Assembly (NCBI GenBank): GCA_001275005.1
Contig: JWZX01002399.1
Location: forward strand, 1 to 39,707
DNA from: Chrysochromulina tobinii
Lineage: Eukaryota
Direction: 5' to 3'
Length of the DNA stretch: 39,707 nucleotides
How positions within the stretch are numbered: the stretch's first letter is position 1; each line of letters begins with the position of its first letter. This document shows, piece by piece, positions 1 through 39,707 of the stretch. The notes beneath the pieces are model-generated. The model was not told the DNA's origin. It saw only the letters and a list, made by a program, of their open reading frames with translations, and searched no databases. A program made the translations under genes and the position numbers.

Positions 1-1673
1 AGACGAAGAGAGCGATCTGCGTGGCGCTGCCCACGGCGATGCCGAGCGAGAGCTCCATCTTATTCTTGGCCGCGAAGATGATCGCCGCGGCATGCTCGGC
101 CGCGTTGCCCACGATCGGGATGATGATCGTGCCAAGGAAGAGGTCGGGGACCCCAAGGCCATCGGCCGCACCGCGGATGGCATCGACCAGCCACTCAGAG
201 AGGAGGCTGATGCCGACGGTAATCATGGCGAGCCAAAAGATGGCGCCCGAAACGCCGAGCACGCGCTCCTCGTCGTCGTCCTCGTCGTCGTCGTCGCCCT
301 CCTCGAAGATATGCTGATGCGTGCACAGCTCTGTGAGACGCGCGCGGGGCAAGCATCGCGATGAGCGTCGTAATGAGGACGAGGCGTGCAGAGGACAATA
401 ATGGTTCCCGAATAGGGAGGGCCAATAGGGAGGACCAATAGGGAAGACCGAGTGGGAGGGCCGAGTGGGAGGGCCGAGTGGGAGATTGGAAGGGCCAAGT
501 GGGAGGGCCGAGTGGACCAAGGCAGCCGAGCACGGGGCACCAAGCAGCCGAGCGGCGCAGGAGCGCAGGGGCGGCGGCAGCAGCGCGGCGGTGGCAGCGA
601 GGCCAGTGAGCATTCACAGCCCGCCGAGCATTCACAGCCTGTGAGCATTCGATGGGCGCTCTCGTCGTGGGCGCTTTCGGAAGGCGGGGTAGAGGTGGTA
701 AGTCACGATCCTCATGAGGGAGGCAATCAGAGGTGCAATCTGCATGCATTCGCGTACGGAAGACGAGGTAGAGGTAGTAAGTCACGATCATCATGATTGA
801 CATGGAGCGGCTCACATCAAGTGAGCTGTGCTCCGGGTACTCGACGTCGTGCGTGATCTCGAGAACCGTCGGCATCGCAATGCACAGCACAGCCAGCAGC
901 AGCAGGCTGAAGCTCAACGTCTGCGCCTTATGGGAGTACTTCTGCTCGGGGTACTTGAGGCCGCCGACGAAGAAGGCGCAGCCGAGCACGAGCAGCAGAT
1001 TCGACAAGATCGAGCCGAGCAGACTGACCTGCACGATGCGCAGCATGCCGCCGAAGAGCGCGACGAGCGACACGATCAGCTCCGTCACGTTGCCAAAGGT
1101 CGCGTTCAGGAGGCCGCCGATCGTCTCCGACGTGTGCATTGCGAGCTGCTCCGTCACGAAGCTGACGCGCTCCGCCATGGGCGCGATCGCCAGCACCGAG
1201 AGAATGAAGACCGTCACGTCATCCCAGCCGTGGTGGTGGCCATAGTAAGCGAACGGCGTGCAGAGCAGGAGCCAATTCATGGGGCTCTTCCATGGGTTGA
1301 AAAGCTCGTCAAGGGAGTGGGAGAGGTACGGACCGAAGCCGTCGGCAAACGGATCGTTGGGCTCCTTCTTCTCCTTGGGCTCGTCGTCATCATCATCATC
1401 GCCCTTCTCCTCGTCCTTCGCAGTCGCGCCGTACCCAGTCACGCCGCAGTCGTTGGCAATCGGATAGTTGTGCGCCTTCTCCTTCTTGGACTCGTCACAA
1501 TGAGCATCATCGCATCCGGTCGTCGTAGCGGGAATTGTCGTAGTTGCGGACACCTTGCTCAATCGCATCATGCGCTCCTCGGCCTCCCTCAAGCTTTTCT
1601 CAGCAGCTCTCGCCTCGAATTCCGCCGCCTCCAAGCTGCTCATCATCGTCGCCGCGAGGCCACCGTCGCTCAT
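1..1673 (-). CDS. CAX: Ca2+/H+ antiporter (CAX family), 3' end runs off the window. Exon 1 1673-758, intron 757-331 (GT-AG), exon 2 330 to <1
   Basis: Exon 1 has the alpha-1 repeat GGLLNATFGNVTELIV and SLLGSILSNLLLVLG. Splicing gives YLYLVFQLCTH, an acidic linker (EEGDDDDEDDDEE) and the alpha-2 repeat IIPIVGNAAEHAAAIIFAAKNKMELSLGIAVGSATQIALFV. The ATG at 1673 (MSDGG) is inferred. Confidence 0.93.
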
Positions 1674-1788
1674 TTGTATTGCGGGAAGGCCCAAATTTGG
1701 TAAAGGGCACGTCTTGGGGACGCGTCCTGGATTCGTCCTGGACGAGGTTGAGAAAGGAGCGTGCGTATGGCTAGCGCCCTCGTGACGC

Positions 1789-2565
1789 ATGGGTAGTGGA
1801 GCGTCCAAAAAGGCGGGAGCGCGACCGCAGACTGCACGTCGCACGTCGGAGCTTGGCAGCGTCTTGTCGGCCGCGGGCATCACAAAGGTCATCCTGATCC
1901 GGCACGCGAACGCACAGCCTCGCGATCTCGAGGCGGCAGCTGTCGAGGTGGGCATGGTGTGCAAGCCGGGGACGCCCTTCGCCAACTCATGGACCGTAGG
2001 GGACCTGGTTCGCCCGCTCACTCCCAAGGGCGAGGAGCAGGCGAAGGCGGCGGCCACGGCGTACCTTGATTCAATGGCGGTCAGGGCAATCGTGTGCTCG
2101 GAGGCGACACGGGCGATCAGCACTGGCGAGATCATGACGCACGGGCGCTTTGCCAAGGGCGCGCCAGGCTACCTGACGCTGCACACGCTTCACCCGAGCC
2201 GTTCGGGCACGCCCGACTGCGCGAAAATGTTCGATCAGCTCGGGTACGGCACGCTCAACACGTACTTCGCGGACACCTCCGTGCCGGGCTGCGAGGGGCG
2301 CGGGCGCGAGATCTTCCGTGGCTACGTCGCCAAGGTGACCGGCGAGCTGCACGGGCTCCTCGCGGCCGGGTTGGGCGCCGGGTTGGGCGCCGGCGACACG
2401 GTCGCCGTCTTCGGGCACGCTGTCTTCTTGAACGCCGTGGCCGTCGCCGTGGCAGAGGCGATGTCCATCGACAAGGCCGAGGAGCTTGTGGCGGCCATGG
2501 AGCTCGGCGAGGCGCAGGGCATTCTGTGCGACTCAGCCGCGAGCACCATCGAGCTCAAGATTTAG
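1789..2565 (+). CDS. Histidine phosphatase superfamily protein (phosphoglycerate mutase/SixA-like), possibly N-myristoylated
   Basis: Single ORF of 258 aa with VILIRHANA (RHG-type catalytic motif), RPLTPKGEEQA, IVCSEATRAIST and C-terminal VAVFGHAVFL (second His). N-terminus MGSGAS fits MGxxxS. Confidence 0.85.
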   Translation: MGSGASKKAGARPQTARRTSELGSVLSAAGITKVILIRHANAQPRDLEAAAVEVGMVCKPGTPFANSWTVGDLVRPLTPKGEEQAKAAATAYLDSMAVRAIVCSEATRAISTGEIMTHGRFAKGAPGYLTLHTLHPSRSGTPDCAKMFDQLGYGTLNTYFADTSVPGCEGRGREIFRGYVAKVTGELHGLLAAGLGAGLGAGDTVAVFGHAVFLNAVAVAVAEAMSIDKAEELVAAMELGEAQGILCDSAASTIELKI

Positions 2566-3433
2566 AAGCTGCTCGAGTGTGCCGGTCAATCCCCACGACG
2601 GCCAAGAAGGGCACAAAGGCAGAACGTCCTTGTCGGACTACCTAGCCACGTAGCCTGACGAATGGGCACTCTGGGGACGTTCGGGGGACGCACCCGGCGC
2701 CCGCCCACCGCCGGAAGAGGAAAGAGAGAGGATCGACATGAAGATCATGTCATGGGAGCGCGACATGATGGCAAGATGACAGACATAGCTGGAACAGGGA
2801 AGAACGATTCAGAACGAGGGTGGACGCGCGGAAATAAGCGCTGACTTAAGCTGCGAGGAAAACGGTACGACTGAGAGTCCTTCGGATACCAAGAGGCTAA
2901 TTACAGGCCTGTTTTCTGATTCTGTTTTATGAAGCCTTAGCAAGGCCATGCGCACAGGCACACAGTGTCCGGCAGAAGACGCAGTGCCTCGGGTCGTGCC
3001 GGCGACGGCTGCGACACCGGTTCACGGTCTACCGGTCATGCTGATGCTCATCCAGCAGGGCCAGTCGCCTTGGCTCCTGGGCTTCATCCCTCGCCGGTGC
3101 TCGCACGACGTCGTTGCGCGCGACGGGTTTCTTTGATCGGCAGACGGCACACCGCGACCCGCTCCCCGAGTCCCCGTGCGCGTGCGCCGTCGAGGCTCCC
3201 GCTGCGTCATGGTCGCACGTTGAGAGGCTCAGTTCGGCGTCGCTGCGCTTGGCAATCCGTGTCCGCGGACGCGCGGAGGCCACTCGGGAGAGACAAAAGG
3301 GTTGCGAGGGGGAGCAGCCCCTGTGTCCGCTCGCTACCACAGCAGATCCAGATGCCTTTCCTTTCTGATTCAGTACATACACTCAGAGACCCAGGCAGAG
3401 ACGCTGCCTGAAGCTGACATACAACGCCGACCG

Positions 3434-5836
3434 CTATGGGATGGCCCCAAAGTAGAGGCCCGAGGACAGCACCTGCAGCGACCCGGCCATTGGCAACCTT
3501 TCCGATGCAGACAGCGTCTCGTACGATGGGGTCAGCTGCAAGTCTGACGATTGCCTAGTGCCATATGAATCGAAGAACTGCTCGAGGCGGGGAGGTGTCA
3601 CAGCTCGCGTCCTTTTCCCACCGGCAGCCCTCGAAGGTCCGACTTTCCCTGCCAGCAGCGATCGTGGCTGCTTGTGCTGCCTTGGGGCCGTAACGAAGGA
3701 TGCGGCGCTGGCGGGGCGCGATAGAATGGCGATGGGGCTCCCGAGCACCGTATCAGTATGCAGAGGAGATGCGGAAATTAGCCGCGGCGGCAGACGATGC
3801 GCAAGCGCAAGAGATGCAGGTGCCCGTCGAGGCTGGTGCTGCCTTGGGACGAAGGATGCGATGCTGGCGGGGCGCGAAAGAAAGGGACTCTCGAGTCCCT
3901 TATCGGTAGGTGGAGGAGAGGTGGAGGTAAGCCGCGGACGATTCGCTGCAACAGAATTAGCAGGCGCGCTCTGCGGACGGGGCGGCCTCTTTAGACTCCA
4001 CTCGAGGGAGTATACCATGTGGTTGATTGCGGCGCGTTCAGAGGATGGTTTCGCGGACGCGGGCCGCGAGCTCGATGGGGGCTGGCTCGACAAGGACGCG
4101 CTCGACTGCATCCGATGCCTAATAGAAGAGGAGGAGGAGTTGAGCGATAGCTTACGCAGCTGCTCCGCCTTCGCCATGGCCTGTTGTCGCTCCTCTTCCA
4201 GGGTGTGGGCCTGAGTCCTTCGAAGTAGCATCGAGCGGGTGCTGCGCTCGAGAATGCGTTTGAACCGAGGGCTTGCAGACGATGTGTCGGGTTGCAGCAG
4301 CCCATCGTGCGAGACTGCTCGGGCCAAGCTGACGCCGCAGTGCTTTGCGCCATCGGACAGCTCGTTCACCGGCTTGAGCCGAAGCCGTCCGTCAGGGCGA
4401 TCTTCGAGCCACATCTCTAGCTCATCGCTGCTGATCATGCCATCTGGTCGTTCCGCACCCGCGATGAGCTTGAACGCCTCCAGTCCAACCGGACGCACCT
4501 CTCTTCGGAACAAGTTGCCGAGCGATGCCGGGAAGAGGGATTCCAGATTGTGCAGGAACTCTTCCTCCGAGAGGACCCTATCGCCGGATCGATCCCACGC
4601 CTTGACCAGATCGCACACAGGTGCGCCAGCCCGATCGAGCATCTGGTAGAGCATGATCCGCAGATTCTCCACGTCCCACGCAAGGTCTGCAAGACACCAT
4701 GCGACACCATGCGGCGGCCTGATCTTGCACCTGCGCACGTTCAGGCTGCGCTTGTCGTGGGCGTGCCGATATCCACGTACAAACTCGAAGAGCTCGTCCA
4801 TGCCGATCACGCCCGAGCCATCGTGGTCGAGCAGGCCAAAACACTCGTCAATCACCCACGGCCGGGCCCTACACTTGAAGACCTTTTGGAGCGTGGAATG
4901 GAACTCGGTGTCGTCAATGAGCGGCTCCAGGTCATTGTTGAAGAGTCCCATGATGTCAATAACGAGCGCGCCGCTGCTCGCAAGCAGCGCTTGCAGTTCC
5001 GCGAACAGCTTCAGCGCGGACTCTCGCTCCTTCAAGGACCACTTGGCAGCGAGTTGTCGCACTTCGTCGGCATTTGCACCCGTCTGCGTCGTCATCTCTG
5101 CATGCATCTCAGCGACCATGAGCGAGCTGAGCATACCCTTGGCACGCGCACTGAGCGAGCCGTCCTCGCTGCGACGCAACACGTCGCGATCCAGGATCGC
5201 ATAGTCGATCTTACCCGTTCTCTCATTGTCCAGGGAAGCAAAGATCTCGCTCGCAAACCGGCCGTACTTGACGCTCTCGCATAAGCTCTCGAATTCCCAC
5301 GTGTTCAGGGAGCCGCATTTCTCCCTGTCAAACCTGTCAAAGATGCGCCGTAATGTTCCTACGCCATGCTTGTCCGTCGAGGACGACAGCGTCCAGGCAA
5401 AGAATTCGTTCATGCTCAAGGAGCCGCTTCCGTCCATGTCCGCCGCGTTGAACCATTCGAGGATGCCGAGCGAGCCTCGTGTCTCGCGCACGGAGCGCGG
5501 GAAGTGTGCATAAAACTCCTCGAACGACAACTTCAGGTCCTGCACATCGTCCAGGTCCACATCTGCTGACCGCGGATAGCTAGCGCGTTGTTCTAGTAGC
5601 TGCTTCGCAATCGTCGAGTTCGAGCCCGGTGTCGGCGGCGGCGGCGGCACTTCCACCTTTCGAACACGGACCTTTGTCTTCTGCATGCGAAGATTTTGAA
5701 GGAGACAGAGCGCCGAACTCGCCTGGCGTCGCTCTTCGGCGAATGGCGATGTGTAGAGCACCTCGCATCTGCCTTGGATGATCCGAACCTCGGCCGCAGC
5801 CATCTGGGGCGTGTTCAGGTCGTCCACGTGTGGCAT
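3434..5836 (-). CDS. Multi-EF-hand calcium-binding protein with a long disordered Ser/Pro-rich C-terminus
   Basis: Intronless ORF of about 800 aa with EF-hand loops DMDGSGSLSMNEF, DREKCGSLNTWEF, DNERTGKIDYAIL, DHDGSGVIGMDEL and DRSGDRVLSEEEF. The first ATG (MPHVDD) is at 5836; the ORF track starts at a non-ATG codon. Confidence 0.82.
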   Translation of the reverse strand: MPHVDDLNTPQMAAAEVRIIQGRCEVLYTSPFAEERRQASSALCLLQNLRMQKTKVRVRKVEVPPPPPTPGSNSTIAKQLLEQRASYPRSADVDLDDVQDLKLSFEEFYAHFPRSVRETRGSLGILEWFNAADMDGSGSLSMNEFFAWTLSSSTDKHGVGTLRRIFDRFDREKCGSLNTWEFESLCESVKYGRFASEIFASLDNERTGKIDYAILDRDVLRRSEDGSLSARAKGMLSSLMVAEMHAEMTTQTGANADEVRQLAAKWSLKERESALKLFAELQALLASSGALVIDIMGLFNNDLEPLIDDTEFHSTLQKVFKCRARPWVIDECFGLLDHDGSGVIGMDELFEFVRGYRHAHDKRSLNVRRCKIRPPHGVAWCLADLAWDVENLRIMLYQMLDRAGAPVCDLVKAWDRSGDRVLSEEEFLHNLESLFPASLGNLFRREVRPVGLEAFKLIAGAERPDGMISSDELEMWLEDRPDGRLRLKPVNELSDGAKHCGVSLARAVSHDGLLQPDTSSASPRFKRILERSTRSMLLRRTQAHTLEEERQQAMAKAEQLRKLSLNSSSSSIRHRMQSSASLSSQPPSSSRPASAKPSSERAAINHMVYSLEWSLKRPPRPQSAPANSVAANRPRLTSTSPPPTDKGLESPFLSRPASIASFVPRQHQPRRAPASLALAHRLPPRLISASPLHTDTVLGSPIAILSRPASAASFVTAPRQHKQPRSLLAGKVGPSRAAGGKRTRAVTPPRLEQFFDSYGTRQSSDLQLTPSYETLSASERLPMAGSLQVLSSGLYFGAIP

Positions 5837-5977
5837 GCTCTGCCGCCGCGCCCCGGCCTGAGCGACGCCCCCGGCCGAATTTGCCCGAACCGCTCTACCG
5901 AAATACCGGTAGACGTTCTGTGATGAAACGGACGCGTGGTCGCGCGTACAGTCGCTTGAACCCATCAGTTTAGTCAA

Positions 5978-6046
5978 ATCAAGTCCAAGTCAAGTCTTGA
6001 CTTGACTTGAATCAAGAAGTCAAGACTTGATGAGGGCTTGACTTGA
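5978..6046. repeat. (TCAAG)n/(CTTGA)n pentanucleotide repeats in both orientations
   Basis: tcaagtccaagtcaagtcttgacttgacttgaatcaagaagtcaagacttga...cttgacttga, between divergently transcribed genes. Confidence 0.8.
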
Positions 6047-6250
6047 TCGATTGTTGTCAAGACAACAGTTTAGCGGCAAGTTATTTCCCCGATTGACTTC
6101 CCGCTTTGGAACGACACTCGCGGTGCAGTCGGTTCATTCCGACGTCTCCGCTCGGTTGGGAAATTGCGAGATGCAACCTCCACGGCTAGGATTCCTTTTT
6201 GCCGGCGCTCGACTTCACGCACACCAAAGCGGAGCGGAAAGGAAGCCGTC

Positions 6251-6877
6251 ATGGGCATGGTCCTCGGCATCGTGCGCGAGGAAATGCCGCAATTCACGCT
6301 CGTGCACAAAGCTGCCACGTACGAGGTGCGAAGGTACGGCCCCTCGGTGATCGCCGAGTGCTCCTATGGCGGGCACTGGGGCGATTCCAACGACGGAAGA
6401 CCGTTTGGCGCCTTGGCTCGATACATTGGCGTCTTCGGCGACCCACAGAACAAAAAGCAAGACTCCATTGCGATGACGGCACCGGTTCTCGTGACGCCAA
6501 CGCGTGAGCCCATCGCCATGACGGCTCCGGTGCTCGTGACGGCGCAAGCGCAGGCCGATACAATGGCCTTCGTACTTCCTGCAAGCAGATACAACACGGT
6601 AGCGGAGGCCCCGGCTCCGACCGACCCGCGCGTGCGCCTGCGCCAGCTGCCAGAGCGCTTGCAGGCGGTCCGCACCTTCACCTGGTCGTTTTCGGCGGCT
6701 GCTGCGCGGAAGCACCTCGAGATGCTTTGCAGCGACCTTGCATCAGATGGCTGGACTCCGCGGCGGCGCACCGACGGCGACTTTGAGTGGCAAGCTGCCG
6801 GGTACAATCCGCCGTTCACACTGCCCTTCATGAGACGGAACGAAGTCCTCGTCACTGTCGAGGAGAAGAAGGTCTGA
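6251..6877 (+). CDS. SOUL heme-binding protein
   Basis: MGMVLGIVREEMPQF..YEVRRY, FGALARYIG, two IAMTAPV motifs, MAFVLP, AVRTF and AGYNPPFTLPFMRRNEV are all typical SOUL/HBP motifs. Confidence 0.93.
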   Translation: MGMVLGIVREEMPQFTLVHKAATYEVRRYGPSVIAECSYGGHWGDSNDGRPFGALARYIGVFGDPQNKKQDSIAMTAPVLVTPTREPIAMTAPVLVTAQAQADTMAFVLPASRYNTVAEAPAPTDPRVRLRQLPERLQAVRTFTWSFSAAAARKHLEMLCSDLASDGWTPRRRTDGDFEWQAAGYNPPFTLPFMRRNEVLVTVEEKKV

Positions 6878-7694
6878 CGAAACGGAACGAGGTCGTCGTG
6901 GGCGGTAGCACCGAGGACCCCGCGCAGGATGTGACGTCTCAACGTCAGCGATCTTGCCCGATGCGGGTACGGAGGCGGGAGGTTCCACATCCACATCGTA
7001 TTTTCTCAGGCCGCACTGTGAAGTGGCAGGGTGTTCCCGAGCGCCGCTGCGCGCTGGGCCGCATTACGGTAAAAGCTAAAACCAAGGATAAAGTGTTCGC
7101 GCGGGCCCGGGAACCGAACGGCAACGGCGGGGGCCGCACCGTCCTCCGACGACCGAGGCGTATTTCGACGCGACGGTAAAGGGTCGAGGCGGCGTTATGG
7201 GCATAGGCTTTAGGATGTATATGTGCATATATGTGCTTGGGGGTCCGGAGCGTGTGCGCGTTGTGTTGAACAGCAGCAGCAGCAGCAGGCTGTATACCGG
7301 CTGTATACGCCCGCCGAGCGACCGGGCAAATCCGATCGCGGAATTGTTTCTATTTTGCGTGATGACCTTATTTATCGGAGCTTTGAAGGAGCTTTTTCCC
7401 GCAGTGCGACAAGGCTCCGAAGACTCGTGGTTCCGACTCGTCCTGCGTCGACGGACGCCGACAATCGTTGCGGCAAGGGTTCGCTCCTCAAAGCACATAA
7501 TAGGTGACTGCTTGCTGCATCGATCTCGCGCGTTCCCGAGCCTGACTCATGGCGCGTTCCCAACCAAATTCGGCGTACCCGCCTCCTTGACCCGCTCCGT
7601 CGCTCTTGATCGCCCGCCACAGCTCATCTTGCCAATCCAGCGCCGCGGCAAAGGGACGCGTCTTCTCTCCTCCACCTGCATCCCTACACGTACT

Positions 7695-8126
7695 ATGCAG
7701 AGGCCAGACCCCATGGCAAGGCCTTCATCGAAACCAGAAGCAAGTTCCAGCAGTGAAACGCGTGACAGTGACTATCTCGTCCCCGCTGCAAATGTGGCAC
7801 AAACCTTGGTCAAAGAGCTCCCGCCTGGCACAAAAATCAGCGCGGAGGTGACTGCGTTGATGCAGACTATGGGGACTGAATTCATGCGCTTCGCCTCAGA
7901 CGAGGCAAACGAGCGGGGCACGAACCAGGGGCGGAACTCCGTATCGGCCTCGGACTTGACCGCATCGATAGAAGAGCTCGACCTCGAGATCAACTCCTCC
8001 ATGCAACAATTCTCGGACTTGGTGCTGAGCCGTGATTCTGCTTCATCGGCGTGCGAGCAGCTGCAGACCTGCCCAGTCTCAAAATGCACGACACTCTCAA
8101 CTCAGAACCCCGCACAGGGCCCATGA
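7695..8126 (+). CDS. Histone-fold protein, divergent NF-YB/CBF-A-like (may have a second exon to 8399)
   Basis: DYLVPAANVAQTLVKELPPGTKISAEVTALMQTMGTEFMRFASDEANERGTNQGRNSVSASDLTASIEEL aligns by eye with the NF-YB core (LPIANVxRIMKxxLPxxxKISKEAKExVQECVSEFIxFITSEAxxxCxxEKRKTINGEDLLxAM). Start is ATG 7695 or 7713. Confidence 0.72.
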   Translation: MQRPDPMARPSSKPEASSSSETRDSDYLVPAANVAQTLVKELPPGTKISAEVTALMQTMGTEFMRFASDEANERGTNQGRNSVSASDLTASIEELDLEINSSMQQFSDLVLSRDSASSACEQLQTCPVSKCTTLSTQNPAQGP

Positions 8127-8184
8127 CAGGACCTTCCTCTGGTGGCCGGGCCGCCCGGCGCGCAGGTTCCGGCAGAAGTGGTTT

Positions 8185-8340
8185 CGCAGGTTCCGGCAGA
8201 GGTGGTCTCGCTGGTGGACTGTGTGGGCCCCATGGCATCGGAGGAAGGGGTGATAGCGGCGGCGCAGGTTCCGGCAGAGGTGGTCTCGCTGGTGGACTGT
8301 GTGGGCCCCATGGCATCGGAGGAAGGGGTGATGGCGGCGG
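8185..8340. repeat. 78-bp tandem duplication (2 copies plus a partial upstream copy)
   Basis: cgcaggttccggcagaggtggtctcgctggtggactgtgtgggccccatggcatcggaggaaggggtgat starts at 8185 and 8263. Confidence 0.9.
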
Positions 8341-8847
8341 CGGCGGCATCAGAGGCTGCATCGGAGGAAGGGATGGTGGTGGCATCAGAGAAGCGATGAA
8401 GCAGTTGGTTCCCCCAGAGGAGTACCTACCGGACCGGACGGTACCTCCGATCGTCTTTCACTCGACATCAAAAGGTGCGTCCAGCCGCGTGTTGACGAGG
8501 TCAATTATAAGTGAGCAGAGCGTTTCGATAGACCAGACCTCCACCAAATGGTCACCATAGCGCAATTTACGGTCAAATCAGAATTGCGCCAGGGCGGGGT
8601 TAGGGGGCGCGTGTGCGTTTGCGGTTGTAGCGCGCTTGTAGCGCGCTTGCTATTGCCAACCGCCTGTCTCCCCCGTCGGCTCGACGCTCTCGAGATTTAT
8701 TCTAGTCAGAGTCACATCGCCGTCGTACATCCGTAGTACACGCATTCATCTCCCGCGGGCGCGCAGGCGGCCGAAAGGGCCACCGCGCATGCAGCGCATA
8801 GTGTCGCACCCGCCTATCCCCCGTCTCAGACGCCGCGTCTCTTCATC

Positions 8848-11800
8848 TTACGCACCACCCTGGCCCTTGTAGAGGGTCGCAAGCAACGCTGCCCCCAGCT
8901 CCAGGCTGGAGTCGAGCGTGGCCTCGCCTGCAGTCATCTCGGCTGCAGAGCTACGGACCGCTCGCCCATCCTTCTTGTCGTCGTCGTCCTCGTCATTTTG
9001 ATCACCGACCGTGCCACTTCTGCCATCGCCGGCACACCCCTTGTCGCCCTCGTCGTAGTCGACTTCTACGACGACGCCACCAGCACCGCTGCTGTCAGCG
9101 CCGCCGCTCTCAGCGCCGCCGCTGCCGCCGCCGTCACACTTGTCTTCTACGACCACCGCGGCCTCGCCCGCCGCCTCGCCCTCCTCTGCCGCTGCCTCCA
9201 CCGCCTTCTCCATCACTTCATCGGCGGCCTCGACCACGGCCGTTACATCGACCGTTACAAAGTCCTCCGCAACCTCTTCCATGGCATCCTCCACCGCTGC
9301 CTTGGATGCCTCTTCCGCCGCGGCGCTCTCAACTGCCTCCTCCGCCTCCATCGCTACCGCCTCCACCTCCATCGCTGCCTCCTCTACCTCTATTGCAGCC
9401 TCCTCCTCCTCCATCACAGCCATTGCACGTCCCACTGCAAGCCCCGCCGAGTGCGTAGCCGTCGAGGCCGCGGCAACGGCTGGGGGGTTGGCCAAGGATT
9501 GCAGCATGGCCATCATAGGGCTGTGTCTGCCGTTGCCATCAAGTTCAGCGCCCGCCGCGGCACCAAAGGCAAGAGCGGACCCGAAGCCAGAAGCACTGCA
9601 GTTGCCGCCGCTGCCGCTGCCGCCGCTGCCGCCGCTGCCGCCGCTGCCGCCGCTGCCGCCGCTGCCGCCGCTGCCGCCGATGCCGCCGCTGCTGCCGCCG
9701 CAGCCAGTGCCGATGGAGATGCTGCAGTCGCCAAGAGCGGGGCCGTGGGTGGCAGTGGCGCCAAAAGCGGGCACGTGCATGCGAGCGCCGAGAGCACCTC
9801 CCATATTTGGAAGTGTCGTACTGCCGCGGAACGTGGGCCGACAAGCCGAGCGCCCCGCCGAGGCGCCCCCCGCGATGTCGTCATTCGTCTCGTCTTCGAG
9901 GTCACCAAAGGGGTACGGGCGGCGCCGTCCGGCGATGATGGTGTGGCCTTGGCCGCCGATGCCGCCACCGCCGCTGCCAAGGCTGCTGCCACCGCCGTCG
10001 CAGGCGCCGTCGTAGGCGCCATAGCCTCCATCGCCGCCGAGTCTGTTGTGGGTAGCCGAAGGCGTGTGGCGCTGCGCTTGGGGTGCTCGGGACGGCATCA
10101 CTAGAGCCCCAGCGCCGCCGTCCGCCCCGGCGCCGACGACGGCGTTCGCAGCCGTCTCGATGGCCAAAGCAGCAGCGGCGGTAGCGGCGGCAGCAGCGGC
10201 GGTAGCGGTGGTAGTGGCGGCAGTGGCGGCAGTGGCATTGGCCGCTGCGGTCACGGCCTGAGCACTCGCCTGAGGGCGGAAAGGAGGGGAGATGAGGCGG
10301 AGATGAGGCGGAGATGAGATGAGACGAGGGAGGCATCAGAGGCAATCAGAGGCAATCAGAGGCAATCAGAGGCTCTCGCCTGAGCGGCGGCGGCGGCGGC
10401 GGCGGCCTGACGGGCCACTTCGGCGCGCAGCCGCCCTTGCAGCTCGAGAAGCACAGTGCGCAGCGACGCCTCGTCGAGCGAGCTGCGCGCATACCTGATA
10501 AAGAGCGCAATCCGAGGTCATCAGAGATGACGAGTGCAATCATCAGAGCGCAATCCGAGGTCATCAGAGATGAAGAGCGCAATCCGAGGTCATCAGAGAT
10601 GAAGAGCGCAATCAGAGGTCATCAGAGATGAAGAGCGCAATCCGAGGTCATCAGAGAGGCCATCCGAAGCACTCAGAAGCCCTCGAAGGCACTCCGAGGC
10701 ACTCAGAAGCCCTCAGAGGCAAACAGCGGCACTCAGAGACCATCCGGACGCCATCCGACGCCATAGGAGGAAATCAGAGGCAATCAGCGGCACACCAGAT
10801 CAGACGCTCCGCCACTAGAGCGTAATCAGAGGCAATCAAAGGCATACCAGATCAGACGCTCCGCCACTAGAGCATACGCCTCCATTGAGCGCGTGCGAGC
10901 AGAGGGCCGCTCCACCTGCCATCAGAGGACACTCGGGGGATCATCAGTGGCAATCAGTGCCGAGGGCCGCTCCACCGGACCAATTAGTGGCACTCGGTGG
11001 CACTCAGTGGCACTCAGCGATTATCAGTGCCAATCAGTGCCACTCAGAGGCACACTCTATACCGGATCAAAATCGACAGCGGCGGAGAGATCAGCGGCGC
11101 GTCGGCACACGGACTGCGGCAGACCCGCGAGGCTCGCGAGTACGTCCGTCATGTACGCACCTGATGAAGGAGGCAATCAGTGGCTCATTAGTACTCATCA
11201 GAGCTCATCAGGCTGGCGAGTACGTCCGTCGTGTACGCACGACGACTCGTCACGCCATCGCACACGATGTGGGGGAAGCGCTGCGTGAAGCCGCCGCCGC
11301 CGCCGCCTCCGCCTCCGTTGCCCCCTCCTCCACCGCCACCAGTGCCGCCTCCGCCTCCGCCTCCGCTTCCGCCTCCGCCTCCGCCTCCGCCTCCGCCGCC
11401 GCCTCCGCCACGCTCGTCGTCGGAGGTTGCGAGCTTGAGAAGGCGCACCTGATAAAGGTTATCCGTAGCTGTGGGTGATCCTCGAGGGCATTCAATGACC
11501 AACGAAGGCAATCAATCAGCATCGAGGTGCATGCAAGACGTGTGCTTGAGGAGGGTGCACTCAATATAAGCATCGAGGTGCATGCAAGACGTGTGCTTGA
11601 GGAGGGCGCACGTTGCTCGGGTAGAGGTTTTTGAGGTTCGCTAGCCAGAGGTAGTGCGTCGCAAAGAGCGTGAACGTCGAAGGGGCGAGTGCGAGCTGCT
11701 CGGCCACGGCGAAGCTGCGAGGAAGGGAGCAATCAGACGTCAACAGAGGTCATCAGAGATGCACTAAGTGTGGTCATCAGCCCACCTGAGGGAGGCGATG

Positions 11801-14800
11801 AAGGGAGCAATCAGCCGTCATCAGAGGTCATCAGAGATGCGATGAGTGGTCATCAACTCACCTGAGGGAGGCGCCATCGGCATTGGAGGTGCCACGCCCG
11901 AGCTCGTCGACGAGCACGAGAGCTGGCCCGCCGAGATTGCGCAAGATATACGTGGTCTCGCGCATCTCGCATGCAAACGTCGAGCCATGCGCCTCAAGCG
12001 CGTCCGCAGCTCCAATGCGCGTGAAGACACGCTGTAGCAGGCCACGTAAACAGAGGCGATCAGAGACGATCAGAGGCGATCAGAGGACATCAGAAGTCAT
12101 CAAATTCAATCAATGGTCATCAGCCCTCGCCTGCAGCAGGGGCACCGTGGCCGCGTCGGCGGGCACGTGGCAGCCGATGTGGGCCAGTAGCACAACCAGA
12201 GCGGTCTGGCGCAGGTACGTCGACTTTCCCGCCATGTTGGGCCCCGTGATGATCTGCCGGGTCGCAATTAGGCAATTAGGCAATTAGGCAATTGGGCAAT
12301 TGGGCCATTAGGCCATTAGGCCATTAGGCCATTAGGCCATTAGCGATCTCAGGCGTGGCTGTCACCTGCAAGTTGGTCGCGTGCGTGATGGCGACGTCGT
12401 TCGGCGTGAGAGGCTGGCCGGGCTCCGCAAACCGCTCGAGGAGCGGGTGACGGCAGCGCTTGAGCACCAAAGGGGCGGCGTGTGCGATCTTGGGACGGCA
12501 GAACGGGCCGTTGCCTCCCCCCTTGTGCACAAAGACGGCGAAGGCGAGCATCACGTCGACGAGAGCGACTGACTCGCCTGGGGAAAGGGGCGCCCACACG
12601 CGCTAAGAGCCCATCATCAAACGCACTCACGCACTCAGCAGGCCATCAGAGGCCATCAGAGGCCATCAGAGGCCATCAGAGCTCATCAGGGGCCATCAGA
12701 GGCCAACAGAGGCCATCTGGGGCCATCTGGGGCCATCAGAGGCAATCAAGCGCGCTCAGAGCGATGCATACAAGCACGTACCCAGGCGGAAGACTAGGTG
12801 GAGCGAGGATCGTATCTCGCCGAGAAGCAATCAAGACAATCAGAGCGATGCATGCAAGCACGTACCCAGGCGGAAGACTAGGTGGAGCGAGGATCGTATC
12901 TCGCCGAGAAGCGCCGAGATCCGCGCCTCCGTCGAGAGGAGAATCTGCTGAATCATCTCTTGTGCGCGCGCCGAGAGCTGCGACGAGATCGCAGCGAGGT
13001 TGCAACGAGATTTCAAGAGGTCCCTCAGCCGCACTCAAGCGAACAACCAGGCGCATCATCATCAGGGGCGTTCATCAGCCGCAATCAATCTCGCCTGCAC
13101 GAGCTGATCCGTTGAGCAAGCCACCGTCTTCTTTGCTTGGGAAGCGATCTTGACGAAGCCCGCACGCTCGACCGTCTCGCGCTGCGCCACTGGCAGCGTG
13201 AGATGGTAGCCCCGCCGCTCAGTCCACACCAGCTTGAGGTCACTCAGCCCAAACTGCTCCGCATACCTGTGGGGAAGTGGTAGGGCGTCGTGGTGAGCAC
13301 CCGCATCACACCAGCTTGAGGTCACTCAGCCCCAATTGCTCCGCGTACCTGTGGGGAAGTGGTAGGGCGTCGTGGTGAGCACTCGCATGCTCAGGCCGCA
13401 CTTGCAAGCTCAGGCCGCACTGCTCAGCGTACGTGTCGCGTAGGTGCTCCATCTCGGTCGTCGAGTCGGTCAGCGTCTCTCGCGCCACGTCAATGAACGA
13501 GCAAACCTACGAGCGTCGTGGCGGGCACTTGAGCCATCAGTGATCATCAGTGAAAATCAGCGGCCATCCGTGGCCATCAGCGGCCATCAGCGGGACACTC
13601 ACCTTCGAGCGCACGGCGAAGAGGCACTCAAGCATCCGTTGGCTCGTCTGCTTGCGGAAGATGGCCTCGTCGTCAATGATGGCGTGGATGCGCGTGCAGA
13701 GCTCGTCGATCTCGTCGGAGGCGAGATTGCCCACGATGGCGCGCAGCAGCTGTGGAGAAGGGGGCAGGGAGGGCAGGGCGGATAGGGCAGGTAGGGCAGG
13801 GCAGGTAGAGGGCAGGGCAGGTAGAGGGCAGGGCAGGAATGGGGCAGGGCATGTAGAGGTCGGGGTTAGGAGGGCAGGTGGAGGTACTTCCGAGATCTGT
13901 CCGAGATTCCGTCCGAGATCGCACCTCGTTCGTGGGCGGCGCCTCCCCACTCGAGGTCATCAGGGAGGTCATCAGTGAGGTCATCAGGGAGGCCATCAGG
14001 GAGATCGCACCTCGTTCGTGGGCGGCGCCTCCCCACTCGAGGTGAGCGCGGCGGCGAGGCGCGGCGCCGCATGCAACGCCGTCTTGAGCTGGAGGACCGC
14101 GGAGATGCCAGCCTTGGCACGCGCGCAGCCGGTCGAGGTGGGGTTCGTCATGAAGAACTTGAGGAGCCGATCCGAGTCCGCAAAGGCGGGAAGCACCTGA
14201 TGAGGGATGCAATCAGAGGTCCTCAGAGGTCCTCAGAGGTCCTCAGAGGCAATCAGAGCTCATCAGAGGCCATCACCTTATGGGCGTCGACGAGGAGCTC
14301 GTCGCGCGCGAGCAGCTCGGAGACGCAATCGAGGCGCGCCGAGATCGTGTCCAGATCTGTCGAGGGCTGCAGCAACAGCGTCCGCAGGTATCGGCTGCCC
14401 GCGGCGGTCTTGCACTGCGCACACCGGGGTAGGCGCCGTGGTGAGCACTTGTATGCTCAGGGATATGGTCTGAGCCCCTCTCAGAGGCACTCAGAGGCAC
14501 TCAGAGGCATTCGGTGGGGCATGCCATCCTCCGATCCGCAGTGTCACCTGGTTGAGCGCGCCGAAGAGAGATGCCTTCGGATCGCCGGTGCGCAGGTTGC
14601 GAAGAAGCTCGAGGTTGGCGACGGTCGCCGGGTCGAGGAGCATCACGCCCTCGACGCTCCGGTACCTGTGGAAGAGAGGGCGCCGCGATGAGCACTCGCA
14701 TGCTTCCGACGCATGCAAAGGGCACGTGGGGAGGGTTGAGATCCGATGGCACGCAGAGAGGCACTCGAAGGGACACTCAGAGGGTGGACGGAGTGCGCAC

Positions 14801-15297
14801 TTGATCCGAAGGGTGCCCTTGACGAAGCTCGCGCCGTCGGACTGCTCGACGGCGTCGACGAGCGCGGCAAGGGCCGAGAGCGCCAGGTATTTGGACTTGA
14901 CGTCCGTCTCGAGCGCCTGCACGTGCGAGCGGTGCGAATAGTGTCGCACGTACCCGAGGCCCTTGATCTCGTTCCAGTTGCGACGGGGCACCTGGTCGCA
15001 GCGCGCGGCCGGGAACTCGGCCTCGGCGACGCGCGCGAGCACGCTCTGGGCGGACGAGGGTGGGAAGAGGATCTGGCGCGGGTTGTGCGACGCGAGCACC
15101 GACAGCGTGCGCGAGTACGCCGCGTCGTCGCAGAAGGAGCACAGCTCGATCGAGAAGTCCGAGAGCCGCAGGCACGCGAGGCCGACCTCGTAGGCGCGGT
15201 TCTCGCAGAGCGCGACAACCGAATCGAGCTCCGGCTCCTGAGCCGCGGCGCGCTCGTCCGCGCGAGCGAAGGGCTGCACGGCGTCGAAGCCGACCAT
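8848..15297 (-). CDS. MSH4: MutS homolog 4 (meiotic), 17 exons: 15297-14801, 14665-14548, 14414-14277, 14196-14011, 13749-13603, 13506-13433, 13266-13095, 12977-12866, 12577-12366, 12253-12131, 12031-11862, 11714-11612, 11448-11241, 11160-11063, 10915-10848, 10494-10380, 10257-8848
   Basis: Hand splicing keeps frame. The N-terminal [17 protein letters not shown] resembles plant MSH4 (VAGLIENRAKEVGMA) and there is no mismatch-binding domain I. Other motifs: [29 protein letters not shown], Walker [31 protein letters not shown], Walker [13 protein letters not shown], and [16 protein letters not shown]. The start codon (15297 or 15408) and the last exon are less certain. Confidence 0.88.
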
Positions 15298-15657
15298 CGG
15301 TACAGGGAGAGGAACACACAGGCGTCTTCGGCCCTTCGCGGGGCCGAAGCGCGGCGACTCTCCGCGGAGGCGCGCGCTCTGTCGACACGGCGCCGCAAAA
15401 GCGAGCATCTGCGACACGAAGATACATGACAAGCAACTCGCAGCTCCCATTCGGTCGGGTCTCGTTGTCCCTTTCCTGAATAAGTGGTCGGCGCCCATCA
15501 CAGGTGGCTCTCGCGATCGCCGCTCTCGCCCTAGCATCCGCAACCGTACGGTACTTAACTTTGTACGTATACACACAGCGCTTACGACACTGCGCTCTCA
15601 AGTCTCAACACCTCTTGTTTCCTCTCTGCTTTGCTGGTCTCCTCTCTCCGCTCTCTC

Positions 15658-18600
15658 TCAGTCGGTGGTGGCGCCAGGCGCGCCGCCGCCGGCGCCGCCC
15701 CTTTGACGCACCCAGCTGCGCACCTTACCAAGGGCGCTACCGAGGGGCTGCTTTGCGCGGTCCAAGCCACGCGGCACCGCCGTGCCCGCCGCCGCCACCC
15801 TCGACACGAGCACCGACGCCTGCGGCGGCGCGTCTGGCCGCGCGGCCGCAGCGGCCGTAGCGTTCACACCCGCAGCGTTCACACCCGCAACGGCCGCACT
15901 CGCAGTCGCACTCGCGGCGGAGGCGGGGGAGGACGGCAGACCATTCACACCCGCAACATTCACACCCTCCGACCATGCGAAGCCTGCCGGTGGCTTCAAC
16001 GGCACCGCCGCCTGACCGGCCGCCTTAGCCACGGCGCCCGCCACGGCGCCCTTGGCGGCGCTGATGGAGGCGCCGGGAGGGACGGCGGCGGCGGCAGCAG
16101 CGGGCTTCTGTAACAGCTTTGGCAGTTGGCCGAAGGTGAGCTTGATGAGCTGCTTAATTGGATCACGCGGAGGCGCGTTCGCCTGAGCCTCGAGTGCAAT
16201 GCGCGTGTAGATCTCGTAAATGTCCTGCCACATCAGGCGCAATCAGCCAGTCATCAGAGGCACTCCTCTGGAGCTCATCAGGCGCAATCAGCCAGTCATC
16301 AGAGGCACTCCTCTGGAGCTCATCAGGGCGTCCTCAGCGGCACTCTGGTGCTCATCAGCCGGAGTTTCTTCAGCGACGATCCGCGCTTATTAGGCAACCG
16401 CCATCAGTGGCGAACCCGGATCCATCAGTGACGAAACGTATCAATCAGTGACGAAACGCCGCGAGCACGAAACGTATCAATCAGTGACGAAACGTATCAA
16501 TCAGTGACGAAACGCCGCGAGCACACCTGACGCTGCGCGGTGAAGGGCGACGGGATGGCGGCCGGGAAGCACTTCTTCATCAGCGAGAATGCAAACACGT
16601 GGCCGGGCGGCGAGAGGGGGAAGATCATGATGATGGTGTACGGCACCAGTGCCATCAGGTCGACGAGAGTACGGCGCACCACCTGGCGGGATCAGGGGTC
16701 ATCAGGGGTCTCAGGGGTCATCAGGTGCCATCAGGTGTCATGAGGTGTCATCACGTGTCATCAGGGGGCATCGGGAGCACCCACCTGGACGTCGGCGGAT
16801 TTGAGAGGCTTGCCTTGGGTGAACGTGCGCAGCAGCAGCGCCACCTCGACTAGATCTCGACACAGGATCCGTATGCCGCGCGCACAGAAGCCGAGCGATT
16901 GGCGAAGGGAGCTGACGGCAAAGCGAATGGAGCGGCCCAGGCGCTGTACTGGGCTGTCGGCGCTTGCGGCATTGGGGAGAGAGAGCTCCCCGGCTAGGGC
17001 TCCCACCTGCATGCAATCAGATGCAATCAGATGCATTCAGGTGCAATCAGGTGCAATCAGGTGCAATCAGGTGTACCCACCTCGGTGAGAAGCGACTCGA
17101 ACAGGATCGCAATCAGGTGCAATCAGGTGCAATCAGGTGCAATCAGGTGCAATCAGGTACAACCATGTGTACCCACCTCGGTGAGAAGCGACTCGAACAG
17201 GATCGCAGCCTCCACCGACGAGTCCGCAGTCCGCACCGACGAGTCCGCACCAGTCCGCACCGACGAGTCCGCAGTCCGCATCGACGAGTCCGCAGCCGGT
17301 GGAGCGCCGACGATAGCTGTGGAAGGCTCGGCGGCGGCTGGGGAGGTGGCGGCGCTGGCGGTGGGGGTCACGACACCGGTATCGACCATCTCCACGAACG
17401 CCTCCGCAGCCACCTCCTCGCCCGAGCTCGGCACCAGCACACACTCGGCTGGCACGCAGACCTCCGCAGACGATCCAAAGAAGCCCTCCTCGACCTTCGA
17501 GCTGCGCTGTACTCGAGGCACCGCGCCCGCCGAGGCGAACGCCACCTGTAGGAAAAAGGGCGCCATGGTGAGCACTTGCATGCAGGGGCGGTGCCTCTCC
17601 GGGGGCGGTGTGCTCGAGGCGAACGCTGGCGTCCGAGGCGTGGGTTCGTCAGGGGTTCGTCAGGGGTTCGTCAGTGGCGTGCGAGGCGTGGGTTCGTCAG
17701 GGGTTCGTAAGGGGTTCGTCAGTGGCGTGCGAGGCGTGAGCTCGTCAGGGGTTCGTCAGTGGTTCACACCTCTGCGCGGGCCTCGATATCGCACCAGCGG
17801 TCGATGTACAGCGCGAGCTGCTGGGCACGCCCGGGCGGGAGTGTGCCCAGCCCCGTCGAGAGCTCGGAGGAGAGCGTGAGGGCGATCATCTGCAGCGAAA
17901 CCGCGAGCAGTTGCTCCAGACCTGCCAAATTAGGGTGCAGGGGACAAGGTGCACACGTGTGCGCTCAGAGTTCGACTCAAGGGCACGGCAGTGGCAATCA
18001 TTGACCATCGTGGGTCATCAGTGGCACTCGTCGGCCATCAGCGGCCATCAGCGCGCACCTTCCGAGAAGGACGCCCTCAACGGCCCCAGCTGATCGTCGC
18101 GCATCGAAGACATCAGAGTAACGAATTCCTCGTACGAGAGGGAGGCGTCGTTGCCGGCGTCGGCGCGCTCGAAGGCCTCCTTGAGCTCCTGCGTGTACGT
18201 CGCGTCCTTGAGCGCGTCCGGCGACAGCAGCGCCGCCGCGCCCGCCTCAAACTCGGACCACTCGAGTTGACCGTTGCCGTCGGTGTCGAGGCCGTCGAAG
18301 ACCTCACGCGTGCGCTCGGCAGCGCCGCCCTCCTGCTCCTCGAGCACGAGGATGTACTCGCGCTGCTTCTGCACCGTCCGGTGCAGCCGGCTCGCCTGCT
18401 CGCACAGCGTCTTGAGGCTCGCCGGCGCCGCCGCCTCACTCGTCGTCGCCAGCGGCAGCGGCGCCGGCGCGCTCCGGCTGGCCGCCTCGATGGAGGCGGT
18501 CAGCTCGCCCAGCGAGCCGGTGAGCGACACTATGCCGCCGTCGAGCACCGCACGCAGCGACGCGATCTCGCTCGCCTGCGTCGGCGCCTTGCACCCCTGC

Positions 18601-18779
18601 TCGGCCGCAGGCTGCACGAGCTCCTGCAGCTCGCGCAGCTGCTGGCTCACGAGCCCGAGGTCGCGCAGCGCGCGCAGCCCGAGCGGCGACGCACGCAGCG
18701 CGCTGTTCGCGCCGACGGTCACACGCACTGCGGCGGAGGCGGTCGTAAAGAACAGGGGCAGCAAGATGACGCGCTCCAT
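15658..18779 (-). CDS. EF-hand + LETM1-like domain protein with an N-terminal signal peptide; 6 exons: 18779-18059, 17921-17770, 17545-17177, 17006-16785, 16682-16527, 16224-15658
   Basis: Hydrophobic N-terminus MERVILLPLFFTTASA and EF loops DTDGNGQLEWSEF and DAGNDASLSYEEF. The spliced GIRILCRDLVEVALLLRTFTQGKPLKSADVQVVRRTLVDLMALVPYTIIMIFPLSPPGHVFAFSLMKKCFPAAIPS matches the LETM1-like motif (RRTxxDLxxxVP...GH...xIPS). All junctions are GT-AG and keep frame. Confidence 0.8.
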
Positions 18780-18953
18780 AGCGTGTGTGGTGTCTCTTTT
18801 CGGCAGGCGCCGCGAAATCCTCAAGATCCAGATCTCTCGCTGCGTCGAGGTGGTCAGAGGGTTTGAATGAGGGCTCCCGAGGCGCCGGCGCGACCGAGCT
18901 GCATGCATTGTGCCCATGCTTGCCATCCAGAACACCACACAACGTCGCCACAT

Positions 18954-18984
18954 GACTTGACTTGACTTGACTTGACTTGACTTG
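18954..18984. repeat. (GACTT)6 pentanucleotide repeat
   Basis: gacttgacttgacttgacttgacttgacttg, between two divergent genes; same unit as 5978-6046. Confidence 0.9.
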
Positions 18985-19078
18985 TCGAAGAGAGTCCCCC
19001 TAGGATACTACCAGCAAGAAGAGAGACGGGCCCGCCTCGCGATTTCTGTTCAGCTGCACCCAGCAGGCCGAATACGCG

Positions 19079-20440
19079 ATGCATCGTCGCGAGGTGGTGC
19101 TTGCGGCCGTGAAGCAGGACGGCAGGGCGCTCAAATACGCTTCTGCCAAGCTGAAGGCCGATCGCGAGGTGGTGCTTGCAGCCGTGAAGCCGAACGGCTA
19201 TGCGCTCAAATACGCTTCTGCCAAGCTGCAGGCCGATCGCGACGTGGTGCTTGCAGCCGTGAAGCCGAACGGCTGGGCGCTCGAATACGCTTCTGTCGAG
19301 CTGCAGGCCGATCGCGACGTGGTGCTTTCGGCCATGAAGCAGGACGTTGTGGCGCTCAAATACGCTTCTGTCGAGCTGAAGGCCGATCGCGACGTGGTGC
19401 TTGCAGCCGTGAAGCAGGCCGGCTGGGCGCTCGATTACGCTTCTGCCAAGCTCAAGGCCGATCGCGAGGTGGTGCTTGCAGCCGTGAAGCAGTACGGCTG
19501 GGCGCTCAAATACGCTTCTGTCGAGCTGCAGGCCGATCGTGAGGTGGTGCTTGCGGCCGTGCAGCAGGACGGCAGGGCGCTCGCATACGCTTCTGTGCTC
19601 GCATACGCTTCTGTCGAGCTGCAGGCCGATCGCGAGATCAGAGAGGCTGCCTCGAAGGCGATCAGAGAGGCTGCCTCGAAGCGCAAAGAAGCGGTCCTGT
19701 TAGCCGAGCTCAAGGCCGTCAAGGGCGCTGACACGCAGGCGAAGACGCAGCCAACCGGCTCTGCACTAGCTTCCTCCTCTGAGGCCGCCGACGCCTCAGC
19801 ACTAGTCCTTGGAGAGGGAGAGCGTCGCCTACTCGCAGACGAGGCGGGCGGCCACTCGTCCCAAATTAGGCAACTCGCAGACGCGGTCCACGTGGAGGTT
19901 AGCATGCAAGATGTGGAGGGAACCGTTTTGGACGGCGATGGCGAGGTGGCTTTCGAGGGCGAAACGTCCCTCGCCGAGCGAAACGTCAGCCTGCAGGCAG
20001 AGGCGGTCGATGTTGAGAGTTTTCCCTTCCGCCGCATCCGCAAGGCTCCATCCCGACTTGACCCAAGCGTGGGCACGCCGAAGAGGAAAGGTTTGAAGCG
20101 CACTTTGGAGCCTCGGACGTCGGCCCGCCGCGCAGCGGCGCCAACCATCAAGCAAGAAGACTTTCTCAACGGCGACATCAACTGTCCATCGTGCGGATGT
20201 GGCGTCCCCGTGAGCGAGCAAGGGTGCAACATGATCACCTGCCGCTCGCCTCATCATACTGGGGGCTCCTGGTTCACCTTTTGCTACCATTGTCGTAAAG
20301 AGTGCCCGGGCGCCCTTCCGTGCCTGAAAAAATGCCCCGAACGGAACGACAAGGCGAGCCGGCTCCTGGCGCGAGAGCTTCTTAACAAGGCCGCAGAGCG
20401 AAACCCGATCATCATTGACGACACCGAGGAGGACGAATAG
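19079..20440 (+). CDS. DUF4116-type 25-aa repeat protein with a C-terminal RBR Rcat/RING2-like zinc domain
   Basis: About 7 tandem 75-bp units encode ADREVVLAAVKQxGxALxYASxxL. The C-terminal CPSCGCGVPVSEQGCNMITC....FCYHC resembles Rcat (CPxC..GCNHMxC...FCWxC). Intronless. Confidence 0.8.
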   Translation: MHRREVVLAAVKQDGRALKYASAKLKADREVVLAAVKPNGYALKYASAKLQADRDVVLAAVKPNGWALEYASVELQADRDVVLSAMKQDVVALKYASVELKADRDVVLAAVKQAGWALDYASAKLKADREVVLAAVKQYGWALKYASVELQADREVVLAAVQQDGRALAYASVLAYASVELQADREIREAASKAIREAASKRKEAVLLAELKAVKGADTQAKTQPTGSALASSSEAADASALVLGEGERRLLADEAGGHSSQIRQLADAVHVEVSMQDVEGTVLDGDGEVAFEGETSLAERNVSLQAEAVDVESFPFRRIRKAPSRLDPSVGTPKRKGLKRTLEPRTSARRAAAPTIKQEDFLNGDINCPSCGCGVPVSEQGCNMITCRSPHHTGGSWFTFCYHCRKECPGALPCLKKCPERNDKASRLLARELLNKAAERNPIIIDDTEEDE

Positions 20441-20996
20441 GTTCTACAACAATCCTGACGGTTTATGTTTCTGTGTCGCGTCTCTGCACAGTCTGACTTC
20501 GCCGGTTCACCGCGCGAATCAAGATACTTTCGAACAGGCGTGCCAGGCTGGGGGAGCCGGGCGGACCGACTGATTTCTGCGGCTATTCTGCGGCCTCGCG
20601 TGAGGCGTTCGTTTGTAACTCGGCGAAGATACAAGCGATCAAGCGAAGATTCACTGGATACCATCGTAAATCGTACAGCATCATACATCAACGTACAGCG
20701 CATCATCATTTGCAATCGCGATTTGTGATTTTGTGATTTGTGTACATGTATCTACAATTGGTCTCTACATTGAGGAAGATAGAGGCCCTTGTGCTAGGGG
20801 GTCCGGTGTGTGTTACGCACTGCTGTCGAGCCCGAAACGGCGCGGTGTGAAAAGGAAGAACCCGCGATCCACGATGTACGCCGCGTACCTCGCATTTCCG
20901 CTGCGTTTGCCGTCGATCGCCGGGCGCGGCCGGCGCGAATTGTTGACGCATCCCGTGTGGCTCCTCGCTCGCAGAACACCGAACCCCAAAATAGCC

Positions 20997-22103
20997 ATGG
21001 GCTGCGCCTCTTCTACCCCCGTTGTCATCGCAGACCCAGCGAAGCCGGAGGAGCTCAAGCCTATTGCCGCCGAGGAGGCTCCAGTGCTCAGGTCGGCGCC
21101 GCCGACCGCCAACGTAATTGTGCCCCCGGCCGAGGTAGTGGCGACCGAGGAGGAAAAGCCGGTGGCAAAGCCGTCGACCGATGTAGTGGCGGCCGCGCCC
21201 GCGCCCGTCGCTGCTGGCGTCCTCGCGGATGCCCGCAGTGCCGGTCTAGATACGAGCAAGGCTGTGCCCGCATGGCTGGCCAACCTCGACCTGCCCGCGC
21301 CCACGGCCGCAGCACTGCGCGCGGCGGCGGAGCCCGTTGCCGAGGTGGTGCCCGAGGTGGTTGCGCCTGCCCTAGCGCCCGCGGTAGCTCCAGCGCCCGA
21401 GGTAGCTCCAGCGCCCGCGATCTCCGCGGAGGCGCTCGCATCTTACAAGGAGGCGTTCTCCGTCTTCGACAAGGACGGCAGTGGCACCGTCTCCACGAGC
21501 GAGCTGGGCGAAATGATGAGTGCGCTCGGCCAGAACCTGAGCGCGGAGGAGCTCGACGCGATCGTGGTCGAGGTCGATGCCAACCGCTCCGGCGAGATCG
21601 ACTTTGACGAATTCTGCGCGTGCATGCAGAAGGCGAAGGAGGGGGGCGCGACGACGCCCAAGCTCGCGGTGATAGTGGAGGAGAGCAGTTTGCTCTCCGG
21701 GCTGCGAAGCTTTCTCGGTCGACTCCTCTTCGGAGCGCCCATGGAGGAGAGTGCGGCGGCCGAGGCGGCAGCGGCGGCGGCGGCCAAGGCGGCGGCCGAC
21801 CGCCAGCTTGCTGCTAACCTCGCTGCTAACCTCGACGCTGAACGAGTGTACAAGACGCAGGAGGCGGCGGCGACCGAAGCGGCGGCGGCCGAGGCGGCGG
21901 CGGCGGCGGTGAAGGCGGCGGCCGAGGCGGCGGCGGCGGCCGAGATCATGGCGACCGAGCTAATGGCGGCGGCGCAGAAGGCGGCGGCAGCAGAGACGAG
22001 GAAGAACCGTTACAAGCTTGTGCGGTGCAAATGCTGCACCTTCTCGCACTTTGCACTTTGCGACGCCTGCCCTCGATGCCACGACGCAGCTCCTAGGGGC
22101 TAA
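20997..22103 (+). CDS. Calmodulin-like EF-hand pair protein with a dual-acylation N-terminus and a C-terminal NZF/RanBP2-like zinc finger
   Basis: ATG 20997 gives MGCASS. EF pair YKEAFSVFDKDGSGTVSTSEL and IVVEVDANRSGEIDFDEF. C-terminal RCKCCTFSHFALCDACPRC. Confidence 0.8.
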   Translation: MGCASSTPVVIADPAKPEELKPIAAEEAPVLRSAPPTANVIVPPAEVVATEEEKPVAKPSTDVVAAAPAPVAAGVLADARSAGLDTSKAVPAWLANLDLPAPTAAALRAAAEPVAEVVPEVVAPALAPAVAPAPEVAPAPAISAEALASYKEAFSVFDKDGSGTVSTSELGEMMSALGQNLSAEELDAIVVEVDANRSGEIDFDEFCACMQKAKEGGATTPKLAVIVEESSLLSGLRSFLGRLLFGAPMEESAAAEAAAAAAAKAAADRQLAANLAANLDAERVYKTQEAAATEAAAAEAAAAAVKAAAEAAAAAEIMATELMAAAQKAAAAETRKNRYKLVRCKCCTFSHFALCDACPRCHDAAPRG

Positions 22104-22111
22104 TTGCCTCT

Positions 22112-22190
22112 GTCATCAGAGGTCATCAGAGGTCATCAGAAGTCATCAGAGGTCATCAGAGGTCATCAGAGGTCATCAGAGGTCATCAGA
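22112..22190. repeat. (GTCATCAGAG)n array flanked by duplicated coding sequence
   Basis: About 8 units. Flanking direct repeat gacgcctgccctcgatgccacgacgca at 22062-22088 and 22189-22215. Confidence 0.9.
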
Positions 22191-23155
22191 CGCCTGCCCT
22201 CGATGCCACGACGCATGCCACGACGCAGCTCCACTCGTCCGCGCGGCCATCGAGTGACGCGGCTGACAATCCCATGCAATCACGTGCTCAGTCCGTGGGG
22301 AGGGACGATGAGCTACCCAGCTCTTTGTTTGGAGGGCTGTCCGAAAACTTCGACCTCAGCATATCGCCCCCGCCTAGTCCTACAGTACAAGCGAATGTAC
22401 TACCCTCTGGACCACGTGTAGTCCCCGACCGTGTGGCTGTCGCTGTGCGGGCTGCAGTGTACCGCTTTGAGCAAGAGCGTTTCCTGGTGTTTGTTGAAGC
22501 GGCTGGGCGACCAGGATGAGCTCGAGGTCAGTCCGTACGTTACGTTTAAATAATATAATTACGTAAACCGAACGAAACGCGCTACACGGGGACGTCTGTT
22601 CGCGCGTACGCCCCGTATCGCGCATATAACCCAAATTCCCCCACCGGCACCGCATCCGCAATTCAGGGGCGGCGTCCTTGTCCTGCCTGACAACTATCTC
22701 TCCGTCTCTACTAAGTATCGCGTCGCGCATAACCCAACCGGACTCGTCGCGGCGGCGCGCGTCGGTCGGGCGTGTCGATTAAAACGGCGGACGGTCGGAT
22801 TTGACTTGGGTTGTCGCGATCGTGGGCATAAACAACAAATAGCTCCAAGTGCGGGCTCGACCGACGGGACCTATGACCCCTATACACGCTCGCATGCTAA
22901 TTGCTCAGCCGTCATAGCTAATACCCGGCTCGGTCCCCGTTCTTCTGTGTTCCCGAGCCGGGAGCGCAGATCCCAGATCAAATCCCCGAACCACTACCGC
23001 GACGGGACCGAGACCTCAGAGGGCAGCCCCTCGCGATAATCTCGCGATTCTGGCCATTCTAGATTCCCGTATCGCCTCCATGGTCCATGCGAAACGTAGA
23101 GTGCACAAACTGCACGGAGCGCCTAAGATGATTCTAATCATCAGCTATCAGGTCA

Positions 23156-26100
23156 TCACGTGAAGACGTCTGTGACTACCAGCCGGAGGCGGTTGCGGAA
23201 GGCGAGCGTTCCCCACACGAGCACCTCCCGCGCTGCCTCGAAGCCCGCTATGTACTCGTCGTACCTGATGAGGGAGGCAATCGGAGGTCATCAGAGGTCA
23301 TCAGAGGTCATTGGAGGTCATCCTCGGCCAAAAAGGCGTCGTACCGGGCGAGCGCGCGCTCGACCTCCCGCGAGCGAAGCGTGTGCAAAGAATACTTGGG
23401 GTGTTCGTGCCCGTTCCGGTGCTCATCCCAATTCGTAACCGACGTCTCGATGGCGAGCCCTTCCCAGCCGGGCAGGCGCAGAGGCGGCGCCACGCTCGAG
23501 GTGAACACGAGGGGTGTGCCTGCATGCAACGCTTCGTACCTGATGAGGGAGGCAATCGGAGGTCATCAGAGGTCGTTGGAGGTCATCAGTGTGCCTGCAT
23601 GCAACGCCTCATACATGTTACGGCGCTCGGGCGTGTCGCCACGTGGCTCGACGGCGAACCGCGACGACGCGAGCAATCTCGTCGCGTTCTCGGCGTCGTA
23701 CTGGGCGCCCATGTGGTTGCTCAACTCGAGCGTCTCCCCTGTGCGCCACACGATCAGGGGTCATCAGAGGTCATCAGCGGTCATCAGTGGTCATCAGTGC
23801 GCCACACGATAAGCGGTCATCAGTGGTCATCCCAGGCGATCCGATCGCAATCCGATGGCAATCCGCGGCAGTCACCTGGGCGATCATACTCCCTGATTAC
23901 ACGGCAATCCGATCGCAATCCGATGGCAATCCGCGGCAGTCACCTGGGCGTAGCAGTTCCTTGAGCCACCCTCGGCCGCAGCACAGGCTGCCAACGAAGC
24001 CAAAGTCGCGCGCGCGCTCCGCCTGTCGCCTCGGGCGCGCGAGCGTCGTGCCGGGCACATAGTACGGGATGTGAACCTCTCGGTGCCAGTCACGCACCGC
24101 GCCTGAGGAGGGACGCACTCAAGAGGTCAACAAAGGCCATCAAGAGGCAATCAGAGGTCATCAGAACGTACCCGGCGGCGGCTCGGCGTCCGTCTCGAGG
24201 CACACGTAACGAATCTTAGGATGACGAAGGCAATCAGAGGTCATCAGAACGTACCCGGCGGCGGCTCGGCGTCCGTCTCGAGGCACACGTAACGAATCTT
24301 AGGATGACGCCAGAGCGTCGTGTACACGTCCTCGCCCGCGCCGATCGACCACGCCTGCTCGCCTATGTAAGGGCACTTGTGACGAGTCATCAGGTGCTTC
24401 TCGGGGTGTGTGTCAAAGTAAGGCCCCACCGATCGCATTGCCGCAAGCAACTTGCGCTCGAATCGGGCGGTGCACCTGATGAGGGAGGCCATCATGATGA
24501 TGAGTAAGGAAGTCATGATCTCAATCAGCGACCAAAAAGGCGATCGGTACAAATCCGACGCAATCAAGCGCCATCAAGCGCCATCAAGCGCCATCAAGCG
24601 CCATCAAGCGCCATCAAGCGCCATCCGACGCGTGCTCACCGACGCAATCAAGCGCCATCAAGCGCCATCAGCGCGTGCTCACAGATGCAATCAAGCGCCA
24701 TCAAGCGCCATCAGCGCGTGCTCACCGGAGGCATGAGCGTAGCTTGTGCCGCTTCGCATTCCACGACCAGCCGTGTGCCCAATGCCGGTTGAGGCACGCG
24801 GGCAGCACGAAAAAGTCCGCAAGCGCCGGGTCGGTGGTGGCCTCGAATGCGGCACGCAGATTCGACTCGACGTGCAGCTCCCACCTAATGAAGGGAGGCA
24901 ATCATGATGAGGGAGGCAATCCTGATGAGGGAGGCAATCATGAGCTCCCACCTGATGAAGTTGTGGCAATCATGATGAGGGAGGCGATCATGAGCCTCAA
25001 TCAGTGGCAGCTCTCACTCGAAGTTGTTGACGCCGCCGCCATCATTCGGGTGGCAGTTGGTCATGCCGAGCTCCCCAAGCTCGTACACGTACATGCGCAG
25101 CGTCCGCGTTGACGAAGCCGAGCCGCCGACACGCGCCGTGTTGGGCGTGCGCTCGTCCTCGGGTGCGACCGGCGCCGTCGTGAGCGCGAGGCGCGCCGGC
25201 CTGGGCGCCGGCAGCGCGGCCGACGGCTGGAACTCGCCGCCGACATCGCTCACGTACCCGCCCACGACGAGGCCGCTGCCGCCGCCCACGTAGCCGCCGA
25301 CGATGGATCCGCCGCCGGGGGCTCCGATGATCACATCGAGTGCTCCGAATCGGTCCTCAGCGAGACACGCGACATCCCTCACCTCGGACACGAGGGCCGC
25401 GTGCACTGCGAGCCATCCGAGAGCGATTAGAGAGCAATTAGAGTGCAATTAGAGAGCAATTATAGAGCGATTAGAGAGCGATTAGAGGTCCATTAGTGAG
25501 CCATTAGTGAGTGACCCGAGAGCAATCCGAGAGCAATCCAAGGCCATCAGAGGTCATCAGCATGCAATCACCTGCACGCATGCACGACTCATCTTCGAGG
25601 CCTTGCGTCCTCGAGTAATTGGCCGTTGAGGCGCCCTTGGGGTGTGTGAAGAGGCCAGCGTTCACGACGACGCACGCCGGGCTCGCGAGGAAGCGGCGCG
25701 CGGCGAATTTGCACCTGGGGATGAGGGGGAGGAAGAGGGGGGAGAGGAGGGGGGAGAGGAGGGAGGGGGGAGGAGGGAGGGAGGGGGGAGGGGGGAGGAG
25801 GGAGGAGGGGGGGGGCGAGGGGGGTGAGAGGCATCCGAGGGCATCAGAAGGCATTCGCGCATGCATGCGCACCAACAGGCGTTCACATCAACAGGCATTC
25901 ACATCAACAGGCATGCATGCGCACCAGGTCACGTCGACGCCCCAGTCAGTCCGCGCTTCGGGCCGGTAGAGCGACGAGAACACCTGTGGGGAAGGCGGAG
26001 GGCGCCCTGGTGAGCACACGTGCATGCCCACGTGGCCGGTAGAGAGCACTTGCATGCATACCTCGATCGCCACCCGTAGCTGGAGCAACGGAAGCATGAG

Positions 26101-27217
26101 TTCCACAAAGTCGGTCGCGCGCGTGCGGCAGCGCGGATGCGGCTTGAGCAAGTCCCAAATCGAGCCGATGATCGCGGGCTGCGCAATCAGCGCTCCGTGT
26201 CGCTGCGCCTCGTGCAAAAAGTGGGCCACGTAGCGCATCGGCGGGATGATGATGTCCTCATCGATCGACCAAATATGGGAGAACTCGAGCGCCCACGCCT
26301 TGCCATATGCGGACAGCGCGTTCGCGATGAAGCGCGACTTGACCTTCTCAGGATAGCTCACGTGGAAGCGCGAGCATCGCTTGTACCATGGCTGCTGAGC
26401 GTACCTGTGGGGGGGTAGTGGGCCGGGGGGGGGGCGCCGTGGTGAGCACTTACATGCACGCGTGTGGCTGGTACCACGGCTGCTCGCGTACCAGCTGTGG
26501 CTCGCGTCGTAGTGGGCGTAGAAGAAGGAGGCGTTACTCAGCCGCGAGATGGTTTCACACGTGGCCTGCACGTTGCTCGCCTGCCCGGTGGTCATCAGTG
26601 GTCATCAGTGGTCCTCAGCGGTCATCAGTGGTCATCAGTGGTCATCAGTGGTCATCAGCGGTCATCAGTGGTCATCAGTGGCCTGCACGTTGCTCGCCTG
26701 CCCGGTGGCCATCGCACACGATCAGTGGCCCTCAGCGGTCATGAGTGGTCTTCAGAGGTCATCAGTGGTCATCAGTGGTCATCAGTGGTCATCAGTGGTC
26801 ATCAGTGGTCATCAGTGGTCTTCAGAGGTCATCAGTGGTCATCAACGGTCCTCAGTGGTCCTCAGAGGTCCTCAGTGGTTCTCAGCGGTCATCAGCAGTC
26901 ATCAGTAGTCATCAGCCGCCTGCACGCAGCTCGCCTGCTTCTGGCCCACGACCATGAAGATGAGTACATTCATCAAAGGTCATCAGTGGTCATCAGTAGT
27001 CATCAGCTCGCCTGCTTCTGGCCCACGACCATGAAGATGAGTACATGGAAGAACGGCACCGCCTCCGGCATCGGATCCATCGGAGACGCACCTGTGGGGA
27101 AGCGCGAGCGCCGTGGTGAGCACGTGCATGCTGGGCGAGCACTCGGTTCGCTTCGTCGGATCCATCGGAGACGCACTAAATGCGAGCACTTGCTCCGAGC
27201 CCGACGACGCCGACGGG

Positions 27218-27254
<37 letters not shown>

Positions 27255-28080
27255 CGGTGCCGAGGCCTGTCCAGTTACAGCAGACCGTCGGAGGGCGCGA
27301 CAGCGCCTTGGCGGTGGTGACGATGCCGGGCACGTGGAGCGGCACGTAGACGCCCGAGCACTGCGCGCCGCCGTGGGCAGTCCTTGAGAGGCTCTGGGCA
27401 CTGCCTAATATGGAAGCGCGGTCTCCCAGCGGCTTGAGCCACGAGTACGTGCATGTCTCCGTCGACCCGTACGAGACAGGGCCGGTGCGCATGTAGCAGC
27501 GCGCGTCGCAGTTCCACGTCACCGAGGTGCACAGCTCGTCCTGAGCGCAGTGCTCGCTGCACGCGTCGTGGTCGACCCGGCTTGGCAGTGGGAACTTGCC
27601 GAGCAGTTCGCTGCCGCCGACGAGGTTACGCGGCTCCCAGCCTGATTGAGTGCGGTGCGTCGCGCGGGACGCCGTCCGCGCCTCCTCGACCTCCTCTACC
27701 GTCTTTCCCTCGGCGAGCTCGGCGCACGGGCTGCAGGCCGAGCATGTACCCCACTCGCACTTCTCCTTCCAGTCGTGGTACCGAATCGCACCCACCCTCG
27801 CGACGATCTTTTGACCGCACCAGCTCTGGCAGTGGGGCTTCGAACCAGCGCTGGGGTCATTCCACTCCGCGTAGAGCATCATCTTTGTGGTCGGCCCCAA
27901 CCGTTGCTTCGTCTTCAGGTCCGAGAAGAAGTTGACGTGCTGCTCCGTCATATGACGCCCTGCGCCGGCACCGGCGCCGACGACCTCGTGCGTGGTCGTT
28001 GGGCCGCCGGCAGGCGCACTCTGGGCGAGCAGCACGAGCAAGAGCGCGAGCAGTACGACACTATAGAAGATTCTCCGCAT
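23156..28080 (-). CDS. Secretory-pathway multidomain glycosyltransferase: signal/anchor, Cys-rich and PAN/Apple-like modules, DUF707-like GT-A domain, exostosin/GT47 domain; 13 exons: 28080-27177, 27091-27012, 26580-26492, 26404-26062, 25983-25925, 25714-25572, 25405-25018, 24884-24726, 24475-24255, 24102-23944, 23738-23615, 23539-23345, 23264-23156
   Basis: MRRIFYSVVLLALLLVLLAQS; DACSEHCAQDELCTSVTWNCDARCYMR (PAN-like); FSHIWSIDEDI..IAQPAI..DFVELMLPLL..WGVDVTW (DUF707-like, DxD); LRMYVYEL..TTDPALADFFVLPA..FGFVGS..SSRFAVEPRGDTPERRNMYEALHAGTPLV (GT47). All 12 hand-placed junctions keep frame; one has a GC donor. Confidence 0.78.
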
Positions 28081-28445
28081 TGTGTTGAGGGAAATTTGCG
28101 TTTCCGTTGTGCCGTCCACCTGGTTCCGTCGCGCAGCGCGCAGACTCTGCTGTTTGGCAGTTGTGAAGCCCCGTGTGAACGTTAACACGACACTCGCTTT
28201 TGCCCGCTCGGAATACACGCACCTTACATGACCCCATACGAGACACGGAGCATGCGCGCGCTCGCAGCGTGGAGGATGGAGTGGGCGTCGGCGCAAGCGT
28301 CGCCGTCGGCGGCTTGATGTTAGTAGATGGCCGTGGAGATGTTAGCGAGCAAGCGCCATAGCGGCCAAGCGCGCCTACATAAACTCAAGTGGACACACAC
28401 TACCAAATACCGCGCTCAAACGTGTCCACGCACGTCGACGGTTTC

Positions 28446-30528
28446 CTAACGGCCAGCCCACTCCAATAGTGGCCCCACACCAAGCCAGGGGCTCGGTAGA
28501 GACCCCACAGGCGCCCATGCCGGCATGCGCGGCCGGCCCGTCGCCGCGCACTTGTCGACCTCGCCTCTAGCCTCGCTTGTAGCGCCTCCGACCTTGCCCC
28601 CGACCACCTTACCGACCACCGTGGACTCGTTGCAATACCAGCGTTGCGTCGCATACATCAGATGGCCCCGCTTGATACGGCGCTCGGCGGCGGCGAGGAA
28701 GGTACCGAGGTCGTCGGGCCGCGAGACGGCGCACAGACCATGCCGCGGGTGGCTGAGCGGGTGATGGTGCACGAGCGCCGTATCGAGCGCCAAGGGCGGG
28801 CTCAGCCAGCGGTGCACTGTCGAGTTGGCGCTGAGGCAGAGCTCATGCCACAAGGCGGCGAGGGCGGCCGCGCTTTCCGTCTCCGGCCGGAAGTAGAGGA
28901 CGCCAACCGACTTCTCCTTCTGGACCTCCACGTAATGGTGGGGGCGCACGTTCACAGCACGATGCACGTGCCGCCACGCGCCGTCTCGAGCGCCGTCTCG
29001 CGCGTCGTCCTGATCACCGCGGCTCGCGACGAGGAGAGCGTCGAGCTCAGCTGGGGTGAAGCGCGTCCTCGTGAGCAGCGCCCGTGACAGCGCGGTGGGA
29101 ACGCCCGGGGCGGCGCCCGAGGCCGGGGTGCCCGGTACGGCGCCTTCGTCGAGGAGCAGCTTCCAAGGGCAGTGTGGTTTCGTCAGGCCCGCAGGGCGTG
29201 GCATGCGTGTCCACGAGGTGCCGATGCGCTGCTGCGGGCCCTGTGCAAAGGCGGGCCAGGGGCGAGCCTCGATCGACACATCAGCAAGCGCCGTGCCGTG
29301 CGCGTTCGGAAGCAGTAGCCCGATGCCAAACATGGGTAGGAAGGATGAGTGCTGCTCCGTGAAGGTGTGAACGCGGCTCGGGAGGACGCGAGAGAGCAGG
29401 TGCATCCAGAAGAGGGGGACGCCGCCAAGGTAGAAGGGGCGCATCGTCGGGTTGAGGGGCAGCTTAAGCGTCGTCGTGTCCTGGATGTCATGGAAAAGGA
29501 TGGAGCGGCACCTGCATGATGCATGCATGTACGAATTAGTACATTTAAGCACTCGGGATGATGGGACGTCAGGAGCGAGCAGTTGCAAATTGAGCAAGTA
29601 ACAGTTGCTTGCATGCATAGGTGCGACCCGGGGCAATCAGCGGTGCAAGCCGATGCAATCAGAAGTGCAATCAGAAGGGCAATCAGCGGTGCAAGCCGGT
29701 GCAATCAGAAGTGCAATCCAGCACAATCAGCGGTGCAATCAGGTACAATCAGAGGTGCAATCCGGTGCAATAAACGGTGCATCGCTGCATCATCCAATCA
29801 GAGCACCTCGGCGCCAGACTCTCATAGTCGGTGCGCACACCCATGTAGTCGTGGTCGGCATCGATGAAGCACAGGTCAAAGAGCCGGGCAACGTGGGCAC
29901 GCTGCTGCGGCTGCTGCGGCTGCAGATGCGGCTGCTGTTCCAGAAGCATGTCGAAGGCGTTGCGCGCCATGAAGCGCATGTTGAGTCGCTCGAGCAGATC
30001 CGCCGTGTACTTGGCCACGTGTTCCCTGGAGCTATCGACCGCGAGGCCATGGAAGGCTTTGTTCGTCATCCGTGAGAGATAGGCGCCGACTGTGCATGCG
30101 GTCCATGCGGTGTGCACGCCGAGCTCGACATAGCTCAGTACCTCGCCGTGCGCAGTGGCTTCGATGAGCGCAGAAGCGAGCTGTTTTGGATCTTGCCATA
30201 GCCCAGCACGGCGATTCGAGACCATGTGCACTGCCGCATCGCCATATAGACGCTCTCGACGGGTGTCAGGCACGAGGCCGATGGCGCCGATGGCGCTTGT
30301 GAGCCACGTATGGTTCGAGAGCTTGTTGCACGAGGCTGCCAGGATGCCGCCGACACCCGCACACAAGCGATTGTCGGTGGAATCAGCTATCGACTCGCAG
30401 CTGAGGTGAACTGGGGCACTGCAACGCATTGATAAATAGGGGTTCTGGAGCAGCTCCACGAACCCCTTGCACTCCCACGGGTAGATTATTGCAGCGCGCC
30501 AGCATCCGACCACAAAAACGACTACCAA
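28446..30528 (-). CDS. Class I SAM-dependent methyltransferase (Methyltransf_24-like); intron 29806-29512; true start uncertain
   Basis: GLWQDPKQLA..SYVELGVHTAWT (motif I), LAVDSS and FDLCFIDADHDYMGVRTDYESLAPR, spliced in frame to CRSILFHDI. Confidence 0.75.
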
Positions 30529-30712
30529 GATGAGAAAATTGAAGTGCTAACCGAGTTCCTGTGGAAGATGCATGCGGCTCTGTTGGAGTTAGCGTGACAC
30601 AAAGTGGATTCGCCTTGCTGCGTGTTGCCGAGTGGCAATTGAACGTGAATGTGAACAGGATGTTGATGAAGAAGGCAGCCGGGAGTTCTCGGGGCTCCCC
30701 AGGAGACCGATC

Positions 30713-33700
30713 ATGTCGACGCCGAGTAGTCTTCTAACGCCCGAGGAGATGGTGGAGGCGACTGGGCTGCTGCGTGCCATGCGCAACTTCCGCACGGCGG
30801 CCAGCAAGCCCATGCTCGCGTACCCGAAACCGCTGGACGCGCCTCACGGGCTGCCCTTCAGTGATGAGAATGGCACGGTGGACGGAGGAGGCATCGGCAC
30901 TCGCGCCGGCTTCAAATGCGGTTGGGAGTTCGGCATCGCCCAGTGCGCGGTGCTCTTTCTGCCGCGGGGACTGCCCTTGGATGGCGAGTGGGCCACTGCG
31001 GTAGACTGGGCCAACCGCGCCATCAACGCAAACCTCACGAAACTTATGCCCGGCCGCGGCCGTAACAGCTCCTTCAATCCTCTACGCTACGTCGCGTTCA
31101 ACCCAGCAGTCATCGATGAGCACAACGTGCTCATCCGTGCGGCGCCAGACAAGCTTTCCATTAACATGGATCGAGAGTGGTCGCCTGGCCTCGAGTACTT
31201 TGTGCACCTGCATGACGGTCAGCTCAAGGCCGCCTTCCTCGGCAGGTATGATTGCCGCCGATGGCCTCGGATGGCCGCGGATTGCGCCGCATTGCACAAA
31301 TGGTTGAGGTGCTACCACCGATTGCCGCAAGCACATATGATTGAGGTGCCACTGATCGCCACAAACAAAATGATGATCGCCTCAAACACATATGATTGTG
31401 GTACTGATCGCCATGACCGGCCGTCCACGGCAGTGACCCACGCGGCATCTGGCTCGACCGTTACACTCTGCTCGCCGTCTACAATCGTGCGCACACTCCG
31501 GACGTGCTCGGGTTCCGATTCGGCAAGGTGAGGGTGCTCATGTACGCACGCAACCTATCGCAAGGCGTTACCGGTACGGAGGTGCGCTTGCGACTTGCCG
31601 GCGCTCGCAATTGGGAGAAGAATTGGAGCCCATTTGAATGCCCGATGCATGCGGAGTGCGCGGGAATGCTCTACCTGAGCTACGCGCTCAGCCCCGAGCA
31701 CGTCGTGATCTCGTGCGAGCTCGCCTCGGGCAACTGCCAACGCGCATACAATACCTCGTCTGCGGCCGTGTGGGAAGGCGTCAACGACCGGTGAGAGCTT
31801 GGGCGGCCTCTGATGGCCTCTGATGGCCTCTGATGGCCTCTGATGACCATTGACGTCCTCTGATGACATCAGATGACCTCTGATGGCCTCACTGAAGGCC
31901 TCAACTGTTTGCATCTTTGGTTGGCTCCCTCATAAGGATATTTGATCACCCGCGCCTCTCGACACCACCGGTGCTCGTGCGAGATCGAGATCGAGATCGA
32001 GATCGAGATCGAGATCGAGATCGAGATCAGGCTCGAGGCCGTTACCTCGCGATTGGCCATTACCGAAGCGGGCATGCCTTGTATTCGCACTTCTGGTACG
32101 AGATGCAGGTAAGTGCCCTACGCATGACCCACTGATTACTTGCTTCATCAGGTGAGTGCCCTACGCATGGCCAATGATGGCTTGCTTCATCAGGTGAGTG
32201 CCCTACGCATGGCCCACTGATGGCATGCATTCATCGAGTTCCCTCCTCATCGTCCCCTATGGCCTATGAGTGCATACCCATCTGGGATTGCATGCAGGCG
32301 GAGCCGCCCTTTGCGATCCTCCGCACGTCCCGACCGTTTCGATTCTTCTCGGGCGGGCGCACAATGGAACGCCTGCCGCCCTGGCCCAACATGAACCTGA
32401 GCGCCCGAGACGGCGCCCATGACGACGCCCGAGACGGCGCCCGAGATGGCGCCCGAGATCACGGCCGAGGTCATAGTCTTCCCAAAGAGAGCGCCGGCTA
32501 CTCCACGACCATGGGCTATCACAAGGAGCAGTGCGTCTGATTGCGCTCGATTGCGCTCGATTGCGTCCCTATTTCAAGGAGCAGTGCGTCTGATTGCGTC
32601 TGATTGCGTCTGATTGCGTCTGATTGCGTCTGATTGCGCTCGATTGCGTCCCTATTTCAAGGAGCAGTGCGTCTTGGGCTCGTTGAGCCTGATTGCGGCT
32701 GATTGTGGTCGATTGCGTCCGATTGCGAATCTGTCTGCGTCGTTGTCTCGTCCTAATTTGGATGCGTCCGACGCCCTCCCCTTCAGGTACGTTTCGGGTC
32801 TTTACCTTTCCTCAGACCGTCAACGGCTCGTCTTGAGCTACGGAGTGGGCGACAGAGGGGCGATGCGCACCGCCGTGAGCCTCGCGCCAGACTGCCTACG
32901 TGTGATTGCCCGACGTAATCAGACGCAATCAGACGTAATCACGCCGTGAGCCTCGCGCCAGACTGCCTTCGTGTGATTACGTCTGAGTGCGCCGCAGTGA
33001 GCCTTGAGCCAGCGATCGACAGACTGATTGCGTCTGAGAGCGTCTGAGTGCACCTCTGAGTGCACCTCTGAGTGCACCTCTGATTGCCTCCCTCATCAGG
33101 TGAGGGTCGATCAAGCGCTCGCGATGCTCAACGACGCGGGCGACGCGACGCAGCTCTACCGGTCGTGCCTCGCGACACGCCCCAGGGGCAGCGCATACTG
33201 CGACGAGGTCGGCTGCGACCGGGGACAGTCCTCCTCCGACGGCCCGACGTTAGTTCTGTGCGGAAGCTGCCCTGTGTGATTGCCGCGAATCGCCTCCGAT
33301 CGCCCCCTAGTTGCCTCCCTCATCACTGTGATTGCCGCGAATCGCCTCCGATCGCCCCCTAATTGCCTCCCTCATCACTGTGATTGCCGCGAATCGCCTC
33401 CGATCGCCCCCTAATTGCCTCCCTCATCACCGAGGGCAGTCCTCCGCCGACGGACCGACGGGAGTCCTGTGCGGCGGGGAGGTGCCCTCATTCTATCCCT
33501 CATGCCAACTGTGACGGCGTCGGATTGCATGGCTGACGGCGTCGGATTGCATGGCTGATGGCGTCGGATTGCATGGCTGACGGCGTCGGATTGCATGGCT
33601 GACGGCGTCGGATTGCATGGCTGACGGCGTCGGAATGCATGGCTGATGGCGTCGGAATGCATGGCTGATGGCGTCGCGGATGGGCTCCCTCATCAGGTGC

Positions 33701-33930
33701 GGCACGACGGCCTCGAAGTTCTCTGCTGCGATGGCCACTAATTGCCACCGAGTGTGTCCTTCATCAGGTGCGGCACGATGGCCCCCAAGTACCCGTACAA
33801 TTACCACGGCGACCGGGCCGTCGAGATGGCCGCGATGCTCGAGGAGCGCCGGGAGCTCAAGCACCCGTCGGAGGTGGCGCGCAGCCGTCTGGACGGCACG
33901 ATCGCACGATTGGAAGGGCTTGCTATGTAA
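30713..33930 (+). CDS. Five-bladed beta-propeller carbohydrate-active enzyme (beta-1,2-mannosyltransferase GT91/GH130-like); 7 exons: 30713-31245, 31434-31790, 31937-32108, 32298-32530, 32787-32874, 33100-33257, 33768-33930
   Basis: Spliced motifs AFNPAVI, G|SDPRG (EDPR-like), WEKNWSPF, YLSYALSPEHVV, PRLSTP, YSHFWY..AEPPFAILRTSRPF, QYVSGL and LVLSYGVGD. Junctions keep frame. Confidence 0.68.
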
Positions 33931-34018
33931 TCTCGCTATGGAAGGCTCGATCGACCGATTGGAAGGGCTTGCCATGTGATCTCGCTATGGAAGGCTCGAT
34001 CGACCGATTGGAAGGGCT
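33907..34018. repeat. 49-bp tandem repeat spanning the stop codon of the beta-propeller gene (about 2.3 copies)
   Basis: cgattggaagggct starts at 33907, 33956 and 34005. Confidence 0.9.
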
Positions 34019-34326
34019 GCATATAACTGCCAAAAAAGGAAAGCGGTGCGGCGCGCGCGCGCGGAGTTGTGGAAGGACTCAATTTGGATTTGAAGGGACG
34101 GTGGGCGCCTGTTGCAGGCGCATGTCGCTGAGCGTCCAGTGCGTCCAAAGGAGGAACAACGGAATCCTTCGGCGGATATCGCCATCATGCAATACAAGCT
34201 CCGACCGTTTCGAAATAGTATTTTGTGTTTTCAGAGAACCTATTCGATTACCTGCTGTTGAATATAACCATGACAGTTGACACTCCTGCATACTGTATGT
34301 TCAGACGAGAGGATCAGCAATCACCA

Positions 34327-34590
34327 GGCTATTTATGGTATGGTAGAGATCCCCGCCGTCGGGCACGTAAAGGCTCTCCGACAGCGGGGCACGCACAAAT
34401 GCACATCTCCCCACCCCGAGTTCAGCGCCGCCCGCATCATGCTTTATGGTATGGTAGAGATCCCCGCCGTCGGGCACGTAAAGGCTCTCCGACAGCGGCA
34501 CGCACATCTCCCCACCCCCAGGTCAGCGCCGCCCGCATCAGGCTTTATGGTATGGTAGAGCGTCGGGCACGTAAGCTCGCCGACAGCGGC
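34327..34590. repeat. About 100-111-bp imperfect tandem repeat (about 2.4 copies) between convergent genes
   Basis: tttatggtatggtagag...cgtcgggcacgtaa...ccgacagcgg starts at 34332, 34443 and 34544. Confidence 0.88.
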
Positions 34591-34639
34591 TGTACTTAGG
34601 CGAGTCTGTGCTCTTCGAGCCAATCGAGGGTCGCGACAT

Positions 34640-36763
34640 CTAGCCGCGCATCGCGACTCCAAGGACGTGCTGCTTGAGCTGTATCCAGTCGTCCGCCGTC
34701 CGCTGGTGGCTGTCCCGCAGCTGGGGGTTGGCGCCGGCGAGCAGCAGCTGCTGGACGATGCGCGTTTCGCCTGCGAAGCATGCGACCATGAGTGCCGTAA
34801 TACCTAGGCTTTGCTGCGCGTTGACGTTCGCTCGTGCAGCGAGGAGCACCTGATGAAGGATGCAATCAAGAGGTGTCATCAGAGATCATCAGAGGTCATC
34901 AGGTGTCATTGAGCATCGAGAAGAACCTCCACACCATCAGAGGTCATCACAGGCAAGGTATCCTCGAGCAGCGAGGAGCACCTCCACAACTGCACTGCGC
35001 CCCGCAGCAGCTGCGAACATGAGCATCGTGCGACCCGTGGAATCTCTGCCGTCCACATCCCCACCTGCCCAGATCCAGTCGCGGACCCGAACCGCATTGC
35101 CCACTTGGGCAGCCTCGATCAGCTCGTTGGGTATGGCGGTCGCGACACGTGACGCGCCATAGGGATCCGTGTCAAGCTGCCACACGCTTGTCATGCCCAG
35201 CATCCGCCGCACGCTTTCCATGTTAGGCGACTGCGGCATGGAAGCTGCGGACAGGCCCATATTAGGCAGGCGGCTCGGCCCATCATCCCTGATTTGGGAC
35301 ACGTCGGGCACGTCCATATCAAGCATGCCCACGAGAGTCTGAAAGTCATCCCTCATTTGGGACGCGTCGGGCACGCCCATATCAGGGACGCCCACGAGAG
35401 TCTGAAAGTCATCCCTCATTTGGGACGCGTCGGGCACGCCCATATCAGGGACGCCCACGAGAGTCTGAAAGTCATCCCTCATTTGCGCGTCGGGCACGCC
35501 CATATTAGGGACGCCCACGAGAGTCCTGAAGTGGTGCTCCCTAATATGGGAGAAGTGGCGCTCGAGCCGCACCTCCGCCGCGAGAGGGATCGGAGATCTG
35601 GACGAGATCGGAGTGCTGGACGAGATCGGACGAGATCGGACGAGATCGGTTGAGATCGTATGCGATCGGACGCGATCGGACGCGATCGGACGAGATCGGA
35701 TGAGATCGGGCGAGATCGGACTGCTGGACGAGAGTCCGGACGAGTGACCGGACAAAGGAACCGCTCCGGACGAGGCGGGGCTGGAAGAGGGGGACGCGAG
35801 GCTCTTGACACGCACACCCTGGATGCTTCGTTCGGGATGCGCACTTGCCATTTTAGGCAACTCATCCGCCGAAATCACCTTGAGGCGCCCGGCGTGCACT
35901 TGCATCAGTTGAGCGTGCCGATGGCGCACCTGTGGAGGGTCGGGCGCCGCAGTGAGCACTTGCAAGGGGCGCCGGAGTCGGGCACTTGCATGCAGGAGTT
36001 GAGCGTGACAATGACTCATAAGGGCGCCGGAGTCGGGCACTTGCATGCAGGAGTTGAGCGTGACAATGACTCGTACCGAGTTCTCCGTGCGCCCAGGCAG
36101 AATCTCCGCGATCTTGCGCCATTGCTTGCCGAGGCGGGCAGCCGCCTCAAGGAGAAGGGCGTCCTCCCGAGGCATGAACGAGAAGCGCGCACTCGGAACC
36201 CCCGGCGCCTCCTCCTCCTTGACCTTCGCCTTCGCCTTCTTTGCCTTCTCCTCAGTCTTCTTTTTCAACGTCATCTCCGCTGCCTCCTGCTCCTTGAGCG
36301 CCTTGAGGTCGAACTCGCCGGCTGCGGGCGCCTTGGACATGACCACCGACGCGGGGTCCGGCGACTGGAGCACCTGCTTGAAGCCTTCCGCCGCCTCGCG
36401 ACAGATCGACTTGGCCGATCCGCTACTTCCCGTGTCGCCCTTGCGCTTGAAGGACCCCGGGTTGGAGGACCCGGGGCTGGCAAGGGACCCGGGGCTGGCT
36501 AGACCCAGGCACTCCTCTTCCATTGGCGTGCACCTTTGGTTCATCAATCCTCGCCCGGTTGCGGCCGCCTCCTCGCGCGCGGCCGAGGCCGCCACCCATG
36601 CCGCCGCCTCCGCCTCTAGTTCCAGCTGCTCGGCCAACACCGCGGCCGCACGCGCCGTCGCGATCACTTCCGCCTTCATGCTCGCATCCATGCTAGCATC
36701 CATGCTCGCATTCAGCGTGGCCTGGAGCTGCTCGCGGCCGGTGGGCGTGCCCGGCTCGGCCAT
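34640..36763 (-). CDS. Myb/SANT + ankyrin-repeat protein; exons 36763-36077, 35929-34982, 34849-34640
   Basis: Myb: FMPREDALLLEAAARLGKQWRKIAEILPGRTENS|VRHRHAQL. Ankyrins: LIEAAQVGN..DVDGRDSTGRTMLMFAAAAGRSAVVE|VLLAARANVNAQQSLGITALMVACFAGETRIVQQLLLAGANP. Internal ~63-bp repeats (FQTLVGVPDMGVPDASQMRDD) at about 35294-35530. Confidence 0.8.
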
Positions 36764-38317
36764 CACCGCGTGCGCCTCTTGCCGATCAACATGAGCGCAT
36801 TGTGATGAATACGAGGGCGAAGTCGGCACCCCCCGAAAAGGCACAGAAGTCCGTGACGAAGTCGGCACCTGCCGAATAGGGAAAAATTCGTGAACCTTTG
36901 AATCAGAGAATCATATTCACTGTGATGAAATAGATTCTTTAGTAAGTGAGGATCGGTGCACGCCCAAACGCGTATGAGGGACGTACGTCACCGCGTACAT
37001 TGTATTGAGTTGAGTTGAGGTGTGCCGCGAGGCCGAGGGGCTTCCGATATTATACTTTATAGTCCCTAAGTACTCTCAACTCAACGAATCGCCACACTAG
37101 AGTGTCCATCTGTCCAAGTACCAAGTAGGCACAGCAGTGAGCAGAGAAAAGTGGACGATCGGCCTTGCGATCGGCAGGCAGGCAACCCTGTCGGGTGAGA
37201 TACTTACCTTCATTGGCCGGCAAGTGACGGCCGGTTCATCGAGAAGCCTATACATGTACGGTGTGCCTGGTATACGTTGTTCGAGTTTCGAGACACGCCA
37301 CCTACCTTCACACATGGCCCCGGTTCACAATTGGGTTCACATCGTGTCGACGGAAGTTTTCGCGCTTTTTAATGGCGGGTTATCCGCAAAATGGTGAGCC
37401 GTACCGTGGGGGTTGCCCCGGGCCCGTGGGGGTTTCCCCGGGCGGCGACATGCTCTCTCCGATCGCCCATGCACGGGTTGACCCGCGTATGCAGGTACAC
37501 TGCACAACAAGACCACCACGGACGCAGCGCACCGACAACGATCAGGAAGGGGATGGGCCCTCCACACCCGCACCGACAATCGCCGCGCCCAACACCGGCA
37601 CCGGCAACAGCATGCTGACGTGCACCCGCACCGCAAAACCGCATGGTGGGCACCGCGCGCTACGAGACGTGACGCACGACACTGCGCACACGCTGGCGCC
37701 GAAACAGTGGCTTGCTGCTGCTGGCAACACCATGACGCACACGGGCATGGTGACTATATTCAACGGTGGACACCGCGGCACCAACGAGCGAGGTCAGCAC
37801 ATACGACCGGCCGCCCATGGCAGAGATGCATACGCGCACGCGCGGGCGCACGCGGCCCGACCCGAGCCGCAACACACAACATGCGCACACGCAACATGAG
37901 GTCACACAAGCGGACGAACGCATGGCGGGCGCGGAGGCGCTACACGCGCGCACCTAGCCCGGTTGTAGGTATGTACACCGACAATGGAGACCACGTGCGA
38001 TATAGCGACAACAACTGCTGCAGTCCGCGACCCACGCACCCCACAAACACGACCCACTCGGAAGAGCAAACACCGAGCCCGAGACGTGCATACGGGGACA
38101 TGTGTGTAGGCCAAAGAAAAGTGACCCGGCAAAACAAAATTCAACCCGCGAGAAAGGCGGGGGGGACGCCCAAACGTCAGCGCCTACCACACCCACATAC
38201 GTACAGGCGCCACCAGCACACCGCCAACCCCCCAAACCCCAAGAACCAACCGTGGACCCCGCATAAGGCACACGGAGGCACCCGAGAGCGCCGGCACCCA
38301 CAACGCCGAACACCAAG

Positions 38318-39707
38318 ATGAGTACCGCGAAGACCAACGCAGAAGAGTGGGGGGCGCCGCGCGAGCGCATCGCACTGGAACGGGGGGAAAATGACAAGTG
38401 GATATGGGAGCGACATGCCCCGCATGCGATGGCTAAGTGGGCGACACCCCCGATCGAGCGCCAGGCCCTCCGACAGATGCAGCGGGAGGTGACCCTCGTG
38501 TGGCGAAAACGCGAGAGCAACGGAAGACACGCGCAGAGCCCGTGGGTGATCGTCGCGGAGTCTGCTGCGCTACACCTCTCCGGGATCCAAGGGCGCGGCA
38601 TGGGCCTGTACGTGTGGCGAGACTTCGACCGAGACGACAAGATCGGAACGTACAGTGGCAAAGTCTTGGGAGTGTTCGAGGCGGCGGATACCGAGGGACG
38701 CAACGAGGCAGTGCGAAGGTATAGCGGCGCCGAGCCTCCCGAGTACCTCGGGGAGATCGATCTAGACGGCGGAGCCCGAGTCCAAATCATAGACGCCGCC
38801 GACGCAGGACCGCCGTTCCTGCAACGCGCCAACGACTCCAGAGGCCTGACCAACGGGCGAGGCGGCAAGCTGTACAACACCGCCGTGATGGACCCAGACG
38901 GCACACTGCGGTCCCTGCGGAAGGCACGAGGAGCAGGAGGCCGGGCAGCACCGTGGGGCCGCCCACAGCCGGAGGGCGGGTGGGAGCAACTGGTACAACG
39001 AGAAGTCCTATGGTCATACGGGCCGGCATACTGGGCGACGCGCGGAACAACCCAGAATGATACGCCACGAGCCGATGCAGATGATACCCGACGCGAGACC
39101 ACCGCGAGGACGCCGACGAACGCGACACCAGCGCCACAGCCTGCGGAGGGACAAGAGTCAGCGGAGGCACACGCGCCCGTGCACGCACGCACGGAGCAGG
39201 GCGCAAACCCCAATAAGAAACAGCGCACCACACAAGGGCAAGGGGGCGGGGAGGGTGCACTCGCCGGGTTCGCAACGTACGACGAGGGTCTGGGTACCGC
39301 CCTGCTCCAGCCACGACGCACGCAGGTAAAGATCCTGTTCATAGTCGAAGTCTGGGTCGCCGAAACACATCGCAGACAGCGACGCGCATGGGAAATGGTG
39401 GCGCGCGCCACAAGCGCCTCCAGCGCCGAGGAAGTCCACCTGATTGCGACAAGCAAGGAGGCGGTCGCCGCGTACAGAGCGATGGGCTTCAGTCCGGCCT
39501 CGGCACAGCACGTCGAGAACAAATGGACGGCACACACGCCGCGCGCATCACGAGGCGAGGTATACATGGTCGCCAGCAAGGTACAAGTGACCGAAACGGC
39601 AAAAGCGAACGGCGTCGCGACACGCGCACAGGAGGGGCGCGCCATGGAGCACAGACCACAGGGGCGGGGGCAGATCGCGTGCAGGCAGCGGGCGGGGACA
39701 TGGTACG
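38318..39707 (+). CDS. SET-domain + GNAT-domain protein, open to the window end (at least 463 aa); not in the supplied ORF track
   Basis: ATG 38318 follows an in-frame TAA at 38264, and there is no stop up to 39707. SET-like motifs (about 38546-39034): SGIQGRGMGLYVWRDFDRDDKIGTYSG, LQRANDSRG, REVLWSYGPAYW. GNAT-like motifs (about 39254-39570): LAGFATY, LFIVEVWVAETHRRQRRAWEMV, EVHLIATSKEAVAAYRAMGF. Confidence 0.75.
   Translation, partial: MSTAKTNAEEWGAPRERIALERGENDKWIWERHAPHAMAKWATPPIERQALRQMQREVTLVWRKRESNGRHAQSPWVIVAESAALHLSGIQGRGMGLYVWRDFDRDDKIGTYSGKVLGVFEAADTEGRNEAVRRYSGAEPPEYLGEIDLDGGARVQIIDAADAGPPFLQRANDSRGLTNGRGGKLYNTAVMDPDGTLRSLRKARGAGGRAAPWGRPQPEGGWEQLVQREVLWSYGPAYWATRGTTQNDTPRADADDTRRETTARTPTNATPAPQPAEGQESAEAHAPVHARTEQGANPNKKQRTTQGQGGGEGALAGFATYDEGLGTALLQPRRTQVKILFIVEVWVAETHRRQRRAWEMVARATSASSAEEVHLIATSKEAVAAYRAMGFSPASAQHVENKWTAHTPRASRGEVYMVASKVQVTETAKANGVATRAQEGRAMEHRPQGRGQIACRQRAGTWY

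What the first reader, a model, noticed from the sequence alone, without database searches (positions are those of the whole stretch)
11135..36076. Many introns begin with a copy of the downstream exon's first 8-31 nt: a signature of intron birth by duplication plus insertion
Seen (intron start vs next exon start). 27176 GTGCGTCTCCGATGGATCCGA is identical to 27091 over 21 nt. 23614 GTATGAGGCGTTGCATGCAGGCACAC vs 23539 GTACGAAGCGTTGCATGCAGGCACAC. 11240 GTGCGTACACGACGGACGTACTCGCCAGCCT vs 11160 GTGCGTACATGACGGACGTACTCGCGAGCCT. 34981 GTGCTCCTCGCTGCTCGAG vs 34849 GTGCTCCTCGCTGCACGAG. 11611 GTGCGCCCTCCTCAAGC vs 11448 GTGCGCCTTCTCAAGC. Similar pairs occur at 13432/13266, 26491/26404, 23344/23264 and 36076/35929. 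Between the two copies lies a stereotyped acceptor cassette, often with a CTGAT microsatellite. Inference: a splice-acceptor cassette inserts with a flanking duplication, and the upstream copy's GT becomes the donor, restoring the reading frame. Established comparators are introner elements (short target-site duplications) and the tandem-duplication model of intron gain. Long, variable duplications with microsatellite filler would be a distinct route.
Basis: partly seen in the sequence, partly recalled or inferred. Interest (0 to 1): 0.85.

Follow-up and report, generated by a model that had tools for sequence, protein, structure and literature searches.

The report
Introns born with long target duplications
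In this alga about a quarter of the introns examined begin with a copy of the start of the next exon, likely because the tail of an existing intron was pasted into coding DNA with a long, variable duplication that supplied the missing splice site, which would be a little-described way for new introns to arise.

Summary
Ten of 43 hand-modelled introns begin with an 8-31 nt (one gapped, about 40 nt) copy of the next exon, against 5 of 930 mismatched pairs. All ten end in one of two stereotyped acceptor cassettes. An independent assembly holds all 6 that it spans. RNA contig lengths fit exact removal of three; joints were not seen directly. MSH4 relatives read through these positions. In another clade an insert at the same codon as intron 11611 begins with its own exon's copy; it is in frame in 4 of 30 proteins, probably present in 2 more, and absent from 24. 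That argues for independent gain with duplication. Best reading (0.5): repair of a staggered break copies another intron's 3' end, and the upstream duplicate supplies the GT. A retrotransposon or HUH enzyme is the main rival (0.3). It works like donor-recruiting Introners, but lacks their fixed 4-8 nt duplication and end-to-end family. The scan reported this footprint before in the same genome (e1-2577349). New variant of a known kind; interest 0.7.

The parts
11161..11240 (-). MSH4 intron; first 31 nt copy the next exon (11160-11130); cassette A acceptor; insert starts CTGATGA and ends TCATCAG
   Evidence: relatives read through in 10 proteins; identical in L003
11449..11611 (-). MSH4 intron; first 17 nt copy the next exon; same codon at which another clade gained its own duplicated insert
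13267..13432 (-). MSH4 intron; first 24 nt copy the next exon; cassette B; holds a second acceptor-plus-exon copy (13348-13307) that L004 and several strain proteins lack
   Evidence: P0002 aligns gap-free across the junction; 11 relatives read through
23265..23344 (-). Intron of the 12-intron gene; 8 nt exact copy; cassette A
   Evidence: RNA contig length fits removal (X12 record 22)
23540..23614 (-). Intron; 26 nt copy; cassette A; insert starts CTGATGA and ends TCATCAG
   Evidence: RNA contig length fits removal (X12 record 22)
24885..25017 (-).
26405..26491 (-). Intron; 25 nt gapped copy; cassette B
   Evidence: RNA contig length fits removal (X12 record 23)
27092..27176 (-). Intron; 21 nt identical copy; cassette B
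   Evidence: open frame only, RNA not resolved
34850..34981 (-). Intron in the Myb/ankyrin gene; 19 nt copy; cassette A
35930..36076 (-). Intron in the Myb domain; gapped copy that ends in a stretch shared with the start of cassette B (microhomology)
33697..33767 (+). Intron-sized unit inside intron 33258-33767: directly follows an acceptor, starts with a copy of the next exon and ends in cassette A
   Evidence: splicing not tested
22062..22232 (.). About 30 nt direct repeat flanking a CT...AG insert of CTGATGACCT units; the duplicate does not start with a donor; insert supplies the stop codon of the + strand EF-hand ORF; candidate failed intron
   Evidence: identical in L003; RNA contigs start inside the array
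8850..15297 (-). Host gene: MSH4-type MutS homologue, 16 introns (3' end approximate)
23156..28080 (-). Host gene with 12 introns, 5 of them duplicate-type; resembles a glycosyltransferase by recall only, no Pfam match in six single exons
34640..36763 (-). Host gene: Myb domain plus ankyrin repeats

Best explanation
Ten of 43 modelled introns start with a copy of the next exon and end in a shared acceptor cassette, and they are likely recently gained introns, made when repair of a staggered break in coding DNA copied in the 3' end of another intron and duplicated the target. Steps. (1, inferred) Two nicks 5-30 nt apart leave both ends holding a target that begins with a donor-like GTRNG. (2, inferred) One end anneals by those few bases to the start of the exon behind another intron (19 of 21 cassette introns are followed by GT) and is extended backwards through that intron's AG, pyrimidine tract and branch-point repeats, from DNA or pre-mRNA. 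(3, inferred) Synthesis lets go in the repeats and joins the other end at 1-9 nt of microhomology. (4, shown) The product reads exon | copy + repeats + cassette AG | exon. (5, shown by open frames, homologues and RNA contig lengths) The copy's GT and the cassette's AG are used, and the mRNA is restored exactly. Events whose duplicate does not start with a donor would be removed by selection (inferred). Each new intron again ends AG|GT and would be a template for the next, so no transposase is needed (inferred).
For: Excess over chance. 10 of 21 cassette introns vs 0 of 22 others carry a long copy (p 0.0002; among GT/GC-starting exons 10 of 19 vs 0 of 12, p 0.004; cassette classes were defined after seeing the data). 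9 of 10 targets start GTRNG vs 128 of 746 coding GTs. 11 of 17 introns with non-AG exon end and GT exon start are phase 2, vs 3 of 22 AG-ended (p 0.002), as expected if the donor came from coding sequence. Positions absent in relatives: 11 read through 13432, 10 through 11240; P0052 and P0056 lie on 111 kb and 13.8 kb contigs. In another clade an insert beginning with its own exon's first five codons (VRTLM) is in frame in 4 of 30 proteins, 2 more break at that point, 24 lack it, and 23 of those 24 run into another unspliced intron, so they are genomic; identity upstream is 157-160 of 163. Copy length varies and only the AG end is exact. The same introns hold many junction-spanning tandem copies (7 donor-spanning) that differ in number between assemblies, showing a general duplication habit. 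One insert with a non-donor duplicate appears unspliced (22062-22232).
Against: Two A-type inserts have 7 bp inverted ends, a transposon-like trait, though they fold no better than shuffles. Cassette A is too uniform (mean 14 of last 20 nt identical) to exclude a true mobile family. P0026 breaks at the same codon as intron 13432 and P0044 right after VRLL at 11611, so some positions are shared or gained in parallel. RNA support is indirect (contig lengths, 3 introns); X11 record 15 could not be reconciled exactly, so 27176 is unconfirmed by RNA. Most presence/absence evidence is from translated ORFs of one gene, not DNA. Gene models were made by hand knowing the duplicates. The failed-intron control is a single case.
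Confidence: 0.5

Rival explanations
1. A short non-autonomous element is moved by an enzyme that fixes one end and leaves the other fuzzy: a non-LTR reverse transcriptase priming at a nick on intron RNA, or an HUH transposase of Replitron/Helitron type. The outcome (intron gain with donor from the duplicate) is the same.
For: Replitron-1 inserts with one precise end at a dinucleotide, a fuzzy other end and variable duplications, and a putative Replitron locus was found in Chrysochromulina tobinii (PMC10288648). Cassette A is very uniform and two inserts run CTGATGA...TCATCAG. The unspliced insert at 22 kb also has CT...AG ends. Earlier finding e1-2577349 speaks of a mobile family (not checked here).
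Against: At least two unrelated cassettes plus a third insert type in another clade; insert lengths 49-146 nt with unlike 5' ends; no significant hairpin; the repeats lie on the fuzzy side, not as a tail at the exact end; other Replitron families show no duplications.
Confidence: 0.3
2. Plain tandem duplication of coding DNA came first; the acceptor and repeats were acquired later by gene conversion from other introns or by repeat growth.
For: Tandem copies of 12-55 nt are common at these junctions; a weaker mirror signal exists at intron 3' ends (4 of 22 score 7 or more vs 0.9% background).
Against: 9 of 10 upstream exons lack AG, so the intermediate could not be spliced; even the youngest case (21 nt identical) has a complete cassette.
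Confidence: 0.1
3. Old introns had their 5' part overwritten by a template switch from an intron-less allele or cDNA (abortive intron loss or transfer), so no new position is created.
For: Copies start exactly at the junction; 14 of 20 mismatches are at third codon positions; P0026 and P0044 may share positions.
Against: The third-position excess lies wholly in +3 to +7 (8 of 8); beyond it 6 of 12, as neutral decay predicts. Most relatives lack the positions. In the second clade every filled allele has the copy and the outgroup P0056/P0057 is empty.
Confidence: 0.07
4. Chance similarity of donor-like motifs or assembly error.
For: Exon starts and donors share GTRNG; tandem copy numbers differ between assemblies.
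Against: 0 of 100,000 matched shuffles; copies differ by substitutions; same junctions in L003 and L004; strain proteins read through the same intron.
Confidence: 0.02

Closest known systems
Donor-recruiting Introners of Symbiodinium, Polarella glacialis (classes 4/5, 6/8/10) and Aureococcus (10.1101/2020.10.14.339549, parts 1-2 read; 10.1101/2022.06.06.494994, passages)
   Same: Element brings the 3' splice site; the 5' end of the target duplication is the donor; exons after the intron start with a donor-like motif; phase follows the recruited nucleotides.
   Different: Their duplications are fixed at 4 or 8 nt per class, often with terminal inverted repeats; here 8-31 nt or more and variable, 5' ends unlike, interior made of branch-point-like repeats.
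Introner family of a Chrysochromulina sp. metagenome bin (10.1101/2022.06.06.494994, Fig. 2C legend)
   Same: Haptophyte, target duplication, no terminal inverted repeats, one splice site recruited.
   Different: 4 bp duplication; carries the 5' site and recruits the 3' site, the opposite polarity. Its supplement could not be read and may list other families.
Daphnia introns gained by staggered double-strand-break repair (PMC4202315, passages)
   Same: Direct repeat of adjacent exon bases at the opposite end of a new intron; later internal repeats; presence/absence among relatives.
   Different: Repeats 4-12 bp, fillers AT-rich and mostly of unknown source; here longer repeats and a stereotyped, multi-copy acceptor.
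Intron gain by tandem genomic duplication of AGGT (PMC3443670, passages)
   Same: Intron 5' end equals the next exon's start.
   Different: Needs the intron 3' end to equal the upstream exon end with AG; not so in 9 of 10.
Replitron-1 of Chlamydomonas reinhardtii (PMC10288648, section 9 read)
   Same: One exact end at a dinucleotide target, one fuzzy end, variable duplication.
   Different: 0.9-3.6 kb elements with direct terminal repeats and a transposase; not reported there to make introns.

Membership tests
Donor-recruiting Introner | Locus-specific match between intron start and next exon start | tested here: met
   10 of 43 vs 5 of 930
Donor-recruiting Introner | Fixed duplication length per family | tested here: not met
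   8, 11, 17, 19, 26, 31 nt for cassette A; 21, 24, 25, about 40 for B
Donor-recruiting Introner | Multi-copy similarity reaching both intron ends | tested here: inconclusive
   3' ends alike (A 14.1, B 11.0, others 7.9 of last 20 nt); 5' ends of inserts unlike; only 21 copies seen
Donor-recruiting Introner | Terminal inverted repeats | tested here: inconclusive
   7 bp in two A inserts, z -0.5 and -1.7; none seen in two B inserts
Donor-recruiting Introner | Position absent in relatives | tested here: met
   MSH4 only, from translated ORFs; two possible shared positions
Donor-recruiting Introner | Autonomous partner element | not testable with these tools
   no genome held
AGGT tandem duplication | Intron 3' end copies the upstream exon end including AG | tested here: not met
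   1 of 10 upstream exons ends AG
Daphnia-type break-repair introns | Direct repeat of adjacent exon at the opposite intron end | tested here: met
   longer than the 4-12 bp reported
Daphnia-type break-repair introns | Unique AT-rich filler without other copies | tested here: not met
   cassettes recur in the window and draw very high depth from other loci
Replitron-1-like HUH insertion | One exact end at a dinucleotide, fuzzy other end, variable duplication | tested here: met
   geometry only
Replitron-1-like HUH insertion | Direct terminal repeats and Rep transposase | not tested
   no full element or genome available
Non-LTR target-primed insertion | Simple-repeat or poly(A) tail at the end that abuts the start of the target (recalled feature) | tested here: not met
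   that end is the acceptor AG; repeats lie toward the other end

The most novel reading that the evidence does not exclude
Haptophyte introns breed without a transposase: break repair copies the 3' end of an existing intron into donor-like coding sites, duplicating up to 30 nt, and every product is a template for the next. This route would have built most introns of several lineages independently, including parallel gains at one codon of MSH4.
Probability: 0.35. Interest if true: 0.88.

Novelty: new variant of a known kind. Interest (0 to 1): 0.7.

Why it matters
Where new spliceosomal introns come from is an old open question; most Introner families lack a known mechanism (about 72% uncategorised, PMC12130899), and pipelines that need end-to-end similarity would miss introns whose 5' end is a copy of the host gene. 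Here the length and decay of the copy date each intron, filled and empty alleles exist among close relatives, and the template should be traceable, so the route can be tested directly. It also predicts that each spliced junction recreates a donor, which would need masking (re-splicing control by the exon junction complex is described in PMC8184009; listing and abstract start only).

Tried and rejected
No whole genome, so no genome-wide count. One search was swamped by repeats from other loci: its joints table showed no intron-sized splice joint among the 15 rows kept; only piece lengths were usable. A second, narrower read-laying gave no result, so splice joints remain unseen. Cassette scans of viral contigs (2 and 1 loci) and prokaryote genomes (5 loci) gave no usable intron set; L001 and L002 look like chance, L008 and L011 end in cassette-like sequence at contig ends and were not used. 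The metagenome scan gave 3 loci, all close strains sharing intron positions, so no presence/absence was seen within this species. The idea that copies came from diverged alleles (third-position excess) was dropped after splitting by distance from the donor. Hairpin folding was not significant for the clean inserts. Differences in tandem copy number between assemblies may be assembly collapse and were not counted as polymorphism. Pfam did not name the 12-intron gene from single exons. Left out of the count of 43: a possible intron in the repeat array near 35.6-35.75 kb and one near 39.1-39.3 kb. Intron 11611 was left out of the read-through tally because of a low-complexity insert; it was read by eye. 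Literature searches showed no paper describing long variable exon-start copies in haptophyte introns; the library lacks most subscription papers, and bioRxiv supplements were closed. PMC11782384 (abstract only) reports 4-30 bp direct repeats near intron borders in general.
Full report
Setting. The window is eukaryotic, about 62% G+C, rich in 10-mer arrays. I did not establish the organism. An earlier scan note calls the genome a haptophyte alga, and the published Chrysochromulina tobin genome has 63.4% G+C (PMC4580454, passages). No whole genome was held.

Observation. The nine pairs are real and lie on the minus strand. I modelled 43 introns in 7 genes by hand (MSH4 16, EF-hand gene 5, 12-intron gene 12, methyltransferase 1, Myb/ankyrin 2, gene at 30.7-33.9 kb 6, cation exchanger 1); every spliced frame is open (domain names and from source names of relatives). 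Among mismatched pairs with GT/GC-starting exons, 5 of 930 do; none of 100,000 shuffles reached 10. A weaker mirror similarity between intron end and upstream exon end was also significant in the first 41 introns.

Are the junctions right? P0002 (77% identical over exon 1) aligns without gaps over MSH4 junctions 0-6, including 13432; more distant relatives align across junctions 7-14. RNA-library contigs follow the downstream copy with no other letters from the first base that tells the copies apart. X12 record 22 has 330 further letters; the spliced model without introns 23614 and 23344 predicts 327 plus 3 shared; record 23 has 99, predicted 95 plus 4. This is inference from lengths; joints were not displayed, and X11 record 15 (towards 27176) could not be matched exactly. 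L003, the same strain in another assembly, has identical junctions for all 6 duplicate introns it spans; L004 has 13432 too.

Anatomy. Each such intron reads: copy of target, then 49-146 nt, then an acceptor. Two acceptor types recur, A (ending like TGATTGCCTCCCTCATCAG, 12 introns) and B (GTGCTCACC core, ending CACAG, 9 introns); classes were set after seeing the data. All 10 long copies are in these 21 introns, none in the other 22; 19 of 21 are followed by GT against 7 of 22. Nine of 10 targets start GTRNG against 128 of 746 coding GTs. Nine of 10 upstream exons do not end AG. Across all introns, 19 of 21 without an AG exon end are followed by GT/GC, and 11 of 17 with GT are phase 2 against 3 of 22 AG-ended ones: nearly every intron seems to have taken one splice site from coding sequence. 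The repeat units carry CTRAY, a branch-point-like motif (recalled consensus), 205 times on the sense strand and 9 on the antisense. Seven introns also hold tandem copies spanning their donor, others spanning their acceptor, and copy numbers differ between assemblies. At 22062-22232 a similar insert sits between about 30 nt repeats that do not start with a donor; it supplies the stop codon of an ORF, and RNA contigs begin inside its array as unspliced sequence would. It is a single case.

Are they new? Among 40 MSH4 relatives examined, 11 read through position 13432 and 10 through 11240, and 6-20 through each other scored position; one close relative (P0190, 105 of 112 identical) has an in-frame insert at intron 3. 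Several are genomic ORFs with introns of their own elsewhere or lie on long contigs. Against this, P0026 breaks at the codon of 13432 and P0044 just after VRLL at 11611: shared or parallel. The strongest evidence is a separate clade (P0059 180 of 321 identical to the window protein). Four of its 30 proteins carry a 23-residue insert at the codon of intron 11611 that starts with VRTLM, the first five residues of their own next exon, and ends in Q; two more break there; 24 lack it, and 23 of these run into another unspliced intron downstream. Upstream identity between filled and empty forms is 157-160 of 163, and the outgroup P0056/P0057 is empty. The 30 proteins fall in six clusters and are not independent genomes. 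Each lineage's copy matches its own exon, so the events were independent. This is protein-level evidence; the DNA was not seen.

Mechanism. Gain by insertion with a long duplication is well supported (about 0.85-0.9 in total). The agent is open. I favour templated repair at a staggered break (0.5): it explains the exact AG end through annealing of the target's GT motif to the exon start behind a template intron, the fuzzy other end, the several cassette types, and the many other local duplications. An enzyme-driven element (0.3) fits the uniform cassette A and the Replitron-1 geometry (PMC10288648). A third-position excess among mismatches (14 of 20) first suggested copying from diverged alleles, but it lies in +3 to +7 only. 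Polymerase-theta papers were seen as listings only.

Comparison. It works like donor-recruiting Introners but fails their fixed duplication length; it is not the AGGT model; it resembles Daphnia break-repair introns but with longer repeats and a reused filler. The 2025 survey's main text does not mention haptophytes. A haptophyte genome paper names intron gain and loss in the group as an open question (PMC8379373, passage). My searches found no description of this pattern. The scan itself noted it before in this genome, with more than a hundred related introns (e1-2577349); I did not check that count. What this window adds: frequency, the link to two cassettes, absence in relatives, and a parallel filled/empty case.

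Verdict. Real, spliced as described where testable, likely recent intron gain by a long-duplication route. New variant of a known kind; interest 0.7.

Noticed in passing
window 13628-13647, 14330-14342, 14833-14877, 19986-20005: Contigs of DNA run X10 differ from the window in tight clusters, many changing amino acids in MSH4; RNA run X11 shows both forms at 14330-14342. Divergent alleles or a paralogue.
   Followed up: partly
window 13348, 33697, about 24950: Acceptors followed directly by a donor-like exon copy and a second acceptor: possible zero-length exons or recursive splice sites.
   Followed up: no
window 33222-33260 and 33430-33470: A donor-spanning exon copy that differs from the exon mostly at synonymous sites; which copy is used is unknown.
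   Followed up: no
window 13094, 12130, 10379, 27011: Four of 43 modelled introns use GC donors, all GCGAG.
   Followed up: partly
window 11291-11409: A 6-mer array puts about 40 mostly glycine residues into the MSH4 ATPase region; relatives lack them.
   Followed up: partly
window 19087-19635: Coding-like 75 nt tandem array of about 7 copies on the + strand; family not looked up.
   Followed up: no
window 759-1673, 1770-2565, 3300-5850, 6250-6880: Long stretches without visible introns lie beside genes with 12-16 introns; intron density is very uneven.
   Followed up: no
protein P0190: In this 94% identical relative the exon after MSH4 intron 3 starts with V and the intron reads VQR against exon VLR, a hint that older introns lose the copy over time.
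   Followed up: partly
L011:4495-4554 and L008:1531-1561: Cassette B and A sequences at contig ends in a viral and a bacterial record; probably algal DNA in those records.
   Followed up: no

Follow-up and report, generated by a model that had tools for sequence, protein, structure and literature searches.

A copy of the start of one exon, lying within an intron of a MutS-family gene of the haptophyte Chrysochromulina tobinii, likely records the birth of an intron and its later move into an unrelated gene of the TTL family. The explanation as a whole, in which intronic exon copies originate by duplication, silent differences accrue on the exon side and an 82-nt unit (unit B) moved from MutS to TTL, likely by reverse splicing, appears to us probable, with some reserve. 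How new spliceosomal introns originate is not yet settled, and according to PMC4202315 the source of most gained introns cannot be traced; the donor-traced jump is the notable part of the present analysis. When the donor exon can be read from the sequence of the intron itself, the source, the direction and the order of events are fixed.

The window, that is, the entire 39,707-nt stretch analysed here, has a base composition of 57–70% GC and genes rich in introns. Modelling from splice sites and open frames yielded 42 predicted introns in seven window genes. Four have GC donors (13094, 12130, 10379 and 27011, -), and at 25 of the 42 the downstream exon begins with GT. One donor, at 33208, which placed both "RGQSS" segments within an intron, was replaced by 33258, whose frame is better. 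Most introns are occupied by gene-oriented tandem repeats of 10–11 bp (for example, 12640-12750 and 26590-26900), and two acceptor modules recur among introns. The product of the MutS-family gene has a MutS_IV match that stays under the cut-off (E 0.003), and a 74% identical relative, P0003, carries three MutS domains; the gene is putatively MSH4-like. For a single-exon gene, the best named relative is from Prymnesium parvum (63%). The features discussed below are collected in Table 1.

Table 1. Genes, intronic exon copies and related repeats in the window
Feature	Position	Strand	Remarks
MutS-family gene	8848..15297	-	open frame of 1319 codons, 16 introns in the model
Unit B, 82-nt GT..AG tandem duplication	13267..13348	-	counterpart of the TTL-gene insert of L009-L013
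Unit B, exon half: 42-nt exon-start copy	13348-13307	-	
Unit B, intron half: 40-nt copy of intron 3' end	13306-13267	-	
Intron A	13349..13432	-	older 25-nt exon-start copy at 5' end (13432-13408) plus 3' module; common to L001 and L003
Working exon start	13225..13266	-	source of both copies
Intron opening with 31-nt next-exon-start copy	11161..11240	-	1 silent and 1 non-silent difference
Upstream-exon-end copy, 47 nt, in intron 12865-12578	12782..12828	-	identical; absent in L003
Intron opening with 26-nt next-exon-start copy	23540..23614	-	2 silent differences (TAT GAG vs TAC GAA)
Intron matching the next exon start over its first 8 nt only	23265..23344	-	old decayed copy, weak; below alignment threshold
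Exon-end copy, 40 nt (source 33218-33257), in intron 33258-33767	33429..33468	+	7 differences: 4 silent, 3 non-silent
Copy of the last exon's start	33697..33719	+	1 silent, 2 non-silent differences
49-bp tandem repeat across the stop codon, not an intron	33909..34006	+	2/49 differences, both silent
Exon-end copy in intron 757-331 of the Ca2+/H+ exchanger gene	679..717	-	4/4 differences non-synonymous
Single-exon gene	19079-20440	+	75-bp DUF4116 repeats, cysteine-rich C-terminal segment

Unit B directly follows an intact acceptor, and the duplicated segment itself supplies both GT and AG, as in intron gain by tandem duplication; homologues are single-copy. It is present in the window and in contig L002, which repeats it and differs from the window at 4 positions in 12,253 nt, and is absent from L001, from L003-L007 and from the sources of the proteins P0001 and P0002. 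In the DNA run X3, a 61-nt contig with the two variants of unit B has a depth of 38.6, the exon of the paralogue on L003 a depth of 40.5, and the exon-derived half of unit B a depth of about 217, roughly what five single-copy contigs add up to. The predicted folds of three introns were nothing special (z +0.8 to +1.3).

The paralogue is a second MutS-family copy at L003:4193-8990 (also on L004-L007), with exons about 91% identical to those of the window and another genomic setting; one RNA contig begins exactly at the start of a paralogue exon, as a spliced transcript would. We considered L003-L007 as a sister strain and rejected this in favour of a paralogue, the flanks being unlike the window and the depth equal to that of the TTL gene; a tblastx comparison of these flanks gave noise.

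A scan with the exon (590 candidates) returned at least 13 loci, five of which, L009-L013, match inside a TTL-family gene. The insert in that gene is identical to unit B at 78 of 82 positions, with the same junction (E 2.6e-33): it consists of the first 42 nt of the MutS exon (1 difference) followed by the last 40 nt of intron A (1 difference), in swapped order. Among the matches listed, the unit B junction occurs in 6 of 141 loci, namely L002 and the five TTL loci. The insert runs precisely from GT to AG on the sense strand, no base being gained or lost, and is identical across L009-L013 although L012 and L013 differ at 25 of 1913 coding positions. Its removal restores the sequence LLVQ-EYI and an open frame of 789 codons, compared with 312, and the insert falls where the match to Pfam TTL passes from positions 10-103 to positions 104-282. 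Among 25 homologous proteins, of presumed genomic origin, 14 read through the site, including ones encoded on contigs of 25 kb and 440 kb; ten end earlier and one, P0016, breaks at the site. The same intron sequence is thus found in two unrelated genes with exact ends and in sense orientation, at a recipient site empty in these 14 relatives, as in intron transposition. No TTL form without the intron was found among the contigs compared, an absence that proves nothing.

P0016, a 60% identical TTL homologue, breaks off exactly at the codon boundary of the insert, which suggests a parallel or older intron there, and the insert may have taken the place of such an older intron. Among the RNA contigs of two runs, one stops at the TTL donor, one begins at the acceptor and none joins the TTL exons, a weak hint that the insert, as predicted, is spliced; run X18 gave only short pieces of other genes. 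X3 covers both junctions of the insert at depth 42–43, and the equal depth and shared samples point to MutS, paralogue and TTL residing in one genome with the unit at low copy number. The swapped-order sequence of the insert includes conserved coding DNA of MutS, which sets the direction as MutS to TTL, and on this sequence comparison both donor and direction can be taken as known. The reverse order, recombination of the TTL insert into MutS, appears less likely, as the TTL variant is absent from both copies of the module in the window.

Unit B belongs to a wider class of intronic exon copies. Each intron was aligned locally with 70 nt of the exons on either side, and at a threshold set to the 99th percentile of 2600 cross-gene controls a copy of an adjacent exon was detected in 17 of the 42 introns, for a total of 22 copy/exon pairs, 6 of them identical, far above chance expectation. 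These copies are head-to-tail duplications across splice sites, and their number varies between homologous loci: near 14030 there are three unit copies in L001, two in the window and one in L003, and elsewhere in the MutS gene splice-site-spanning units are specific to the window or to L003. Such copies serve as fossils of past exon states. Introns at 10975-10959 (-) and ~34955-34915 (-) hold a copy of the spliced junction, an exon end joined directly to the next exon start, and are possible pre-intron fossils.

Part of the census is compatible with a mobile module, an intron 3' end that would insert with a long, variable target-site duplication supplying GT; the 5' copies would be these duplications and the TTL insert a full-length product. 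Nine of the 42 introns open with the start of the next exon (at least 9 of 14 nt), and the upstream exon ends in AG at 1 of these 9 versus 20 of the other 33 (p 0.02); over all introns, the intron start agrees with the next exon at 210 of 504 positions, compared with 152 when permuted. The 3' module has 10 matches in the window against 0.03 expected by chance, is multi-copy in X3, and recurs with a next-exon-start copy in the same layout in three introns of L013. However, the module of unit B is the local intron's own end rather than a family consensus, and duplications on the donor side that carry no module are equally frequent (8 of 22 pairs). The ends of introns are also similar to those of the upstream exons (187 matches versus 156), and no enzyme encoded by such an element was seen. 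We treat the mobile module as a tenable but not the favoured reading.

The sequence of events that we prefer is reconstructed from the observed copies, their gain and loss between loci, the shared junction, the restored frame and the relatives' proteins without the intron. A DNA break or slip would have duplicated the segment behind the existing acceptor, creating unit B and thereby two consecutive introns with no exon between them. The first splice would then rebuild a donor nearly identical to that of intron A, and unit B would leave as an 82-nt intron of its own; excision of unit B alone through such recursive splicing is, in our estimate, probable. The excised RNA would finally insert at CAG|G, either in the transcript or in the DNA of TTL, where reverse transcription or repair would fix it. 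The TTL insert corresponds exactly to the piece that would leave the MutS transcript, and for this reason the route that we favour, with a confidence that is about even, is reverse splicing, be it into RNA or into R-loop DNA, as discussed in PMC11146597.

A move at the DNA level, in which an 82-nt circle or repair template was patched into TTL via CAGG and selection kept the register that splices cleanly, could have given the same product. The TTL insert is flanked by CAGG, the same four nucleotides flank unit B at the donor, and these 4 letters could be assigned to one side of the joint or the other; the census shows that local duplications are very common, and the unit can exist without any RNA step. 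Such a move would nevertheless have had to yield an exact GT-to-AG sense insert among all opening points and two orientations, which requires survivor bias, and we judge it a possible but rather less probable route. Routes that are neither reverse splicing nor DNA-level seem improbable. Reverse splicing as favoured here would fit a broader proposal, which we put forward only tentatively: this haptophyte would run the whole intron life cycle at present, from splice-site duplication through recursive intron and excision to reverse splicing into other genes, without a transposon, the jump from MutS to TTL being a natural donor-traced case and introner families the rare introns that repeat it. DNA and RNA runs exist for the organism, which grows in mixed culture, so the RNA route is directly testable, and a genome-wide match of introns to exons elsewhere would give a tally of jumps of this kind between genes.

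Several known systems offer comparisons. Intron transposition by reverse splicing is represented by 14 events in Mycosphaerella and Oikopleura (Table 1 of PMC3443670) and, in yeast, by two laboratory events cited in PMC11146597. As in those cases, the full sequence of an intron has turned up at a new proto-splice site of a second gene, with exact ends and on the sense strand; unlike them, the MutS unit was built from a conserved exon of the donor in swapped order, is low-copy and belongs to no family. Introns gained when a genomic AGGT segment is duplicated in tandem (PMC3443670, PMC4974935) likewise involve a GT..AG unit made from gene sequence by a head-to-tail copy, but unit B spans an existing acceptor, brings a branch/acceptor region with it and yields two introns without an exon between.

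Introners include a family of Chrysochromulina sp. with a 4-bp target-site duplication and no terminal inverted repeats (PMC9860276) and the Polarella classes 4/5 and 6/8/10 (bioRxiv 2020.10.14.339549). They resemble the present case in drawing splice sites from a duplicated target, and the TTL insert, like the donor unit, has CAGG on either side, and it lacks inverted repeats; however, their described duplications are fixed at 3–8 nt, whereas the copies seen here are variable, of about 8–55 nt, and unit B has two known copies. Its junction occurs at two loci only, among the matches listed, in contrast to the high copy number of introners, and neither unit B nor the TTL insert has complementary ends (GT../..AG), in contrast to inverted repeats or a stable fold. 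The new introns of Daphnia pulex that arose by repair of staggered double-strand breaks (PMC4202315) share with our case direct repeats, presence/absence variation and repeated internal duplication; that account gives the source of most new introns as unknown, whereas one intron's source is traced here. By these comparisons, the event resembles intron transposition following intron birth by tandem duplication and, by copy number and ends, is not part of an introner family. In openly available papers, a literature search turned up no exon-derived intron of a haptophyte that had moved to another gene; subscription papers lie outside this coverage, and the supplements of PMC9860276 and PMC12130899 may list the module family.

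The preliminary description of this DNA had noted that intronic copies differ from their exons mainly at synonymous or conservative positions. The codons it quoted are present, in the versions beginning at 13432, 13348 and 13266, at 23614, in the exon-end copy, in YDAFLAE versus YDEYIAG at 23344 and in the 49-bp repeat, and a lean towards third positions holds up, but "mainly" overstates it, as several copies differ purely non-synonymously (including one in intron 27011-26581, with 2 of 2 differences). The tabulation by codon position that it proposed for the whole genome was carried out for the window. Over all 22 pairs, a tally that takes in gapped overruns, 29 of 68 differences are at third positions and 25 of 68 are synonymous (p 0.07 and 0.08). 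With 4 of the 22 pairs dropped as gapped or unanchored at the splice site and the tails trimmed, the remaining 18 clean pairs, 6–9 of which are identical, have 16–19 of 29–36 differences at third positions (53–58%; p 0.004–0.013 against one third) and 15–18 of 29–36 synonymous (0.50–0.55; p 0.002–0.007 against a neutral silent share of 0.28). These tallies leave out the 49-bp repeat and the 23344 site, both of which lean silent or third-position.

The accompanying argument, that non-coding decay cannot respect codon structure, overlooks the working exon, which is itself still changing and nearly always silently: 8 of 9 exon differences between the window and L001 are silent (dN/dS-like ratio 0.04; 0.27 for the window and the paralogue). 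The third-position lean likely results from this continued silent change of the exon, which at times has likely been replaced from a diverged homologue, the copy being a decaying older version. A two-lineage model that combines decay of the copy at an equal rate with silent exon change predicts a silent share of 0.38–0.44, compared with the 0.50–0.55 observed (p 0.05–0.30; p 0.02–0.06 with an omega of 0.27–0.4 in the model), and 0.43–0.44 where the exon changes almost only silently, as between the window and L001 (p 0.13–0.30); when three pairs from L013 are added, 21 of 37 differences are silent (p 0.02–0.07). Most of the silent signal is thus expected, and a borderline excess is left over. 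Silent and intron divergence from L003 are equal (0.118 and 0.117), whereas intron divergence from L001, at 0.047, is twice the silent value of 0.022; if the latter ratio were general, the two-lineage expectation would be lower and the silent excess would exceed the explanation. The pattern does exist, though it is modest in size and for the most part ordinary.

The preliminary description had attributed the pattern to copies that diverged while coding. As a general rule, this would mean that a diverged source, whether an allele, a paralogue or a hybrid partner, contributed an inserted piece of intron end plus exon start, stranding the resident exon start in the intron. One case favours it: in intron 7 of L003, 6 of 7 differences in the first 36 nt of the pair are exon-side, all at third positions (p 0.001–0.006; 6 of 9 over 39 nt, p 0.008–0.036), the copy equals the window exon at six third positions where L003's exon differs, and the exon differences cluster, with 8 in the first 57 nt and 1 in the last 55 (p 0.03). 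These tests are post hoc and concern a single case, which favours replacement of this exon start from a diverged coding homologue and to that extent bears the claim out. The three L013 pairs, with third-position changes in 5 of 6 differences, lean the same way. However, ordinary alleles are too alike to account for 5–7 differences (about 0.25 differences per 40 nt, from one allele), unit B has two copy-side changes (CAA and TTG) and one exon-side change (TAC/TAT), the purely non-synonymous copies do not fit, and the donor homologue was not found; as a rule for all copies the idea seems unlikely. The continued silent change of the working exon is the reading that we retain for most of them.

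The same description also suggested that both versions were recently used through alternative splicing. The acceptor ahead of unit B is intact, but its exon-derived copy runs into an in-frame TGA and has no donor after its 42 nt, the copies are partial rather than each complete, open and equipped with its own splice sites, and changes between the window copy and the L003 copy fall at third positions in 6 of 12 cases (hand count, p 0.18). In P0002, whose exon is unchanged, the 13432 copy reads VGQCCLM instead of AEQCGLS, which amounts to at least four amino-acid replacements over eight codons; we consider use as alternative exons very improbable. That two haplotypes were wrongly assembled in tandem, conceivable in short-read assemblies with many small repeats, is hardly credible, at the MutS site above all, because unit B is truncated and fused to intron sequence and so is no allele, L002 agrees with the window, the variants are seen in raw-run contigs, including the one at single-copy depth in X3, and the oldest copy is common to the paralogue.

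Motif scans for further copies returned 1 and 8 loci in viral contigs, with one short haptophyte-like contig, and chance matches in prokaryotes on genome contigs. One contig of the viral collection, L014, ends in a haptophyte-type intron (4495-4554) and is probably host DNA. The end of the window (37400-39707) is strongly A-skewed and free of introns, with a long ORF-like stretch, and may be a mobile or viral insertion.

Follow-up and report, generated by a model that had tools for sequence, protein, structure and literature searches.

The origin of new spliceosomal introns is a long-standing question. Transposons with short target duplications account for the known bursts of intron gain; gains by break repair and by tandem duplication are scattered single cases, and in the tandem-duplication cases the duplicate is said to supply both splice sites. 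The sections of the literature cited here describe several systems close to ours. Introner target duplications are 3-9 nt, family-specific and usually accompanied by inverted ends, and introners of Symbiodinium and of Polarella classes 4/5 and 6/8/10 bring their own 3' site, the 5' site being supplied by the target duplication (PMC9860276; bioRxiv 10.1101/2020.10.14.339549). Introners in marine Chrysochromulina MAGs have a 4-nt duplication, their own 5' site and a co-opted 3' site (PMC9860276, Fig. 2C legend). Daphnia pulex gains introns through repair of staggered double-strand breaks, with repeats of 4-12 nt and inserts mostly of unknown source (PMC4202315), and tandem genomic duplication has been described as another route (PMC3265369; PMC4974935). 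Replitron-1 of Chlamydomonas comprises elements of 0.9-3.6 kb with short terminal direct repeats, inserted after RG (PMC10288648).

The introns of Chrysochromulina tobinii that we describe here are introner-like insertions whose target duplication is very long and variable. They were found by following up a motif in one window, by which we mean the whole stretch of 39,707 nt of contig JWZX01002399.1 that was analysed; one protein encoded in it is identical to a protein recorded under the name C. tobinii. As in Symbiodinium and Polarella, a repeated family occupies unrelated sites with its own acceptor and a duplication-derived donor, leaving the message unchanged; unlike the introners described there, the duplications vary, measure about 20-50 nt and form the entire 5' half of the intron, there are no inverted ends and the patch ends vary. 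The marine MAG introners share the genus name and likewise lack terminal inverted repeats, but they differ in which splice site they own and in their 4-nt duplication (PMC9860276). The likeness to Daphnia is that new introns are polymorphic, directly repeat part of the adjoining exon and have secondary internal repeats; here, though, the repeats are several-fold longer and the inserts belong to one recurrent family derived from introns (PMC4202315). A duplicated exon segment turns into intron as in tandem genomic duplication (PMC3265369; PMC4974935), but this happens at many sites and the junction carries a foreign patch. Like the introns here, Replitron-1 combines a target duplication of variable length with a fuzzy end that stems from the parental flank, but it is not described as intron-forming in the parts of PMC10288648 cited. 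Our literature search, which covered sources other than subscription journals (later Chrysochromulina genome papers among the latter), returned no paper on this family. C. tobinii is in the genome list of PMC9860276, and 'tobin' occurs in no other supplement row among those listed. The screen in that paper demanded similarity at both intron ends, which our introns do not have: their 5' halves are target copies, and a donor module is common to a few copies only; screens of this kind would miss such families.

Every locus we analysed was seeded on the motif. The family comprises at least 133 loci, with 157 distinct acceptor sites in unrelated genes against none in 5 Markov controls. The cassette, a shared intron end of 40 nt, is preceded by a copy of the following exon at 115 of the 157 sites and in 8 of 775 swapped control pairs; another count gave 81/119 against 4/589 swapped pairs, with 6/67 in a local control. 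The general layout is exon 1, an exon copy starting with GT, the cassette ending in AG, then exon 2. The GT of the copy is the donor, and splicing it to the cassette's AG leaves the message unchanged. The copy begins 35.7 +/- 8.5 nt upstream of the core (115/128 within 60 nt), with GT in 106/128 and GC in 9/128. The matched duplication is 10-53 nt long (median 28, n=115), not a short fixed 3-9 nt as in MITE-type introners, and its variable length is what is expected of non-LTR retroposons and SINEs; by eye the lengths have no 10-nt periodicity. Introns have a median length of 78 nt within a tight range of 64-90 nt, and their lengths are evenly spread over the three frames. At the remaining 42 sites, which include three MutS-gene introns in the window, no exon copy reached the threshold.

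Within the window, the 15-nt core with up to 3 mismatches has 17 matches, compared with a mean of 3.43 and a maximum of 8 in 100 shuffles. The introns and their parts are as follows.

27092..27176, minus strand: intron of 85 nt in the glycosyltransferase gene; spliced in RNA of X10, the joint being ambiguous over 21 letters
27176-27156, minus strand: perfect copy of the start of the next exon, 21 nt, beginning GT (alignment 21/21), followed by a 24-nt spacer and the cassette at 27131-27092
27071..27091, minus strand: exonic counterpart of the 21-nt duplication
26405..26491, minus strand: intron of 87 nt in the same gene; RNA joints in X1 and X10; exon copy of 25 nt at 26491-26467 (22/26 columns match), cassette 26457-26405
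25984..26061, minus strand: intron of 78 nt in the same gene; RNA joints in X1 and X10; partial core, exon match of 11 nt, cassette 26027-25984 with a 2-nt insertion
17546..17769, minus strand: intron of 224 nt in the EF-hand gene; RNA joint in 4/4 runs; the GT is followed by a repeat array, with a decayed exon copy at about 17640-17605 and the cassette at 17583-17546
14666..14800, minus strand: intron of 135 nt in the MutS gene, a 45-codon gap against P0002; cassette 14703-14666; exon copy not detected by alignment
14415..14547, minus strand: intron of 133 nt in the MutS gene, tblastn break at Q|C; core 14456-14431 with a different acceptor; exon copy not detected by alignment
13507..13602, minus strand: intron of 96 nt in the MutS gene, a 32-codon gap against P0002; degenerate tail-less core 13530-13507 at its end
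13267..13432, minus strand: intron of 166 nt in the MutS gene with two stacked units (tblastn against P0002, alignments)
13432-13349, minus strand: unit 1, exon copy 13432-13409 (19/24) and cassette 13390-13349
13348-13267, minus strand: unit 2, exon copy 13348-13309 (37/40) and 5'-truncated cassette 13308-13267
35930..36076, minus strand: intron of 147 nt in the Myb gene, predicted from sequence; two partial cores accompanied by decayed exon copies, cassette 35967-35930 at the end; frame open spliced or unspliced

The sequence-only reading had counted nine intron ends sharing a 3' cassette. The motif is real, and its nine copies lie on the minus strand in sense orientation to their host genes, but homology to P0002 places the copies at 13390 and 13308 in a single intron, 13432-13267, which brings the number of introns to eight. 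It passed over the degenerate copy at the end of 13602-13507 (in the MutS gene, which it called MSH4) as well as partial copies at 36048, 35993 and 26057. Its consensus ends in CCACAG, but the copy at 14456 continues with GGTGTGCGCAG instead. The 3' cassette is indeed shared; of the 5' parts it called locus-specific, most duplicate the exon that follows, and one 5' module recurs in 15 copies. It missed the unusual feature, the long target duplication that supplies the donor. Pfam confirms MutS domain II, EF-hand and Myb among its gene names, gives LETM1 a weak match in a homologue (E 0.037), and on the pieces scanned confirms neither the glycosyltransferase nor the ankyrin name.

Use of the motif's AG as acceptor was named beforehand as one of the points on which the proposal could fail, and RNA contigs splice four window introns exactly there: 17769-17546, 26491-26405, 26061-25984 and 27176-27092 (the last in X10 only), all GT-AG. 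The MutS-gene introns have no RNA joint among the matches listed. A U2 intron ends with a branch A 18-40 nt before YAG and a pyrimidine tract; spacing and conservation fit this here, and GCTCAC is likely to be the branch site.

Among 7 aligned pairs, two orthologous sites are precisely empty in a relative 1.7% diverged. L073 differs from L007/L032 by the presence of 81 nt with a perfect 34-nt duplication, and L015 from L016 by 78 nt with a 32-nt duplication carrying 2 mismatches. Loss by recombination between such long repeats would look alike, so these sites leave gain and loss unpolarised. Together with the number of loci and the splicing at the motif's AG, they support the earlier suggestion of a mobile or templated acceptor module, and the family shows what introners broadly show: similar introns at unrelated sites, precise splicing and (unpolarised) empty orthologous sites. 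By eye, neither polymorphic insert has the complementary ends that terminal inverted repeats would give, and no short terminal direct repeats were seen at either.

These introns join a long duplicate of the target exon to a shared intron patch, and we hold with moderate confidence that they arise when staggered breaks are filled by copying family introns. A staggered DNA break would leave overhangs of 20-50 nt, and fill-in would yield the exon duplication; 3'-overhang breaks give tandem duplications in mammalian cells, according to the part of PMC8355091 cited, and plain tandem duplications of 47-140 nt are polymorphic in the same loci as the introns. Microhomology-primed synthesis would then copy the 24-26-nt core with variable flanks from an existing family intron, sometimes a neighbour in the same gene, and could insert it in either orientation. 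Exonic selection would retain only perfectly spliced products, mostly a duplication from a donor-like G|GT with a patch ending in AG, more rarely a patch that supplies the donor with a duplication ending in AG, or a duplication that itself contains AG|GT. Repair of breaks with existing introns as template, rather than a transposon with fixed ends, is suggested by copies that are tail-less, antisense or mirror-image. A non-LTR retroposon would be expected to show a fixed 3' tail and graded 5' truncation; here most copies end at AG, 72 are without the tail and truncation into the core is rare. Among solitary copies failing the tail filter, 13/28 are flanked by repeats of 13-53 nt against 0/266 controls. 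L111 and L071 hold antisense copies within introns, which weakens strictly sense-only templating on nascent RNA, and the mirror-image cases L023, L104 and L108 have their own donor with an AG from the duplication.

As for the template, the L073 patch equals the end of the neighbouring intron as it stands in L007, with junction microhomologies of 2 nt and 4 nt; the neighbour in L073 itself has a variant missing from the polymorphic copy. For L015, insertion and neighbour disagree at 2-3 core positions, which leaves one insertion of two with a local donor shown. Tails are within 2 edits in 32/149 same-locus pairs against 1001/16,996 other pairs, and at least 6 upstream bases are shared in 13/149 against 83/16,996, though pairs are not independent. 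Cores are no more alike within a locus (mean mismatches 3.1 vs 2.5), a comparison biased by the strict seed.

Should this reading hold, it might extend further. We would put forward only tentatively, and with more doubt than belief, a genome-wide, active, transposase-free route from intron to intron in which new introns are half exon and half parent, perhaps accounting for most of the alga's introns. The footprints of transposon bursts and of break repair or duplication occur together here, at hundreds of sites or more; the alga can be cultured and has both intron-present and intron-absent alleles, which opens the mechanism to testing.

The alternative that survives best, although we consider it unlikely, is a non-autonomous element moved by an encoded enzyme, whether by LINE/Penelope target-primed reverse transcription or a Replitron-like HUH transposase. 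Its insertions would have a variable target duplication, with one end fixed and the other fuzzy and derived from the flank of the parent. The core has a sharp 5' edge (11 tailed copies 5'-truncated, 174 intact), more in keeping with a defined element than with opportunistic copying; 128/157 sites terminate in CACAG, some unrelated loci have 5' extensions in common, Replitron-1 makes variable duplications and fuzzy ends as already mentioned, and a Replitron protein was recovered at one C. tobinii locus (PMC10288648). However, both ends vary, with mirror-image products, terminal direct or inverted repeats are absent, and Rfam at gathering threshold has no match within the window. The same footprint appears at a second, unrelated class of intron end (20/39 against 0/105 controls, plus one empty site), and in the cited part of PMC10288648 such signatures belong to no other Replitron family. 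Four further intron-end classes have 1-6 copies each, too few for judging the footprint.

Less probable again, and in our opinion improbable, is that old introns were rewritten in place: cassette and exon start were duplicated, the original 5' part was precisely lost and gene conversion spread the cassette, empty alleles being precise losses between long repeats. Stacked units such as 13432-13267 and arrays of core plus target piece would follow naturally, tandem duplications are frequent at intron edges, and core divergence does not correlate with duplication decay (rho 0.10, p 0.16, n 186), which also counts against the break-repair reading. Yet this requires exact deletion of an old intron at most of 115 sites and must account for the tight length range, and in L033/L059 the copy within the intron has stayed ancestral and does not follow its own exon; concerted evolution of the two repeat copies is not seen there.

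An extended splicing signal under selection, read by a lineage-specific U2 snRNA or protein as had also been proposed, is very improbable: GCTCA and the G-CGC positions are nearly invariant in 59 copies failing the strict seed, most copies have a branch-like A at 22-30 nt from the AG and orthologous cores differ at 3/240 sites against 7/300 upstream (by eye not significant, with too few differences), but 13/17 RNA-shown introns of the two genes with RNA joints lack the motif, which is thus not a required splice signal, whole introns are polymorphic, antisense and acceptor-less copies exist, and the exon copies are left unexplained.

Two other candidates were set aside. Reverse transcription halting at the lariat branch does not fit a core that extends 14 nt beyond the likely branch A, and RNA structure offers a 5-pair hairpin as the commonest fold, but with z-scores of -0.7 to +0.6 in 8 modules and one-sided changes. 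Viral contigs gave no motif match; prokaryote genomes gave two of the most degenerate, tail-less form, which we take as chance. In runs X15 and X18, none of the three glycosyltransferase-gene introns showed an empty allele. Read depth over the motif is far above exon depth, a difference that is not a copy number, and X15 covers 25911-26241 unspliced.

The cassette introns, which share a 3' end of about 40 nt (a core followed by a pyrimidine tail), are real, spliced and polymorphic, and they are an introner-like gain of a new variety with unusually long target duplications. A 15-nt core has 17 matches in the window with at most 3 mismatches; shuffles average 3.43. The nine copies named earlier occupy the minus strand and are sense to four genes, one of which (the EF-hand gene) encodes a protein that matches one named Chrysochromulina tobinii with 100% identity. 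The motif is present as the sequence-only reading described it, but its nine intron ends are eight introns because the copies at 13390 and 13308 sit within a single intron, 13432-13267, as a tblastn alignment to a homologue of 77% identity shows. Nor do all copies end in CCACAG, since the one at 14456 ends otherwise, and a further degenerate copy ends intron 13602-13507.

The cassette AG had been taken for a working acceptor, and RNA joints across four window introns bear this out. Intron 17769-17546 has a contig joint in all four runs. Both of the RNA runs examined for the other three introns join across 26491-26405 and 26061-25984, and one of the two across 27176-27092. All four joints are GT-AG and terminate at the cassette; they come from contigs aligned at 90% likeness with a best side of 26-153 nt. 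Two runs whose kind is not on record (X15 and X18) contain none of these joints.

The 5' parts were thought to be locus-specific only. Mostly they duplicate the start of the following exon: an exon copy scoring at least 12 is found at 115 of 157 sites, counted after merging orthologues and tandem duplicates, against 8 of 775 swapped pairs. Metagenome loci and the window together hold 279 unique cassette copies (at most 6 mismatches; 0 in five Markov controls). Tail, AG and sufficient flank were present in 186 of them, and an anchored exon copy in 128. It starts 35.7 +/- 8.5 nt upstream of the core, with GT (106/128) or GC (9/128), preceded by G in 100/128, and the RNA joints make its first base the donor. 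The match covers 10-53 nt (median 28), mean identity is 94.6% with 27 of 99 long copies perfect, and the introns measure 64-90 nt (5th-95th percentile). Among window introns the exon copy is clear in three, partial in three and absent in three of the MutS gene. Other window introns (17007-17176, 24103-24255, 26581-27011 and 12578-12866) contain copies of the upstream exon end with a donor; the RNA joint 17176-17007 splices out five residues that are extra in a public protein, P0004.

Anatomy, splicing and empty alleles of these introns are matters of observation. For their origin we lean, somewhat beyond an even chance, towards staggered-break fill-in with a patch copied from a family member already present. 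The long overhangs of such a break would be filled in, duplicating the target, as happens at 3'-overhang breaks in mammalian cells (PMC8355091); microhomology would allow the cassette, or patch, to be copied off a family member; and selection would retain the products that splice perfectly. This reading is weakened because the core edge is sharp, because core divergence is unlinked to decay of the duplication, because one of two polymorphic patches mismatches its neighbour, and because neither enzyme nor intermediate has been seen. An enzyme-driven element is possible and rather unlikely. Like the Symbiodinium-type introner, the cassette brings its own acceptor and takes its donor from the target duplication; unlike it, the cassette introns fail tests for a short fixed duplication and inverted ends. 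Published target duplications of introners are 3-9 nt (PMC9860276) or 3-8 nt (bioRxiv 2020.10.14.339549), a review describes short ones only (PMC11282704), and Daphnia intron-gain repeats are 4-12 nt (PMC4202315). Replitron-1 resembles the cassette introns in its variable duplications and fuzzy end (PMC10288648). The 2022 introner screen included C. tobinii and required both intron ends to match; the examined part of its supplement has no introner row for the species (PMC9860276), and the main text of a 2025 follow-up does not name Chrysochromulina (PMC12130899). Our literature search, whose scope was journals outside subscription, found no description of the family.

Precise presence or absence of a cassette intron was seen in two of seven aligned orthologous or paralogous pairs of metagenome loci, each of the two 98.3% identical. 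L073 has 81 nt more than L007 (itself identical to L032, an independent assembly), made of a 34-nt perfect duplication and 47 nt; L015 has 78 nt more than L016, with a 32-nt duplication carrying 2 mismatches. By sequence comparison the two empty sites would fit either gain or loss. In L073 the patch is identical to the end of the adjacent intron in the L007 version, while L073's own neighbour differs by one change; for L015, the patch and the adjacent intron differ at 2-3 core positions. We judge it improbable that old introns were rewritten in place. L034 and L048, 88% identical, have one cassette intron in common, with the L048 exon copy still 29/30 identical, and differ at other sites; judging from this pair, the family has long been active. 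At window 23301-23589 one X15 contig jumps from within one intron to the next intron's end with 16 other letters, either a deletion allele or a repeat artefact.

The strict 26-nt pattern matched at least 133 metagenome loci and nothing in viral contigs; prokaryote genomes gave two sites only, taken as chance. Seven recaptures among 90 loci of a one-strain set put strict loci at ~570 (95% range 280-1,400). Looser densities, 0.23 per kb in the window and a biased 0.37 per kb in locus flanks, would imply more copies over the 59-Mb genome (PMC4580454), and the recapture figure is no firm total. Strand agrees in 338 of 355 pairs of copies within a locus. The conserved block begins abruptly at GCATGC and stops after GGCGC, and the pyrimidine tail before CACAG is highly variable (156 forms among 186 copies). 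Among 59 copies that fall outside the seed GCTCA hardly varies, so the core may be selected as a branch site. RNA folding gave nothing favouring a structure, and Rfam had no match in the window. That the cassette is simply an extended splice signal, with GCTCA on its side and 13 of 17 RNA-shown introns of the EF-hand and glycosyltransferase genes having none (4 have it), we can hardly credit. Tandem repeats of 18 and 21 nt with the core's 3' half, possibly coding, occur in L037 (minus strand 2133-2250) and L050 (1908-1975).

Same-locus copies more often share tails (32/149 pairs against 1001/16,996 other pairs) and upstream bases (13/149 against 83/16,996), the pairs not being independent, and their cores are no more alike than those of other pairs. 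Whole copies number 174; the core is intact and the tail missing in 72, and 11 are cut at the 5' side and tailed. Many tail-less copies are secondary arrays. Solitary copies failing the tail filter lie between 13-53-nt repeats in 13 of 28 cases, against 0 of 266 controls, and at least two end in AG. Two antisense copies (L111, L071) lie within introns, between repeats. Fifteen copies have an upstream module in common, and a longer form (L023, L104, L108, L065, L087, L119), in which a donor module of its own precedes the core, is a candidate parent intron. In three cases the layout is a mirror image, the patch carrying the donor and the AG coming from a 19-25-nt duplicate of the upstream exon's end. 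Arrays of target piece plus core, ending just past the core and often at a short target match, occur in L005, L066, L090, L038, L098 and window 35930-36076.

A second, unrelated intron-end family consists of 10-nt repeat arrays ending CCTCCCTCATCAG (window 23265-23344, 23514-23594 and 14195-14275; L034). Here too the long-duplication footprint is seen, at 20 of 39 sites against 0 of 105, and one precise empty site separates L034 from L048 (empty). The family's end and its repeat unit are complementary, resembling a weak inverted terminus.

Two further features were recorded in the window:
19004-20440, intron-less ORF with seven 75-nt repeats and a Cys-rich end
38267-39706, intron-less ORF, 3'-open, with a weak GNAT match

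Follow-up and report, generated by a model that had tools for sequence, protein, structure and literature searches.

Genomic context and the open reading frame

The window, which is the whole stretch of 39,707 nt analysed here from contig JWZX01002399.1 of Chrysochromulina tobinii, carries the beginning of a repeated element at its right end. As shown in Table 1, the element begins about 590 nt upstream of the likely ATG of a host gene, and the two are arranged head to head. On the + strand, a frame is open from position 38267 to the window end and comprises 463 codons when read from the ATG at 38318. An earlier note had described a long ORF with ordered SET and GNAT motifs here, and every motif that it named was found in its place: IQGRGMGLY at aa 90, RAND at aa 170, EVLWSYG at aa 229, VWVAETHRRQRRA at aa 345 and AVAAYRAMGF at aa 382.

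Table 1. Features at the right end of the window and domains of the complete ORF2 (nucleotide positions refer to the window)
Feature	Position	Strand	Remarks
Neighbouring host gene	34937..36763	-	Myb-like and ankyrin repeats; spliced; outside the element
Element 5' end	37357..37368	+	12 nt common to L003, whose flank then differs
5' untranslated region	37357..38317	+	internal deletion at about 38062-38070
ORF2, first 463 codons	38318..39707	+	runs off the window; full ORF2 of 3,537 aa in L001
SET domain with N-terminal extension	38366..39049	+	aa 17-244; profile, model and structure matches
SET conserved core	38480-39043	+	aa 55-242
Antisense intron	38623..38691	-	69 nt, GT-AG; in RNA run X11 and L006; absent from DNA runs X1 and X2
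Linker	39044..39247	+	aa 243-310; disordered, poorly conserved; pLDDT <50 for 245-314
Antisense intron	39141..39264	-	124 nt; joint seen in RNA runs X11 and X12 and not in DNA runs X1 and X2
GNAT core	39248..39592	+	aa 311-425; alignment to solved GNATs begins near residue 45-60 of these
Start of conserved segment	39656..39707	+	whole segment about 60 aa (aa 447-508), behind the GNAT core
APE			aa 628-885 of ORF2 in L001
RT			aa 1385-1760 of ORF2 in L001
Chromodomain			aa 2045-2100 of ORF2 in L001
RNase H			aa 2430-2600 of ORF2 in L001
CCHC finger			from aa 2778 of ORF2 in L001, followed by a long charged tail

The composition of the frame was also as first described. T made up 10.4% of the coding strand, and four-fold sites carried 27% A and 3% T, whereas the same sites of five host ORFs read in frame carried 14-17% A and 12-16% T (a sixth host row, out of frame, was excluded). 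CTGAT/ATCAG repeats were nearly absent, with 2 in 2,351 nt versus 242 in 37,356 nt. Compared with host-usage recoding, the sense strand had 1 pyrimidine tract versus 5.5±2.0, 3 acceptors versus 10.9±4.7 and 66 donors versus 72±7. Splice-site avoidance was considered as the cause of the T-poor strand; the support was weak and the claim is not made here. A 583-aa open frame on the minus strand was rejected as a gene, since the antisense of the whole ORF2 has few stops (15-66 per 3,536 codons).

The SET domain

The 463-aa protein alone did not match Pfam SET at the Pfam cut-off or below it (0 matches), and a single-sequence search found no longer relatives of it. A search of 1.84 billion representatives yielded 94 homologs at E≤0.001, and an alignment was built from the query and 75 of them; near-copies, very short sequences and three long homologs were not included. 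Among 76 homologs, 10 matched Pfam SET at E≤0.1, the best with 1.6e-4. When the family profile was compared with the PDB, all 36 matches at E≤10 were SET/PR proteins, the best being KMT2C (E 2.8e-5), whose IQGLGLY aligned with IQGRGMGLY. A protease-like hypothetical protein, obtained with E 0.002 by single-sequence PDB phmmer, was discarded as misleading. In the Atlas, aa 70-245 adjoined SET clusters (0.94).

The alignment-based structure model of the frame had a mean pLDDT of 80.8 and displayed two ordered domains and a disordered linker, while a model made without the alignment reached a pLDDT of 34. The SET part matched SET domains with a Foldseek E of 6e-5 and was superimposed on G9a with Z 9.2 and an rmsd of 4.4 over 150 residues. 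In a wide structural search, all 50 rows were SET/PR proteins or fell in the GNAT range 255-463. The top structural matches of the SET part were histone methyltransferases, with identities of 13-22%, which is a match at fold level and does not name the substrate. Family profile and structure model thus both match SET folds, and the proposed SET domain was borne out.

The landmarks of the domain are the GxG motif, Y112, N172-D173, W232, Y234 and YW 238-239; post-SET cysteines are absent. G96 was kept in 73 of 74 homologs, Y112 in 71 and N172 in 69, and Y234 in 66 of the 68 rows filled at that position. We take these four residues, by analogy with known SET structures, to have roles in the SAM site and in catalysis. 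The position of the His in the NH motif is Asp173 in the frame, and Asp in 70 of the 74 homologs. Judged from sequence, the SET domain is probably active as an enzyme.

The SET subfamily extends beyond the element: many of its members are stand-alone proteins about 200 aa long. In a SET tree of 74 rows, made by a quick method and unrooted, all 11 GNAT-linked SETs fell in one group of 27 rows (support 82), apart from most stand-alone SETs. Since the tree is unrooted, no direction of transfer is claimed.

The GNAT domain, the linker and the segment behind them

The structure model also upheld the proposed GNAT domain. It matched solved GNATs with Z 8.6-8.7 and rmsd 1.9-2.1 over 85-98 residues (the best, Z 8.7, with rmsd 2.1 over 98), covering aa 311-421 of the frame and beginning at target residue 44-62. 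For the frame alone, the Pfam GNAT match was weak (E 5.8e-4, below the curated cut-off); the relatives P0006 and P0024 were above it. Checking the translation from 38318 by profile and structure, as the earlier note had proposed, gave matches to both folds. The best GNAT matches were not histone acetyltransferases; they were enzymes that acetylate protein N-termini or small molecules, and toxins that acetylate tRNA.

The core departs from a usual GNAT in two respects. Motif A (R/Q-x-x-G-x-G/A) reads RRQRRA in the frame, with Arg355 in place of Gly; this Gly was kept in 9 of 14 family members and lost in the frame and four others. In addition, the usual N-terminal part, a strand and two helices that give the acceptor site its shape, is absent ahead of the core. 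The minimal acetyltransferase AcrVA5 (95 aa), which acetylates Cas12a, aligned with the model over 78 residues (Z 7.8, rmsd 2.1), and since AcrVA5 is also short, a GNAT of such length can be an enzyme. The conserved segment at aa 447-508, which lies mostly outside the structure model, could be the missing N-terminal part in permuted order; profile searches with this segment returned no match and gave no support for a circular permutation. Among four copies, pN/pS was 0.14 for SET, 0.18 for GNAT and 0.26 for the linker, all from small counts. The GNAT appears on balance to be active in the family, while for the window's own copy, in which Arg355 stands, activity is close to an even call and leans slightly towards inactive.

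One or both domains might instead be pseudo-enzymes, retained in order to bind nucleosomes, histone tails or cofactors and to guide the choice of target. The change from NH to ND in the SET domain, the loss of the motif-A Gly in 5 of the 14 GNATs and the missing GNAT N-terminal part would fit such a role. However, Gly96, Asn172 and Tyr234 hardly vary among 74 divergent homologs, some of which are stand-alone proteins, and PR domains, some of them active, also do without the NH-motif His. Most of the GNATs retain the Gly, and P0006 and P0024 pass Pfam's cut-off. We regard pseudo-enzymes as rather improbable.

ORF2 and the identity of the element

A metagenome scan found eight loci, and the source runs were mixed-culture and freshwater; to judge from intron repeats and one Atlas row, the host is probably a haptophyte. 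One of them, L001, spans the window's site and reaches 9.4 kb beyond the window end, and the frame stays open. The complete ORF2 of L001 encodes, in order, SET, GNAT, APE, RT, chromodomain, RNase H, CCHC and a basic tail. The SET-GNAT part, which the earlier note had proposed as possible cargo of a mobile or viral element, is not a separate cargo gene: it makes up the first eighth, from the N-terminus, of the endonuclease/reverse transcriptase protein that belongs to the element itself.

APE matched Pfam Exo_endo_phos above the cut-off (E 9.9e-8), precedes RT in the one ORF and was also present in six relatives; the family profile matched L1 ORF2p with E 5.3e-4. RT matched RVT_1 with E 2.2e-5, below the cut-off, and the relative P0009 was above it. 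The YxDD motif of RT is WYVDD at aa 1628, and the Atlas placed the region with RVT_1 clusters (0.92-0.93). The RNase H was 33% identical (E 2e-26) to the Pfam-validated RNase H of P0011, with D-E-D-H-D all present. The CCHC finger was found in 7 of 7 clade members among the matches listed. The chromodomain matched Pfam Chromo with E 0.007, below the cut-off, and the family profile matched CDYL2 (E 0.006) and Swi6 (E 0.037). No terminal repeat of at least 120 nt was found when L001 was compared with itself, and no Pfam match to an integrase or tyrosine recombinase across the 3,537 aa. L001 stops 140 nt past the ORF2 stop codon, and a C-rich repeat comes after this codon. The element is, with near certainty, an APE-type non-LTR retrotransposon (LINE).

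In the assembly of L001, copies that are 97% identical have been collapsed into one: it is identical to the window as far as 38764 and to the L002-type copy from 38896, so that the window's own copy is not seen past 39707. An independent contig of 8,691 nt from X4 connects the GNAT part with RNase H; it is about 96% identical, and its net gap keeps the reading frame. This contig, together with five relatives that carry SET, GNAT, APE and RT in one ORF, shows that the architecture is not an assembly artefact.

The earlier note had left the choice between a retrotransposon and an endogenous virus. The retrotransposon was confirmed by APE and RT in the same ORF and by several 5' flanks, and the virus was not; likewise, the extension past 39707 contained the expected RT and endonuclease and lacked integrase/tyrosine recombinase, capsid and pPolB. 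An endogenous DNA virus or Polinton-like element was rejected, as capsid, pPolB, packaging ATPase and integrase are absent, the 9.4 kb beyond the window are one LINE ORF, and host genes lie upstream. A viral connection was suggested by the SET domain. Its closest viral structure was the Medusavirus SET protein (E 9.3e-6, TM 0.61 by target), and one Atlas cluster for the frame was 42% viral. Like PBCV-1 A612L and the Medusavirus SET, the SET of the element has no post-SET zinc cluster and ends in YGxxYW; unlike them, it has a larger insert region and ND for NH, and is fused into a retrotransposon protein. It is nevertheless extremely improbable that the frame was brought in as cargo by an endogenous DNA virus, or that it is a host gene present in a single copy: it continues into APE and RT, copies have three different 5' flanks, three scans of viral contigs gave no sequence relative, and host genes rich in introns begin 600 nt to its left. 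The viral matches may bear on the origin of the SET domain, for which a viral donor is conceivable.

Copies, 5' end and ORF1

The search for copies with shared ends, as the earlier note had suggested, found related copies with three different 5' flanks, namely those of the window, L003 and L002. The window and L003, a copy from another sample, have 12 nt in common upstream of an anchor present in both, beyond which they diverge; L002 has the third flank and an inverted 11-nt head. DNA contig depth in X1 rose from 30-54 to 120-160 just right of the element's 5' end. In X3, depth from 5' to 3' was 50 (host), 151-166, 217, 266, 290 and 410; the last bin, with a depth of 6,751, was excluded because loose ends point to a different repeat within the final 70 nt. 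As a rough guide only, this is a rise towards the 3' end as 5'-truncated LINE copies would give, and about four copies are 5'-complete by depth. No target-site duplication was found adjoining the 5' end, and contigs did not cover both ends of any one copy.

The deletion in the 5' untranslated region of the window's copy removes 2.1 kb with ORF1, which is present in L003 (L003 820-2925). ORF1, found only in L003, lies in two frames that become one when a 79-nt GT-AG intron is taken out; it then encodes about 500 aa and carries Cys/His clusters and a weak match to Gag_p24 (E 1.6e-4). A loose end in X4 agrees with this ORF1-bearing form. The window's copy and the L002 type lost ORF1 through two different deletions, neither of which is a splice event. 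The window's own copy, being without ORF1, may be non-autonomous.

The RNA structure at the 5' end was not remarkable (z +0.96). The word ATACTTACCT at about 37200 in the 5' flank, which we take to resemble a U1 snRNA target, had no Rfam match and was rejected as such.

Relatives and evolution of the element

The long ORF2 protein had 10 long and 44 shorter homologs, none of them informatively named. SET and GNAT stand ahead of APE in nine proteins, including the window's, and seven of the nine reach RT. Identity to five long relatives was 41-46% for SET, 28-37% for GNAT, 11-19% for the linker and 64-71% for RT. An RT tree was made from 21 rows with 250-520 aa of RT, excluding shorter ones; no named reference RTs were among the 54 homologs. 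All six scored SET+GNAT elements fell in one clade of 13 rows (SH-aLRT 100), and the other seven rows of this clade start inside or after APE. In three outgroup rows (P0011, P0118 and P0123), what precedes APE is a different sequence, with no SET or GNAT. The outgroup rows P0011, P0121, P0123 and P0124 carry a chromodomain and/or RNase H, so that these two domains are likely older than both writers. SET and GNAT were likely gained once in the lineage, to judge from this distribution, and the pair is retained clade-wide.

Spliced antisense RNA

RNA contigs left out stretches of the element that were never left out of DNA contigs. Read in the letters of L001, 19 of the 20 joints examined were minus-strand GT-AG introns, 69-284 nt long; the remaining one, a 722-nt skip in L004-L006, has a minus-strand GT donor and no AG. 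Of 41 joints, 15 were listed, and 13 of these read CT..AC, 11 of the 13 in both X11 and X13, which are two studies of two strains. None of the 13 occurred in X3 or X4. The RNA contigs seen are antisense-spliced, and the antisense transcript is heavily spliced along the whole ORF2. The earlier description of the ORF as intronless thus holds for the sense frame only, while two introns of the opposite strand fall within 38318..39707 (Table 1). The 124-nt intron has GC-AG ends in the window's letters and GT-AG ends in those of L001. A protein from the spliced antisense RNA was rejected, since the longest frames in four exon chains were not above shuffled ones (p 0.13-0.73).

Antisense transcripts are also described for Drosophila TART and HeT-A, abundant in TART and spliced in HeT-A, in the available part of the source (PMC5537684). 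Those elements are telomeric, whereas the present one is dispersed and has at least 19 antisense introns over its 11-kb ORF2.

The antisense RNA bears on a further explanation, in which the mark that SET places on a new copy is repressive. Through such self-restraint, together with the antisense RNA, the element would stay at few copies and the host would be spared. The highest Z scores were to G9a/GLP and SET8, the YGxxYW end is common to the PBCV-1 viral H3K27 methyltransferase, and the small number of 5'-complete copies and the antisense-spliced contigs point the same way. Repressive and activating SETs, however, lie within about 1 in Z score and were counted as tied, the adjacent acetyltransferase suggests the opposite effect, and the RNA evidence consists of contigs, which show neither strand nor level of RNA. 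We consider self-silencing improbable.

A possible role of SET and GNAT at the insertion site

We tentatively favour the reading that SET and GNAT, fused to ORF2, act as lysine-modifying enzymes on insertion-site chromatin, although it falls somewhat short of an even chance. That the target of both enzymes is chromatin at the insertion site is put forward with similar, slightly greater reserve. As is known of LINEs, ORF2p attaches to the RNA that encodes it, uses APE to nick the target and primes reverse transcription at that place, and since ORF2p acts at the target, domains fused to it would reach the new insertion. GNAT would acetylate and SET would methylate nearby nucleosomes or chromatin proteins. 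The modified target would then open, and the fresh copy would begin in a transcribed state, avoiding silencing, of which the spliced antisense RNA would be one source opposed by the writers. The chromodomain, older than both writers, would tether the protein to chromatin.

In the aromatic cage of the chromodomain, whose positions we take from HP1, the central Trp is kept and the first and third positions are mostly non-aromatic (15 rows). Since the cage is incomplete, methyl-lysine reading is doubtful. This also leaves room for active enzymes with non-histone targets, either host restriction or RNA-silencing proteins or the ORF1p/ORF2p particle, in which case the domains would be counter-defence or assembly switches. 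Many SET proteins modify non-histone targets, the SET subfamily has its many stand-alone members, and the GNAT matches include AcrVA5 and protein N-terminal acetyltransferases. Against this, the SET matches are mostly histone methyltransferases and a chromodomain sits in the same chain. L1 ORF2p is made in few copies and works in cis, and a scarce, cis-acting ORF2p better fits a local target on the DNA side than an abundant protein. Non-histone targets are therefore judged unlikely, but less so than the pseudo-enzymes discussed above.

Our preferred reading of insertion-site modification can be widened to a LINE clade with a complete toolkit of methyl writer, acetyl writer and chromodomain, which would mark its own insertion during target-primed reverse transcription and be countered by an antisense RNA that spans the element and has about twenty introns. 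In this joint form the SET could conceivably belong to an undescribed ND subfamily, with Asp for His, and the GNAT may be circularly permuted; taken together, we hold it to be possible and rather unlikely.

Comparison with known elements

The element is like APE-type LINEs, of which L1 ORF2p is the solved example, in having ORF1 and ORF2, the order APE-RT-(RNase H)-CCHC and 5'-truncated copies. I, Tad, Ambal and oomycete L1 are APE-type LINEs with RNase H and CCHC. The element differs from them in its ORF2 of about 3,500 aa, in SET-GNAT in front and in the chromodomain that separates RT from RNase H. Some retrotransposons that carry SET are reportedly listed in Repbase. In the literature searched by title and opening of the abstract, outside Repbase and subscription reviews, no LINE carrying SET or GNAT was found, and the available parts of PMC6338049, PMC6431247 and PMC10138859 contain nothing on one.

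Retrotransposons with DNA-methylase writers kept under selection provide a precedent, according to the accessible portions of two sources (PMC5890265, 10.64898/2026.05.21.726589). SymbioLINE-Dnmt of Symbiodinium is a LINE with a captured cytosine DNA methyltransferase under purifying selection (de Mendoza et al. 2018, PMC5890265), and thus, like the present element, keeps a captured epigenetic writer. Its writer sits in ORF1, whereas the two protein-lysine-modifier folds described here sit in ORF2 ahead of APE, and, unlike SymbioLINE-Dnmt as presented in that portion, our element has a chromodomain and RNase H behind RT (PMC5890265). DAM-LTRs/EpiLTRs are retrotransposons of unicellular eukaryotes with a DNA methylase and a chromodomain, and so also combine a writer and a chromodomain in one retrotransposon; they are LTR/DIRS elements with DNA methylases, unlike this LINE (10.64898/2026.05.21.726589, as far as available). 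The words 'SET' and 'acetyltransferase' have 0 occurrences in the main text of that paper.

In a chromatin survey, SET was among the domains in 823 gene models fused to TE domains (10.1101/2021.11.30.470311). SETMAR, the example there, is a domesticated mariner fusion, unlike the element. The available part of the survey includes no LINE with SET and GNAT, and its Supplementary Table 6 might hold such cases (10.1101/2021.11.30.470311). By this comparison, the new part would be the two protein-lysine-modifier folds in a LINE ORF2, DNA-methylase-carrying retrotransposons being already known.

Implications

The clade shows a blind spot of Pfam, as SET, chromodomain and RNase H all fall below the cut-off in the element. 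Because of the spliced antisense RNA, annotation from RNA-seq would place a false multi-exon gene over it. The SET and GNAT domains are small, well modelled and represented by many natural variants, and are therefore easy to assay. If our preferred reading is true, the element sets the chromatin state of its own insertions using two histone-type writers and a reader beside APE and RT, and this would open to testing the question of how a new insertion acquires its first marks and avoids silencing.

Neighbouring host genes and the 5' flank

The minus-strand host gene nearest the element, which has a 147-nt intron visible in RNA, was arranged head to head with it. The 46-nt stretch of the flank was also found elsewhere, in both DNA and RNA runs, beside other neighbours, and an Rfam search of this stretch gave no match. 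The head of the element, GTTTTCGCGC, occurred once in the window and was inverted in the L002-type copy. This head is similar to an E2F site.

Coordinates of features in the window, in the metagenome-scan loci (L) and in proteins of related elements (P)
Feature	Location	Strand	Remarks
Host gene	window 34937-36763	-	Myb-like domain, 63-nt and 10-nt repeats, ankyrin repeats
Host ORF	window 19004-20440	+	25-aa tandem repeats of ADREVVLAAVKQ type; Cys-rich C-terminus
Element head, GTTTTCGCGC	window 37356-37365; L002:8945-8955
Flank stretch, 46 nt	window 37168-37213
Skip, 722 nt	L001:10940-11665		seen in L004, L005 and L006
Very high-depth repeat	L001:20685-20754		last 70 nt of L001
ORF1 of the element	L003:1098-2694		missing from the window's copy
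Internal deletions removing ORF1	window 38062-38070; L002:9843-9844
Additional DEDD-type exonuclease domain at the C-terminus (Pfam RNase_H_2)	P0008 2730-2837; P0010 1681-1793
PGP-type motifs	P0024 aa 180-191; P0118 aa 114-125; P0146 aa 5-41

Within L001, the locus that covers the site of the element and extends beyond the window, the skip had a GT donor on the minus strand without an AG and showed 5 nt of microhomology. The very high-depth repeat to which the last 70 nt of L001 belong had many different upstream neighbours and is probably another element.

ORF2 variants and stand-alone SET proteins

Two relatives, P0008 and P0010, carried the additional C-terminal RNase_H_2 domain. In P0024, a 2A-like ExNPGP motif lay immediately N-terminal of the SET domain, and outgroup elements had similar PGP motifs ahead of APE. 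P0002 and six relatives shared a short conserved motif close to the C-terminal end of ORF2, behind a low-complexity tail of about 600 aa, with DDG or DDGG as the terminal residues in three of them. A SET domain also made up dozens of stand-alone proteins, about 200 aa in length (P0044-P0106), that had Asp in place of the His of the SET NH motif; Pfam missed nearly all of them, and no names or taxa were recorded.

Loss of ORF1

ORF1 in L003 was interrupted by a predicted 79-nt sense-strand intron (1806-1884), the removal of which restores the frame, and this segment would be an intron within a LINE. The deletions of ORF1 in the window copy and in L002 were independent, and both copies retained the 5' UTR and the start of ORF2. 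In contigs of the DNA sequencing run X1, in which depth is a rough guide only, the L002 type was about 3 times deeper than the window type, which hints that an ORF1-less form of the element has multiplied.
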